A stretch of DNA of 64,000 bases from positions 294,170 through 358,169 of the forward strand of contig RHPI01002264.1 in NCBI GenBank assembly GCA_009103225.1. Reading direction: 5' to 3'. The notes beneath the pieces are model-generated. The model made no database searches. It was not told the origin of the DNA and was given only the letters and a program-made list of their open reading frames with translations. Shown in pieces: positions 1 through 64,000 of the stretch. The translations under genes and the position numbers were made by a program. This stretch comes from Chlorokybus atmophyticus (taxonomy: Eukaryota > Plantae > Mesostigma and Chlorokybus algae). Every line of letters begins with the position of its first letter. Position 1 is the first letter of the stretch.

Positions 1-208
1 GGTCCCGTTAGAAGCAGGGGGCAAACGGAACGGGCAGTAACCATCACTTCTGGTTCTGTCGCCCGACCATCGGCGTCAGATACACCGTACACTCCCCCGA
101 GGACCGTATGTTGGGGAGCCCGACCCACTAGTTCACTCGAAACCCCCTCCGAGGAAGTGAATGAATACCTACTACACTGCTAAGTAGACTAAGTAGACTT
201 ACGTAGTG

Positions 209-372
209 GACGTGACAGCGGAAGCATGGGACGCGGCTGTTCAAGTTGCAGCCAGCCACTGTGTTTGGTCTCTTGTCTTATCTTGAGCCAGCTGGACCGC
301 ACAACGCAGCAGTTAGTGACGCAACCCCGTCGGTGTCAACTTCCCCCGCGAACACAACGTAGACTTCGCTGA
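209..372 (+). promoter_or_regulatory. Conserved upstream module, copy 1 (sense, ~210 bp before the RLK1 ATG)
   Basis: GACGTGACAG..GCATGGGACGCGG..TCAAGTTGC..TTATCT.GAGCCAGCTG..GGACCGCACAACG..TGACGCA..TGTCAAC..AACAC..GTAGA is alignable by eye with 23851-24044, 28757-28987 and revcomp 31874-32075. Regulatory role is inferred from position. Confidence 0.6.
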
Positions 373-579
373 TTACACAGTTTCCCACTTCTCTCCAGCA
401 AGGCGTGGGAAGCCTATTGCTCATGATGTGATCGCATGCCTTGAGAGAGGTTGTGTTGGTTTGAGGCTCGCAGTTGCCGAGCACAACGGCCAGCTGTTGG
501 CCATGGAGCGCTTGTGTTGAATAATACCAGCCGATTAGAGAGCGTCATAGCAGCCCGTTTTGTTGTTGAAGTCGCTGCC

Positions 580-809
580 ATGGTGCGCTGGTTGGTGAAC
601 AAATGGCTATGGCTGTGGCTGCCGCTGCTGTGCCCCCCTGCAGCGATGGCACAAGTACCAGGTCCGTCACTGTCACACTGTGTCCGCCTCATGTCGTCTC
701 TCTCTTTCTCGCTCTCTGTCTCTTTCACACACAGCTATGTCCTACTATGCATGAACTAGTGTGCATATGGACTGCAATTTGGCACAACCAAAGACTCCTT
801 CCCTTGATC

Positions 810-858
<49 letters not shown>

Positions 859-3660
859 ACACACGGGAGACCGCCATTCCAATCACTGTCCTGCCATTCG
901 CATATAACGCCAGCACAGTTTACGCACACAGCAACTATATCTTCAGCGGCGAGTGTGTAGATCTTACACTGACAGGACCGCATGCGCCTGATCTCGTGTT
1001 CCGGTAAGTGCTGGTGTCTGCATGCATAGATCAGTCTCGTGTTGTCTCTTCACAGCTGAGGCTCAGGGCTGTACGTTGGCGCCTGCTACCAGGTACTCTC
1101 CTGCGGCAGATGCTCTACTGGACGTTGGCACATGCCCTACCAATTTTGACACGGTGCTGTTTGTTTGCAATCCGCCGGATGGCTTGGGCAACTTCAACTG
1201 CTCTCTCGGATGTAACGATGATGGCTGTGGTTACCATGGGTCCCAATTGACTGCGCTTCAGTTCCGTGGCGGCAATACCTATTACATCGTGAGTTTGAAC
1301 TTGAACTTGAATGCTGCTGCACGTATGTTGTTTTTCTCTTGGTCATCTGCGACAACGGTAGCTATGACCACTCTGTGCGGCAACCAGTATGTGACAGGTT
1401 ACGATAGTGCGAGCGGTAATTTCCAGCTTACCATGAACTACACTACTTCGAGCTTGACGTCTTCACCACCGCCACCACCATCGCCGCAGTCCCCTTTGCC
1501 TGCTCCTGCTCCGGATCCCCCACCTGCCTTTGCTCCCGCACCTGCCTTTACACCCGCACCTGTCTATAGTTACACTTCCGCACCCGCAAGTGCCACCTCT
1601 CCATCACCGTCAGCTGCAGCTTCATCCATCACCTCTCCAACCCCAAGCACAGCCACGGCCTCAGGCAGCAGAGGCTCTGCTTCTACATCAAGCGGAAATG
1701 GTATGACATGGCTTTCTGATGTGGATAACCGTTACCACCCACTCACTGCTGTGACGGTTTGCGGCTCGTGCAGGGGCAGGGGTGGGCGGAGCGGTGGCTG
1801 GTTCCCTGCTAGCGGTGGCTTTGGTTGTCGCTGGAGGGTATGTGTATTGGCGCAAGAGACGCGGGCAGCCCATCATACCTTTCACCACCTATGCACGTGC
1901 CTCAACAATTGGAAAGCTCGATGACACACATGCGTTGTCCCCTGCAGATCTTCCTCCTCCTGCTGCAGCTGCCTTCTTCCGCTCCCCCAACGGTCACGAG
2001 CACACCATAGGTGAGTGCCTGATGTCAAAAGCAACGTAGACTGATGCAAGCACGCAACCGCCCGCGCACAGTACCAACCCTCCCTACGCCTTTCTTTCTT
2101 CTAGCAGGGTCGCTGCCAGACGATGGTGTTGTCGTTGTACGTGTCGGTGGTCAAGACCGCCAGCTGTCACGCACTGCTTTAGCTAGAGGCAATGCTGGCC
2201 AGCTCAGGCAGTTCTCCTTTCAGGAGATACTGGCAGCAACGCAGTGGTTCAGCGCGCAAAGGCACATCGGCAGCGGAGCCTTCGGAAACGTATACAGGTG
2301 CGCACTACATGCACGCATGCGCGCATGCAGTCATCAGAAAGTGCATCAACTGTTGTTGTGGGTCTTGACTTGACGAGGGTTTTGTCTGTGTACGCAGTGG
2401 TCGCTTGCATGATGGCACGTGGGTGGCCATCAAGCGCCTTTCTTCTTCTGCGGGTGTGGTGATGAGCAGGGAGCTGGATACGGAGATGGCTGTGCTGGCC
2501 AAGGTGCAGCATCCCAACCTCGTGCGCATGCTCGGGTTCTGCCAGGAGGACGAGCAGTGTGTGCTTGTGCTGGAGCTCCTAGACAAAGGACCGCTCGATC
2601 AACACATCTACAAACGAGGTGAGTGAGGGAGTGAACATTTATGATACAGGAGTTGGGGCAAAGTTGACTCTGGTATGGTCTGCTCAGGCAACACATTTAC
2701 GTGGGCGCTTCGTCTGCGAGCGTTGTTTGGGGTCGCCAAGGCCTTGGCGTATCTGCACCACGAGCTGCCGGAGCCACTCGTCCACAGGGACATCAAGCCG
2801 GCAAACATTCTGCTGGACGCCAACTACCAAGCCAAGGCATGCACATGTGACTGTACTACTACTAGACTGTCGACACACCATCAGCAGGAATACACACAAC
2901 ACTAATGAGCACAACAACAGGTGACAGACTTCGGTCTGGTGCGCGAGGTGCCAAACAATGCGACACATGCGCACTCTGCCGTGGCCGGCACATATGGGTA
3001 TATAGTTCCAGTATTGTGCTTGACATGCAACGTAAACACGCACGTACGTGTAAATTGGAATTACAAGTCTTCACCAAAAATCACTTAGTTGTATCCTGCC
3101 CGTACAGCTACCTTGCGCCAGAGGTTGTGGAGTTTGGCATTTACCGCCCCAGCTCGGACGTGTACTCCTTTGGGGTGGTGATGCTGGAGGTACTGACCGC
3201 TCGCAAGCCGCTGGACATGACCAGGCCCGCCACGGAGCAGCGCCTCGTGAGACTGGTAGGGAGACAGCAAAAAGTAAAGTACACGGCACGCTCCTCATTC
3301 ACAAAAGATGTTCCATACCACATGCAAGCAAGTTTCAAAGCTGCACACATGCAGCGTGCACGCTGCCAGTTTCATTTCTTGTACTGTATTTACTTGGCTG
3401 CATGAGGACATCATGCATGTACGCGCCCACATATATACACATATACGCAGGCTGTGTCGAAGGTGGCAGAGGGTCCTGGTCCGTTCTCCACCCTGTTGGA
3501 CCCCACGCTGCAGCTGCGCGAGCACGGCGACGTGGCTCAGGCGTTTGGCGTGGCGAGGCTGGCCGCCCGCTGCGTGGCCAAGGAGGCGGAGACGCGGCCC
3601 GATGCGAGGGAGGTGGTGGCCAGGCTGGAGGAGGTGGGGTGGTGGGGTGGGAGTTTGTGA
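580..3660 (+). CDS. RLK1: receptor-like kinase (RLK/Pelle) with signal peptide, PPC-like beta-sandwich ectodomain, Pro/Ser stalk, TM helix and RD kinase; ~656 aa
   Basis: Hand-spliced exons 580-661, 856-1003, 1093-1288, 1388-1700, 1774-2010, 2108-2297, 2398-2618, 2688-2836, 2921-2997, 3108-3255, 3451-3660 stay in phase (1971 nt). Kinase motifs [44 protein letters not shown]; [23 protein letters not shown] followed by RKRR. Confidence 0.9.
812..854. repeat. (AC)n microsatellite in RLK1 intron 1, abutting the acceptor AG
   Basis: Direct reading of the sequence. Confidence 0.98.
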
Positions 3661-4609
3661 TGTTGCTTAGATGTGGCTGAGAGATGTTTGTTACACCACA
3701 TAGCTATACGGTTGAATATCTCACCTGTCATTTAAGTAATGAAGCTGTGGGTCATCATTGGAAAACTTTTTGATGCCTGGCCATTGTGAGCAGGCATATA
3801 ATAACAGGGCAACACGCATTGGGAACACGATACAACAGCATGTCACCATCTGAGCAGACAACAAACTGATGTATCTGCAAAGTTAGCGACATTGCCATAG
3901 TGATGTAGCAACGGATTGGAGAAATAGATAGTTACTACGTTTGCATGTTGGGATGGGCAACACTATTTGCGTGCAAAGTGGCAGGTCCAAGTTGGATAAA
4001 CTGTTGCATCACATGTACCTATGTGCATATTGACAGGTATGCATGCTTTACGCGTAATTGTCGGGCTGCGCAGGGTTGAATGTGAAGCTGTCTCGAGTTG
4101 TTCAGGTGTGATGGTGTGGGTGTGTGAGAATGGCTGCACATGTGTTCATGGTGGCGTGTGACACAAGTGAAGGCAAAAGAATACCCCCCTGCTGAGGATA
4201 CTGGGTATAGGCTCATGGGATAGATCCCACGTGCGTGTATGGCCAAGGGCAAACATATTAATAACCATAGGCGTGACAGCTGTCGGGCCTGGCAGGCTCG
4301 TGTGCCTTTCCGGATCGATCCCAACTGTACGGCCATGATGAAGACTGGTGACAGTCTTAAGGATGCCTAGGAGTGTAGCTGCACAGTGCGGAAGGCGAAG
4401 AATACCCCCTTGGCTGCAGCTGCTTGTATGCATAACACATACGGTGATACCAACCTGTGATGCCATTGAGTGTACTGTAGGCTCTGCGTGTGGAATGCCC
4501 TGCTAACAATGTAGAAGAGAGCAAGTCAACAAGCCACCCCCCTGTGAACTTGGGAAGTCTGCTCTTGTGAGCAGTTCTTAACGAAAATGGGGAGGCCCGT
4601 TGATGCGGC

Positions 4610-5230
4610 TGTCCTCACACAGGATGCCTCCAGGGGCACAGCGTCTTTTGGAGGGTCGAGGCATTAGCAATGCATGCCGGCGTTGCAGTCATTGCACAAC
4701 ATCAAGAGTGCGTCGTCGGCGACACTGCCGCACTTCTCACACCGCTTGCTGCGGCTGGGGCATGGATGCTGTGATGATGTTGAAACCTGCAACGTGTGGA
4801 AGGTGACATAAAGCACAGTCACAAGAGTCTTCATGTTGTCCTTGAGTCGCTCGCCATCATCGCCGAGCAGTTGCAGGACTCTGGAGGGGAGCACTTTCAG
4901 AAAGTTGCAGATGACGCGCTTGTCACTGATGTGCACATGCATGGTGTCGTGGGTGTGGGTCATGCGGTAAACATAGTCACCTGCCTCGAAGCGGCGATCG
5001 CGCTATTCGTAATACCCACTGCGAACACACTCGTAGTGCAGCGTGTTGCGGTGCTGACGATGTGGAGATTGCGCATGGCCATGGGAATGATAACACGGTA
5101 TGCTATTGTAATCACAGGTTGTCCGCACTTCCTACCAACTGGGCAAATCGCATATCATTGCAGAACCTGCGGATTGCTACCCTCGAGCACAATGCAGTAC
5201 TACTGTTGTACATGGTGGCTAACATAACAA
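4610..5230 (-). mobile_element. Remnant of PHD-tailed Gypsy family (integrase tail plus PHD finger)
   Basis: Minus ORF LLGDDGERLKDN..RCEKCGSVADDALLMLCNDCNAGMHC*CLDPP aligns to 15410-15890 (+). Confidence 0.8.
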
Positions 5231-5639
5231 ATCGCAGCATCAGCCCACAATGACAACTTGTAAATAACCCAGCGTATGCTGATGGCCCTGGAGTGAGTCG
5301 CTACCTGCAACGCTGTCTCTGACATGTTGCAGTTCGTGGACTACAGCACGCCTACTTCTCCAATGTGGTCCCTGTCGAACACGGTTTTATTGAACCTTCT
5401 CCAGTGAGGCAATCTCGTGCCTCTGCAGCGATGGAGGAACGCGGATGCAACACAATGACACGCCACAGAGCTCGAGCCGCTTCCATGCTGTGCGTTTGCA
5501 ACCCTAGCGGTGAAGGGGCTGCCCTGCAGTCACACCTTCTTCAGGGTAGAAGGCCTGTAGTGCGTCATGATGTGTGCTAATGCTCGCTCGCTGTCGTGAG
5601 GAGCCGAATGCTGTGGTCACGCTCTATCTCCACTAAGCA

Positions 5640-6283
5640 TACAAACCACTCCCACAAATTGTGATGTACATAAACTCGTATTCCTTCTTGTTGGCGTGCA
5701 ACTCCACGTGTTCGTTTATTAAATGGTCTAGTCCGAAACTCGATCTCAGCCGTCCGATTTGCAATTGACATATGCCATATCCAGTTTTCCTCTAACGACT
5801 TGTGTCAGAGGAGGCATTGATATGAAAATTAGCAAGGCCATATCGCATGGCCCATTTGATAATTACAATACCAAACTCGTTTCGGCGGCATAATGGCTTA
5901 AGTCGCACTCGCTTCGCTCGTCGAGACATAAGCCGTATCGCCGCCTCACTCGTTCAATATTCTATATGTACTTTGCGCTCACATACATAGCATCAGTAGA
6001 TCTCATGCGTGCCATAATTGACGTTGTCCTCCAGCAAGTGCCCGGCCCCTACAGTGTGCTCCAGCGCTTTGCTGTTCGTTCCCAAGTACTCTTCAGACAT
6101 GACTCGCCATTGCTGCAGCAGGGCATCGACGTAGTCCATGTGGCCTCTTGTCCATCCCTCGACCCGTGTGATTGAACATGCGGAATACCTCATGCACATC
6201 ATTGTCACGCTAACCGTCCAGGAGGGCTCATTTCCCTCGTGTATGCCTACATCCGACCTGTCTTCCGAGCTACCGGCATACAT
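5640..6283 (-). mobile_element. Degenerate CACTA/Plavaka-like transposase fragment, interrupted by a ~250 bp insert
   Basis: Minus translation GHLLEDNVNYGTHEIY*CYVCERKV resembles the HL.E...YG....W.Y..ER motif of En/Spm-type transposases; reading appears to resume as VELHANKKEYEF below 5710. Confidence 0.45.
5711..5965. mobile_element. Small non-coding hairpin-rich insertion without TIRs
   Basis: Three stem-loops (5788-5812, 5836-5852, 5884-5945); splits the transposase-like reading frame; boundaries approximate. Confidence 0.45.
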
Positions 6284-9200
6284 GTCCCCTTCAACCAGTC
6301 CAACTCTCCCGTGCTACTGGCATCAGTCCTTCACCACCACTGAGTAGTTCCATGACAATCCTCATAGGTACTCCGCGCAGCTGACACGTTGGAGTTCCGA
6401 CCCTACACCCGCGACTTCCTAACCATACGCTGGAAGTCACGACCACCTAGCCTCACGATCCAGTCAAGAACTTGGAACTTCCAACCAGGAGGTCCCTCGA
6501 TTCTAGCTGCCCGTGAATAGACTCGCTTTCTGCCGTTTAAACTAGATAGTTTAATATTGAACAATTAATGAATAGCCGTGATTAGACCGGTTAAGCTTGC
6601 TAAACCAATGGCTCACATGTGTTCATACGATAGTATGAGTAGATAGACTGTTTACTTATATGCTTGGTGAAACTGTGAGTGAGTATAAGCGCATAGACTT
6701 GCAAAAGTGTAATAGCTGCTTATGTTGTAAAGCGTGAAGTTTGCTATTGCATGCTGCAAGTGTTGTGTTGTTGCGAGACTCGGAGACAATAAGTGAAGGG
6801 GTGCGACTGCACACAGCAAGCCATTTCGGTTGACAAGAAGCCTTCATACCTATGAGAGAGTGCAACGTCTGCAGCGTGCGTGTTTCTCTGATCTCACTGT
6901 ATGTGAGCTTGGTTGCATTGTGGGCACGGTGCGAACAATTACCATCCGGGTGTGGCATCACTTTGTTGCTACATTCATTCACCTCACTTAACAGTTGATA
7001 TACCCATCTTCACTCACACAAGGTTCTGCAATTACGGCACTACATCTAGTAGTGGCTTGTTGACTCACATTTTCACCCACCTATCCTTAAGAGAGTGCGT
7101 GTGCACCAATGTTGCTTGCATCATTGCAATAGTGGTCGTGTTCGCACTGGGTGGTAGCATGATTTGCTTGCACATAGCGCACCATCAGTCGCAAGTGTGT
7201 GAGGTGATGTGCGAGTGGTTTACCAGTAGAGCACACACACTCTACTGGCTGCATACCCTCTCTCAGCGTGCACCTGCATGAGTGAGACTCAGTTTTTAGG
7301 AGCCCACATGCTCGCAACTACGGTGGCCCTGTTCTGAGAACTTTCTAAAAAGAGCCCCAGTGACTTTGTCGGCTGGATACCATTGTCATCCTCGTCATAC
7401 CAGAGGCGTTTGAGCTATGGATCCCGTCCGTCATCAGCTCACAGTTCCCGTCAATCCACTTCTCGTTATCGTCTTCACGCCCACGACGCTGTTGTCGACA
7501 TTGACGACATAGAGTCCCTTGGCAACAAGCACGCGCTGTACTTCTCTGACCGTCCTGGCACCACCCCTCTGGATGACTTCATTGTCAAGTTCGACTCCAA
7601 GATGTGCTACCAGGCATCCAAGCTCGGCCATTGGTCAGATGAGATGTCCTACAAGGAAAGCTTCGCGTCGCTGCCCAATACCTTAAGCATGAAGCTCAGC
7701 GATTCTAGACGTCTGTAGCCATTCAGCACCGCATCGCCGGTTTTCGAGACACTGTCATTGTCCCCTTGCCCTTGGCTGCCCCTGCACCCGTGTTTCAACC
7801 TGGACCCCTGCCTGGGACCGTGCTGGGTGACGCGCTGGCAACCGCTGCAGCTGAAGCGGAAGCAACCAACCCACATGTTGTCCAAGGGGACATGACTGCT
7901 GAAGAGTTTGTCGAGGCTCCACATCTATGTGCATATGAGGTGGAGTTGCGTGTCCAGAGTATCCGACGAGAGCGCCACTAGGAGCAGGGGCAGGAGGAGC
8001 ATGAGGAGCACCTGCGGCAATAGCAGCTGCTCCTCCTGCTCCTCCTGCCCCTGTTGTTGGCAACGCTGCTGCTGCCTCACCCAAGCCAACACGTGCCACC
8101 AACCAGACGCTGTTCCGAGCCTGCGGCATCTCCGTGGGATCAGCCATTGTCGGCCGGCCATCCTTCACAATCAGAGTGGACTCCACTCTGACTCGGACGT
8201 GTCGGACACGTCCGAGTCTCCACTCCAAGACCTGTACGCTGCCCTACGGCGCACCTTTCCTGCTCAGAACAGCCAAAGAGCTGCGTCGCTTCCCGCAAGA
8301 TTGGTGAGGACCCTCTGCGCATGTACACGCGCCTGGCTCAGCTGCTGAGAGACACGACCTATGGCATCATCAGCGACGAAGTTGCTGCTGTCTTGTCTTG
8401 TTTGTCATCCAATTGGAACACCCGCAGAGTGACACCGTCAGCCAGACCCTGAACAACACGCGGCCACACGGTTACTCTCTGTCTCAGGCTTTTGAGGTAG
8501 CATTTGCGCTATACGAACGGCGTGTGTGGGAGAAGGCAGTCCTGGACATGAACAGCTCCAGTTTACGCGCACCGGCTCCCTCGCCTTAGTCAAGATGAGA
8601 ACGGACTCGCATCAGTTCTTGACACAATGAAGGCGCACCAAAGGCAGCTCATGCTGCCTGCACTCCCTGCTCCCGTCCTATGCCATCGTCGTGGGCGCCA
8701 CGGACATAATAAAAAGGAGTGTACGGTCGAGTACGACACCCTGGTGTGTGACCACTGCTAGCAGACGGGACATCTGGAGGCATTGTGGTACACCAAGCAC
8801 CCTGAGTTGGGGCCAGCCGGTGGCTACAACTATAACAACAACAACACTGGCAACAACACTGGCTCGCGCCGAGACGACGCCAATGGCTATCGTGGGAAGA
8901 ACCGCCCCTCACAACAAAAACAAAACAACAACGGGCGCGCACGCGTCGCTGCCACACAAAAGGCACCAGCCACAGAGACACTTGAGGTAGTCGCGTGCAG
9001 CTCTCACCGCATGGGTGGACGAGCTCACTGCTCAGCTGAAAAGGCAGGGCGATGATTACCAGGCCTGCTACGCTGTTTTCCGTTACACTGGCGTGGCAAC
9101 CAAGCGTGATCGGGACTCTCACCGCGAGGGCAAGAGGCACAACGTCTCGCAGGTGAAGCGGCAGCCGCAAGGCAAGCGCCAATTGCAGCTTCAGACACCC

Positions 9201-9541
9201 CGGAGGCGTCAGCTGAGGCTTCCACCTCGGCCATACCAGAGGCACCGGGACCAATACGCGCAGGTCGCGCACAACAGCGGGCACTCCAACAGGGTGCTGC
9301 CGCCGCCGCCGTCCAGCAGGCCACCGTTGTAGATGACTCGAGTGGTGCCGTCTGTGCTGCCGAGGCTATCTACGCTGCTAACCCAAACCACTTCAGCTGC
9401 ACGCCTTGCAGCTGCGGGGTTCACCACCGCCGTCGCCGCTCGCGAAGCCTTGGAGGATGAAATTGTCAACGGCATAGGCCCCACACTACACGAGCGCCGT
9501 GAGCTATCACACCAGCACTACAACTTATAGGTAGCGCAGCT

Positions 9542-9690
9542 GGCCTTTACCGTCTTCTGAGGGCTCTGAACACGCTATCGCGCCGCCCCTCCACCATGCC
9601 CAGCAGAGACTCTGAGGCCTTTACCGTCTTCTGGGGGCTCTAGACACGCTATCGCGCCGCCCCTCCACCATGCCCAGCATAGACTCTCAG
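9542..9690 (+). repeat. Tandem duplication, 2 x 74 bp, between the gag-like and pol-like regions
   Basis: GGCCTTTACCGTCTTCTG..CACGCTATCGCGCCGCCCCTCCACCATGCCCAGCA begins at 9542 and 9616. Confidence 0.9.
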
Positions 9691-10987
9691 GCAGGACCCC
9701 TCTCCGCTTGGCCCGCTGGACACTAACGATAATACGCGCATTTTAGCCCGGCCCCGCTCTTTGACAATGTCAACCTGCTGACCCTGACACAGCCGGACTT
9801 CACCATGCGTCTCGTGACCTTAGCCCAAGTACACACATGGGCAGTGGCGCAAAGACGGGCCCAACAGCAGAGGCCACCTGCCACGCATCCCCCGGCACCA
9901 TTAAGGACACCCCTCGGAGCTGCACACGAGGCTGCACAGAGCCCCGAGGAGTTGCGACTGCTAATGATTTGGCCACCAGAGCAGCGCTATCTTGGGCTGG
10001 GCTACTTGACACCTGAAGGATACCTTCATCGCTCGGGCGCGGGCTTGGCAAAGGAGCAGCGCATCCGTATCTAGATCATGCAGGATCTGAACCCCAACGC
10101 CGGCTACATCACACGGCGTCTTCGCGACCTGCTGGGACACCATCCTCTATACCGGGTACAGGTGCAAGCCCTACTGGATGGTGCACAACCACCCCGCCGT
10201 GCCCATGATTGCATTCGGTATTCGCTGGGAATGGCTGAGCGCGTTCGTGCGATCCATGATGCAAGCACTCGACGAGGAGGGGGGCCAGGCGCTAACCAAC
10301 GCCATCAACATAGCTGATGTTCTCTCACGGATGCCAGGAGCCAAAGCAGCCAGACAACATGACCGCATCCGCATCTTCTACAAACAGCGGCATGTTCGTC
10401 AGCATCGGGAACCAACCACCACCCTTTGCGTTCGCGCTATAGCGGTGCTGGAGATGGGAATCGTGGGTGGTCGCTGATCGCCGTGTTATATTAGAGATAC
10501 TGCGCGTAAACACCCTCACTCACATTCACGGACAAAAGCTGATCATGACCCTCTACTTGCCAATGCGTCGCGTAGAGTTCCATGACCACGATCACGAACC
10601 CTCGGCTATATGGGAAACCACGCTAGTAAGGGAAGCATCACAGAAAGCGCGATGCTTTCTATTCAAGACATTTCGACCAAGCAACTTTGGATTCCCACGA
10701 CGCCAAGACGGTGAATTAGGGCCACCAGAGGGTCCTTTGCCGTCATCAACAGCTGGTGGAGCATGACCATCCCAGCCACCAGCACCGCTAGGTGGCTTGC
10801 CCGGCGCTGGTCAGCCACAGCAACCACCATCAGGTGGATGATCAGGCACAGGTAAGCGCACAACCATGGCAGCACAGCGCACCATTACCCCTGCCTCTAC
10901 ACCGTTCTCTGCCTCCGCACCGCACCGTGCTCATGACCGACTCAGCGTCTCAGCCAACGCTGTCATGATCGCCACCAAGGCAAGCAC

Positions 10988-11308
10988 GTGCTCATTGCCG
11001 GCAGAGCACAAAAGAGAGTATTATTGGACACCGGCGCACAGCCCGTGTTCATTGGCAAGCACCTCGCGCGCACCCTCGGCATCACCGCAGCTGTCCTACG
11101 CCCTTGCCCGTACTCCCTCAGCACTATGCTCGATACTGAGCAGCAAGCACTTGACATCACAGTGCGTGCCATCACCCTTGTAGAACTCGACCCTGCTCAC
11201 ACCACCACGGTGGACTGGCACTCTGTGGGTACGGACTCTGGTAAATATGACCTGATCCTCGGGCAGGAGTTCAACTTTCTTATCAGCATCGAGCTCAGCT
11301 GCTGGTAA
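10988..11308 (+). pseudogene. Retroviral-type aspartic protease domain of the DNMT-Gypsy
   Basis: VLLDTGAQPVFIG...YDLILGQEF. Confidence 0.85.
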
Positions 11309-11653
11309 AAGAAGACATGGTTTTGACCCACTTGGTACACCGGCAGCAGCATCGCTGCAGAACTCCATGTCACCATGATCGCGACAATGCCAACACACGC
11401 AGTGCATCGATGGCAGTTCGCATCGAAGGCTTTGATCGCATCCCCTACAACGACACCCAGCAACCAGCAGGTGTGGAGGTGGCTCTGCAGGACCCCACGC
11501 ACCAATCAACAACAAGCCGTCATCGCTGCCAACTCTCTGCTGCACACATAAAGCTTCCCAAAGTTCCTTGCCTACCGTAAACCAAGGTGTGTCCGTGAAC
11601 AGCATTGTGTGGTGATGGGCATGGTAGAGTTCCACGCATTCAGGCGCAGACAT

Positions 11654-12610
11654 GGCATCACACTGCCGGAGCTCTTCGGAGGCATCGGCAGCGGCCTCGC
11701 CAGTCCTCAACGCCGGCATCATGGTCAACCAGTCTTACTACTGTGAGCCTGATCCACATGCACAGACCGCGCTGAAGCACCATCTCCAACTGTTGCACGA
11801 ATGCCACCCCGAGCAACTGCCACTGTCCGCACTCAACGGCAGCCTCCGCGCACTGCCGCAAGACATCCGGCCTCATCTTCAGACACCATTTGCTCGCACT
11901 TGCTAATACCGACTTGCTCATCGCAGGCTGGGAGTGTCAAGGCTATTCCAAAGCTGACACTAGCAAAGGATTGAAGGATCCGCGCTCCACGCTGTTCACG
12001 GAGCTGCTGCGTGTCATTCACATTTTGCAACATCACCAGAATGCCAGACCACTGGCCTACATCTTGGCCAGAATTTATTCTATTCGTATTCTGAGGATGA
12101 CAACCGGCCCAACGTAAGGGAGAACTTCCACCACATGCTGGGACACTCTGTGCGCATCAACGCAGCACGTCACGGGTCACGCGCACACCGCATCCTCGCC
12201 AAGTGGACCAACCTGGCTGTGGAGAAATTGTCCATGGCGGAACACCGGTTCAGCATCACGGCTGCAAGGCCTAACAATGGATGCCAATTTGGACCCCGAT
12301 CGCAAGGCTCAACCCATCGCTTGCCTCGAGCACGCACGCTTCTATCCGTGCAACCAACCCAGCCAACCTCGCCGCGCACTGCCCATATTGGTGTCATACC
12401 CTGGCTCTTACGCCTTTCGTAATGGATGGGAGGGCATGGTATGGGACAGCACCACAGGTCGTCTAGAAGAACCCAATGCACGAGAGCGCAAACACACGCC
12501 ACGGGTTTCTTCCTACACACTGTTTCTGTTGCCCACCTTACCGACAATCACCGACAACAGCTGCTAGGCCGTGCCATAGACCAAAATAGCATGGTGTGGT
12601 TGCTGAAGAC
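11654..12610 (+). pseudogene. C5 cytosine DNA methyltransferase domain inside Gypsy pol (frameshifted)
   Basis: Motifs in canonical order across frames: I ELFGGIGSG, II YYCEPD, III LPQDI, IV DLLIAGWECQGYS (Cys codon 11935-11937), V GLKDPRSTLF, VIII INAARHGSRAHR, IX EEPNARER, X RQQLLGRAIDQN. Motif VI ENV is disrupted. Confidence 0.88.
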
Positions 12611-12840
12611 GTGTTTCGCCATTCAAGATCGTCATGTGTCCCTTGAGGACTTCGAACACATGACCGGGGGGTGGATCAATCGCCCTCAACATGTACAGGC
12701 TTACACAGCACTCGATACCGCTCGCATGGCGGAGCAAGCAGCAGTCATGGTTGAAGACATCCCCGCGAAGGCCAATGCCATGTCCTGGGATCACGCCATA
12801 AGCCGCCTCGCTCTCGACACCATGAGATCAGCTGGAGGCC

Positions 12841-14200
12841 TTGCTGAACAAACGGAGAGCACAGTTCAGCTTCCACGTCAAGGAGTTGGGCAAGTCTTCA
12901 GTCTACGTGATGGATATAGACCTCATCGATGAAGAGCCAGTCTTCAGGCGACAGTACAAGCTCTCCAAACTTGAGGAAGACTTGATCGAACAACGTTGCC
13001 AAGCATTGGCAGAAGCAGGCCTCATTGATGAGTCCACCTCTGATTTCGCCGCTGCCACGGTCAAGCCACTCAATAAAGATGCTGACGGCAACTAGACAGA
13101 GAGGCGTATGTGTGGATGCAATCGCCCACTCAACAACAAGACCAAGCAGGACCGCTGTCCGATGCCCAAAGCTGAAGGCATCTTGACGACGTCGGTTCTT
13201 GCACCATCTTTAGCATCCTCAACATGCGGCAAGGATACGACCAGATCGAGATCAAGGCTGAGGACAAACACAAGACCTCATTCTGGGGCAACCGTCAATT
13301 GTACAAGTGGAAGGTCATGCCTTTTTGACGAAAGAACGCACTCGCCAAGTTCCAGAGAGTCATGGACAAGAAACTCAATGGCTGTGACCTCGCCCGTTGC
13401 TATATCGATGACATCATTATCTTCAGCCACACACCGGAGGAGCACCTGCTCCACATTGAGGAGGTGTTACGTAGAGTCAAGACAGTCAGCATGACTTTGC
13501 ACCCCAACAAGTGCACCTTCTTCACCAACAAGGTGCCATACTTGGGCCACATGATCGTGCCCAACGGTGTACACATTCAGCAGGCCAAAGTTGAAGCGCT
13601 TGTGGCCATTCCTGCCCCCACCAACCTCACACAGCTACGCGCCTTCCTCGGGCTAGCTAACTACTACCGACGGTTTGTACAAGCCTTCTTAAAAACCGCG
13701 CGTCCTCTCAACAAGCTGCTGGAAAAAGAAGCAGAATGGGAGTGGAAGGACACTCACCAGCATGCCTTCCAAGAGCTGAAACAGAGGCTCACCACGGCCC
13801 CCATCTCGCAACGGCCACACTACAACAAGTCCTTCATCTTGCATACAGACTGGAGCAAGCTTGGCATGGGAGCTGTGCTCGTTCAGCACGACAACAACAA
13901 GAAGGAGAGAGTTGTCTCTTACGCCAGCCGCAGCAATAACGCTGCCAAGGCCAACTACAGTAGCTACGAGGGCAAGTGCCTTGGCGCTGTGTGGGCCATC
14001 TCCATTTTCAGGCCATTCCTGTTTGGACGACAGTTTAAACTCATCACCGATCATTAGCCTCTGCGCTGGCTGATAAGCAACCAACACTCGACCGGCAAGC
14101 TGGCTCGTTGGGCGCTCCTTCTCCAGGAGTACGACTTCGAGATTTAGCATCGAGCAGGCCTCGCCAATCACGATGCCGACGGCCTCAGCCGCAATCCTCA
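12841..14200 (+). pseudogene. Reverse transcriptase and RNase H of the DNMT-Gypsy
   Basis: PVFRRQYKLS, CYIDDIIIFS, FLGLANYYRRF, LHTDWSKLGMGAVL, YSSYEGKCLGAVWA, DADGLSRNP. Confidence 0.92.
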
Positions 14201-15748
14201 CCTCTCCACCCACGACACCACCGGAGCTTGCCACGAGTTGACATCCTCAGCTTCTCCACCAGGAGTAGGCACCATGTTTGCTGTAGCAGCACTGCGTTCG
14301 GGCCGCACCACAGCCACAACGAACACAGCATCACTGCATTTGGGCCACGCCACGGCCATAACGAATATGTCACCATCTTCGGACAATGAAGACCCAAACA
14401 TGCCTGCTCTGAAGCCAGCACCCGACGTCTCCGATGAGGGGGGTGTCGACGACATCGAGTTGCCGCCCACCGACCTCCGTCATGAAACCTGGCTGGACAC
14501 CCACTCCCTAGCCTTCCTGCAACAAGGGCACATGCCTGCAGCCTCGGCGCGAGGGAGCACAACCGCATTAGCCAACGCACACAGTACTACCATTGGACAG
14601 ACGACCACCTACTACGACGCATCCGCATCGAAGATAAGGAGGTCCCTGCTCCCCATCTACGAGAGGGCATCATCCCCGCTCTCTATACCGAGCTGGGACA
14701 CTTCGGTGTCAAGCGCACCTTTAGCTTGGTACGCGCACGTTACTGGTGGCACGGCATGTACACACAAGTGCGTGCCTACGTAGGCACTTGCTTGCACTGT
14801 GACGTCGTACGCGCCAGCCTCAACACGCGCACCACCACCTTGCATGCACCGCCCATCACTGGGATGTTCTATTGTTGGGGTCTCGACATCCTTAAGGACC
14901 TGGTCCCCTCCGCCCGCGGCAACAAGTACATCCTTAACATGATTGAGCACTTCTTAAATTGGATCGAGCTGGTTCCTCTTCTCGACAAGAGCAGCAGAGG
15001 AGTCTCCAATGCTTTCCTCAAGAACGTCCTCAGTCGCTTTGGCTTCTGCGCTGAAGTGGTGACTGACCAGGGCACCGAAGTGTGTGGGGAGTTTGACGAT
15101 CTCCTCAATCTCGCGTACATCGACCACCGGCGCACTTCACGAGACCACCCACAGACCATTAAGAAGGCGCTGCGAAAGCACGCCATCGAGCACGAGAAGC
15201 GTACCTGGGATGATTACCTCCCCTGGCGGGCTTTAGGCTACCGCCTATCCAAGCAAGCCGCACTCAACAAGTACAGCCCTGACCAACCGCTGTTTAGCCG
15301 CGAGCCACTTCTCCCTTTCCGCGCACAGCAAGAAGCTGCACGGGTGCTGGACAACCTTGAGGACCCAGCCCTCATGTAGTACAACATGAAAGCCCGCGCC
15401 AACCTCTTCTATCACCTAGTCCCCATGGCCATGAGCAACTTGCGCATTGCTCAGCACCGCGACACCCTGCACTACGCGTCCGCAGCGGCTTCTACAAACA
15501 GCGCAATCGGCGCTTCGAAGCAGGTGACTTTGTATATCGCATGACCCGCACACAGAACACCATGAAACATCAGCGTCTAGCGCGTCATCTACAAAGTCTT
15601 GAAAGTATATCCCTCGGGAATCCTTAATCTCCTCGGCAACGATGGCGAACGACTCAAGGACAACGTCACAAACTGCGCACCCTGTCACCTTCCACAAGTG
15701 GCAGGCTTCGACATCATCCGTCATCCACGCCCTCTCCGCATCAAGCCG

Positions 15749-15883
15749 TGTAAGCAGTGCGGTAGTGTGGATGACGACACCCTTTTTATGCTGTGCGACA
15801 GATGCAACAATGGCATGCACTCCTATTGCCTATACCCTCCTCTACAAAAGGTCCCCTTCGAAGCCTATTGGTGCGACGACTGC
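15749..15883 (+). other. PHD finger at the C-terminus of the Gypsy polyprotein
   Basis: CKQC...LCDRC...HSYC..PPL..VP...W CDDC gives the complete C4HC3 pattern. Confidence 0.92.
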
Positions 15884-16099
15884 CGCACCCACGAACTACC
15901 AAACTCCCGATCAAACTGAGTCTTGTAGTAGGGACTTTCACAGGCCGTTGGGGGGGTGGCTTGTTGACTTACAGCTATCCGTAGCTGAGTATCATTACTC
16001 CCCGCGTTCTACCTCATCCTTGGCATCGTAGTCACCTCTTTCCATTGCACACTTCCAGCGGGGGGGTACTCTTTGCCTTCACCCAAGACTACAGTAGTG

Positions 16100-17060
16100 C
16101 GCAGACCATCACTGCCCTGTTTCCTCAGCCACAGCACAGTTCCTCTGCTGATGTTCGAGATGGTTCAGCGCTCCACCCCGCGCAACCCAACAGCATGCAT
16201 AGATCTCGCTCCACAGGTTTGAGCAGGTCTGTAATATACGGGATGACCAGTTGCACAAACTTCTAATACTCCTCCGCCTTCCACCAGCCAAGCCTGCAAA
16301 GTCGTTGTATGATTGGTCACACGGAATGTTACCATAAACACATGTGTGCCAATAACACGCTCATCTGACAATTCGTGCACATGCTCATTTGCATCTTAAA
16401 ACACCAACCCTTCTAGCCATAACGGGAATGACGTGCGCGACAAGATATGCGAGCTGCTGCATGTCGTGCAGCATGGCCACGGGGTTGTCGAGGTTGTCTA
16501 GCACGCGCTCCACCTTCATCTGTGCGCGGAACGTGCAGGGAGTAATGGCGCTTTGCCAAACAGCGGTTGATAAGGGCTGTACATGCGCAGGGAAACTTGC
16601 TCGGTTAGCCAATAGCCCAGTGCGATCCACGGGAGGAAGACATCCCAGGTGCGCTTCTCGTAGTTGATGATGTACTTGCGCAACGCCTTCATGTTGGTTT
16701 TAACAGTGCGTTCTGCAGTCCATCTACCTGCGATTGGTTGCGTGAGGTGCGACGGTGGTCGACGTAGGAGCGATCTAGCAAGGTGTCAACCTCGTAATAA
16801 TCATGAGTGCCGCTACATATGTGGCAACATGTGTGTCCGGTCCATCGTCATGACGGGCCCCACTCTCATCTCTGGTGTTAGCAACAGGGTTCCTGCTCAG
16901 CCCATCGGCGTCCATGTTGGCCAACTCTACCTTATGTTCGATGACAAAGTCATACACGCTTGTCACCAGTGCCAGCAATATCATTCTGAGAGTCAAAGAG
17001 GTGCGCGACAACGGCGTGCATCTTCTTGAGAGCAACGATGCGAGGACGTGCACATAACAG
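16100..17060 (-). mobile_element. Older inverted remnant of the same Gypsy family (RNase H end, integrase tail)
   Basis: Minus ORFs YDFVIEHKVELANMDADGLSRNP and RVLDNLDNPVAML match 14130-14200 and 15340-15380. Confidence 0.7.
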
Positions 17061-17832
17061 ATGAAAATTGTGCTCTTTGTAATTTACCCAACATTGATGG
17101 GGCTGTGGACCTCAAAGCAGCTATTTGATGTGCCATATCCCGTCGTTGCCTGAAACGTCGTCCACCAGCTCGTCATGACCTCATGATGCTACACCTTCTC
17201 CACCTTCACATGTTGTAGCTTCCTTCATGCATGTGTGCTAGCTCAGGATTCTTAAAAAGCTGCCCCACTAGTGTATATACTCATACACATGATGCGACAC
17301 TGACAACAAGCGCGTGTCTTAGCTAACCTAGACTCGAGCACGGGCTTTTATACGTGCAATTGACATGTGATGCACGAGGAGATGAGGCTAAGTCCGTTCA
17401 CAAGGTGTGGCACACGCTCATACACTACACACAAGCATATCCAAGCATATGCACATTCAAGGGAAGGATACAACCACGGCAACGACCAACCAAGTCTTGA
17501 AGCCTCTCCAAGTAGTTGTATACTCCCAATAGAACAAGGGACTTGCGGTCGACTAGTTGCAACTCAAATCAAGTTCACTTACATACCCTCCTACCACACC
17601 TCTACAACCATTTTAACCACTTTAGCTGCCACAACTACCATACAACTCCCAAATCAGTCACAACCAGCGATTTTCAGTCAAATGTGAGTCCCACCAACGT
17701 AACTGAGATACACCTCAATGTGCTGACCGTAACTCAGCTCTAACTCTTGAAATATGACCCCGAGCCTTCATAACCGACGCGTTGCGCCGCCGATACGTAC
17801 GCACATGATATATTCCCGATGCTAGCCACAAA

Positions 17833-17970
17833 TGCGAGGGTTGCGCACGCGCGGACGGGGAAGCAAGCATATTGCTGTGTGACAAATGTGTGGCCAATTG
17901 ACACATATGGTGTCTGTCACTACCATTAAGCAAGATTTTCAAAGGAGATTGGATGTGTGAGGCTTGCAAG
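17833..17970 (+). pseudogene. Isolated, diverged PHD finger remnant, probably from a related retroelement
   Basis: Hand translation CEGCARADGEASILLCDKCVAN*HIWCLSLPLSKIFKGDWMCEAC (one TGA in place of W); not in the ORF track. Confidence 0.75.
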
Positions 17971-19239
17971 ATGCAATTGGCCCACTCAGGGGAGTAAAGA
18001 GCCAACTGAAGGGGTAAGAGGAGCTCGCTGTCCTGGTCAACATTCATTTTTCACACTTGAGGCACAACCAGCTCCTCAACAGACAATGAGTGACATCTCC
18101 AATGCAAAGGGAGCACAAGTCCTACATACGCACATTGTACAGTTATACACAACCCCTGCACACAACCCCCCGAGGCCTATGCGAGCCTTATACATATGTA
18201 CGAGAGCTACAGTTGCATGCAATGAAAAGGATCTGCTCTTACTAGCGCAAATCCACAGCACTCTTGTGCCTTGGGAGCGGGTTGGTCTGCCAATGCACGC
18301 TACTGCATCCGTGCTCATTACAATATGAGCGACCCCATGCGGGGCGTGCGTTTTTTCCCAACCTTGCTGCGCTCGAGGAGGACGCTTGCGCACGGGGCAC
18401 CATTGTTGTACGGCGCCGCCCACTGAGACTATAGATTCTCAGATGGGACCTACACAATCCCCCGGTTTACCTTTATGGTACCAATGTGGCACCTGGCGGC
18501 CATGGCGATGGAAGGGGGTCCAGAATGCAGAAGGTTAGGGGATGTTGTCGTCATTGTAGTTTTCCTCCTCCGGCGGCGCCTAGCTCACAGGGAGGTTGTA
18601 GCACAAGGGGTTGGCCTCCCCTACACTGGCTATGAGGCCTGCGCTTACGGCATTAGGGTCCGCTCTGCTTGGCCATGTATACCTCTTTGGCATTGCCGAT
18701 GCACGGGTATCCGCCGCCGCCGCCGCCGCCGCCGTAATAGTCAGGCCAACTCACATGCCCAAGACTAAGGGCGTACTTAAGGCATTGTTCAATGCCATTA
18801 TCTTCATGCCCGAGAAACAGAACCCGGAGCTCATCATACAGGTGGATATTGAGCACCAGCCCACACGACAGCTACCAGCCCGACACTGTCAACCAGTACC
18901 GTCGTTGATGTTGGTGGTTACCAATGTTGGTACTCACTAGTAGAGTACGGTCGAGTGAAGCGATCAAGTCCTCTAGCAGCTCGCAATTATTGGCAAACAC
19001 GCACTCCGAGTCATGTTCACACAAACCCACATGCATATGCACCCGTTAGAACTTCAAACAGCCACAATTGTAATTTCAATCAACCGCAGAGTCCAGCTGT
19101 ATATACAATCTCAGTACTTGATAAACTGTAAGCTATCAACACCGGCCCGAAACTGCATGAACTCCCTGCTACCACCGCCGGTGTGTGCAGATTCTCCAGC
19201 CCGCAGCACGCACACGACCTCTGCCTGTTCTCGCCAACA

Positions 19240-22200
19240 TCACAGACTCACCCCCCACCCCCCCATCTCCTCCAGCCTGGCCACCACCTCCCTGGCGTCA
19301 GGCCGCGTCTCCGGCTCCTTGGCCACGCAGCGGACGGCCAGCCTCGCCACGCCAAACGCCTGAGCCACGTCGCCATGCTCACGCAGATGCAGCTGAGGGT
19401 CCAACAGGGTGGCGAAGGGACCAGGACCCTCAGCGACCTTGGCCACAGCCTGCGTATATGCGTGCGAGCATTGGAGAGTGTGTGTGTGCGCGCGTGCACG
19501 TGCGCGCGTGATAATGACGTGCAACCAAGTGCTACTGTACGACATACACCTGGCAGCGTGCACGCCACGTGTTTGCAGCATCTGCTTGCATGTGGTGTGG
19601 AACAAGTTCTGAAGGTGAGCTGCGTGTGATCCATGTTTTTGTCTGTTTTTTCTCCCTACCAGTCTCACGAGGCGCTGCTCCGCAGCAGGTTTGGTCATAT
19701 CCAGAGGCTTGCGTGCGGTCAGTACCTCCAGCATCACCACACCAAAAGAGTACACGTCCGAGCTGGGGCGATAGATGCCGAACTCCACCACCTCGGGCGC
19801 AAGGTAGCTGTACGGTAGGACACAGAATTGTAATTTGGTGTGAAGGACTTTACATTTGGTTCCCATGTACACGTTGTGTATTGAGGACAATCTGAAGAGC
19901 ATGTACCCATATGTGCCGGCAACGGCGGAGTGAGCGTGCGTCGCGTCGATCGGCACCTCGCGCACCAGACCAAAGTCTGTCACCTGTTGTACAATACACA
20001 TGAGCACAACATGGTCATGATAATGTGTTGACGGTCCAACATTCACATGTGCAACATGATGCCTTGGCTTGGTAGTTGGCGTCCAGCAGAATGTTGGCCG
20101 GCTTGATGTCCCTATGTACGAGTGGCTCCGGCAGCTCGTGGTGCAGATATGCCAGGCCCTTGGCGGCCCCAAATAATGCTCGCAGACGAAGCTCCCATGT
20201 AAACGTGGTGCCTGAGTGCACACCAGAGCAGAGTTAGGGTCAACTTTGCCCCAACTCCTACTAGAGTACTCACTACCCTCACTCACCTTGTTTGTAGATG
20301 TGTTGATCAAGCGGTCCATTGTCCAGGAGCTCCAGCACGAGTGCGCATTGCTCGTCCTCCCGGCAGTATCCGAGCATGCGCACGAGGTTGGGATGCTGCA
20401 TTTTGGCCAGCACGGCCATCTCCGTCGCCAGCTCCCTGCTCATCACCACACCCGCAGAAGAAGAGAGGCGCTTGATGGCCACCCACGTGCCATCATGCAA
20501 GCGTCCACTGCATACGCAGACAAAACCTCGTCAAGTCAAGAGCCACAACAACAGTTGATACACTTTCTAACGACTGCATGCGCGCGTGCGTGCATGTAGT
20601 GTTCACCTGTATACGTTTCCGAAGGCTCCGCTGCCGATGTGTCGCTGCGCGCTGAACCACTGCGTCGCTTCCAGTATTTCCTGAAAGGAGAAGTGCCTGA
20701 GATGGCCAGCATCGCCTGCAGCTGAAGCAGTGCGCGACAGCTGCCGCATGGGCGGCCCATCGTGACCGCCAACACGAACAACAACAACGGCATCAGCTGG
20801 GAGCGACCCTGCTAAAAGAAAGACGCAGGGAGGGTGGGTTGGTACTGTGCGCGGTCATCGCGCAACGGTTCGGCGTGCTTGCCAATCAGTCCATGTCCCT
20901 CGGGTTGGCATGCACTCACCTTTCCCGTGCCCGTAACCGTACGAAGCGCTCGCGTCCGTCGCAACACCATTGGTCGAGACGGTCTCCTCCCCGCGTACAT
21001 ACTTGGGGGAGCGGAAGGAGGCAGCTGCAGAGGCAGGAGGCGTGCGCATGCGTGTGCGGTTACGCGGCTTCCACCAGAAGCAGTACAGCAGTGCGGAAGC
21101 TGCGGCGATGCACACCACCACGACGAGTGGTACAACTACGGCCACTGCAACGGTTGCGCCACTGCTCCCTCCCCCCTCCTTTGAATTGTCAGGTTGTGCA
21201 GGGGCAGGGGTAGGAGCATCAGGTGCTGGGGTGGGTGGGAGGGGTGGGGGCACTGGTACGGGTGCAGGGGCAACCGGTGCTGGGGTGGGTGGGAGGGGTG
21301 GGGGCACTGGTACGGGTGCAGGGGCAACCGGTGGTGGGGGGGGGTGAGGGGAGCTGCACTGATACCCGGCAAAGCACACAGATGGTGAGCGCGCACAGAC
21401 CGTACAGGCGCAAGCAGTAATGTCAGTCAGGTCAGGCAGGTGTTGATGCACACACATGCATACTACGCACACCATGATATGGTAAGCATGCGCGTATGAC
21501 TCACGTAACCCTAGTGGTACGTGACCGGTAAAGTGACAGTATGAAAGGAGGGCACTCACATTCACAAACAGACCGGAACTCTCTGTCAGCTGTGTTAGTG
21601 CTGTCGATGTCGTTCCAGCCACCAGTACCCCACGAATTGAGTACCACCCATTTCTCAGAGTCATTACAGTGAGTGTTGTCGGGGAAAAACACCTTGCCAT
21701 TGCCGGCAAAGTTGACGGCGGTCCAGTTGGTGTACACGAGTGCACTCCCGTCGGCGTACTGCTGGAAATCGCACGCGCAGTCGCACGCGCGCCCCGTTGT
21801 CGCGCTGTCCCTTGCAGTCTGTGCGGAGCTTGCGCTGCGGTGGGTGGGTGGGAGGCACGCAGCAAACATCATGTTGACGGCTGGACTTGCACAGACATGC
21901 TGCACCCTCGAGCTCGCTCACTGACTGGCAGCGCATGTAGGCATAGGACCCAATTCAAGTTGACCCACGCACATGCGTGCCTGTTCATCTCATGCAAGCA
22001 TGACGCCATGAAAGACATCATCAACGTTACATCAATATGCTCCCACTCGCCAGCAGAGACTTCAACACCCTTGAACGGTCATGTCGATCATTACCATCGT
22101 GTGAGATGGAGTGCCAGTGTGTTCAACATGCATGGCGCAAAGTATGTTAGAACGTGTGTGCAAATTCTCTCACCTGCATGTTGGGCAGCTGGTGCAGGCG

Positions 22201-23245
22201 CATCTGTCGGTACAGGGACTGAAAGACAACATTAGCGTCAATTGCTGCACTTGCGACTACTAACAATGATTATTCATCCGGTGTTGGTGATGATGAACGG
22301 TTGTGTTGGTCGTTTGCTGTTTGGTTGGCGGTTGGGAGTTTGGCCCGGGCTTGCTGGCTTTGTGTTTGTGACCCAGGCAATGCATGGTACTATCACCATT
22401 TCACAGTCAAGACTGTGAGTGTGGCTGGACAACATATCAAGATCATCTGTGACATGAAGCTGCATCCTCAAGCTGCAAAACGTACCCGCCAGCAGCACAG
22501 CTCCCAATCCGAGAGACTCCAATCCAAACTGTCTGCACCCAAGTACAGTATATTGTTGTGCGGATGCTTGGCAGCTGTGCATATGTGAATACATATGCAG
22601 CCTCATGATCAGAGCGTAAGTGATGCCATGCTTGCGACCAACCCCGAAGTCAATTGCAAGCATGTGGCTGCAAGCATGCGATCTTTGGGCCCAATACAAA
22701 CTGAATACAATTGTACCCAAGCAAGGGACATGGTTGCCAGCTGAGCGTTTTCCTCGTCGCTGGTCGGGACGGCCAAGTTGGCGCTCTTATCCTTGCATGC
22801 CTGAGTGTGTGTCGGTGTGTGGCTGTGAGCTGAGTACGAGCGTCTGGGTGGGCAGGGCAGTACAGAGGGAACCAGAAAAGCGCTGACCTGGTCTGCATCT
22901 GCCTGAGACAATGACTGGGGATTGAACCAGTAGCATTTGCGACTGGATGTCGACAAGATCCAGTCACTGGGGCAGTCTTGAGCTTGCACGCTGCGTTACG
23001 ACACATTATCATGATGACAGATGCAAGATCAGTGCTATGCAGAACCCGGTGAACCTGGTGAACAGAAGCACACCACCGCACGGCTTCTCTTCCTGGTGTG
23101 TGTTTTCCAGCCAGTTGCTGAATGCATTGCACGCTGGTGACGGTGACTGCTCACACCTGGGCGTGGTGCTGAACGTCAGGAGGACTAGTAGCAGCGTCGC
23201 CGACACCGCGGCATGCTGCTTACGTGTGCACGGCACGCCAGCCAT
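19240..23245 (-). CDS. RLK2: C-type lectin receptor-like kinase with signal peptide, Cys-insert CTLD, Pro-rich stalk, TM helix and RD kinase
   Basis: Exons 23157-23245 ([15 protein letters not shown]), 22888-22990 (DCPSDW..KCYWF), 22717-22800, 22486-22532 (VWIG), a Cys-rich mini-exon at ~22174-22218, ~21560-21834 (YTNW..FPDN..WND..VCEC), a stalk/TM exon ending 20920, then 20607-20808, 20287-20507, 20063-20211, 19907-19983, 19660-19807, 19240-19449. The last five exons have the same sizes as in RLK1. One junction (lectin to stalk) is ambiguous. Confidence 0.85.
21222..21329 (-). repeat. Perfect 2 x 54 bp in-frame tandem repeat in the RLK2 stalk
   Basis: Encodes an 18-aa unit ([18 protein letters not shown]) twice; single copy in the paralog at ~44555-44610. 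Confidence 0.95.
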
Positions 23246-23850
23246 ACGTCCACTCCTGCAAGGAACACCACGCAGTGCATGGTTATGATCAATGTGAGCC
23301 ACTAGGATGTACCAGCGGGTCACAACCGCTGCTGTGGTGTTTGAGCCCAGGCCCCCATGCATGTAGCAGCCCCGCAGGGACGACAGACTGACGTCAGACA
23401 GGTAAGCGCCGTTTGCAAACATGACAGAGCACAGGTGTGACCATCATTCACAGACCGCTCCTGCAGCTGCATGCCGCCCACGCCTCTCATCCTGCCGTGG
23501 TCCATGACGCCGCGGTCGCGCAAGCAGACTGCTAGCGTCACTTCGCACTCTGATACCTTTGAATATCTAATAGTAATATCTTATACATGTCTCAATGTGA
23601 CGTAATCACTTGGTCACACTTGGCTTACTACGTCACTTTGGCCGCACTCCGCCGCCGTTCGATGCCACCGGCGTGAACGCTTCTTATTACATGCTATGCC
23701 GCGACCAGACAAAGGGACTGCGGCTGCACCGCGTAAGAGGCTCCTTCGACTTTTTACCAAGAAAGACCCCATGCATGGGGGCGGCTGATCTCCATGACAT
23801 CTCAGGGGACACTGATTCGGCAAGCGTGCGACGGTGCTGTGCGACAGCCT

Positions 23851-24044
23851 GTGACGTGACATGACACGCATGAGACGCGGCTTTTCAAGTTGCCGACGGC
23901 CGCTGCGTGTTGTGATTTTATCTCCAGCCAGCTGCCTCTAACGCCCACGACTCAGTAGGCCATCTGGACCGCACAACGGCAGCTTCAAATGACGCAGCGC
24001 TATTTCTGTCAACCTCCCAAACACAGGGTAGATTTGCTGACGAC
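23851..24044 (+). promoter_or_regulatory. Conserved upstream module, copy 2 (antisense to RLK2, ~600 bp before its ATG)
   Basis: Alignable with 209-372 and 28757-28987. Confidence 0.6.
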
Positions 24045-26399
24045 ATAACTGAATTGAGGTTGATTACTAGTTGACTAAGTAGCGGTGCCTTGGAAATGTT
24101 ACATCACATACACGTAATGAGGCTGCGCGTCACAATTGAAGCAGTACTTGATGTTGAGCTTGATTTCAAGCTAGCATATAGTGCTATTATGATTGAAACT
24201 GCACTGCCTCGGGTAATCAATTTTGATTAAGTTTATCTAATGATTACTTTTCCGAAGCCAATTGGATTAGGAGGCGCAGTCCGGTCAATTAACAATCGAT
24301 GTCGATTGGTGGGGTAATCGCAGCGATTACTGCATGCAGCCCACTAATTAATTTTAATTGTAAGGTCACAGATCCGGAGTGGAAGAAATTTGGATTATAG
24401 GAAGCTACCAGAAAGCGATACGTGCACTGCCTCAGCCTGATATCACATCAGCCTGATGTACGTGTCAATCAGGGTGACGGACACCTACATATACTTAATT
24501 AGTATTACTGCCCGCCACTACTCCACCCATCAATGCATGTTGCACAAAACGCGAGTAGTAGCACCACCATATAGTATACTACCGAGCTACTGCTGGTAGC
24601 AGCCAGCCAGCAATGCAACGAAGCAACTCACGCGCTTTAACAACCAATCACATCTTGCATTGAGCAAAGCATGTTGGGCTATCTTGTTGCTTGCGCCTTT
24701 AAGCATCACGCGCCAACGTAAACGCAACCACTATACAACCACGTGCACTGCGCAGTGCCTAAGTTGCACTCAGTATCCCACATCAAATTGCAACTACCGC
24801 ACACATGTACCAAGAGTCACCGGCCCTTTTATTGGGGATTGTGACATCAATTATAAAGCCCCTCCCCCCCCTCCGCCCCCTCCTTAGCGGGCATGCCAAG
24901 TTGTTGCTGACGCGGGTGTACACCCAAACTATCACGCACATAAGGCTGGCAAAAGTCATTTTTTGTTCCTTACTTATGTTAGTAAGAAGGGACTAGTGGG
25001 TTTTTCATGTCATAAGCGAGTGTAGTGCTTATGAGGTGTGCTCTCATGCGATCCGCTCTTGAACCTGTGCGGCCTTGAGTATACGTATAATAAACTACAC
25101 AAGGCAGTGATGAGGGCTAGCACAGAGCTAGTCAATGCCTATGGCACGTGAGCCTTCGTTATCGTACTGTGAGTTGCCACAGGAAGTGGCAGTTGCAAGA
25201 CAGTGAGCCAAGTTGGCAGTCCACAGGATGTGGACTATGGTAGTGCGATTTGCCACAGGTGTGACAGTCGCAAGGCAAGTGGTGCCTGCAGTTGTGGGCA
25301 ATTCGCAAGTATATATGTACTATGAGCGCCTAAGTTTGTGATTCTGAGGTAGGTTTGTTATTTTCATGAGATTCAGAGGTGGTTTGATACTCCCGAGGTG
25401 GAGTTTGTTGGTTCCCATCGGTAATGTTGGGACAAGGTCAGCGCATAGTGAAAAGGCCTATGTGGCCTTGGACATCCTGCGTGCCAGGTCGGGACAACAG
25501 CATGTGGTATAAATGCTAAGTTGCATCCATGCGTAGGGATGGGATCAGTATTAATCAAGACATCAGAGTGTGTTCACCACTTGAGGGCCATTTGTGTGGG
25601 GTGCCTGGCTAGTAGCTGTTCAAGGGGCTCTCCCCCTCATTCCTTGTGGGGTGTGCGGTGGGGTGTATGAGTCTGGGTGAGTTGGGCGCGTATGTGCCTG
25701 GAGCTAAAGCTGACCAGCTCCAGAGCTGTGTGGAGAGGTTGGTGGTCATCCTCTCCTCCCTTTGTGCGCTGCTGCAACTTCCCCTGCACCGTGGTGCTGG
25801 TGAGACTTCCGATTTAAGTCCTTAGGGCTTGTGCGTAAGTTTGCCAAGCCCAGCAAGTAAGTAGTAGTATCTTTAAACAGACACGCCCATCATGGTACAT
25901 GATGTAAGGATCGTACCACGTGCTTGATGAATACTTGTTAAGTTCATCATGCGCAGCAAGCGGGTGGAAGCCTTTGCACATTTGTTGACATATTCAATCT
26001 TTTGTATTTAGGCCTGGTGTTGTTCCTTTTTAAACTCCGAAATAATGTGTTGAGTCACATGTAGTTAGTGTTGCAGCACAATCTGTACACTTCACACATC
26101 CCTCCGATATGAGGTTCTGTCACCGACATGGCATGACACACTAATAATCAGCACATGTGCCCAATTGCACTTGGTATATATATATACCAGTCATTTGTTT
26201 ACGCATGAACATAGAGTTTACATTAGCCAGTTGAGAGTCTTTAGAGTACAACTTAGCTGTACATCTAGAGTATCTGATCGCTCAGCCAGCAGAGTATCGT
26301 TATATCAAGCACTAGGCGCGGCTTGAGAAGATCTTTTCAGGATGTGCCGTGAAGTGCGGCGGCGGCTTCGGCACAGCGCGGTCGCCGCCGAAGCGGAGG

Positions 26400-26645
26400 A
26401 GACCTCTGAAGTACGGCTGCAAGTAGAGGCAAGTCGCGGGCCCCTGTGTACAGCTGCGTCGTGGGGGCTGAAGCGCGCGGTAGTCCGCCGTAGCGAAGGC
26501 CCTGGAGTACGGCCGCCGTGCTGGGCAAGCAACGAAAGGTCGCCGCCGAAGCGGAAAGAGACCCCTGTAGTACAGCCGCGGATCGAGGCAGCTCGCGCGG
26601 TCGCTGTAGCGGAAGACCCATCAGACCCATCAGTACGACCGCGTG
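26400..26645 (+). repeat. Degenerate GC-rich tandem repeat, unit ~60 bp
   Basis: GTAC(A/G)(G/A)CYGC core at 26411, 26448, 26507, 26570, 26633; GTCGCCGCCGAAGCGGA occurs twice. Confidence 0.6.
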
Positions 26646-27162
26646 CCGGGCCCAGCAACGCGGAAGTATTTACCCGACCGCGGCGCAAGCCAAAAACTTG
26701 CTGTGCGGCGGGGCCGGGATTTGCACCCCGGCCTCCCTGACCGAAGGCCGGCAGTCATCCGACTGCACCACAGCCCCGACAGGTGGTAGGTATCACTTAT
26801 TCAAACTACGTCATGTTGAGACAAATGGAGAAAGCCACTACGCTACTCTAGCAACCTCAAGTTGCGAACAATCTCGGCTGCAGTTGGCCGCATGGGTGCT
26901 TGCGCCGTGCATCGGACTGCCAATATTATCAGAGACGAATGCCTCTATGTCCATGGTATCACGCATCAGCAGATCCACTAGCTCATTGGCAATGTCCCTC
27001 TCCACCTTGCTATCACCTATTCCATCCACAAAAACACATATATATGAGTGCGCATGCGTGCCTAACTCACAAGCCACTACGCATGTCAAATTTGGGTAAC
27101 ACATCACAACACGTGTTGGTACTATAACACAATCCAACATACTACAAACACACGCGCATCGG

Positions 27163-27833
27163 TGTGACGGTGCTCGTGCCTTGTCACCTGTGAGTTGGTC
27201 CAATCCACAACCCTCTCACCAAGACACGGTATTCACACCGGAACCTTGCCCCCTCTGCCAAGCACACACGCGCGCCCCGCCACTCGCGTACGCACGCGCA
27301 TGCGCTCGAAGCTACACACCGACTTGTGTAGCGCCTTGGATCGTCACACAAGCAAGCACACACCGGTGGGCACACGCTAGCAACCCCTGCTAACCACCAC
27401 CAAGCTTGCACACAAGAAACTAGGGAGCTAAAGGTTGTATTGCAAATTGTAGGATGTCACTTTTATACCTACCAGTCTGCACATGCTATTGTCTAGACGA
27501 TTCTAGCGCTAGACGGAACTAGAAGCTAAGATATTCTTGCAGAATCTTGTAGTACACTTCTAGACCTTTCCAACGCACCAAAGATCTCCTAATTTGCTGC
27601 TCATATGGTCAAGTTATACTACTTGGCGCCAGGCCCTTCCAGAAATCTGGTCGAGCCCTTCTCGACTGGCCCTCCGTTTCTGGCACCTTCCGGACTGGTC
27701 TTGGGGCCCCGGTCGATATCCGCGGCAGACTCATAACTCGCCGATATCCGCCACAAGTCATTAAAAACATGTACCTTACAAATAAGGCCTAAAACGGCCA
27801 TGAAAATCACAGAATTTGGCCTTGACTGTTACA
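27163..27833 (-). mobile_element. Solo LTR of Gypsy family B
   Basis: TG...CA termini, near-identical to 50828-51500 and 56198-56869, flanked by 5-bp TSD ATCGG (27158-27162 and 27834-27838), no internal domain. Confidence 0.95.
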
Positions 27834-27854
27834 ATCGGTTTGATGTCGCTTACC

Positions 27855-28340
27855 CATAGTAAGAGGTGTTGCTCGCCCGAGGGTCTTCTTTCATGCAAAG
27901 GGCTTTCAAGCAGTCAACACCATCATCACGCCGAAGCTGTAGATATCGCTCTCTCGCATTCTTTTTCCACTCGCCACATACTAATGCACACAACCACAGT
28001 CAACTTCACAAGCCACACATCCGCACATTCACATATAATAATTGTTGCAATCACGACGTGAGGTGCGTGCATGCACATGCAACCACAAGGTGCAAGCGTG
28101 CTCTCACTCAGGGCTTATGCATCTAAACGTAACCACAATACGCGTGCTTTGAGTCCCTTCGAAGCTTTTGGCCAAGCCAAAGTCCGCAATCTGTCACATG
28201 AGGTGAGCCTTGTGTGGGCTTCACAAACCAACATGTAGTCGCTCCTCGCAATTGCTCTCACCCTGGGTGCAAGGTTTTCGTCCAGAAGCACGTTGTTGGG
28301 TTTGAGGTCGCGATGCACGACGGGTGTGTGTAGGTAGTCG
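27855..28340 (-). pseudogene. Degraded RLK/Pelle kinase fragment of a different subfamily
   Basis: YLHTPVVHRDLKPNNVLLDENLAPR, intron, IADFGLAKSFEGTQSTRIVVTFRCISPE*, then SDIYSFGVMMVLTA*KP; stops present. Confidence 0.75.
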
Positions 28341-28756
28341 CACCGCTGCATACGGTCAGGGATGTCCAGCAACAACTCCCATTTTGTTTAACTGGCTACC
28401 CCTCAAAGAAAACTTCACTGTGTTTGCAGTATTACACTTTGATCAGTAGTAGTACTCCCCGAACGCATTCCCTGTGGTAACCCTCAGTTCAAAGCCAGGT
28501 GCAATTTGAAACGTCTATGTAACCAGATGACTTCTCCAGCAAGCTGTTGACAAGTTATGGATAGGTGTTTCGATCCCTGTTTGAGCCACCTCCATCCCGC
28601 CAATGTCATCCGCCACTTCAGCAAGTAGGTTAGCACTATTGTGTATAAGCAGCAGCAAGTTACGAACAGCCACTGGGTTGTGCTTGCCGCTAAGCAGTGC
28701 ACAGACCAGGGAGCGACTAGGCCAGTCATGTCGTCAGCAAGTGTGTGACGGTGCTC

Positions 28757-28987
28757 TGACGTGACAGGGTAAGCAAGGAACGCGTCTTTCCCAGTTGCAG
28801 GCGGCCACTCTGTGTTAACTCGTAAGCAAACAAAGGGGATTATCTTATTTTGAGCCAGCTGCACCTCTAAGACCAGCGAATCAGTAGGCCAGCTGCGGAC
28901 CGCACAATGCAGCCGTCAATGTCGTAGCTCAAATGACGCAGCGCCGTCTCTGTCAACTCCCCCTAAACACAACGTAGATTCGTTGAC
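28757..28987 (+). promoter_or_regulatory. Conserved upstream module, copy 3 (sense, ~190 bp before the kinase-less paralog)
   Basis: Alignable with 209-372 and 23851-24044. Confidence 0.6.
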
Positions 28988-29179
28988 TGAGCAGCTTAAC
29001 TTCACTCGCAGCCAGGCGAGTGAGGTCGTATCGCTAACATGCCTTAGAAAGGTTGCGTGTTTTAGAGTCTTCCAGCTGCCGAGAACAGAACCGCCAGCTG
29101 AAGATGAAGTGCTTGTGTCGAAGATCACCAGCAGACAACAGCGAACAGCACTGCGGCATTTGCTTGTTGATTCGCGGTC

Positions 29180-29311
29180 ACGCTGCGCTGGTTGGTGGAG
29201 AGGCGGCTGTGGCTATGGCTGCTGCTGTTGTGCAATGGCACACAAATAGCAGGTTGGTCAGTGTGTCCATTTCGCCTCGTGTCCACTTCCATCATTTCAT
29301 TTGCAGTGTGG

Positions 29312-29366
<55 letters not shown>

Positions 29367-30379
29367 NGTGGCACACGAGAGGCTGCCATCAACATCACAT
29401 CCGTGCCATACTCGTACTGTGGCAGCACAGTTGGGGCAGGCAGCAACTATACTTTCACCGCCGCATGCAATGCGACTGATGGGCCTGATGTTGTGTTCCG
29501 GTGAGCGCTGGCACAGGCTTGCGTCTGCGTATGCATGGTTTAGTCTCCTGTTGTCTCTTCATTGCACACGCTCAGGGCTAGTCAATGCGTCTCCTACCAG
29601 GTACTCTTCGGAGGAAGATGCTCTGGTGGACATTGGCACATGCACCTGCACCACGTTCGACACGGTGCTGTTTGTTTGCGACCAGCCGGATGGCTTGGGC
29701 AACTTTGACTGCCCTCTCGGGTGTGACGATGATGGCTGTGACACCATCTACTCTGGGTCTCGTGCGTCCCGGCTGACTGAGCTGCAATGCCGTGGCGGCA
29801 ACACCTACTATAGCGTGAGTCTGGACCTGAAGGGTGAATGCGCTGCTGCACGTGAGTAGTAGTACTGACCACTCTGTGGGGCTACCAGTACGTAAGAGAT
29901 TACGATGCTGAAGAGAGCGGCGACTTCCAGCTCACCATGAACTACACGGACTTGACCTACCATGCAGGTGGACATGCATGTTGCTGTACTGCACACGCAG
30001 CACGACACGTTTCCACGCACACAACGCTAAGCTGTGCATGTTGTGGCAGCAGGTGCACCTCCCCCACCCCCCATCATCTCAAACCCGCCTCCCGCTTCCG
30101 TCTCCTCTCCTCTACCACCATCACCACCACTGTTGTTAGCACCGCCATCACCACCATCGGCACAACCCCCTTTGCCCGCCGTCACGTCCCCTCCCGCGCC
30201 TGCTTCAAGCGTAAATGGTATGTTGTGGCGCTTCGTGTTGAGTCGCGCTACCACCACCCACAGTCACTGTTGTTATGATGGCTTATGCAGGGGCGCTGGT
30301 GGGTGCAGCGGTGGTTGGTTCCTTGCTGGTGGTTTGCTTGTGGCAGGCACTACAACACTCTTCATGTATTAAGACCTGA
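29180..30379 (+). pseudogene. Kinase-less paralog of RLK1 (PPC-like ectodomain, stalk, short TM); probable pseudogene or receptor-like protein
   Basis: Exons read GTREAAINITSVPYSY..PDVVFR / [36 protein letters not shown] / YVRDYD..GDFQLTMNY / Pro stalk / GALVGAAVVGSLLVVCLW..T*. ACG at the position of the RLK1 ATG; the exon 2 acceptor is hidden by an N at 29367. Confidence 0.75.
29315..29366. repeat. (TC)n microsatellite in intron 1 of the kinase-less paralog
   Basis: Direct reading; ends at a single N. Confidence 0.97.
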
Positions 30380-31873
30380 AGATTGGATGATGCGAGCCAC
30401 CAAAACTTAGTTACAAAAGTCAAATGCTTCAACATCTTTAAATGTCCAATGGAAAGTGCATTTTTTCCCTTTTCATTCAAAGACGCTATGCAACAATGGG
30501 TATGCGCTGGAGCAGGTTACAACTAGCTCCATGTAGCTAACACTACTTTGTAAGCGGCTGCTAGTAGCTACTTACCATAAGTTCTCCTTGCTTCAGTGTA
30601 AGTTATTTGAGACTCGTGGCAAGTGATAGCATAGACCATTGTGTATGTGTTCACATCAGCATGCACTTGTGCACAGATGCTGCATGCTGGTTGTAAGACC
30701 GCATCATGAGTCCAAGTGATTTGTACTTCTGCACGGTATTTCAAAGATATTCAGGTAAGCCTAGGTTATTAGCTTATCGCATGCAGTAGTGCAAACCGAG
30801 CGCAAGACCATGACATTTGCAGTCATGCAACGTGAGCTTTTGTATGGGCCACAAACGGTAACAACCACATTATACTATAATGTGGTTATAATAGTAATGC
30901 CGTTTATTGAGTGCGGACTTTTATCGCTATATATCTTTATCTATGCTATGCTTAGCGATCCGCTGCATAGAACGGCGCAATCCTGTCAACAACACACGTC
31001 CCTAGGACAATTGTCCTGCTACAGCCTACCATGCAAAATCATACATCTAACGCTGTGCCTATATGAGCGTCCCCCCGCACCTCACCGGCGTGCTCCTTTC
31101 TTCATACACCCTCGCGAACAAGCCAAGCAGCCTGCACCGTTGCATGACGCATCGTGTTCAACCGTGTGGCGATAGGCATGCATAATTACTAAACGGTTCC
31201 ATCAGGGCGTTGAACATGCAAATGACAGAACTTGCTGCATACATATAACCGCTTACCAATGTATAAACCGGCAACATATCCGTATCTTGAGCCACAGTGA
31301 CTGTAGCAGCATCCAGCTAAGCTACAGTGAAACACACACGATTGGTTTAGGTGTTGGGTTGCCGCATGCCGCGCAATGCATAGACTTCTGTCGTGAACTC
31401 CGCTTTATTAACAGCACCGCTGCTGCATGTGTCCACCACCTTCACCACCGCTTGCCGCTGCAACATCAATGACATAGACATATGTTGGCGCTGCTGCAGC
31501 AAGTTGTTTCCTCGCGCGATATCATCATGCTCACCTCAGCCGAAAAAACGGCTTGGTAGACAGACCTAAATGAGCCCATGCCAACTTGTCCGTGGCAGCG
31601 GCCAGGACCTGCGGCGAAAGCGCCAGGCCGCTGCCGCCAGCCTATAACATTACAAACATCATTATCATCATCATTATCATCATCATCATCAACATAATAA
31701 TGTGCAATGCCATATTACATGTCAGTTTAAGTTGGCCAGGCATCGACCATTGATTCAATGGCGACGCACAACTCACTATATGAATTTCATGAGTTGACCC
31801 ATACATTCATATGGTGTAACATGTCTCAGGAGCCGCTAAATAATGAACCGGCAATCAACCTTACTTCAATTGT

Positions 31874-32075
31874 GTAGTCAGCAAACTTACCTTGTGTTGG
31901 GGGAGGTTGATAGAAACAGCGCTGCGTTATTTGCAGCTGCCGTTGTGCGGTCCGGATGGTCAAGTGGCCTATTGGTGGTGTGAAAGGTGCAGCTGGCTCG
32001 AGATAAGGTCACAAAACACGGAGCGGCTGTCGGTAACCTGAAGAGCCGCGTCCCATGCTTGTCCTGTTACGTCAC
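31874..32075 (-). promoter_or_regulatory. Conserved upstream module, copy 4 (antisense to RLK3, now separated from it by ~10 kb of inserted TEs)
   Basis: 31874-32673 is the inverted homolog of the RLK2 upstream region (~23270-24044). Confidence 0.6.
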
Positions 32076-35000
32076 AGCATCGTCGCACGCTTGGCGATTC
32101 AATGTCCCCTTCAAAGCCAATATAACGATGTCATGGAGATCAGCCGCCTCCATGCATGGATTGCTTCCTTGGTGGTGAAGGGTCAAAGCAGCCTCCTACG
32201 CGGTGCCGCTGCGGTCCTCTTTGTTTTGACATCAAGAAGCGTTCACGCCGGTGGTTGCGGCATCGGACGGCGGCGGGGTGCGGGGCAGCGGCCCAAGTGA
32301 CGTAGTAAGCCAAGCGTGACCAAGTGATTACGTCACTTGAGATATGTGTTACTAATACTAATAGTTTACTCAAAGGTATCAGAGTGCCAAGTGACGCTAG
32401 CAGACTGCTCGAGCGACCGCGGCGTCAGCGCCGACGATGGCCAGCGGCAGGATGAGGGGTGTGGCCGGCATGTAGCTGCAGCAGCAGTCTGTGGATGATA
32501 ATACTTGCGCTCTGTCATCTTTGCAAGCGCTTGCTTGTTTGACGTTCGTCTATACGGTGTAGATCGGTTGTCTTTGCGGGCTGCTGCATGCATTGGGGCC
32601 TGGGCCCAAACACACTAGCAGCAGTCGTGACCCGCTGGTTACTATCTAGTGGCTTACGATCACCATGCATTGCAATGTGATGGGCACAAACAGCATGGGT
32701 CCAAGAATCATCAACATACAACTACTAGACATATGCATAGTAATCTGCTACGCCAAGTCCAATAAAGTCATGCCCGCCACATCCCCTAACTGTATCGCGA
32801 GCTGGCCCGGCGACTCGTGATGGGGCTGCCCGTACAGCACCCGCCGCCACAGCCAAGATAGCGGATGCCTGAGAGCGCTGCAGAACGACGAAAACACGGT
32901 GGTTGTAACGATGCTCGTGCTCACATACACAGCACACAAGTCATACAACACATGTGTGCAGCTGAGCACAATCTTCACACCGGAACCTTGCCTTCACTCG
33001 CGCACGCACGCACGCGTCGAGCGCGCACACGCACACGAACACTATTACTTCTCACGCCAAGCAAGAACGCAGCAGTGTGCCTTGGACCACAACTCCCTCA
33101 AGCATGCACCAGCATACTCACAGCAGAGAGCAGAAAACAAAGTTGGTTGCATTACACAGGGTTTTTCTATTTATACAAGCACTTAGGAAGAAATAGCCTA
33201 ATTAACAGGCATTTCATTATTCACTACCAAATCTAAAGGCAGGTCCAAGTGCAGGCTCCCCGCCACGCGCGTTGGGCCTTCGGCGGCTGTGTGACTGTGC
33301 AGTCCGCGTCACCTGGCACTGCACAGCGCGTGTCCAGTCAGCGGCTGTGTCACAACCGCGTGACAGATGGGTCACGTCGCCGAATTAGCTGCTGTCGAGC
33401 AGGTCGCAGGCGAGTCGCGCGCGGCAGCAGGGCAGGCGCCACATGGGCTTAATAAAGCTCATAAAAGCCCTCATCAAGCCAGCAAAAAATGCAAAATAAG
33501 TACTTTATGTACAATAAAATACAAAAAATGCCCCAGGCTGTTACACCCCTTCCCCCCCGGGGGAGCTCCGTCCTCGAAGCTGACGACTGCCTCCTCTGGC
33601 CTTGTAGTCTTGCAAGACCTGTTTGGCATTGGTAAAGCTCTCCTCGGGCTCGTTTGTCGCCTCGTGCATTGGATAGCCACGCCACTTCACCAAATACTTG
33701 CGCACGCCTCGGATCAGATTGTCCGTGACAATTGCTTCCACTTCCCACTCAGCCTCACCTTCACGAACCACATCTAGAGGCGGACGAGCTGGTGGCTCCC
33801 CTCGATAACCTTTAAGAAGCGAGACATGAAAAACAGGGTGCACATGCATGGTATTGGGCAGCTCCAGCTTGTAGGCCACCTTCGAGATGACCTTGATCAC
33901 TTTAAAGGGCCCAAACCATCGCTCACTCAGCTTGCGCACCCCCGTGACCAGCTGCACATGCTTGGTTGAAAGCATTACAAGGTCACCCTCCTCGAACACA
34001 ACATCCTTGCGACGCGCATCGGCGTATTGCTTTTGCCGGTTTTGCGCCACAAGCAGAGCCTCTCGAGCTGCCTTGGTAATGTCGGCACACCTTTCAAGAA
34101 AGCCGTCCACGGCCTCCACATCTGAACTTTGCATGCTAGGCACCCACGCCGTCAATGGCGTCAATGGATGTTGCCCATAGTTCATAAGGAAAGGTGTCAC
34201 GCCCGTGCTTGCACTCTTGTGGTTGTTAATGGTGAACTCAATCAGCTCCAGCATGTCTCCCCAATTGTCTTGGCGGCTGTTCACATAGCACCGTAGCATG
34301 TCTTCGATGACGCGGTTGGCGCGCTCCGTTTGGCCGTCCGTTTCAGGGTGGTACGCGGCGCTGAACTTCAAGCTCGTGCCTAGAGTTGCGTAAAGAGCTC
34401 TCCAAAAGTTGCCAGTAAACCGCGGGTCTCTATCACTGATAATGCTTTTTGGAAGGCCATGAGAGCGCACCACATGCTTGATGAACAACTTGGCAGCCTC
34501 GGGAGCTGTGCAAGTCTCCGTACATGGCGCCAATCGCACCATTTTGCTAGTCTTGTCCACAAACACCAAGATAGCATCATGCCCTTCACGTGTCCGTGGC
34601 AGCCCCGTGATGAAGTCAAGAGTAACTTGCTCCCACTTCGTCAAAGGTATCGGCAATGGTTGGAGCAGCCCACTGGCGCGTTGATTGCTCGCCTTCACCC
34701 TTTGACAAGTGTCGCACAATGCCACATAGTCCTTAACGTCACGATGCATCTCCGACCAGAAAAATTTCTGTTTCAACAAGGCTAGTGTCCGTTCCAGCCC
34801 TTGATGACCAGCCATTGGCACATCATGCGCTTCCTTCATCAATGCCACGCGCATGTGCGCAATGTTGGGTATGTACATGCGATCGCCATGCCATAGCAGC
34901 CCGTCCTTCAATGCCCAAAGGCCGCTATGTTCAGTCCCATTCTCCAACGCCTCAATGGTCTTCTCCCCCACCGCGTCCTCATGCAATAACGCACGGATCT

Positions 35001-37227
35001 GGTCAAGCCATTTGGGCTGCACTTGCACCACCATTTCAAGCGCGTTGAGTTGACGGCTTAATGCGTCCGGACCTTATTTGAACAGCCCGGCTTGTACTTC
35101 ACTTCAAAGTCGAAGAGTTGGAAGAATTCGAGCCAATGAGCTTGCCGCCGTGAGAGGTGAGGCTGCGTTTGAAGGTACCTTAATGGCGAGTGGTCCGTCT
35201 CAAGTGTGAACCGCTTGCCTTCAAGGAAACAACGCCATTGCCGTAGCGCTAGCACCTGCGCCAGCAATTCCTTCTCATGAACGGGGTAGTTGAGCTCAGC
35301 CCCGCTCATCTTCTTGCTGAAATAGGCCACCGGTTGCAAGCCGTTGCCGTGATCCTGCTGCAAAACAGCCCCAATAGCCTTGTCGGACGCATCACACGCC
35401 ACCACAAAGGGCAATTGCATGTTGGGATGCAGCAGCACGGGAGCCGATGTCAGGGCCTCTTTCAAGTCGGAAAATGCCTTTGTTGCAGCCTCCGACCAGC
35501 TCCAAGCCACCCCCTTCCTCAACGATGCCGTCAATGGTGCCGCCAAGTGCGAAAAGCCCTTTACAAACTTACGATAGTAGCCGGCAAGCCCTAGGAACGA
35601 CATGACACCCTTCACGTCCTTCGGGGCAGCCCAATCGCGCACCGCGGCAAGCTTGCTTGGATCTGCCTTGATTCCTTGCTTGGATACAATGTGGCCAAGG
35701 TATTCTACCTCTTCAAGCAAGAAGCGGCACTTGTTGAGCTGAGCAAACAACTTGTGTGTACGTAAACGCTGCATCACCTCGTGTAGCAATGCCACGTGCT
35801 CTCTCTTGCTCTTTGTGTACACAAGGATGTCGTCGAGGTACACTAGCACGCCCTTGCCAATCAGATCAGCAAAGACCTCATTCATCAAGGTTTGAAAGGT
35901 TGCCGGAGCATTTGTCATGCCAAAGGACATCACCAACCACTCATAGTGGCCATAGCGAGTGTTGAAAGCCGTCTTCTCGACGTCTTCGGGCGCAACACGG
36001 ATCTAATGGTAGCCACCAGCTAGGTCCAAGCTTGAGAAGAACTCAGCACCCTCGAGCTGCTCCAACAACTCATCAATGCGTGGCAAAGGGAACACATTCT
36101 TCTTGGTGATGTTGTTGAGTGGCCGATAGTCGATGCACATGCGCAAGGCTCCGCTCTTCTTACGTACAAATAGGATAGGTGCACCGTAAGGAGACTTGCT
36201 GTGCCTGATGTACCCACGTTGTAGAAGGTCCTCGACTTGGCTCCTCGCCTCTTCGAGTTCAGCCGGAGACAACTTGTACACCGGTCGGTACGGCGGCTTG
36301 TGCACGCCCTCTATCAGTTCCACACGGTGATCAACACTTCGCGTGGGTGGCAGACCAGCTGGTAGCCCATCCACCATGACGTCTTTGAACTCTTCAAGCA
36401 ACCTCTGCACCTCGGGGTCCTTCGAACTCTCCGAACCAGTGCCGACCAGCTCCAAGTCCGACTTGGGAGGTGTCTCACGCACCATGCACAGCCATGCATC
36501 CTTCACATTGTTCCCGGACCAGATCTGCTCCATCTTGGTCTTAGAAACTTGTGACACCAGCTCTGGAACCCCTCCCCTTGAGCTAGAAGCATGTTGTGGT
36601 GCAGCTTGCTGACGCGCCGTCGTGTCGTGCGCGTCACGCGCATGCAGCACATTGCTAGCAGCCTCGACGCAGCTCATACGCTCTTGAACCACACACGCGC
36701 CTTGCATTGAAGCATTGAAGCACATCAAAACCTCACCACCAGCTTCCGGGGTAGTGAGCACCCGCTTCCTCCAATCAATGGCGGGGTTATGTGACCAAAG
36801 CCAAGGCAGCCCCAAAATGCCATCAAAGCCGTTGTTCAGCTCGATGCAGCAAAACCGTAGGCGATCCTTCATCATCCCCACGTGCATTTCAAGCTCTTTG
36901 CTTTGCTTGGAAGCTCCTCCTGCTGGCGCATAGCCGTCCGCTAGAGCCACCGAGCCGGCATTTGCCCATGACAACCACTTGTGCCGACGCGCAACCTCAC
37001 GACTCATGAAGTTGCTGTTCGCGCCGCAATCCACCAGCATTTTGCACTCCATCCATGGCCCATTGCCCTCACGGATCAGAGCCATGACTCCCAACAGCTG
37101 CCTCGCCTTGTCGGGCACTCGAACCATACCGCTTTGCGTTGCCGTTGCGCACATGCCGCCAACCGTCAACAACGCTTCCACGCCAGCCGCTGGACATTCA
37201 ACATCATAGTGAGGCTGCATCACCACC

Positions 37228-37268
37228 TCAGCAGGAGCCTCTCCAGCTACTGAGGTGAGCCGTTTCCC
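37228..37268 (-). other. Predicted -1 ribosomal frameshift signal (G GGA AAC, 7-nt spacer, hairpin) linking gag to pol
   Basis: Slippery heptamer in gag frame at 37262-37268; the -1 frame is open into the protease ORF; stem CTCAGTAG...CTGCTGAG. Confidence 0.75.
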
Positions 37269-38293
37269 GGCTGCAACATCTCCTCCTCCACCATGTTCAC
37301 GCGTCCACCGCTGCGAGCGTTGCGGGCATGTGCAGCAGACTTTGCCTTATAGATAGGGCAGTTGGAGCGCACGTGATCAGCAGAAGAGCACTCCCAGCAC
37401 TTCCGAACAGCCTTGGCAGCCTCCCGACCCTTTGGGGCCTTCATAGCAACATGGAGCGCACCCAATTCCATTGGAGTTGGTCCCAAGCCAGCCCCCTGAG
37501 CTGCTGCAGCTCCCGAACCAGCCCCAACAGATGCGTATGAGCGATACGAACCTCCACGGAAGTGATTGTAATGTCCACGATCAGTGTTTTTGGCAGCCCC
37601 CTTGAAGTACAACACGTCCGTGCGCTCAGCAATGCGAATGGCCTCCGCGAGAGTCTTGGCGTCACGAAGCTCAACTTCCTTGCGACAAAGAGTCTTCAAC
37701 CCGCGCGTGTAGCGGTCCAGCTGCTCCTCCTCAGTCATGTTCGGTACAGAGAGCACAAGACGCTGAAACGCAGAGGTATAGGCCATCACGGACTGCGTTT
37801 GCACAAGCGTAGAGAGCTGGTCGCGTGCCGTCTTCACACTCTCCACCGGTACGAACTGTTTCTTCACCTCAGCAGCCAGCTCAGCCACGGTAGTGAAAGG
37901 AACCTCAAGACCAGCTTCCACACGAGCACAACGATGACGCCACCACACAAGTGCAGCTCCCTCAAAGAAAGTAGCAGCCACATCGACACGGAGATGTATA
38001 GGTACCTCGGTGAGCTTTAACCATGTCGAAACGGCAAACACCCACTCCTCCACACAGTCACCGTCCCTCTGACCCTTGAATGGCTTTGGTTTTGGTAGCT
38101 TCACATGACGAGAGGCTGATGGGGCAACCACAGGAGCTGTAACGGGCGTGGACGCGCGCGCTTGCGCCATGGCTTGTTGAAATTGTGCCGCTTGAGCTTG
38201 GGCAGATGCTTGGACACGTTGCAGCTCCTCATGAGCAGCTACCAGCACTTGCTGAAGCTCCACAACACGTGCATCATCCATGGTAGCGTCCAT
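37247..38293 (-). CDS. Gag of Gypsy A (348 aa, zinc knuckle)
   Basis: Open ORF with [14 protein letters not shown]. Confidence 0.9.
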
Positions 38294-41200
38294 AAACAGA
38301 GAAATACCTCACACACCAAAGAGATAGTTAATATCCCCTTAAAACAAGAAACCCAACCCCTCCAAGGGCTCCGATACCACTGTAACGATGCTCGTGCTCA
38401 CATACACAGCACACAAGTCATACAACACATGTGTGCAGCTGAGCACAATCTTCACACCGGAACCTCGCCTTCACTCGCGCACGCACGCACGCGTCGAGCG
38501 CGCACACGCACACGAACACTACTACTTCTCACGCCAAGCAAGAACGCAGCAGTGTGCCTTGGACCACAACTCCCTCAAGCATGCACCAGCATACTCACAG
38601 CAGAGAGCAGAAAACAAAGTTGGTTGCATTACACAGGGTTTTTCTATTTATACAAGCACTTAGGAAGAAATAGCCTAATTAACAGGCATTTCATTATTCA
38701 CTACCAAATCCAAAGGCAGGTCCAAGTGCAGGCTCCCCACCACGCGCGTTGGGCCTTCGGCGGCTGTGTGACTGTGCAGTCCGCGTCACCTGGCACTGCA
38801 CAGCGCGTGTCCAGTCAGCGGCTGTGTCACAACCGCGTGGCAGGTGGGTCACGTCGCCGAATTAGCTGCTGTCGAGCAGGTCGCAGGCGAGTCGCGCGCG
38901 GCAGCAGGGCAGGCGCCACATGGGCTTAATAAAGCTCATAAAAGCCCTCATCAAGCCAGCAAAAAATGCAAAATAAGTACTTTATGTACAATAAAATACA
39001 AAAATGCCCCAGGCTGTTACAGTGGTGGAACTAGGCGACCAACCGCTGAACGAAGCGACTCTCCAATTCACGTGCATCAGCCATTCGCTGAGCGCACAAG
39101 GACAGCAGGTCGACAGCCAGTGCTCCCAGCCAGCCATGAGTCTCGATGGCTAAACGGATGAATGTGTCGGAATTGGCGTGATCGCGGTACTTGGCCTTCT
39201 TCTCGCGCTCCGCTGCCATTACCCCCGCACTCGGACGTGGCCGGCAGGCCGTAACTGTCACGTCCAAGTAAATGCGACTGACACGACCTGACTCGCAAGC
39301 CACACTGTCCATACGCCTCCCCTGTTGCTCATTTCCCAACAGTGGTAGTACACCTGTCACCTCACATCTCACGGCGTAGCCCGCCTCCCGTAATAATCGC
39401 AGCGAAGGTGTCGCGCAGAGCGTCATGAGTAGCTATGCGGTGCCCGCCCCGCATGCACATAAACAAGTGAGCATCCCTCACACTCAGCAGCCGATGACCA
39501 CATGCACAGAAACGAATGTGCGCCAGCAGAGGGTGTGGTAAGGCCAAGATGTGACGCACTGCAGTGCGATACTGAGCAGCGGACATGCGCAAGTCGTCTC
39601 GCACAAGTACCGCCAACAACCAAGCACCTGCACCAATGCCCGCTGTCAACTGCAACCGGTGCACGTTACTGTGGCCGCTGGCTAGGATGAAGGACGCTCG
39701 TGTACTAGCATCAATGCATGAAGCCAGCTTCTGCTGAAGACGTCTACTCTGTGAGGTCGCCAACGCCGCAAATGATGTCTGCTGCAATGAATCTGATGGT
39801 AATAAGGATGCAGCGAGGCAAAGGTCGTGATGGATAGGCAAGTCTCCCACAGCAACATGGTCAATAGCAGGCCTCAAACGCTCGTCACAACGCGCAGCCG
39901 CCAAGCGCGGACGCATCACACTAGCCACCAACCCCCAACCTCCTATGAACGCCGCCGGTGCAACAGCAGCTGCACGCCGGAGTCCCACACCGCCCAAGGT
40001 CACAGGTAACAATAATTGGAGGAGCGCACTTTCGGACATATCGAGCGGGGCTGGCGCGTGCATCAGCATCAAGAAAGCGTTGCAAATAGTGGTATTAAAC
40101 TCGAACGACTGCGCAATGAAGGCCGGAGTGGGAGCCACCGTGCGTATGAGGTACGAGGGGCGTGCGGCGACACAGTGTGTAAAAATCAATGAGGCCACCT
40201 GTGTGTCACGCATGCGGAGCAGCGCAGAAACGATGGCTGTCGCGTTCGACACGACAGCTGTCGTTTCTTTGTTTGCTGACAAAACTCCACAACTGAAGAT
40301 GGTGACCCCACAAGTATACCTAATGGATGAAAGCCATCAGACTCCACGCACACTGTTGATGGGAACACGCTCGGAATCGCCGACTCACTGAAAAGCAGTG
40401 ACTTGTCCCACCGCACCATTACACCAACAGCAGCAAGCGCAGCGCACACAGCCTCCGCCGCCTCAGCCACGTCAGATGGAGGCCCCCATGAAGAAGCTGT
40501 CATCCGCATCGGCACCGCCACATTGGGGAAGCGAGCGATGGTCCGAGTCACAACATCGGTGTCATCCGCATACAACAACCCTGCTAATGAATCCCCCTGC
40601 CGAGTGCCAGTGCACGAATCAATGCGCTCAACACCGGTCCCCCTGGAGTAAAATAATGCCGTCGGGGAACTGTAAAACTGCCTCAGGAATGGGATCAGAC
40701 GCGCAAAGGGACTCGTGCGCAGCAGCACGAACATAGCCGTCCGGTCAACCGTGTAGAATGCATTGGCGATGTCAAGTTGAAAGCCCACATGATGTGGATG
40801 CGCCTGCAGATAGGTGCGAACGCTTTGGGCCACAATCTCAGAGCCACCCTTGGTTGCCACGCCAAACTGCCATGGCTTCAAGTGGGTGCAAGCCACATCA
40901 TGAATAGCAGCAGACAATGAGCGCCCCACCATCTCCTCTGCAAAGTGTCACCGATGGCAATGGGACGGACACCACCGGCAGACTTCTGTAATGCCAGAAG
41001 TCTGCACGCTGCCATTGAAGAGGCTATGACAGACGGCATGCGCCCTGCAGCAATCAACGAACGAACACACGTGGTGCAATGCAGCCAGTGAAGCACTGTG
41101 ACCATCCAGGAACAACTGTCTGAGGTGATCGTAAGACATGCCAGAGGGTCCCGCCGCTGCCTTGCGTGGTGCGGTTGCCAAAGCCGTGCGAAACCCTGAT

Positions 41201-42669
41201 AAGTCCAACTCCACGGGCTCATCGGGCAGGCAAGAAGGCAACCAGTCAGGCAACACGGTGAAAGCCGAAGGATGAAGACGTCGAAGTTCAGCAATGGTGT
41301 GGTCAGTGTCTGGTGCTGGTGGAGAAGGAGTCAGTGCTGCACATGCTCGACGCAACTCCCCTGCTCTGCCCAACATCTCCGCGCACAAGATGGCAGCATC
41401 AGCAGCTGCCTGTTGTTGCCGTTGGCGTGGATGTGATGCAGCATATGTTGCTGCTGCGTGCCTGTCCTTCAACAATGACTCCTCTCCCATCATGAACCTC
41501 TTTGCTCGTTGCAACGCGCGAATGGCTTGACCATGTGACCATGCTCCAGCTCGTGCCAACGGGGACAATAATAGTCGAGGCCACATCAGCAGCAACGTCC
41601 AGCCGGTGGCGTCGTTGGCATCACAACCAATGCGGTGTGTACAAACGGATAGTGCGCGCGCAAGGTCCATGCGTGCAGCATAGGGGATATGACTGATGAA
41701 GCCGACCACCATCTGGCTTCAACTCATGCAGCAAGTCAACGGTGGTCAACCAGTCCCATGCTGCAATCGGGATGTGCTGGTTGACAGGTGCTGACTGAGG
41801 CATCTGCTGTGTGCTCACAAGATGACGACGCACATCGTTACGTGAGCAAGCGCGATGGTGTGCGTGAATGCCACGAGAAGTGAAACACTCCCCACACATG
41901 TCACAACGCTGATCACGGGCTGCTGTGGCACGCTGAGCAATGGCCCTGAACATGGGGCTGAACAACAGGAGCATGGACTGGTGTTGATGGACCAGCATGT
42001 GGATGTGCTACATGTTGCTCACTTGCATTGTTGCCATTAACTGCTGGCGTGAGTTGCTGCACTGCAGCCTCCGTTGATGACGGTGACATCATCAACAAGC
42101 TGGACTGCATCACCTTGACGCCAAGGACGCCGTATGAAGGACTGCAGCCGCTCTGAAGCTGCTGCACTAAAGGACGTGTGACTGGTGTTGGCACTGGAAC
42201 TGCTGACTTCGTCGTCAAAATCCGCCGCTGCGTCCTGGAAGATGTCGCTGCTTACGCCACCAGCAGCAAAGGACGCGTCGCTCGCTGTGACAGACGCGTG
42301 GTGCTGGCCGCCGCCATCTTCAGCATGTTCACCCCCAAGACCTCCCCTTGCGCTGCGAGCAGCCTGGCCCGGAGCTTGAGGAGCACGTGACCTCAATCTG
42401 GTTGCGAGTTGCAAACCAGGTCGAGGTCTGCCGCCGCTGCTGCCGTTGGTAGCACTGCCGCCTCCACCTCCACGTGGACTAGCGGCATGCACAGGTGCTC
42501 TAGGCCTCACGGCACCGGAGACTCTCCTAACTACCGCACTGTAGCTACAGTGCTCGTCACCCTCCAGGCTACTATAGTAGCCTGGAGGGTGACGAGCACG
42601 CCGCCCATACCCTCCGGCAGAGTCCACAGGTGCACTCATATTGCGTGGTGTCTTTGCAGGAGTGGACGT

Positions 42670-45100
42670 ATGGCTGGCGTTCCGTGCAAGTGAGCAGCAT
42701 GCCGCGGTGTGTGCGATGCTGTTACTAGCCCTCCTCACGTTCAGCACCATTCCCAGGTGTGAGCAGTCACTGCCACCAACATGTACTGCATTTGACATTG
42801 TCAACCCAAATGGCACACACCAAGTAGATTCGAAGCTGTGTGGTGGTGTGCTTCACTGATGACAAGCTGACGATCAGTCTTGCACTGACCTTGCATCTGT
42901 CATCGTAACGATGTGTCGCGATGCAGCGCGCAAGCGCAAGACTGCCCAAGTGGCTGCACCTTGTCGACAACCAGACGCAAATGCTACCCGTTCAATTTGA
43001 CTACATCAACGTTTGAATCTGCAGACACGAACAGCGCTCTCTACCTCCCTCTAGAGATCTGTACTGCCCTCCCTTCCACTTTTGTACCCTCCCCAACCTC
43101 GCGCGGGCATACTTGTATTCAGCTCACAGCAACACACTGCCACACGCTCAGGCATTTGCAATCCGAGGCGCCACAGTGGCCTTCCCAACCAGCGCGGAGG
43201 AAGATGCTCAGCTGGTGGCCTTGTCCTATGGTCAGGTACAATTGTGTTCTAGGTCCAAAAGTCGCATAGTTGCAGCTGCCACATGCCTGCAATTCGGGAA
43301 TCTGGGGTTGGTTGCATGCAAGGCATTACTTACGCTCTGATCATGAGGTCGCATATGTATTCACAACGACCTACTGTTAAACTTTAAAATTTGGGTGCAG
43401 GCAATTTGGATTGGAGTCTCTCAGAATGGGACCTGTTCTGCTGGCGGGTACGCTTTGCAGCTTCGCGTCACAGATGATCTTGACATGATGTAGAGCCACA
43501 CTCACAGTCTTGACCGTGAACAATGATGATAATGTGCATTTCTTGGGCCAAGCCACAAGCCAGAGCCCAAGGCCAGCAAGGGCGGGCTCCCAACCCCAAA
43601 CCAACCAGCGACCGACCAACACACGCATTCATCATCACCAACAGCGAATAACATACGTTGTTAGGAATCGCAAGTGCAGCAATTGACGCTATTGTGTCTT
43701 GTCTTTCAGTCTCTGTGCCAACAGATGCGTCTGCACCAGCTGCCCAACATGCAGGTGAGAGGATGTACACACACGTCCTGACATACTTTGCGCCATATGC
43801 ATGCACTTGGATACACTCCATCTCACACGATGGTAATGACGGACACGATAACCCTTAAAAAGCTTCTTGAAGTCTCTGCTGCGGAGCGGAAGCACATCGA
43901 TGCAATGTTGATGGCGTCTTGCTTTCATGAGATGCACAGGCATGCATGTGTGTGGGCCAACATGGATGAATCCTATGCGTTGAGCGAGGTGCAGCATGCA
44001 TATGTCTGCGCAAGCCCAGCCATCATCATGATGTTTTGTGCGTGCCTCCCGCACCACATCACAATCTCCGCACAGACCGTGAGAGACAAGGCGACGACGT
44101 GCCGCGAGTGCGAGTGCGCGTGCGACTTCCGACAGTACCCCAACGGCGGTGTACTCACGTACACCAACTAGACTGGCGATTGCTCTGGGGTGTTTTTCCC
44201 CGACAACACGGGCTGTGATTCCCACGAGTGGGTGGTGCTTATTACGTGGGCTGCTGGTGGCTGGAACGACATCGCTAACAATGGCAATTCTGACAGATTG
44301 TTGGTGAATGTTGGTGAATGTGAGTGCCCTCCATGCCCTCCTTTCACACTGTCACTTTACCCGTCATGTACCACCAGGGTTACGCGAGTCATATGCGCAT
44401 GCATACGGGAACATTGTTTGCGTAGTGTGAATGTGTGCATTAACACCTGCCGACATTGATTACAGGACACTGCTTGCGCTTGTACGGTCTGTGCACGCTC
44501 ACCATTTGTGTGCTTTGCCGTGTACCAGTGCAGCTCCCCTCAACCCCACCACCACCGGTTGCCCCTGCACCCGTACCAGTGCCCCCACCCCTCCCAACCC
44601 CCCAAGCACCTGATGCCTCCAATGCTCCTACCCCTGCACAACCTGCAAGTTCAAAGGGGGGAGGGGGCAGTGGCGCAACCATCGCCGTGGCCGTAGTTGT
44701 GCCACTCCTTGTGGTTGTGTGCATCGTCGCAGCTGCCGCACTGCTGTACTGCTATTGGTGGAAGCCGTGTAACCGCACACGCATGCGCACGCCTCCTCCT
44801 CCTTCTGCAGCTGACTCCTTCCGCTCCCCAAAGTATGCACGAGGGCAGGAGACCGGCGCAATTAACATTGTTGTGACCAACGCGAGCGCTCCATACGGTT
44901 ATGCGCACCCAAAAGGTGACTCACTCGGAGTGCATGCCGAGCAGCAACATATACTGGTGCCAGAACTCATGCATAGTACCAACCCCCCTCCCTAAGTCTT
45001 TCTCTCTGGCAGCAGGGTCGCTGCCAGATGATGCCGTTATTGTTGTTTGCGTCGGCTGTCAAGACCGGCAGCTGTCGCGCATTGCTTCAGCTGCAGGCAA
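42670..45100 (+). pseudogene. RLK3: pseudogenised paralog of the C-type lectin RLK2, truncated before the kinase domain
   Basis: MAGVPCK* (2-nt deletion relative to RLK2 exon 1), YTN* (TGG to TAG at ~44169); exon and intron homology to RLK2 ends at ~45100 in the juxtamembrane exon. Confidence 0.88.
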
Positions 45101-45206
45101 CTTTGGCCCCTTCGTGGGCAGCCTGAAAGGTTCTCGGCCACTCTTACCTGGACAAGTTGGGCTGCGAGTCAGTCACTTCACGAGCTCCAAGAGCTGGTGC
45201 CCCCCC

Positions 45207-45390
45207 NNNNNNNNNNNNNNNNNNNNNNNNNNNNNNNNNNNNNNNNNNNNNNNNNNNNNNNNNNNNNNNNNNNNNNNNNNNNNNNNNNNNNNNNNNNNNN
45301 NNNNNNNNNNNNNNNNNNNNNNNNNNNNNNNNNNNNNNNNNNNNNNNNNNNNNNNNNNNNNNNNNNNNNNNNNNNNNNNNNNNNNNNNNN
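45207..45390. other. Assembly gap (184 N)
   Basis: Run of N. Confidence 1.
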
Positions 45391-46150
45391 CGTACTGCTT
45401 CTGCCCCCCCCCGCCTTGTTCGCTGGATGACAAGCGGCGCAGCCCTCATGGCAGCCTTGGGGCTGTCAACCAAGCACCTACCAACGCACTGGAGACGCAT
45501 CTTCCAGTCTTGGATGGCAGTCCGCCCCTCCCAACCCCTTGAGCCGGACTCCTACGATGCAGTTCGCCGTCAACCCCTTGTTTTGAATTCCAGCATCATC
45601 ACTGAGCAGGATGTGGTGCTGGTCTCCACTAGTTCCTCACGTGCATAGTGGCGACAATGGGTGACGGTGGAGTTCCTTACAATCCGCTACATCTGGAGCC
45701 CCATCCGGCGTCAACTTGATTCTCCATAGGATGTGCACAGGTGGCTCCCGCACTCCTCCCTTCAACAGGCACAATCTCAACTTCAACTTCTCATCAACTA
45801 CATCCCGCCATCATGGCGCCAGCTCCTCTCCGAGGGAGTGAGCTCCCCCCACCCGGGAGAATGGTGGGGAGTTCCCGACCCCTCCTCACGCATCTTCCGA
45901 GCTATCTACGTTGAGCACACCTTTCACCAACGCAGCACGGGCATCTCCTTTCAATTGATAGAAGATGAAGCCGATACTCTCTCCTCTCCATCTCCCGGCA
46001 CCCTCCTCAACAACTATCTGGTTCGCCTGCGCATGCTCCCACCCCCACAACGCTGGCGCTCTCTCTCCACAACGCCTCAACCCAGCCCACTTGTGGACCC
46101 GTTACTCGTTCTTAATACACACCCCTTGACTTGTGTGGAAAAAAAAAAGC
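45391..46150 (+). mobile_element. Probable L1/Tx1-like LINE ORF2 fragment (post-RT region)
   Basis: LPTHWRRIFQSW..P....D.VRRQPLVLNSSI resembles the region after RT in L1/Tx1 ORF2; A-run at 46138-46148. Confidence 0.45.
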
Positions 46151-46884
46151 ACTCCTATAAGAAGTAGCATGAGGGCGTGCTACATGGGGGAAGTGTGTTA
46201 CGGCAGCCAGGGAGCTGGGCGTGATATATTAAAATAGAAATAGCCATAATTACCACCATGGTCTTTCATGGCTTAGATGGCCGGACCCTTACCGTTACAC
46301 CAGCCGTGGACGTGCACAATGTCCGTGGCTGATGTGTTTATATACTTGGGCGCTTAACATAAGGTCCAAGTGTTGACGTGGCAGCCCTTGACATGAGTCA
46401 TGGTCAATGCGACCATGAAAACGCAAGTAGCCTTGGACTTGGATGTTCACGGTCGAAGAGCAGCAAAGTGGGGGTGTATGAACAGCCTCAACTTTGCAAG
46501 TTGTAAGGCAGCTCAGCATGTGCATACTCGACTCTTGTGTGTGGGGTGCTTTATCTGGTTGTTCTTGCGGCTGTCCCCCTCACCCCATATCGGGTGTGAT
46601 GTCCGTTGAGCTTTAAAGGTGTGTGAGGTGTACTTGAGTGTGTCCACGGTGTGGTGCAGAGACTTCCCATACAAGGTGCTATACCGTTGGTGTTGGGACT
46701 TCTACATGTAAGTCCCAATAGCTTGTGCATAAATTTGCCAAGCCGTAAAAAAAGTAAGTGGTATATATATACGTTACCACACTCAGCAAATGATGCAATC
46801 TAAGCCCTTTCCATGCACTTGACCATTGATGTTGCATTTGCAAACAACCGTTAATGTGGCAAGGCAGCGGCCGATCCGCAGCTC

Positions 46885-47150
46885 ATGACTTTACCAACCC
46901 CAAATGATATCAAAGACCAACGCGCCAATCCAATCCTTTGCAGTTCGACCCCTGAAAGATGTAGTAGCACCTCCCAACATAATCAAGCGAATGTCCACCG
47001 GCTGCCTTGGTATGCCTTGCACGTTCTTTACGGTCCCCTCCGAGCATGGCTTCCACTCCTCGGGGCTAAGTCCCATGCCTTTCATAGCTCAGCAGAGTCT
47101 AGCACCAAAAATGACATGTTGTGCACCTGTATCCACTAAGACAACACCTG
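46885..47150 (-). mobile_element. Retroelement aspartic protease remnant related to the DNMT-Gypsy protease
   Basis: Minus translation VLVDTGAQHVIFG..LC*AMKGMGL..WKPC..VFDIIWG parallels 10988-11308. Confidence 0.55.
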
Positions 47151-47559
47151 GCACGAAGCCTTTGATGTCCAGCTAAGCTATAGGCTGTCTCCGACGTCTA
47201 GCTAAATTATAGGTTAATGTGCCCCCCGAGGTTGTTCATCATTGCCACATGTGGCGAAATCTAATCTCTCCGGCCCAGTGGCGGGAAGCAGTGCCAGCAT
47301 CCCTCCTACACTCCCTACACCTTGTGAGCTATACTCAGCTGATTGTCAGTATGTAAGCTTAGTTGTCTAGCTTACAGCCAAAGCTTTCCAACAAGCTAAG
47401 CCACGCCTCATAAGGCTAAGTATACGCGGAGTTCTCGCCGTTCTCCCAAGGCGTTGGTTGCGTCAGGCTGCGTCATCCTCATGACGAGCAAGTCCGGAGT
47501 CTCCTGCTTGGTCATACTCCGCGTAGTTGACTCGATATCTGTTACAGACTCATGACTGA

Positions 47560-50500
47560 TCAATGTCAGCTCATACTAATAGCAGTATCTTTAAGGCTCA
47601 TGCCTTAGCCAATTCACAAGCTGACTGGACGGAGCAGTGTGCAAGACATGCTCATGCTAACAGCAATTTGCTGTTCCAGCTGATCACCTCACCACCAAGC
47701 TTGTACACATAGCCAGTAGTTGACCTCCGTGTATCAGCATAAGCAGCGTAGTCTGCATAACAGTAGCCCTGCAGTTCTACACTGCCCTGACCATACTTGA
47801 TGCCCATTGCCGCTGTTGTCTACAGATAGCGCAGCACTCCCTTTGGTGCCAACCAATGCTGCATCGTCGAGGCTGACATGTAGCGTGCTAACTGTCCCAC
47901 ATCATGTGCAATGTCGAGTCTTGATGCCGCTGACAAGTAGAGAAGGCTTCCAGCAAGCTCACAGTAGGGATACCTCCGCTTGTCTAACTCCTCATCACTG
48001 TCTCCGGCTCTGACCAACTCGGCTCTCACGCTCAGGGTAATTCTCTTAATTTGACGTTATTCAGACCAACTTTTGCCACCAATTGCTTCACCATCTGCTC
48101 ATGGGTGATGCAGATGATTCCTGTAGCCCTGTTCCTTGTGAAAACTGTACTAAGGAAGTATGTGGTCTCGCCTAGATCTCTGCACTCGAATGCAGTCTTC
48201 AGCTGAGTCTTCACTCGCTGAACGTCTGACATTCCTGCTTTCGCAATCAAAATGTCATCCACGAACACCACCAACCACATCCTCTTGTTCTATCACGGGA
48301 ACAAGAGGATGTTTCTTCAGCTCCTTGCAAAGTCTTGCATGCCACACTCTTTGTGCTTGCTTCAGCCCGTACAATGCCTTGACCAGCCTACATACAATAC
48401 CCGATGGTCCCTCCTGATACCCTTTTGGTTGCTGAATATAGAAACTCCTCCTCCAGCTCACCATACAAACAGGTTGTGTTGACATCAAGGTGATGAAACT
48501 TCAGGTTGTCCACAGCAACAACTGCCACCATAGCTCTGAAAGTTGCCAACTTCCCAGCTGGAGCACATACATCATTGAAGTCAACTCCTAGCTGTTGCAA
48601 AAATCCCTTGGCAACGAGCCTGGCCTTGTATCTCTCAATGTTGCCATGACCATCTTCCTTCACCTTATACACCCACTTGACAGGGATGGGCTTGTTCCTA
48701 GGGGGGGAACCTCCAGCTCCCAAGTACCGCTGGCATGCAACGATGCAACTTCTTCATCCATTGCCTTGCGCCATTGCCCAGATTCAGCTGCTCGGAGTGC
48801 TTCTTTATGCGTTGCAGGCTCCGTTTCTTATACACCGGAACTTGCCAAATATCACTCTACATGAAACCAATCAGGCTACTTCCTCTCACGCCATGGATAT
48901 GCTCGCTGGCTGTTTTATTGCTGACCATGTTGCTAATGATGTCTTTGTCCACCACCTGCTGCAGCACTGCTCCTTATTCTAGGGTTGAGCTCCCTTTCCT
49001 CTGAATCACTTCTACCCCAGTAAGGCATAGTGTCTTTAATGCTGTATTCAGGGTGATGCTGACCTTCATCTTCGTCAACAGAGCTGTCACTGTGGTTGGG
49101 GCTCTTCTGCTGCTGTGCTCCCACGCCTTTATGGACGACAACATCTCTAATGGTGATGATCTTTTTGGTCTCGTCCACCAACACTCTGTATGCCTTTGAG
49201 CCTGGTTCATACCCAAGGAAAATACCCTTCTGGCTAACAGGTTTCAATTTTTTCCTTTTGCTTGGGTACTAGCACATACGCAGTGCAGCTAAACACCCGC
49301 ATATTGCTTACATGAGAAGCCTGCTTATGGAACCACTCCCACGAAGTCTTTGACCCAGAGCACGTACATGTGACCTGTTCGTGATGTAGTTGGCTGTCAG
49401 GACCGCCTCTGCCCACCAGCAATACTCCAGCTTGGCATCACTGATCATCGCTCTCACTCTCTTCATTAGAGTCAAGTTGAGCCTCTCTACTGCGCCATTC
49501 TGCTATGGAGTGTAAGGAGCAGTTGTCTGATGAACAATGCCTTGTGCAGACCAGAAGGATGCCAACTCCTTATTCAAAAGTTCTCCTCCCCTGTCACTGC
49601 GCACTATCTTCACACTGTGCTTTAATTGCGTCATCATCAAGAGCAATACCTCCTTCACCACAGCCGGCTACAGCAGACTTCAACTTTACGGGACGCACAA
49701 TGGACAGCTTTGAGAAGTTGACAAGGAAGGTTGCAATGTACGCAGCTCCCCCCTTTAACTTCTCAGACAGTGGACCACACACATCTGTGTGCACTAGCTG
49801 TCCCACGTGCTCGATGACATTCTCTGGACTTAAAAAGGGCTGCCTATGCATCTTGGACAACAGACAAGGCTCACACAACAATCCCCTGGCTTCCTTGACC
49901 CGCTGCTTAGTCACATTGATGCCTTTAACCAAATCTTCAGCAATCAGCCTCCTGAGGTTGTCATAGCTTCGATGACCATATCTTTTATGCTAAAGCTCAG
50001 CTAATTTCGCTGTTGTAGCCACCAACGTAATATCAGACTCTGCCTCTTCTATCTTATAGAGACCTCTAGATTGTTTCCTTGCAGGCAAGCAGAGCTTGCC
50101 ATAGAACTGCAACCAGCACTTGTCTCCTTCGCTAGATAGTTTGGCACCTGCCATCAGAGCACTCCGAACAGAGAAGAGGCTTACTTGTACACCAGATACA
50201 TGAAGGACCGACTTTAACTCCACCCTTTGTACACCTTCTCCAACCTTGCACTGAAGCACAACACTGCATGCACCCTTCACGTTTAGAGTATGTCCCAAGG
50301 CTTCCAGCGTGCGAGGTATCACTTGAGCCTTGTACTCGTGAAGTAGACCAGCATCAAAAGTAAGATGCTGAGTGTAGCCAGAATTGAACACCCACCTAGG
50401 ACATTGTCTGCTTGTGAATGCTGTCAAGGCTACTGCACCTCCACCACCACCATTGTTTTGCCCTCCAGAAGTATTGCCCTTCCCAGCCTTCTTCTCCTTC

Positions 50501-53500
50501 AGCTGCGGACAATCCCTTTTAAGATGACCTTCCTGCTTGCACTGGTAACACTGGCCTTTAATGGGCTTCTTCTTCTTCTTCTGTTCTCCCTTGCCACCAC
50601 CACTGCTGCCACCATAGTTGCTGTTGCTGGAGTTGCCCTTGCTGCTAGTTGCATCTCCAGTGATTCTCCATCTCGCTGCATAGGCGCTGGCATCACCATC
50701 AGCATTGTTGCTCCTAATCCTGGACTTTGTCTTCAGCAGCACAGGCAAAATCTCACTCAGTTTCAACCTTGATGATGCACTCCTTTCTTCCAGCATAATG
50801 ACCACAACTTCATGCTCTCTAGGCAGCTGTGACGGTGCTCGTGCCTTGCTACCTGTGAGTTGGTCCAATCCACAACCCTCTCACCAAGGCACAGTATTCA
50901 CACCGGAACCTTGCCCCCTTCGCCAAGCACACACACGCGCCCCGCCACTCGCGTACGCACGCGCATGCGCTCGAAGCTACACACCGACTTGTGTAGCGCC
51001 TTGGATCGTCACACAAGCAAGCACACACCAGTGGCCACACGCTAGCAACCCCTGCTAACCACCACCAAGCTTGCACACCAGAAACTAGGGAGCTAAAGGT
51101 TGTATTGCAAATTGTAGGATGTCACTTTTATACCTACCAGTCTGCACATGCTACTGTCTAGACGACTCTAGCGCTAGACGGAACTAGAAGCTAAGATATT
51201 CTTGCAGAATCTTGTAGTACACTTCTAGACCTGTCCAACGCACCAAAGATCTCCTAATTTGCTGCTCATATGGTCAAGTTATACTACTTGGCGCCAGGCC
51301 CTTCCAGAAATCTGGTCGAGCCCTTCTCGACTGGCCCTCCGTTTTCTGGCACCTTCCGGACTGGTCTTGAGGCCCCGGTCGATATCCGCGCGCAGACTCA
51401 TAACTCGCCGATATCCGCCACAAGTCATAAAAAACATGTACCTTACAAATAAGGCCTAAAATGGCCATGAAAATCACCAAATTTGGCCTTGACTGTTACA
51501 TTCCTCCCCCCCTAGGTGAGCTTCGTCCTCGAAGCTCGCGAGGTTGTCGTCGAGCAAGATAGTCACGCACAACGTCTTGGGCGTTAGTCAAGTGTGCCTC
51601 TGGTTCCCAGGATGCTTCATGCAACGGATAGCCCTTCCATTTCACTAAGAACTTGCATACGCCATGCACAAACTTCTCACCAAGGATGTCTTCTACCTCC
51701 CACTCTGGTTCACCATCCGTGCCAACTTCGGGGGGCGGCCTTTCTGGCGGTTGTCCTCGATATGCTTTCAAAAGGGAGACGTGAAAAACGGGGTGCACAC
51801 GCATGGTGTCGGGTAGCTCCAGCTTGTACGCCACGTCCGAGATAACTTTGTTGACATTGAATGGTCCCAACCAGCGTTCATTCAGCTTGCGAACTCCCGT
51901 ACGCACCTGGACGTGCTTCGCGGAGAGTAACACAATGTCGCCTTCATGAAATGTGAGGTGTCGGCGATGCGCGTCCGCGTACTGCTTCTGCCAATTTTGT
52001 GCCACCAATAGCGCCTCCCTAGCTGCCTTGTTAATGTCCGCGCACTTTGTAAGGAAGTCATTAGCTGCCTCCACACGCACGTCATGTCATCGCGGTGTTC
52101 ATGCCGTCAACGGTGTCAATGGATGTTGCCCGTGGTTCATAAGGAAGGGAGTGACACCTGTGCTTGCGTTGTGGTGGTTGTTGATCGCAAACTCAACCAA
52201 CTCAAGCAGCTCCGCCCAATCGTCTTGTCGCGCGTTAACGTAGCATGTCCTCGATCACACGGTTGGCCCGCTCCGTTTGCCCATCAGTTTGCTGGTGGAA
52301 TGCCGTGCTAAACTTCAGTGTGGTACCCAGTGCACTATGCAGCGCCTCCCCAAACTTACTTGTAAAGCGCGGGTCGCGATCACTCACAATGCTTCGTGGT
52401 AATCCATGAGAACGAAATACATGCTTCACAAACAAGCGTGCTGCCTCCAATGCCGTGCAAGACTCACTACACGGTGCCAAGCGTACCATTTTGCTGGTTT
52501 TATCGACGAACACAAGTATAGCGTCGTACCCTTCTTTTGTCTTTGGTAGCCCCGTGATAAAGTCCATGGTAACTTGCTCCCACTTGGACAACGTCACAGG
52601 GAGAGGTTGCAGCAACCCACCTGGCTTTTGGTTGCTTGCCTTCACCCTTTGGCATGCGTCGCACAACGCCACGTAGTCGCGCATATCGCGATGCATCTCC
52701 CGCCAGTAAAAACGCTGTTTTAAGCTTGCCAAAGTCCTTTCCAACCCTTGGTGACCAGCACTGGGCACGTCATGAGCTTCCTTCAGCAACTTCACACGGA
52801 TATGCGCGACGTTGGGGATGTACAAGCGCCCGTGGTGCCACAGCAGCCCGTCGCGCATTGAACAGTGCCCACTTGTGTCCGTAGCTGCATTTTCCAGCTC
52901 TTGCAACACTTTCATACCCTCCGTGTCTTCACGAAGCACTTGCCGAATCTGGTCGGTCCACTCGGGCTGCACTTGAGCGAGTGCCTCAATTGCATTAAGC
53001 CGGCTCTGCGCGTCAGCAACACCATTTGAGGTACCGGGCTTGTACTTGATATCGAAGTTAAAAAGTTGAAAGAACTCAAGCCGTCGAGCTTGTCTGCAAC
53101 AGATGAGGTTGTGTTTGTAAGTACCTCAGTGGAGAGTGATCCGTCTCAAGCACGAACTTTTTGCCTTCCAAGAAACAACGCCATTGTCGTAGCGTCATGA
53201 CTTGCGCAAAAAGTTCCTTCTCGTGCACGGGGTAATTCAGCTCCGCACCACTCATCTTCTTGCTGAAGAATGCTACAGGTTGAAAGCCGTTGCCATGGTC
53301 TTGCTGCAAAACAGCTCCTACGGCTGTGTCGGACGCGTCGCAAGCCAAAATAAATGTCTTTTCCATGTCGGGGTGAGCCAGTACAAGTGCCTCCGTCATC
53401 GCCTTCTTCAACGCAGCAAATGCATGTTCCTCTGTTGCTGACCAGCTCCAAGGCTTTCCCTTCTTGAGTAGGGCAGTCAAGGGAGCAGCTATGCGCGAAA

Positions 53501-56500
53501 ACCCCATGATAAACTTGCGATAATACCCCGCAAGGCCTAAAAAGGACATCACCTCCTTTACGTTGGTTGGGGAAGCCCACTCGCGCACCACCTGCACTTT
53601 GTTGAGGTCCGGCTTGATGCCTTCATGCGACACGATGTGGCCTAAATACTCCACCTCTCGAAGCAAGAATTTGCACTTTTGTAGCTGGGCGTACAACTTG
53701 TGTTCGCGCAAACGCTGCAACACGCGCCGTAGAAGTGCCACGTGCTCTTCCTTTGTTTTCGCGTACACCAAAATGTCGTCGAGATACGCGAGGATTCCCT
53801 TACCAATCAAGTCAGCAAAAACGCTGTTCATAAGCATTTGAAATGTTGCCGGTGCGTTCGTAAGTCCGAAGGACATGACCAACCACTCGTAGTGCCCATA
53901 ACGTGTGTTAAAAGCTGTTTTCTCCACATCCTCGGGCGCGATGCGGATTTGGAGATAACCTCCAGCAAGATCAAGTGTTGTGAAGTACTGCGCACCTTGC
54001 AATTGCTCCAGCAACTCGTCGATACGTGGGAGTGGAAAGCAATTCTTCGTCGTGATGTTGTTGAGAGCTCGGTAGTCGACACACATGCGCAAGCTCCCGT
54101 TCTTCTTTCGTACAAACAAAATAGGTGCACCATAGAGGGACTTACTAGGCCTGATGTAGCCTCTTTTCAGCAAGTCCGCCACCTGCCTCTCGGCCTCTTC
54201 CAGCTCCAAAGGTGACAACTTGTATACGGGTCAATACGGTGGCTTGTGCACGCCCTCAATCAGCTCCACACGGTGGTCTACGCTCCGTAGAGGGTGGTAG
54301 ACCAGATGGAAGTCCGTCCACCATGATATCTTGGTATTCTTTAACAAGTTTACACACCTCGGGGGCCATTGTAGCCGTTTTAACATCGTCACTCAGCTCT
54401 GGTGCTGACTTTGCAGTGTTTTCGCGCACCACGCACAACCATGCAGCCTTTGCCTTCCGTGGAGACAATAACTTCCTCAATTGCACATAAGAGATCTGGG
54501 CAATTGTCGTACCACCTGATTGTGCGTGCCGCGCCTCGATGACGTCCGATGCAGCTTGAATGGATTCTCCACCATTTCGTTCGATGGTGAGCGCGCGCTT
54601 CCCATAATTGATGGATGGATTATGTTGCCATAGCCACGGTAGTCCCAATATACCGTACAACCCGTTCCGTAGGGTGATGCAGCAAAATCGCATATTCTTC
54701 TTCATCTTCCCAATGCGAACGCACAACTCTTTGGTCATAAACGCAGCAGCGCCATCACCTCCAGAGGGTTGCTCTCCATCAGCGAGCTTCACTTCACCTC
54801 CTCATTATGACGAAAGCCAACCGTAACGCCGCGCAAAATCAATACTCATAAAGTTGCTGTTGGCACCGGTATCAATCATGAGCTTACACTCTCTCCATCG
54901 TCCTTGGTCATCGCAAATGTGTGCTCGAAGCCCGAAGTACTTTGTTGTCTCCTCTTTTGCATAACTCACCACCATTGGCGCGTTCAAAGCCATCTCCTCT
55001 TGCTTCTTTAATGGAAATGTCACAGCATCCGTCCGTGCATGAGGCTCCTTCCTATCCCCAGCAGTAGCCTCCTCACCTACTGGGGGAAGTCGTTTTTCTG
55101 CTCCACGCCATTTTGCTCCATGGTGTTGACGCGACGATCACGGCGAGGGTTGCCATCCAGTGTTGGCCTTTGCGTGCTTCGTTTGGGGCATCCGTACGCC
55201 AAATGCTCCGTCGACCCACACGCATAACACTTGCGCACACCTTTACCTCTTTCACCACGTCCGCCGTGCTTCGCCTCACTTCCATGCGTGTGTATGGCAC
55301 CCACCTCCATTGGTGCAGGCCCAGAGTCAGCTCCACCTCCATTGGCAAGTACTAAACTTGGTTCTCCTCGTCTCCATGCATGTTGAAAGCCTCCCCGGGG
55401 CTAATCACCATGCCTTTGCCTCCAGTTAGTGTTTCTTGTGGTGGACTTGAAGTACAACGCGTCCAGACGCTCCGCGATGCGTATAGCCTCCGCGAGTGTC
55501 TTCGAGTCCCGTAGCTCCACTTCTTTACGCCCAAAGGTTTTAACCCACATGTATACCTGTCCAGCTGCTCCTCTTCGGTCATATTGGGTATGGACATCAC
55601 CAATCGCTGAAACGCGGCCGTGTACGCCATCACCGACCCCATTTGCACAAGGGCTGCAAGTTTGTCGCGTGCGGCCTTCACGCTCTCAACGGGAACAAAT
55701 TGATGCCTGACCTCCAGTGCCAACTCTTCCATGGTGGTCAATGGTAGCGCCAAACCGTTTGCAACACGCGTACATCGATGCCTCCACCACACAAGTGCTG
55801 CACCTTCAAGCTATGTCGCTGCAACATCCACGTGCAGATGCGTGGGCACCTCCGTGAGCTTCAACCAAGACGATACTTGAAAACTCCATTCATCCACTGC
55901 ATCTCCATCACGTTGACCCCTGAATGGCTTGGGCTTTGGCACCTTCACATGCACGCGCGAGCTTGATGCCATGGGAATTTGTACACGCGCCATCGCATGC
56001 TCATCGCCTCGCGTTGTGCTTGTGCCGCCGCTTGCGTGTGATGAAGCTCTTCTCTTAATGCTAAGATGGCAGCTTGAAGCTCTTCCATGCGAGCATCCTC
56101 CATCTCCACTAACACACTACACTCCGCTTCTGAATGAAAAGTGTAAACGCCCACACACTTCCTCTCTCACCTTCGTAAACCGTGCTCCGATACCAGTTGT
56201 GACGGTGCTCGTGCCTTGCTACCTGTTAGTTGGTCCAATCCACAACCCTCTCACCAAGGCAGCGTATTCACACCGGAACCTTGCCCCCTCTGCCAAGCAC
56301 ACACACGCGCCCCGCCACTCGCGTACGCACGCGCATGCGCTCGAAGCTACACACCGACTTGTGTAGCGCCTTGGATCGTCACACAAGCAAGCACACACCA
56401 GTGGCCACACGCTAGCAACCCCTGCTAACCACCACCAAGCTTGCACACCAGAAACTAGGGAGCTAAAGGTTGTATTGCAAATTGTAGGATGTCACTTTTA

Positions 56501-57510
56501 TACCTACCAGTCTGCACATGCTACTGTCTAGACGACTCTAGCGCTAGACGGAACTAGAAGCTAAGATATTCTTGCAGAATCTTGTAGTACACTTCTAGAC
56601 CTGTCCAACGCACCAAAGATCTCCTAATTTGCTGCTCATATGGTCAAGTTATACTTCTTGGCGCCAGGCCCTTCCAGAAATCTGGTCGAGCCCTTCTCGA
56701 CTGGCCCTCCGTTTTTTGGCACCTTCCGGACTGGTCTTGGGGCCCCGGTCGATATCCGCGGCAGACTCATAACTCGCCGATATCCGCCACAAGTCATTAA
56801 AAACATGTACCTTACAAATAAGACCTAAAATGGCCATGAAAATCACCAAATTTGGCCTTGACTGTTACAGCAGCCCAGACAGCACACTCAGACACATATC
56901 GTCATCTGCGATAGTCTCTCCAATAGAGGTCAAATCATTCTTGATGTTGTGCACGTCATATATCCTCTGTAACTGTCTATAAACATAGCTTTCTCATACT
57001 ATTGAATGCTTGCTTGAGCTCAATCTTACGACCAACAGAGCGTGTGGAAAATAAATGTTCCAATGCTTCCCATGCAGCTTTGGCATCAGAACATGACTAC
57101 AACATTGGCCTATGAAACGGCTCGACATGCATGCACATCAAAGCCAAAGTATGCATACTCTTCTTCTGCCAAGCAGACTCATTCCCAACTGGTACACTTA
57201 GCTTTGTATCAACGTAGTCCCAGAACTTTTTATAAATTAGCTTCATCTTCATCTCGAAGCTCCAGCTTGCGCAGGTCATCTCCCAGGGGTTTAATGGTAT
57301 ACTTCTCCTTCTCTGCATCCATTGTAGTTGCCATTAAATTCTCCAAGCCGCTCAACCTTCAGCAAACTTTCAGCAGACCTCCTGCCTGTTCGCCTACCCT
57401 CTTAGGATAGCTCCACCAACTTCTAGCAACGTTCTAACAATGTCAAACACAGAGGACAATCACTCTCCCAAGCTACACACAGCTCTAGCATGGGTGTGGG
57501 ACCATAACCT
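47560..57510 (-). mobile_element. Degenerate Ty1/Copia retrotransposon with Gypsy B nested in gag
   Basis: PBS-like GGTTATGGTCCC at ~57498-57509; gag SWSFEMKMKL and CYQCKQEGHLKRDC; PR WVFNSG..HL; IN CEPCLLSK and VHTDVCGP; RT IPVKWVYKVK, YKARLVAKGF, VFVDDIL, YCELAGSLLYL; order gag-PR-IN-RT. LTRs not resolved. Confidence 0.9.
50828..56869 (-). mobile_element. Ty3/Gypsy chromovirus, family B, full length with frameshifted ORFs
   Basis: LTRs 50828-51500 and 56198-56869 (about 98% identical by eye), TSD GCAGC, PBS TGGTATCGGAGC, PPT at 51501; PR IDTGANSNF, RT YLDD, IN, chromodomain WEVEDIL..FLVKWKGYP. Confidence 0.96.
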
Positions 57511-59755
57511 CTTGACTGAAGCTATTGCATGCAACCATGCACAGCATACAACATACACACGCAATGGTTCAGCTTGTGCAAGCTACACCGCCAGAGAAGT
57601 AACTCGAGAGTATACTGTGCTGATAGGACGCCGGCTGCGTCGGCTATGGGCCATGACTCGGGTCTTATCAAAAAGATCAGCCCGGACTGTGCTAGTCCTA
57701 ACAGCCTGCAGCCCATACACAACTGCAGTATAGAGTAGCTTTTCCAATGTCACTAAATTAGCTACTCAGAGTCCTAATAGACCAGCTGACTGCATACAAG
57801 TCATGAGAGTCATAAACCATACATAACATAATCTATCCTCAATAGTTCGAAATTCTAATGGGTGCATGTGCGTTTATGTGAACATGACTCGGAGTGCGTG
57901 TATAATCGCGATAGCTGCTAGAAAACTTGATCGCTTCACTGGTCCGCACTTTACTAGTGAATACCAATCACTAACATCAACGACTATGCTGGTTGACAGC
58001 AATAGTACCAGGTTGGCAACTATGACCGCATACCATGCATTGCAGCTTTGTGTTCTCACTTGGTGCCACACGATGGATACATGCAGTATCTCACAACCAC
58101 TGACCACTAACCTCTGAGCAGTAAGCTTCTGCTATAGCCGCATGACACCAGTGTAACAGTCATAGCGAGGTAGTATTGCTTTTGCTCTCATGTATCTGCT
58201 CTCACGCGCAAGCTTGCCACAGGCCATGTTTATGAGGCTTGGCCCACAGCTCCAGCAACCACTAGCAGAACACGCCTGGTGCTGACTCTTGCAAGGACAG
58301 TTGGAGTTGATTCTGGCTAAGAGACCATTCTGACCGCGTTGGTGGAAGGTGACAAACCTTGCGCAACAGCTCGAGCAACAGCAAGCAGCCCCATCAAGTG
58401 TGAAGCTATTGCATAAAGCGCTTCATGTATCATTTACGAATATGATACGGTTGGGCAGCGTACCAAGTTCATGATCTGCGCCGCAAACGGCATGATGTAG
58501 CAATGTTGTGTAAAAAGACCGTCACCGCTACTGCAATGGCTTGCTCTTTGCTTGTGAAAGTACAGTCATTATGACAAACACTGTCAGCATGAGACGGGAG
58601 CTACATGTCAAGGTGTACCGGTGCAGACATGCCACAGTTGACTTGCAATAACAGGCAAACATTCGGTACTATTATCACACAATACCATACGACAGTAGAC
58701 ATGGATAGAACAATGCCTGTCGGTTGCTACCACAATCTACTACTGCCTTGGTGTAAACCATCACGCTACCCCGTCGCGCTACACACGGCACATGCACACA
58801 CAGCACCACAGTCGCCGCTGTGTGCGGTCCCCACTGTCAGCACATCGCTGCCACGATTGGCACGATGGGCGCCCAGCCCAGCACAGCCCTCAACTTATGG
58901 TCAGGTGTGTACTGCACCCTACCACCGCGTGATCACCTGAGCAACTGCCACAAAGACAATGAAGACTGCTGCTGCTTCATGTTCAGCACCCTCGCCCTTT
59001 CACCGAGTGCTTAAATCTGCATGGGCTGTCCGTATCATTAAGTGGTTGCACTCATAAACGCGTAGACAAAACTGTCTTTGGCTGTGCAGTGTCAAAAACT
59101 GCTTTGTATAGAGTAGCTTGACCCGGCGTGAGAGGTGTCTCTTTTTGCCAGCGGTTTTGATTTGGTGCGACTTTTAGAAACCCCCTTTCACATGGAGCTG
59201 AATCAAGAGGTCTACAGCCTGAGTGAAGCCTGTGCTGGAGTCGCAGTGGTGAAGAGATCCACGTATGCCTCTCTTTGTCCCAACCCGGTTCCTTGGGTAT
59301 ATTCATATTCATATATTCTAACCCTATCTATTAAATATTACTTGCTGTATCTGAAAAAAGCGGTGACTGCAGCGCACGTCGTTCTCAATGCTCGGTTCAG
59401 CTTAGTTGCGCGGCCGCATCGCTGCAACAACGACGACGTCATTCTGTCAACCGGGCATTGGAAAGCATACGCTGTTGCATATTCCATGGCCCGGTTCAGC
59501 TTGACAGGGGCAAAACGACAGGGCCCAGGTTTAAACATCTTGGCGTTTTGCGTTATCCGTAACGCCAAGATGTCAGTGCGCGTGGCGGCCTTTCTTTTTC
59601 TTGCTTTCCTCCTCAGTAAACTGGCATCTGGCTTGCACCATGTTGGTACGACTGGGTGCAACGCTGCTGCTTTTGCGTGCCAGTATTACATTGCTTGGCC
59701 TTCTGGGCGCGATTAGTGGGCTGGGTTGGCCTGGTTTGAAACAAGCAGCCCAGCC

Positions 59756-60958
59756 ATGGCGCGTGCCCTGGCGTTCCTCTTCCTCTTCCTTGCCAGCAGC
59801 GCCCCCCTGAGCGGTGTCCTGGCGGCGGATCCCGACCCAATCGTCGACTTCCCCAACCCCGACGCCCCTGTCGCAACCAGCTTCAACGGCTCACCCGAGG
59901 TCTTGGGACCTGGGGGAAAGATCCAGCCCCTCATTGTCCGAACCTTCCCCGGGCTCCAGTACGTTGGCTTGCGTGCATTCTGTTCTGGCAATGATCATCA
60001 GTGATGCACTGCACGTCTGACGCGATGGATGAATCTTACTCACTGCTACTACTTGATGATGGCAGGGGCATGCAGCTGAGTATGGCGCTCCAGACGTTCG
60101 AGCCTTGCAGTCAGATCCCGCCTCACTCGCACCCGCGTGGCTCCGAGGTGTACTACGTCATCAGCGGGCAGGTCACCGCCACGCTCATCGACACATCACG
60201 TAAGTGACATGTGGGAATGCGTATTGCATGCGTGTAAGTAGTAGTCTTGGCAGGGCGCAAAGTCACTGAACGCATGCATCCCAAAGTGTACATGTGCACG
60301 CGTGTGGTTGATGATGACAAAACGGCTGCATGTGTGTACAGTGAAAGTGAGGATCAACACGCTTCGTGCCGGAGATGTGGCGCTGAACCCGCGCGGGTTG
60401 GTTCACTCCCTTACCAACTTTGACACTGAGAAGAGTGCGGTCGTTCTTGCAACCTTCAGCAGCGAGTTCCCCGGCGTACAGGTCAGCAACATACAACAGT
60501 TTCATGTTGTGCATGCCTGTTCACATGATATGCAATGTGCTGTTGTGCACACGCAGCACTATGCAACATGTTGACAACCACAACACAGCATTGACACTAT
60601 GCACGTCAGAATTGTCACCACCGGGCTAACATCTGCTGCACTACCACCCTACCGCTACTAGTCCTTCCCGTTAGACATGCATGCACATTGTGATTGCATG
60701 TCCACACGGTGGTGTGTATATGACATAATGAACTGACACATGTCAAACTCTGCCCCCACGCAGCTTGCTTTAGAGTCTCTCTATCGCACTCCCCTGGACA
60801 TCCTGCAGTTCTCGTTGGGTCTGTCCGTGCACAAGCTCGAGAAGCTCAACAGCACGCTCGACCTGCCCGTGGGGTCCTTCCGCAAGGGGGACCACCACGC
60901 CTGCCTCCATGCACAAAAAAGCTACCCACCCACCTTCCCGAATGGGTATGTTTACTGA
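59756..60958 (+). CDS. Secreted germin-like/spherulin-like cupin, ~223 aa, 4 exons
   Basis: Exons 59756-59958, 60066-60199, 60342-60481, 60764-60958 stay in phase (672 nt). Signal peptide then ADPDP; germin box 1 PPHSHPRGSE and box 2 G....PRGLVH retain the His-His-Glu-His metal ligands. Confidence 0.92.
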
Positions 60959-61430
60959 GTAGTATGAGGCTTAGACGCAGGGCAGTGCTGCTGTGATCCC
61001 ACGCCAATGGCCTGGCTCAGCAGCGGTGCATAGGGTTTTGTTTTGTAAGTGGCAGAATGAGGGACATAAAGGCACCGCAACATTTGTGCACGGCTTTATC
61101 AACAAAAACGCACAGATTTTCTGGTTGGTGCAGTCTTGCAGTATGCTACCAACACCGCTGCTAGCAACTACGTCAAACTTTGTACTTGCAATGCTCCCCT
61201 CACCTGGCCGGTGACTGGATGGTGAACTGAACACTGCATGGGATGGGGTAGAGACCGTGAGGGTTTGACATGCAACGGAGTTTTGTATGCACACAGGTCT
61301 TCCCACAGCCCCTCGCTCCACACACGCATTGAATAACCTCGTCACTACACACATATAGGCACGCACAGTCGTATGCGCAAACGCGCGCGCAAGTAAGCGC
61401 TCACACACGCGCATGCATGACCGCTTTAAC

Positions 61431-61822
61431 ACATATAGTTGCACGGCTGCGCTCGTGGGCACGAGCAGATGCATACTTACACGCGCACATGCAGGCGTTG
61501 TCCCTGGACTGCAAGGCACACCCATTCGCATGCAAACACACACGCACGCGCACGCATGCAACTTTGATACACATTCAGTTGCACAGATGCGCATGCAGGC
61601 ATGAGCAGATGTATACTTAGGCAGGCGCTGTCGCTGAACTACAGATACGCACATTCGCACGTGCGCTGGCACGCACAGCTATGACCACGTGCGCACAAGC
61701 ATGCACGAGCACCAGATACACTCGCACGCACGCACGCACGCGCATTCAGTTGCATGGCTGTGCATGTAGGCAGGAGCGGATGCATACTCACACGCGCACA
61801 CACGCAAGCGCTGTCGCTGGAC
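61431..61822 (+). repeat. Degenerate subtelomeric tandem repeat (3 units, ~140-170 bp) in GCAC/GCAT-rich DNA
   Basis: CAT(A/T)(T/C)AGTTGCA..GAGC(A/G)GATG(C/T)ATACT..GCG(C/T)TGTC(C/G)CTG(G/A)AC at ~61431, ~61571 and ~61741. Confidence 0.7.
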
Positions 61823-62599
61823 AGCAAGGATGCAAGCGCTGGACAACAAGGACACGAGCGCATGCAAGTACTGTAAAGCAGGACCTGTAGTACTCTATTC
61901 TACTTGGTATGACTAAGCCACATACATGTGAGTTGCCTTGCCTGATGCCTGACGACTGTTGCTGGGTTGATGTTGCGTGTTTATGCAAGCACATGCACGT
62001 GCATGGTGCTCGACAACGAGTAACAACAAGTCCATGTGCATGTAGTGATGACGTCCGCCAAAAATGTTTGCTACTTATGAGCCTTACAAACACTTGAAGT
62101 CTGCGAGCAGCAGCTCCTGCAGACACGTCGAGTGTAGTGTTTGGCTATGCGGCTGTCACGGTGACAACTATTACACCAAGATACAGCGTTTGCATCCCAG
62201 GGCTGGCTCTGATGCAAGCGTACATCCACATGGCCGTCGTCAACTTACTGTTTCTTGCGAGCAATTCTATGCTGGTGAATGTGTTTGCAGTGAAGGCACG
62301 CCGGTGCGTGCCATGATAGTTTGCCAGCGCAAGCGCTGATCCCCTTGCAGCTCAGGAACCAGCCGTTGCTGAGCACGCAGCAGTATTTGAGCCAGCTGCA
62401 ACTTGTCATTGCTTGCACATGCAGAGGTGACCTTACTCACGCAACCGGCTCTAGCTATAGACAACAATGTTGGTCACGGTGCTGCACACGTGGTGGTAGT
62501 TTGCTATACCTTCAAGCTGAATGTTAGGCATAAATGTGACCTGCTCCGGATTAACGCCATCGCATGGAGAGCTATCAGCTGCACTTGGTGGGTCACCAC

Positions 62600-63363
62600 A
62601 TGCACCACTCAAGACTGGCAGATACGGTATGTCTCGCATTGGTCGAATTTGCCATTGCTCGTAACCAGCCATGATGGCAGCAGCACGCACGTGTTTGTAG
62701 AGTAGGAGAGGCCCTTCTTTGCCAATGTTCTCCTTGACAACGCGGTGCATGTACACATATGCATGGTAAGATTACTTTCGTAGCTGGTGTCATACTCCGG
62801 TGACATTAAGTAGAAGAGACCGAAGGTGAGGTCTATGATATGAAGACGACTTGCACCAGCAAAGAGCTTGGCAACAACGATGTTTGCTGCTGCATGTGGA
62901 CGCTTGCTCTCCAGCATGAAGGGTCCTTTGTAACCGTTGCGGCCAGCCTCACATTCGCGTCTGCGCTCAGCTAAAATGGACATGCCGCTCTCAATGGTCA
63001 GCAAGGCTTCAACCAAGCGCACTGGTAGGCGGTTATTAAAGAAGATGCCATCTTCTTCAAGGGTTAGGGTTATGAAATGCGAGAATGCTCGACTGGCGAT
63101 AGTGGCTCTCAGCATAATTGTCGCAGCAAAATCGACATACTGGCTGATGTTCTTCTGGCACAAATACATCGCTCCTCATCTGCTTGCATGCATCTAAAAT
63201 CGAAACATTTCATACGCAGCTTGTCATACTCAGGTGCTGCATAGGAGTTAGGGAATTGCTGTTTCAGTGCCTCGTACACCTCAGGGGACGCAGCCTGTCT
63301 ATCCATGCCTTGTCCCGGTACTCCCATGTGACCGTCTCGGAGTTGAAGTGGTCGATGACTCAC
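62600..63363 (-). mobile_element. Possible MULE/Mutator transposase C-terminal fragment with decayed SWIM finger
   Basis: TIASRAFSHFITL..NNRLPVRLVEALL, then YESNLTMHMCTC, frameshift, GPLLLYKHVRAAAI, resembling CxC..CKH. Confidence 0.4.
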
Positions 63364-63917
63364 TTGAAGTCGCGTAGGTCCGCCGTGCCAGGCCTCCCAC
63401 TGAACTTCGGTGTGCTATTTATGATTGAAGCTGAATCACGTATTACTCCACCCTCGTCATTTGAACCCTCGTCACTTGACAACTTCACCTCTTTGACAAG
63501 GCCCTCCTTCACTAAAGTAATCCTTCCTTTCGACGCTCCTTTCTTCGAGGGCACCTTGGATGGGCGTGAGTGCCAGCCCTCTTCAGATCTAGTGGGCATG
63601 AACTCACCTGCAATCCGCTTTGACCTTGAGCAAACTCAACTGATGGGTTGGGGATGCAAGTGTAAGATGCGTGTCCCCGTGCAAATGATAGGCAAGACAT
63701 CCACAACTTGACTGACAATCAGGTGTTCATTCGTGTGGAGCGATCCAAACCTATTCCTCACTCAATGTACATGCTAAGGCAGCCCACACGGTGCATCAAA
63801 GTCGCAACAGTGACATACCCCTTCATGTACAGCAATGCACAACAACGAGCACGTGCACGCACACCATACATGCAAGCATGGGCACAAGCATCCGCTCAGC
63901 CAAGAACCTCTTCCCAA

Positions 63918-64000
63918 AGGGTTAGGGTTAGGGTTAGGGTTAGGGTTAGGGTTAGGGTTAGGGTTAGGGTTAGGGTTAGGGTTAGGGTTAGGGTTAGGGT
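63918..64000 (+). repeat. Telomeric array (TTAGGG)n, G-rich strand running to the window end
   Basis: About 13-14 perfect hexamers with no T3 variants. Confidence 0.98.

What the first reader, a model, noticed from the sequence alone, without database searches (positions are those of the whole stretch)
580..45100. Subtelomeric receptor array with swapped ectodomains on a near-identical kinase
Seen: RLK1 (+) and RLK2 (-) share kinase exons of identical size and similar introns, and differ at only 7 of 73 residues in one block (ORFs 2405-2626 vs 20279-20500), yet carry unrelated ectodomains (PPC-like vs C-type lectin) and different TM helices. Homology starts inside the juxtamembrane exon at AAA(F/S)FRSP, not at an intron. 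Each ectodomain type also has a broken or kinase-less sibling within 45 kb. Established: ectodomain fusion drove RLK/Pelle diversification, and subtelomeres host fast-evolving recognition genes in many eukaryotes. Inference: an actively recombining, birth-and-death receptor repertoire in an alga, possibly for microbe or cell-wall sensing.
Basis: partly seen in the sequence, partly recalled or inferred. Interest (0 to 1): 0.82.

Follow-up and report, generated by a model that had tools for sequence, protein, structure and literature searches.

The report
Algal receptor kinase with swapped ectodomain
Near a chromosome end of the early-branching green alga Chlorokybus, a receptor kinase gene was rebuilt by joining a different outer sensing part to a copy of a lectin-type receptor's kinase half; this is a fairly recent, breakpoint-mapped example of how plant-type receptors gain new inputs, though whether the hybrid gene is expressed could not be tested.

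Summary
RLK1 (+, 580-3660) and RLK2 (-, 23245-19240) share a 1.7-kb kinase cassette. The cited ORFs match at 66/73 residues. Five of six kinase exons have identical sizes, and both genes share the same GC-AG intron. Over 265 codons, 241 residues are identical (dS 0.33, omega 0.13). Introns still align at 61-76% (one at 91%). Both flanks fall to random similarity, at AAA(F/S)FRSP inside the juxtamembrane exon and 8 nt past the stop codon. "Near-identical" overstates this: 91% protein, about 80% DNA.

The genome is Chlorokybus atmophyticus; RLK2 is public model Chrsp112S08647. RLK1 has no annotated counterpart, yet forms an intact 11-exon, 656-aa ORF. The nearest other kinases, 48-49% identical, carry RLK2's lectin-like ectodomain. 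RLK1 is therefore the derived chimera.

The C-type lectin call is supported by a profile search against solved structures (E to 3e-11). "PPC-like" is not verified. Both siblings are broken. A (TTAGGG)n telomere ends the window. Intron identities order the splits: PPC pair about 70% and kinase cassette 68-72%, both older than RLK2/RLK3 at 78%.

"Actively recombining" and any sensing role are unsupported. No RNA data were available, so neither spliced transcript was confirmed. Other first-reader notes of this scan flagged the same cassette.

The parts
580..3660 (+). RLK1: intact 11-exon receptor kinase gene (656 aa). Exons: 580-661 (signal peptide), 856-1003, 1093-1288, 1388-1700 (unassigned beta-rich 'PPC-like' ectodomain plus Pro-rich linker), 1774-2010 (TM + juxtamembrane), then kinase exons 2108-2297, 2398-2618, 2688-2836, 2921-2997, 3108-3255, 3451-3660.
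   Evidence: Splice sites and phases were worked out from the sequence; exon lengths sum to 1971 nt, divisible by 3, with no internal stop. Kinase exons hit Pkinase / PK_Tyr_Ser-Thr. No annotated counterpart was found.
1945..3668 (+). Kinase cassette of RLK1 shared with RLK2: end of the juxtamembrane exon, six kinase exons and six introns. The 5' edge lies in a CCT/GCN-rich tract inside an exon; the 3' edge is 8 nt past the stop codon.
   Evidence: Exons 87-91% identical; introns 74, 91, 76, 64, 61 and 68%; 3' flank 42%. dS 0.33, dN 0.044, omega 0.13 over 265 codons.
19240..23245 (-). RLK2: intact 13-exon C-type-lectin-like receptor kinase (712 aa in my chain). It is the public model Chrsp112S08647 (P0001, 739 aa), which appears mis-spliced. 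Exons: 23245-23157, 22990-22888, 22800-22717, 22532-22486, 22218-22174, 21834-21505, 21353-20920, 20808-20607, 20507-20287, 20211-20063, 19983-19907, 19807-19660, 19449-19240.
   Evidence: P0001 is 98% identical to the window frame. The exon chain has GT-AG introns, one GC-AG, and no stops; it sums to 2139 nt. The ectodomain runs parallel to P0153. A profile of this ectodomain subfamily hits only C-type lectin domains in the PDB.
28758..30376 (+). psiPPC: broken sibling of RLK1's 5' half (upstream region, signal exon, ectodomain exons, linker, first half of the TM). ACG replaces the ATG, the Pro-rich linker is in another frame than the domain exons, and a stop follows a shortened TM. Nothing kinase-like lies downstream.
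   Evidence: Alignment with RLK1 209-1823: introns and 5' flank 66-74%, exons 68-81%; dS 0.54, dN 0.25, omega 0.46.
31809..32673 (+). Displaced upstream (promoter) block of RLK3, homologous to the region upstream of RLK2 (24109-23272).
   Evidence: 80.4% identity.
32904..42640 (-). About 10 kb of nested retroelements inserted ~30 nt upstream of RLK3's ATG: a Ty3/Gypsy chromovirus at 32904-39021 (LTRs 32904-33545 and 38381-39021, 98.9% identical) and a second RT-bearing element at about 39.4-42.8 kb.
   Evidence: Self-BLAST. Pfam finds gag, protease, RT, RNase H, integrase and chromodomain.
42642..45113 (+). RLK3: pseudogene sibling of RLK2 (lectin-like ectodomain, TM, juxtamembrane exon with the RLK2-type 18-codon segment, intron, first ~32 codons of kinase exon 1). 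Exon 1 has a frameshift/stop (MAGVPCK*). Kinase homology ends at about 45113, followed by unrelated sequence and the gap at 45207-45390.
   Evidence: Exons 81.0%, introns 77.7% identical to RLK2; dS 0.26, dN 0.21, omega 0.80.
27897..28387 (-). Diverged kinase remnant (VVHRDLKPNNVLLDENLAPRV...) beside a solo LTR (27163-27833).
   Evidence: tblastn; Pkinase E 8e-5; LTR copies 97% identical.
63918..64000 (+). Telomeric repeat (AGGGTT)x13.8 at the window's right end.
   Evidence: Tandem Repeats Finder, 100% matches.

Best explanation
RLK1 is a derived chimeric receptor kinase gene made at the DNA level. A genomic copy of the 3' half of a C-type-lectin-like receptor kinase (the RLK2/RLK3 lineage), running from the end of the juxtamembrane exon through all six kinase exons and their introns to the stop codon, became joined in frame, inside an exon, to the 5' half of an unrelated gene. 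That 5' half encodes a signal peptide, a beta-rich ectodomain of unassigned family, a Pro-rich linker and its own TM helix. Both products stayed under purifying selection, so two different extracellular inputs now feed nearly the same RD-type RLK/Pelle kinase output. Shown: the cassette, its boundaries, intact ORFs, selection on the kinase, the direction of the swap, and the decay of both siblings. Inferred: the mechanism. A PPC-type gene still lies directly upstream of, and in the same orientation as, a lectin-type receptor kinase (psiPPC then RLK3). The RLK1/psiPPC split and the RLK1/RLK2 cassette split have the same intron-level age. The simplest route is therefore one segmental duplication of such a tandem pair, plus an internal deletion that fused the PPC gene's TM exon to the lectin receptor's juxtamembrane exon within a CCT/GCN-rich tract. 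RLK2 and RLK3 separated later, and RLK3 and psiPPC decayed. I put this specific route at about 35%. Function (carbohydrate-type ligand for the lectin domain, unknown ligand for RLK1) is inference only.
For: The homology tract includes introns, so it is not a retrocopy. Its edges are sharp, with random similarity outside. Intron p-distances (0.24-0.39) match synonymous pS 0.27, as expected for one copying event; omega is 0.13. Only one representative protein in 1.8 billion scores below E 1e-30 with the kinase (P0001 = RLK2). The next Chlorokybus kinases, P0003 and P0153, are 48-49% identical and carry the same lectin-like ectodomain and a similar TM (A.VVVP motif) as RLK2. RLK2's ectodomain and kinase are about equally distant from P0153 (41% and 40-47%), so RLK2 holds the native pairing. 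RLK1's TM is homologous to psiPPC's, not to RLK2's. The AAAFFRSP segment is absent from P0153 and P0003, so it reflects recent shared ancestry rather than a conserved family motif. RLK1 and RLK2 are both open across 11 and 13 exons and share a GC-AG intron. Ages from intron identity: RLK1-psiPPC about 70%, cassette 68-72%, RLK2-RLK3 77.7%. RLK2 and RLK3 share an 18-codon juxtamembrane segment that RLK1 lacks.
Against: There is no transcript evidence for either gene; the only run found is low-coverage DNA with no joints. RLK1 is not in the public annotation. In the only stretch where all three cassettes overlap (about 180 nt), RLK1-RLK2 (80.6%) is closer than RLK2-RLK3 (75.1%), against the order inferred from longer stretches. 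The 3' edge falling exactly at the stop codon is not predicted by a random duplication. No trace of the proposed deleted interval can exist, so the tandem-plus-deletion route cannot be tested from this window.
Confidence: 0.7

Rival explanations
1. Two old, independently assembled receptor kinases (PPC-type and lectin-type) whose kinase halves were later homogenised by ectopic gene conversion. On this reading the ectodomain difference is ancient and only the kinase similarity is recent.
For: Both edges of the tract coincide with the limits of the region that two kinase genes would share (juxtamembrane to stop codon), as a conversion tract bounded by homology would. One intron is 91% identical, against 61-76% for the others, which could mark a later, smaller conversion. 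The genes lie 15 kb apart in a repeat-rich subtelomere.
Against: Conversion needs a fairly similar acceptor sequence, but the nearest other kinases in the proteome are only 48-49% identical. The tract starts in a juxtamembrane segment that is not conserved in those relatives. The exons flanking the conserved intron are no more similar than the rest. Even if true, the PPC ectodomain would still have had to be joined to a kinase of this clade after its split from the lectin-bearing outgroups, so conversion only moves the date of the swap.
Confidence: 0.15
2. The swap went the other way: the PPC + kinase pairing is native, and the lectin-type genes RLK2/RLK3 acquired RLK1's kinase cassette.
For: With only three cassette copies and no outgroup DNA, the cassette tree cannot be rooted from the window alone.
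Against: P0003 and P0153 pair the same lectin-like ectodomain with the sister kinase clade. RLK2's ectodomain and kinase are about equally diverged from them, which is a congruent history. RLK2's TM also resembles P0153's.
Confidence: 0.05
3. Assembly artefact: RLK1's ectodomain and kinase halves come from different loci and were joined by mis-assembly in a repeat-rich subtelomere.
For: The scaffold has gaps (29367; 45207-45390), and RLK3's homology breaks 95 nt before one of them. No reads were laid on RLK1, because the single read-laying run went to RLK2.
Against: The junction lies inside one continuous exon, with a TM helix followed by a basic stop-transfer stretch. The frame is kept through 11 exons. 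RLK1's kinase is a distinct, diverged copy (dS 0.33) under purifying selection, not a collapsed duplicate. There are no Ns or repeats at 1800-2000. Independent DNA contigs match the RLK2 locus with 0-2 mismatches.
Confidence: 0.05

Closest known systems
Plant RLK/Pelle receptor-like kinases, C-Lec (C-type lectin) subfamily
   Same: Signal peptide, C-type-lectin-like ectodomain, single TM, juxtamembrane segment and an RD-type RLK/Pelle kinase ([30 protein letters not shown]). The best non-Chlorokybus hits are land-plant RLKs. [quoted passage not shown]
   Different: The lectin domain is divergent: below Pfam's cut-off (15.7-21 bits vs 22.6), with a Cys-rich insert between the WIGV strand and the CDF..DGS region. 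RLK2 and RLK3 read FPD where P0153 and P0003 have the QPD sugar-site motif. The public model of RLK2 looks mis-spliced.
Domain shuffling as the source of RLK ectodomain diversity (established view for the RLK/Pelle family; my own knowledge of Shiu and Bleecker 2001/2003 and Lehti-Shiu and Shiu 2012, not read here)
   Same: One kinase lineage paired with unrelated extracellular domains. Engineered ectodomain/kinase swaps work experimentally (PMC10588794).
   Different: Published cases are mostly ancient and inferred from trees. Here the event is young enough that introns still align, both breakpoints can be placed to within ~20 nt, the junction is inside an exon rather than at an intron, and relics of both parental types lie within 45 kb.
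Bacterial pre-peptidase C-terminal (PPC, PF04151) and galactose-binding-like beta-sandwich domains
   Same: Embedding neighbours of RLK1's ectodomain exons are bacterial PPC / GBD_T9SS_assoc clusters (scores 0.80-0.89). The single-sequence fold is all-beta. The ...DTVLFV...NDDGC...GGNTYYI...GYD..G.FQLTMNY pattern resembles PPC strands (by eye).
   Different: No Pfam, NCBIfam or PDB sequence match at E up to 1-10. Atlas scores are below the tool's 0.9 bar. The fold model has pLDDT 48. Membership is not established.
Subtelomeric birth-and-death gene families
   Same: Intact and decayed paralogs, inverted and direct segmental duplications, and young LTR retrotransposons within 64 kb of a telomere.
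   Different: Only two intact genes. Divergences of dS 0.26-0.54 show no recent exchange. No evidence of a large repertoire or of elevated rates relative to the rest of the genome.

Membership tests
RLK/Pelle (IRAK-like) protein kinase | Protein kinase domain with intact catalytic motifs | tested here: met
   Kinase exons of both genes hit PF07714/PF00069. P0001 scores 137.6 bits. GxGxxG, VAIK, HRD, DFG and APE can be read in the exon translations.
RLK/Pelle (IRAK-like) protein kinase | Closest relatives outside the species are plant receptor-like kinases | tested here: met
   FERONIA-, EMS1-, PSKR-, PERK- and LRR-RLK-type proteins at 30-37% identity, E to 1e-90. No tree was built.
RLK/Pelle (IRAK-like) protein kinase | Receptor configuration: signal peptide, ectodomain, one TM helix, cytoplasmic kinase | tested here: met
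   By inspection of exon translations only. RLK1: [18 protein letters not shown]..., [23 protein letters not shown] followed by RKRRG. RLK2...[12 protein letters not shown]..., [31 protein letters not shown] followed by KPRNRTR. No TM or signal-peptide predictor was available.
C-type lectin-like domain (PF00059) | Significant profile match to the family | tested here: inconclusive
   Pfam Lectin_C is below its cut-off: 15.7-16.5 bits on P0001 (N-terminal half) and 21.0 bits on P0003 (C-terminal half), against 22.6. However, a profile of P0153, P0001, P0003 and the window exon hits only C-type lectin domains in the PDB, E 3e-11 to 1e-4, covering both halves.
C-type lectin-like domain (PF00059) | Hallmark motifs in order (C..W...C(Y/F), WIG(L/V), W.DGS...Y.NW, (E/Q)P(N/D), WND, (F/V)CE) | tested here: met
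   CPSDW..KCYWF; TVWIGV; [17 protein letters not shown]; FPDN; GGWNDID; SVCE in RLK2's exon chain. The Q/E of the sugar-site triplet is F in RLK2 and RLK3.
C-type lectin-like domain (PF00059) | CTLD fold | tested here: inconclusive
   The AlphaFold2 model of P0153:186-385 with a 4-sequence alignment has pLDDT 44, too low to compare.
PPC / pre-peptidase C-terminal domain (PF04151) | Profile match to PF04151 | tested here: not met
   No Pfam family at E up to 1 on the ectodomain exons or the ORF 1055-1921. None in NCBIfam. None in the PDB by sequence or by 2-sequence profile.
PPC / pre-peptidase C-terminal domain (PF04151) | Beta-sandwich fold resembling PPC | tested here: inconclusive
The single-sequence model of window:1094-1450 is all-beta but has pLDDT 48. 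Atlas embedding neighbours are PPC/GBD clusters at 0.80-0.89, below the tool's reliability bar.
Chimeric gene formed by DNA-level segmental duplication and fusion | Shared tract includes introns and has sharp boundaries with non-homologous flanks | tested here: met
Chimeric gene formed by DNA-level segmental duplication and fusion | Parental gene types identifiable, and polarity supported by outgroups | tested here: met
   Lectin-type outgroups P0003 and P0153; PPC-type sibling psiPPC. Only annotated proteins and this window could be searched.
Chimeric gene formed by DNA-level segmental duplication and fusion | Chimeric transcript exists | not testable with these tools
   The only run holding the locus is low-coverage DNA: contigs lie on introns and show no joints.
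Ectopic gene conversion tract | Converted tract embedded in older, lower-level homology on both sides | tested here: not met
   The flanks are at random similarity: 42% 3' of the stop; about 30-40% identical columns 5' of 1945.
Subtelomeric location | Telomeric repeats at the end of the same contig | tested here: met
   (AGGGTT)x13.8 at 63918-64000, G-rich strand running 5'->3' toward the end. The array lies 19-63 kb from it.

The most novel reading that the evidence does not exclude
This chromosome end works as a workshop for new receptor architectures. The kinase cassette would behave as a reusable module, delimited by the juxtamembrane tract and the stop codon, that has been pasted more than once onto different ectodomain genes. 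A ~90-nt element upstream of all four receptor genes, and the unusually conserved first kinase intron, would then be functional parts of that system (co-regulation or recombination substrates). The PPC-like ectodomain would be a bacterial-type domain newly recruited to plant-type receptor signalling in the earliest-diverging streptophyte lineage.
Probability: 0.1. Interest if true: 0.75.

Novelty: new variant of a known kind. Interest (0 to 1): 0.5.

Why it matters
The diversity of plant receptor kinases is usually explained by ancient domain shuffling, inferred from trees. Here the same process can be seen at nucleotide resolution in a lineage that split off before land plants arose. The copied cassette still carries alignable introns, both breakpoints can be placed, the junction lies inside an exon, and decayed copies of both parental gene types lie nearby. 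This gives a concrete, testable case of how a new input is wired to an existing kinase output. It also adds an unannotated receptor kinase with an unclassified ectodomain to a genome reported to have only about 11 RLKs, and it flags a likely mis-spliced public gene model. It is not a new principle, and expression and function are untested.

Tried and rejected
1. Word-index protein search with the 399-aa stop-free frame of RLK2: nothing found. The annotated protein is 739 aa and so fell outside the length window. The exhaustive HMMER search solved this.
2. Word-index search with RLK1's ectodomain ORF: nothing found.
3. RNA evidence: the look-up of sequencing runs returned one run of unknown kind. 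Laid on RLK2, it proved to be low-coverage DNA, with 150-250-nt contigs on introns and exons and no joints. The single read-laying run was thereby spent, so RLK1 was never checked against reads.
4. Exon-wise Pfam on the ectodomains: no hits.
5. AlphaFold2 on the lectin-like ectodomain alignment and on RLK1's ectodomain stretch: pLDDT 44 and 48. I therefore ran no fold search.
6. PDB and NCBIfam searches for the PPC-like exons: nothing.
7. Rfam and a consensus fold on the conserved intron: nothing.
8. Retrocopy origin of the cassette: rejected, because the introns are retained.
9. "Kinase-less because of the assembly gap" for RLK3: rejected as the sole cause, because homology ends 95 nt before the gap.
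10. Joined (spliced) protein models of RLK1 and RLK2 were not sent to any search or folding tool. Exons were searched one by one by reference, and joined-frame checks were done only as length and phase arithmetic in scripts.
11. The telomeric repeat letters were not sent to any search tool.
Full report
WHAT IS THERE. The window is a eukaryotic, intron-containing chromosome end. It has about 53% G+C, ends in (AGGGTT)x13.8 at 63918-64000, and contains two gaps (one N at 29367; 184 N at 45207-45390). The exhaustive protein search returned P0001, 98% identical to the RLK2 frame. Its record is EukProt EP00898 Chlorokybus atmophyticus, JGI model Chrsp112S08647. The organism is therefore established from a database record, in agreement with earlier notes of this scan.

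OBSERVATION. The two cited ORFs are 66/73 identical. Self-BLAST shows 1990-3665(+) matching 20940-19235(-) at 79.5% over 1755 nt. A global alignment places the start of homology at GCTGCAGCTGCC(T/C)TC(T/C)TCCGCTCCCCCAA. This encodes AAA(F/S)FRSP and is preceded by a CCT-rich tract. It lies inside RLK1's TM/juxtamembrane exon (1774-2010), not at an intron. Homology ends 8 nt after the stop codon, and beyond that identity is 42%. Kinase exons are 190/202, 221/221, 149/149, 77/77, 148/148 and 210/210 nt. The third kinase intron has a GC donor in both genes. Exon identity is 87-91%. Intron identities are 74, 91, 76, 64, 61 and 68%. Over 265 codons, 241 residues are identical, with dS 0.33, dN 0.044 and omega 0.13.

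GENE MODELS. RLK1 resolves into 11 exons summing to 1971 nt (656 aa), with canonical splice sites and no internal stop. It encodes a signal peptide, a ~135-aa Cys-containing beta-rich domain, a Pro-rich linker, a TM helix followed by RKRRG, and the kinase. Searches with the kinase (406-1293 aa range) and with the ectodomain ORF found no annotated protein corresponding to it.

RLK2 resolves into 13 exons summing to 2139 nt (712 aa). The public model P0001 differs in three ways. It uses an AG 4 nt downstream at 22530/29, reading FGLESLGLG where my chain reads [12 protein letters not shown]. It reads the next exon in another frame. It also retains the fourth kinase intron. My chain runs parallel to paralog P0153 along the whole ectodomain. 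For example, RLK2 reads [38 protein letters not shown]...CDCACDF, and P0153 reads WIGVQRAGTCQATNNSCEVPVCQCSSCDACSASSDQTSRD...CDCACDF. Neither model could be checked against RNA. The only run that holds the locus is low-coverage DNA, whose contigs cover introns and show no joints.

DOMAINS. The kinase exons hit Pkinase and PK_Tyr_Ser-Thr. All catalytic motifs are present, and the nearest non-Chlorokybus hits are land-plant RLKs at 30-37% identity.

The RLK2-type ectodomain is below Pfam's Lectin_C cut-off (15.7-21 bits vs 22.6). However, a profile built only from P0153, P0001, P0003 and the window exon hits nothing but C-type lectin domains in the PDB: CD23, NKG2D, DEC-205, PLA2R, CD69, DC-SIGN, MBP-A and SP-A. 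E-values range from 3e-11 to 1e-4, and both halves of the domain are matched. The hallmark motifs are present in order. I accept "C-type lectin-like".

RLK1's ectodomain gave no Pfam, NCBIfam or PDB match. Embedding neighbours are bacterial PPC and galactose-binding-like clusters at 0.80-0.89, below the tool's reliability bar. A single-sequence fold is all-beta with pLDDT 48. "PPC-like" therefore remains a lead.

DIRECTION OF THE SWAP. In 1.8 billion representative proteins, only P0001 scores below E 1e-30 with the kinase. The next Chlorokybus kinases, P0003 (Chrsp55S00521) and P0153 (Chrsp290S04349), are 48-49% identical. Both carry the same lectin-like ectodomain and a similar TM as RLK2. 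RLK2's ectodomain (41% to P0153 in the large exon) and its kinase (40-47%) are about equally distant from P0153. That is a congruent history, so lectin + kinase is the native pairing. RLK1's kinase is 91% identical to RLK2's, but its ectodomain and TM are homologous only to psiPPC. The AAAFFRSP segment is absent from P0153 and P0003, so it reflects recent shared ancestry rather than a conserved family motif.

THE SIBLINGS. psiPPC (28758-30376) aligns with RLK1 from 209 to about 1823, introns included. It has ACG in place of the ATG. Its Pro-rich linker is in a different frame from the domain exons. It reaches a stop after a shortened TM, and nothing kinase-like follows. Against RLK1 it shows dS 0.54 and omega 0.46.

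RLK3 has its promoter block (31809-32673, 80.4% to RLK2's) separated from its ATG by about 10 kb of nested retroelements. One of these is a young Ty3/Gypsy chromovirus with LTRs 98.9% identical. Exon 1 reads MAGVPCK*. The gene keeps the RLK2-type juxtamembrane exon with an 18-codon segment that RLK1 lacks, the following intron, and about 32 codons of kinase exon 1. Homology then ends at about 45113, 95 nt before the gap. Against RLK2, exons are 81.0% and introns 77.7% identical, with dS 0.26 and omega 0.80, which is near-neutral. A further diverged kinase remnant lies at 27897-28387(-) beside a solo LTR.

TIMING AND MECHANISM. Introns are retained, so the cassette was copied as DNA. Intron p-distances (0.24-0.39) match synonymous pS (0.27), as expected if the whole tract dates from one event. 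Intron identities for the three pairs are:
- RLK1-psiPPC: about 70%
- RLK1-RLK2 cassette: 72% (68% without the odd intron)
- RLK2-RLK3: 77.7%

The cassette is significantly older than the RLK2/RLK3 split (446/620 vs 933/1201, z about 2.7, my calculation). It is the same age as the PPC split. Today psiPPC lies directly upstream of RLK3, in the same orientation. The most economical route, which is inferred and not shown, has two steps. A tandem pair (PPC gene followed by a lectin-type RLK) was duplicated. An internal deletion then fused the PPC gene's TM exon in frame to the lectin gene's juxtamembrane exon within a CCT/GCN-rich tract, giving RLK1. Later the lectin gene was duplicated in inverted orientation (RLK2/RLK3), and psiPPC and RLK3 decayed.

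There are caveats. In the only ~180 nt where all three cassettes overlap, the order of distances differs: 80.6% for RLK1-RLK2, 75.1% for RLK2-RLK3 and 70.1% for RLK1-RLK3. The 3' edge at the stop codon is unexplained. Both 3' flanks contain repeat fragments, so later rearrangement may have erased flank homology.

RIVALS. Gene conversion between two old receptor kinases would also give edges at the limits of kinase homology, and it might explain the 91% intron. But no sufficiently similar acceptor kinase is known, the flanks show no residual homology, and it would only move the date of the swap. The reverse direction is contradicted by the outgroups. Mis-assembly is unlikely given a continuous exon, a preserved frame and a diverged, selected kinase copy, but no reads were laid on RLK1.

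COMPARISON AND NOVELTY. C-Lec RLKs in Chlorokybus are already known (a review, PMC10868138, citing Gong and Han 2021). Domain shuffling is the accepted source of RLK diversity, and engineered swaps work (PMC10588794). What is new here is a comparatively young, breakpoint-resolved, exon-internal ectodomain replacement with parental relics beside it. There is also an unannotated RLK with an unclassified ectodomain in a genome reported to have only about 11 RLKs. "Actively recombining" and a role in microbe or cell-wall sensing are not supported by anything tested. Other first-reader notes of this scan flagged the same cassette and the PPC-like domain on this DNA; I did not rely on them.

LIMITS. 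The joined proteins were not submitted to any search or fold, which probably cost sensitivity for the ectodomain assignments. The telomeric repeat letters were not sent to any search tool.

Noticed in passing
window 63918-64000: The telomeric repeat is a 6-mer (AGGGTT, 13.8 perfect copies) rather than the 7-mer typical of most plants (the latter from my own knowledge).
   Followed up: no
window 2298-2397 (+) and 20508-20606 (-): The first kinase intron is 91% identical between RLK1 and RLK2, while the other five introns are 61-76%. The flanking exons are no more similar than elsewhere. No Rfam family and no covariation were found. It may be a small later conversion tract or a constrained element.
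   Followed up: partly
window 209-298, 28758-28870, 23853-23954, 31986-32073: A ~90-nt element with invariant cores (GACGT.ACA ... GCCAGCTG) lies 280-710 nt upstream of all four receptor genes. It has the gene's orientation in the PPC pair and is inverted in the lectin pair, although the upstream regions are otherwise unrelated between the two types. It could be a shared cis-element or a transposon fragment.
   Followed up: partly
window 19240-23245 (-): The public JGI/EukProt model Chrsp112S08647 (P0001) of RLK2 looks mis-spliced. It has the wrong frame for the WIGV and Cys-rich exons, a retained kinase intron and a different C-terminus. A fully canonical 13-exon chain gives 712 aa.
   Followed up: yes
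window 22717-22990 (-) vs 42925-43280 (+): The two exons encoding the N-terminal half of the lectin domain are less conserved between RLK2 and RLK3 (72% and 64%) than the neighbouring introns (72-83%). This could be decay of the pseudogene or diversifying selection on the ectodomain.
   Followed up: no
window 21700-21560 (-); P0153, P0003: At the sugar/Ca-site position of C-type lectins, the outgroup paralogs read QPD...W(N/H)D, the galactose-type motif by my own knowledge. RLK2 and RLK3 read FPD...WND.
   Followed up: no
window 27897-28387 (-): A diverged protein kinase remnant (VVHRDLKPNNVLLDENLAPRV; Pkinase E 8e-5) lies between a solo LTR (27163-27833) and psiPPC. It is not of the RLK1/RLK2 cassette type.
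   Followed up: partly
window 3689-3803 (+) and 31713-31821 (-): RLK1's immediate 3' flank is 66% identical, in inverted orientation, to the stretch just upstream of RLK3's promoter block (E 5e-7). This may be a trace of the rearrangement or a dispersed repeat.
   Followed up: no
window 32904-39021, 50828-56869, 27163-27833, 39362-42813: There are two related Ty3/Gypsy chromoviruses (internal parts 71% identical; LTR pairs 98-99% identical), a solo LTR of the second one, and another RT-bearing element. There is also a PHD-like fragment at 4650-5085 resembling part of the Gypsy element at 15422-15840 that earlier notes describe.
   Followed up: partly
P0003 (Chrsp55S00521) and P0153 (Chrsp290S04349): These two lectin-type receptor kinases on other scaffolds look roughly 90% identical to each other in the kinase (by eye, not computed). 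If so, recent duplication occurs elsewhere in this subfamily too. P0003 looks N-terminally truncated as a model.
   Followed up: no

Follow-up and report, generated by a model that had tools for sequence, protein, structure and literature searches.

A predicted receptor kinase gene of Chlorokybus atmophyticus with a PPC-like ectodomain of bacterial type

Organization of the 580-3660 gene

All coordinates refer to the window, i.e. the whole 64,000-nucleotide stretch of Chlorokybus atmophyticus DNA that was analysed (assembly GCA_009103225.1, contig RHPI01002264.1, positions 294,170 to 358,169 of the forward strand). Positions 1-6000 were read and candidate exons translated, revealing an 11-exon gene at 580-3660 on the + strand. 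Nine of its introns are GT-AG and one, at 2837-2920, is GC-AG; the exon phases are compatible, and the open frame is continuous over consensus splice sites. The exons and the parts of the product that they encode are as follows:

580-661, + strand: exon 1, signal peptide from its start codon, 27 codons plus one base; GT donor at 662
856-1003, + strand: exon 2, first third of the PPC-like domain from its N-terminus, with whole codons at 858-1001; AG and GT sites
1093-1288, + strand: exon 3, core of the PPC-like domain; whole codons 1094-1288
1388-1441, + strand: start of exon 4 (4a), final strands of the PPC-like domain
1442-1700, + strand: remainder of exon 4, stalk rich in Pro/Ser/Ala/Thr and containing an extensin-like S-P5 motif, from translation
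1774-2010, + strand: exon 5, TM helix (~1785-1850), RKRR stop-transfer (1851-1862) and juxtamembrane segment
2108-2297, + strand: exon 6, kinase
2398-2618, + strand: exon 7, kinase; Pfam match
2688-2836, + strand: exon 8, kinase; Pfam match
2921-2997, + strand: exon 9, kinase
3108-3255, + strand: exon 10, kinase; Pfam match
3451-3660, + strand: exon 11, kinase; stop codon at 3658-3660

The start codon in exon 1 is the first in-frame ATG downstream of a stop codon, and opens a signal peptide. Read by eye, this peptide shows basic residues, a hydrophobic core rich in W and L, and an end resembling A-x-A. Exons 2, 3 and 4 are open in consecutive phases with canonical splice sites, and give the peptide quoted for this region in an earlier note on the sequence, down to the G and R produced by the split codons. 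Exons 3 and 4 are separated by a 99 nt intron (1289-1387) that is stop-free and in frame. The ectodomain (exons 2-4a, 856-1441) comprises about 135 residues, contains Cys and three N-x-S/T sites, and carries in exon 3 the motifs FDT and CNDD and the beginning of G-x-T-Y-Y. A Pfam scan of the stalk (1442-1700) finds no family, and the TM helix of exon 5, also read by eye, is a hydrophobic stretch followed by basic residues. GC3 is 0.55 in the ectodomain versus 0.74 in the kinase.

The gene is apparently intact, and its sequence predicts a plant-type RLK/Pelle receptor kinase with type-I membrane topology, with the ectodomain, a disulfide-containing beta-sandwich, as the sole globular part on the predicted extracellular side. 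A 265-base contig in one public run, presumed to be of RNA, is identical to the 580-3660 copy and precisely omits 3256-3450 (GT..AG), the last intron having been spliced out. A small share of words is found in this run, with coverage only at 3152-3610 and at a repeat at 760-800, and transcription and splicing are supported for the 3′ end of the gene (its last intron) only.

The kinase half

Exons 7, 8 and 10 have Pfam Pkinase and PK_Tyr_Ser-Thr matches, and the Gly loop, VAIK, HRD, DFG and APE motifs are all found in the kinase encoded by exons 6-11. When exon 7 is compared to PDB sequences, BIK1 (2e-11) and SYMRK (1.5e-10) come ahead of IRAK4 (2e-6) and RET (2e-5), with RIPK, lectin RLK, Pto, PBL2, BRI1 and FERONIA also ranking before IRAK4; the animal tyrosine kinases rank with IRAK4, behind the plant kinases, and the ranking for exon 10 follows the same pattern. 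Because both exons match plant kinases before IRAK4, assignment to the plant-type RLK/Pelle kinases, as an RD kinase with its catalytic motifs predicted to be intact, is supported, and the plant-type kinase proposed in the earlier note is borne out. The predicted overall plan of signal peptide, ectodomain, single TM helix and RD kinase is common to the plant RLK/Pelle receptor kinases, as is a juxtamembrane motif of the F-S-F-x-E-L type, and a proline-rich stalk is also found in the PERKs. The ectodomain is where the 580-3660 product departs from its relatives, being of a type missing from those that a review lists for plant and streptophyte-algal RLKs (PMC10868138).

A second copy of the 5′ module and a paralogous kinase cassette

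Retrotransposons and kinase fragments lie near the 580-3660 gene, and further features of the window are related to it:

28888-30375, + strand: second copy of the 5′ module, with promoter-like region, exon-1 homolog, PPC-like exons, P-rich stalk and TM; no kinase
29373-29498, 29602-29811 and from 29889, + strand: PPC-like domain exons of the second copy, from tblastn and translation
19235-20940, - strand: paralogous kinase cassette of a C-type-lectin-like receptor kinase gene, from blastn and tblastn

The second copy shares 47-70% amino acid identity (tblastn) and 69% DNA identity, introns included (blastn), with the 580-3660 gene, and the two domain-internal introns occupy identical positions and phases in both. 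It terminates a few codons past the TM helix and has ACG in place of the ATG start codon, with an in-frame stop four codons upstream; its first acceptor is concealed by an ambiguous base 'n' at 29369. This copy is truncated and probably decaying. When the domain exons of both copies are compared, dN/dS comes to 0.49, 0.28 and 0.15, and since these values are below 1 the fold has been under constraint. The earlier note had described the domain as integrated into the host genome, and the gene structures agree with this, in that three spliceosomal introns adjoin or split the domain, of which the two internal ones are shared with the paralog.

The cassette at 19235-20940 (-) shares 79.5% DNA identity with 1990-3665 over 1755 bp, introns included, with 80-96% amino acid identity to the exons of the 580-3660 gene and dN/dS values of 0.04-0.27, and it conserves the GC donor of the 2837-2920 intron. 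The C-type-lectin-like receptor kinase to which it belongs is a neighbour on the - strand (~23.1-19.2 kb); this has a similar kinase cassette, GC-AG intron included, whereas its ectodomain is unrelated to the PPC-like domain. Similarity between the two genes begins at ~1950-1990, in the juxtamembrane exon. On these alignments the 580-3660 gene is a mosaic, its two modules having been duplicated independently of each other, as would fit the swapping of ectodomains among receptor genes of a local array.

Relatives of the ectodomain

Pfam and NCBIfam searches with single ectodomain exons yield no match even at E<=10, nor do they with 1094-1699 read through the in-frame intron, and exons 2, 3 and 4 scanned exon-wise do not reach the gathering scores of PF04151 PPC or PF23759 GBD_T9SS_assoc. 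A word-index search with the 300-aa stop-free stretch at 1022-1921 found no match in its region 25-140, and an ESM Atlas feature search with exon 3 gave sub-threshold leads only (0.79-0.86), to bacterial PPC / GBD_T9SS_assoc clusters.

Relatives emerge from an exhaustive HMMER search of 1.84 billion representative proteins, in which the query (alignment A1) was exon 3 of both copies in the window. With a cut-off of E<=1e-3 there were 29 matches, of which the highest scores 53 bits; none is close, and all that can be characterised are bacterial. Their domain contents include T9SS sorting tails, peptidase C13, RHS, Lcl_C/DUF1566, cohesin, TSP3, GEVED and PKD/fn3, their record names point to MAGs of Deltaproteobacteria and Zixibacteria and to marine metagenome, and one of them (P0017) is on a compact contig without called introns. 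Two others, P0002 and P0023, were put aside because their scores are probably summed over repeats and the matches false. When P0016:20-168, the closest bacterial homolog, was used in a word search, 20 further proteins were identified, including ones from Pontibacter, Sedimentisphaerales, Phycisphaerae and Planctomycetes; their names or domain contents mark all of them as bacterial. Prokaryotic genomes, one for each species, were scanned with a small alignment (A4) limited to one motif, which located 12 loci with 32-42% identity to algal exon 3, in Ignavibacteria, Pirellulales, Phycisphaerae, Zixibacteria and Bacteroidia. The bacterial homologs are thus spread over several phyla, Bacteroidota and Planctomycetota among them, and often occur in tandem copies.

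Metagenomes scanned with patterns taken from both algal copies gave no relative, and no eukaryotic relative appeared in any of the protein, genome or structure searches that were run. The 580-3660 protein itself has no close match in the exhaustive search, nor in searches at 165-525 aa or at 580-1846 aa, the latter depending on four 5-residue words in common with P0016; because the protein is absent from the protein collections, their coverage of algae is uncertain.

Homology and fold of the PPC-like domain

To compare the algal exons one by one with the bacterial family, a profile was used that holds bacterial sequences only (52 domain instances, 150 positions). Exon 2 matches positions 15-56 (E 3e-4; E 1e-6 for exon 2 of the paralog), exon 3 matches positions 58-126 (E 4e-20), and exon 4a matches positions 127-145 (E 1e-4), such that the three matches are colinear and abutting. 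Exons 2 and 4a played no part in finding the bacterial relatives, and because these unused exons match colinearly the homology extends over the whole domain and not to one motif alone. The algal exons are 37-43% identical to P0016 in alignment A2, within an overall range of 32-45% identity between the algal domain and bacteria. All of the invariant or near-invariant columns (C, D, C, D, D, G, Y) are retained in both algal copies, these being the Cys of exon 2, the Asp of FDT, the C-x-D-D of CNDD, and the Gly and Tyr of G-x-T-Y-Y. As judged from sequence, the algal ectodomain is homologous to a bacterial family of beta-sandwich domains with the CNDD motif.

The identity of that family can be approached through its bacterial members. 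PF23759 GBD_T9SS_assoc is matched by 4 of the 57 members of A2 (best 1.6e-8), and PF04151 PPC likewise by 4 of the 57. The Pfam matches in P0017, P0020, P0058, P0059, P0061 and P0053 lie inside the envelopes of the bacterial-only profile, and the first four of these pass PF23759 on the envelopes so defined; the link between the algal domain and PF23759 is a transitive one, via the bacterial homologs. The A2 profile also matches 2luw, the PPC domain of a metalloprotease, in the PDB (E 5e-4). These profile matches place the algal domain in the PPC / GBD_T9SS_assoc superfamily, as a divergent member beyond the reach of current Pfam models.

The fold was modelled on P0016:20-168, with A2, an alignment that holds the algal exons, as input. 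The AlphaFold2 model is a confident one with nine strands (pLDDT 89.3, pTM 0.88), and the structure check proposed earlier, run with Foldseek on this bacterial homolog, places the collagen-binding domain (CBD) of ColG and a collagenase PPC domain at the top (E 3e-4 to 9e-4). With VIA-align the model scores Z 12.9 against the ColG CBD (rmsd 2.2 Å over 111 residues), Z 11.1 against the ColH CBD, and Z 10.7 against the PPC domain 5sv5, compared to a background of 7-8. Among its nearest predicted structures in the ESM Atlas, every one with a taxon on record is bacterial (TM 0.76-0.87). Carbohydrate-binding (CBM) and viral jelly-roll folds were set aside as weaker fold neighbours than the ColG CBD. 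The CUB domain, named beforehand as a best match that would speak against a PPC-like module, is also a weak fold neighbour; CUB2 of C1r has a Foldseek E of 8e-3 and a TM of 0.37, far below the ColG CBD, and there is no Pfam CUB match. A PPC / collagen-binding-domain fold is predicted for the family, with P0016 as the bacterial proxy. The proposal of a PPC-like bacterial module thus agrees with the bacterial surface and secreted proteins among the relatives, the overlap with PF23759 and PF04151, the match to 2luw, and the Z scores of 10.7-12.9 for the bacterial homolog.

The bacterial PF23759 / PF04151 domains, including the CBDs of ColG and ColH, are nine-strand beta-sandwiches of ~140 residues with profile homology to the algal domain, and the conserved Cys, FDT, CNDD and G-x-T-Y-Y are common to both. 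The algal domain differs in being split by introns within a eukaryotic gene, and in being followed by a stalk, TM helix and kinase, whereas the bacterial domains are accompanied by a protease, T9SS tail, dockerin or RHS instead. In addition, the first Cys of the bacterial N-terminus is missing from the 580-3660 copy.

Origin of the ectodomain

A tree was built from 100 segments equivalent to exon 3, with 68 columns; of its 97 branches, 3 are supported. The algal copies pair with each other at the end of a long branch, with ~2 changes per site to the nearest neighbour, and no donor can be named. The argument for transfer from a bacterium to the alga comes from the distribution of the relatives, all of which are bacterial where they can be characterised, and not from the tree; this distribution favours that direction, which we consider quite likely. 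The horizontal acquisition put forward in the earlier note finds its support in this distribution.

An older origin can be envisaged, in which the ectodomain is a eukaryotic or green-lineage beta-sandwich that was inherited vertically and lost or diverged elsewhere, with the bacterial family as a distant cousin or recipient. Such a history would accommodate the lack of a resolved bacterial sister group, the merely 32-45% identity to bacteria, and the thin representation of eukaryotic, and above all algal, proteomes in collections from which the 580-3660 protein itself is missing. However, the 29 and 20 relatives, the 12 genome loci and the taxon-recorded atlas neighbours all look bacterial and come from several phyla, no eukaryotic protein scored equally, and eukaryotic folds, CUB among them, are much weaker matches, so that we regard an old eukaryotic domain as improbable. 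The fusion might also be only apparent, if the assembly were chimeric or contaminated with bacterial DNA, and the one observation in favour of this is that the domain resembles bacterial ones. The domain is interrupted by introns, the open frame crosses splice junctions into a eukaryotic kinase, and 28 kb away on the same contig, amid retrotransposons, there is a second copy carrying these same introns, which makes an artefact of this kind extremely unlikely. A further-reaching account, in which the Chlorokybus lineage acquired a PPC / GBD_T9SS_assoc module horizontally and this module, once it had introns, was joined by exon shuffling to an RLK/Pelle kinase to found a lineage-specific and as yet unannotated class of receptor kinases at the base of the streptophytes, has in its entirety about an even chance of being correct.

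A possible role for the receptor

Taken as a whole, the locus is best explained as an RLK/Pelle receptor with a captured bacterial PPC-like module, which was duplicated and recombined with a lectin-RLK kinase cassette and has a polymer-binding role in signalling; we think this probable. By this account a bacterial module most likely entered the algal lineage, acquired spliceosomal introns and then duplicated, and recombination in the local array of receptor genes would have joined it to a kinase cassette also used by the C-type-lectin receptor kinase. The domain would be held extracellularly on the proline-rich, probably glycosylated stalk, where it may bind an extracellular polymer, such as a wall or microbial glycan or a structural protein, with binding relayed through the TM helix to a predicted active RD kinase. 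The ectodomain would then act as a sensor, as the earlier note proposes.

Two other roles can be weighed against this. In the first the outer domain is a tether to the cell's own wall, as in a PERK-like wall-integrity sensor or an adhesin, and receives no external signal; the proline-rich stalk with its extensin-like S-P5 motif directly after the domain is consistent with this, and the nearest solved folds bind insoluble structural polymers, e.g. collagen. The present data do not separate self from foreign ligands, and we consider a tether unlikely, if still the strongest of the competing readings. A second possibility is that the gene has no function at all, and is a mosaic or decaying by-product of rearrangements in a fast-evolving receptor array. 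It does share its 5′ half with the truncated copy that lacks a start codon, and its 3′ half with the lectin RLK; retrotransposons and kinase fragments are nearby, and the protein is not found in public collections. Set against these observations, all 11 exons are open with consensus splice sites and full kinase motifs, the dN/dS values are low (domain, 0.15-0.49; kinase, 0.04-0.27), the family-invariant residues are all retained, and the spliced contig is identical to the 580-3660 copy; a non-functional by-product is accordingly a distinctly poor prospect.

Implications for receptor kinase evolution

In plants, sensing at the cell surface falls mainly to receptor-like kinases, and the 580-3660 locus may bear on how their repertoire of ectodomains arose. 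A literature search returned no paper joining the pre-peptidase C-terminal domain with receptor-like kinases and no report of HGT covering the 580-3660 gene, and for Chlorokybus atmophyticus a 2024 review (PMC10868138) counts 11 RLKs, whose ectodomains are of the LRR and C-lectin types only. Together with the absence of a Pfam match, this accords with the earlier suggestion that the ectodomain is not one of those catalogued for RLKs and may define an undescribed class. The significance is limited in that the case is seemingly confined to one lineage and the transfer rests on distribution. If the interpretation is true, an uncharacterised bacterial family gains a possible binding role, the locus provides a concrete case in which, at the root of the streptophytes, a domain was captured horizontally and ectodomains were swapped, and early plant-type receptors would have recruited prokaryotic binding domains as sensors.

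Sequences related to the two modules elsewhere in the window

The receptor kinase gene at 580-3660 (+) combines a PPC-like 5′ module with a kinase cassette, and sequences related to one or the other are found at four other locations:

19235-23100 (-), neighbouring receptor kinase gene with C-type-lectin-like ectodomain ORFs, proline-rich stalk and kinase cassette
26858-28336 (-), stretch weakly similar by tblastn to kinase exons 8, 10 and 11
28888-30375 (+), a second PPC-like 5′ module, truncated and without a kinase
44794-45108 (+), lone kinase-cassette fragment

The second copy of the PPC-like module has ACG in place of the ATG, preceded four codons earlier by an in-frame stop. It contains an additional intron ahead of the stalk and terminates at a stop soon after the transmembrane helix. 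An 'n' at 29369 lies on the (CT)n/exon 2 boundary.

The kinase cassette of the 19235-23100 gene shares 79.5% identity with positions 1990-3665, introns counted, as well as the GC-AG intron, and the gene also has a proline-rich stalk. Its ectodomain ORFs look like a C-type lectin; a C-x-x-x-W at their start and a W-N-D motif are seen. The lone fragment is homologous, at 79-90% DNA identity, to the last part of exon 5 and to exon 6 of the cassette, and is possibly another rearranged receptor gene. The 26858-28336 matches are weak (52-70% across 20-25 amino acids), and suggest a more divergent kinase gene arranged head-to-head with the truncated copy.

Introns, upstream ORF and base composition

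Two small features lie in or just ahead of the main gene:

503-520, upstream ORF of five codons, about 60 nt ahead of the start codon at 580
1289-1387 (+), intron 3, 99 nt, stop-free and in frame

If intron 3 were retained, the G-x-T-Y-Y strand would be interrupted midway by 33 extra residues, and the protein would not be truncated. The first introns of the main gene (662-855) and the second copy (29253-29370) contain different microsatellites, a long (CA)n and a (CT)n respectively, each abutting the exon 2 acceptor.

GC3 is 0.55 in the ectodomain exons (858-1450) compared to 0.74 in the kinase exons (2110-3657), a difference that, in this small sample, could reflect separate histories of the two modules.
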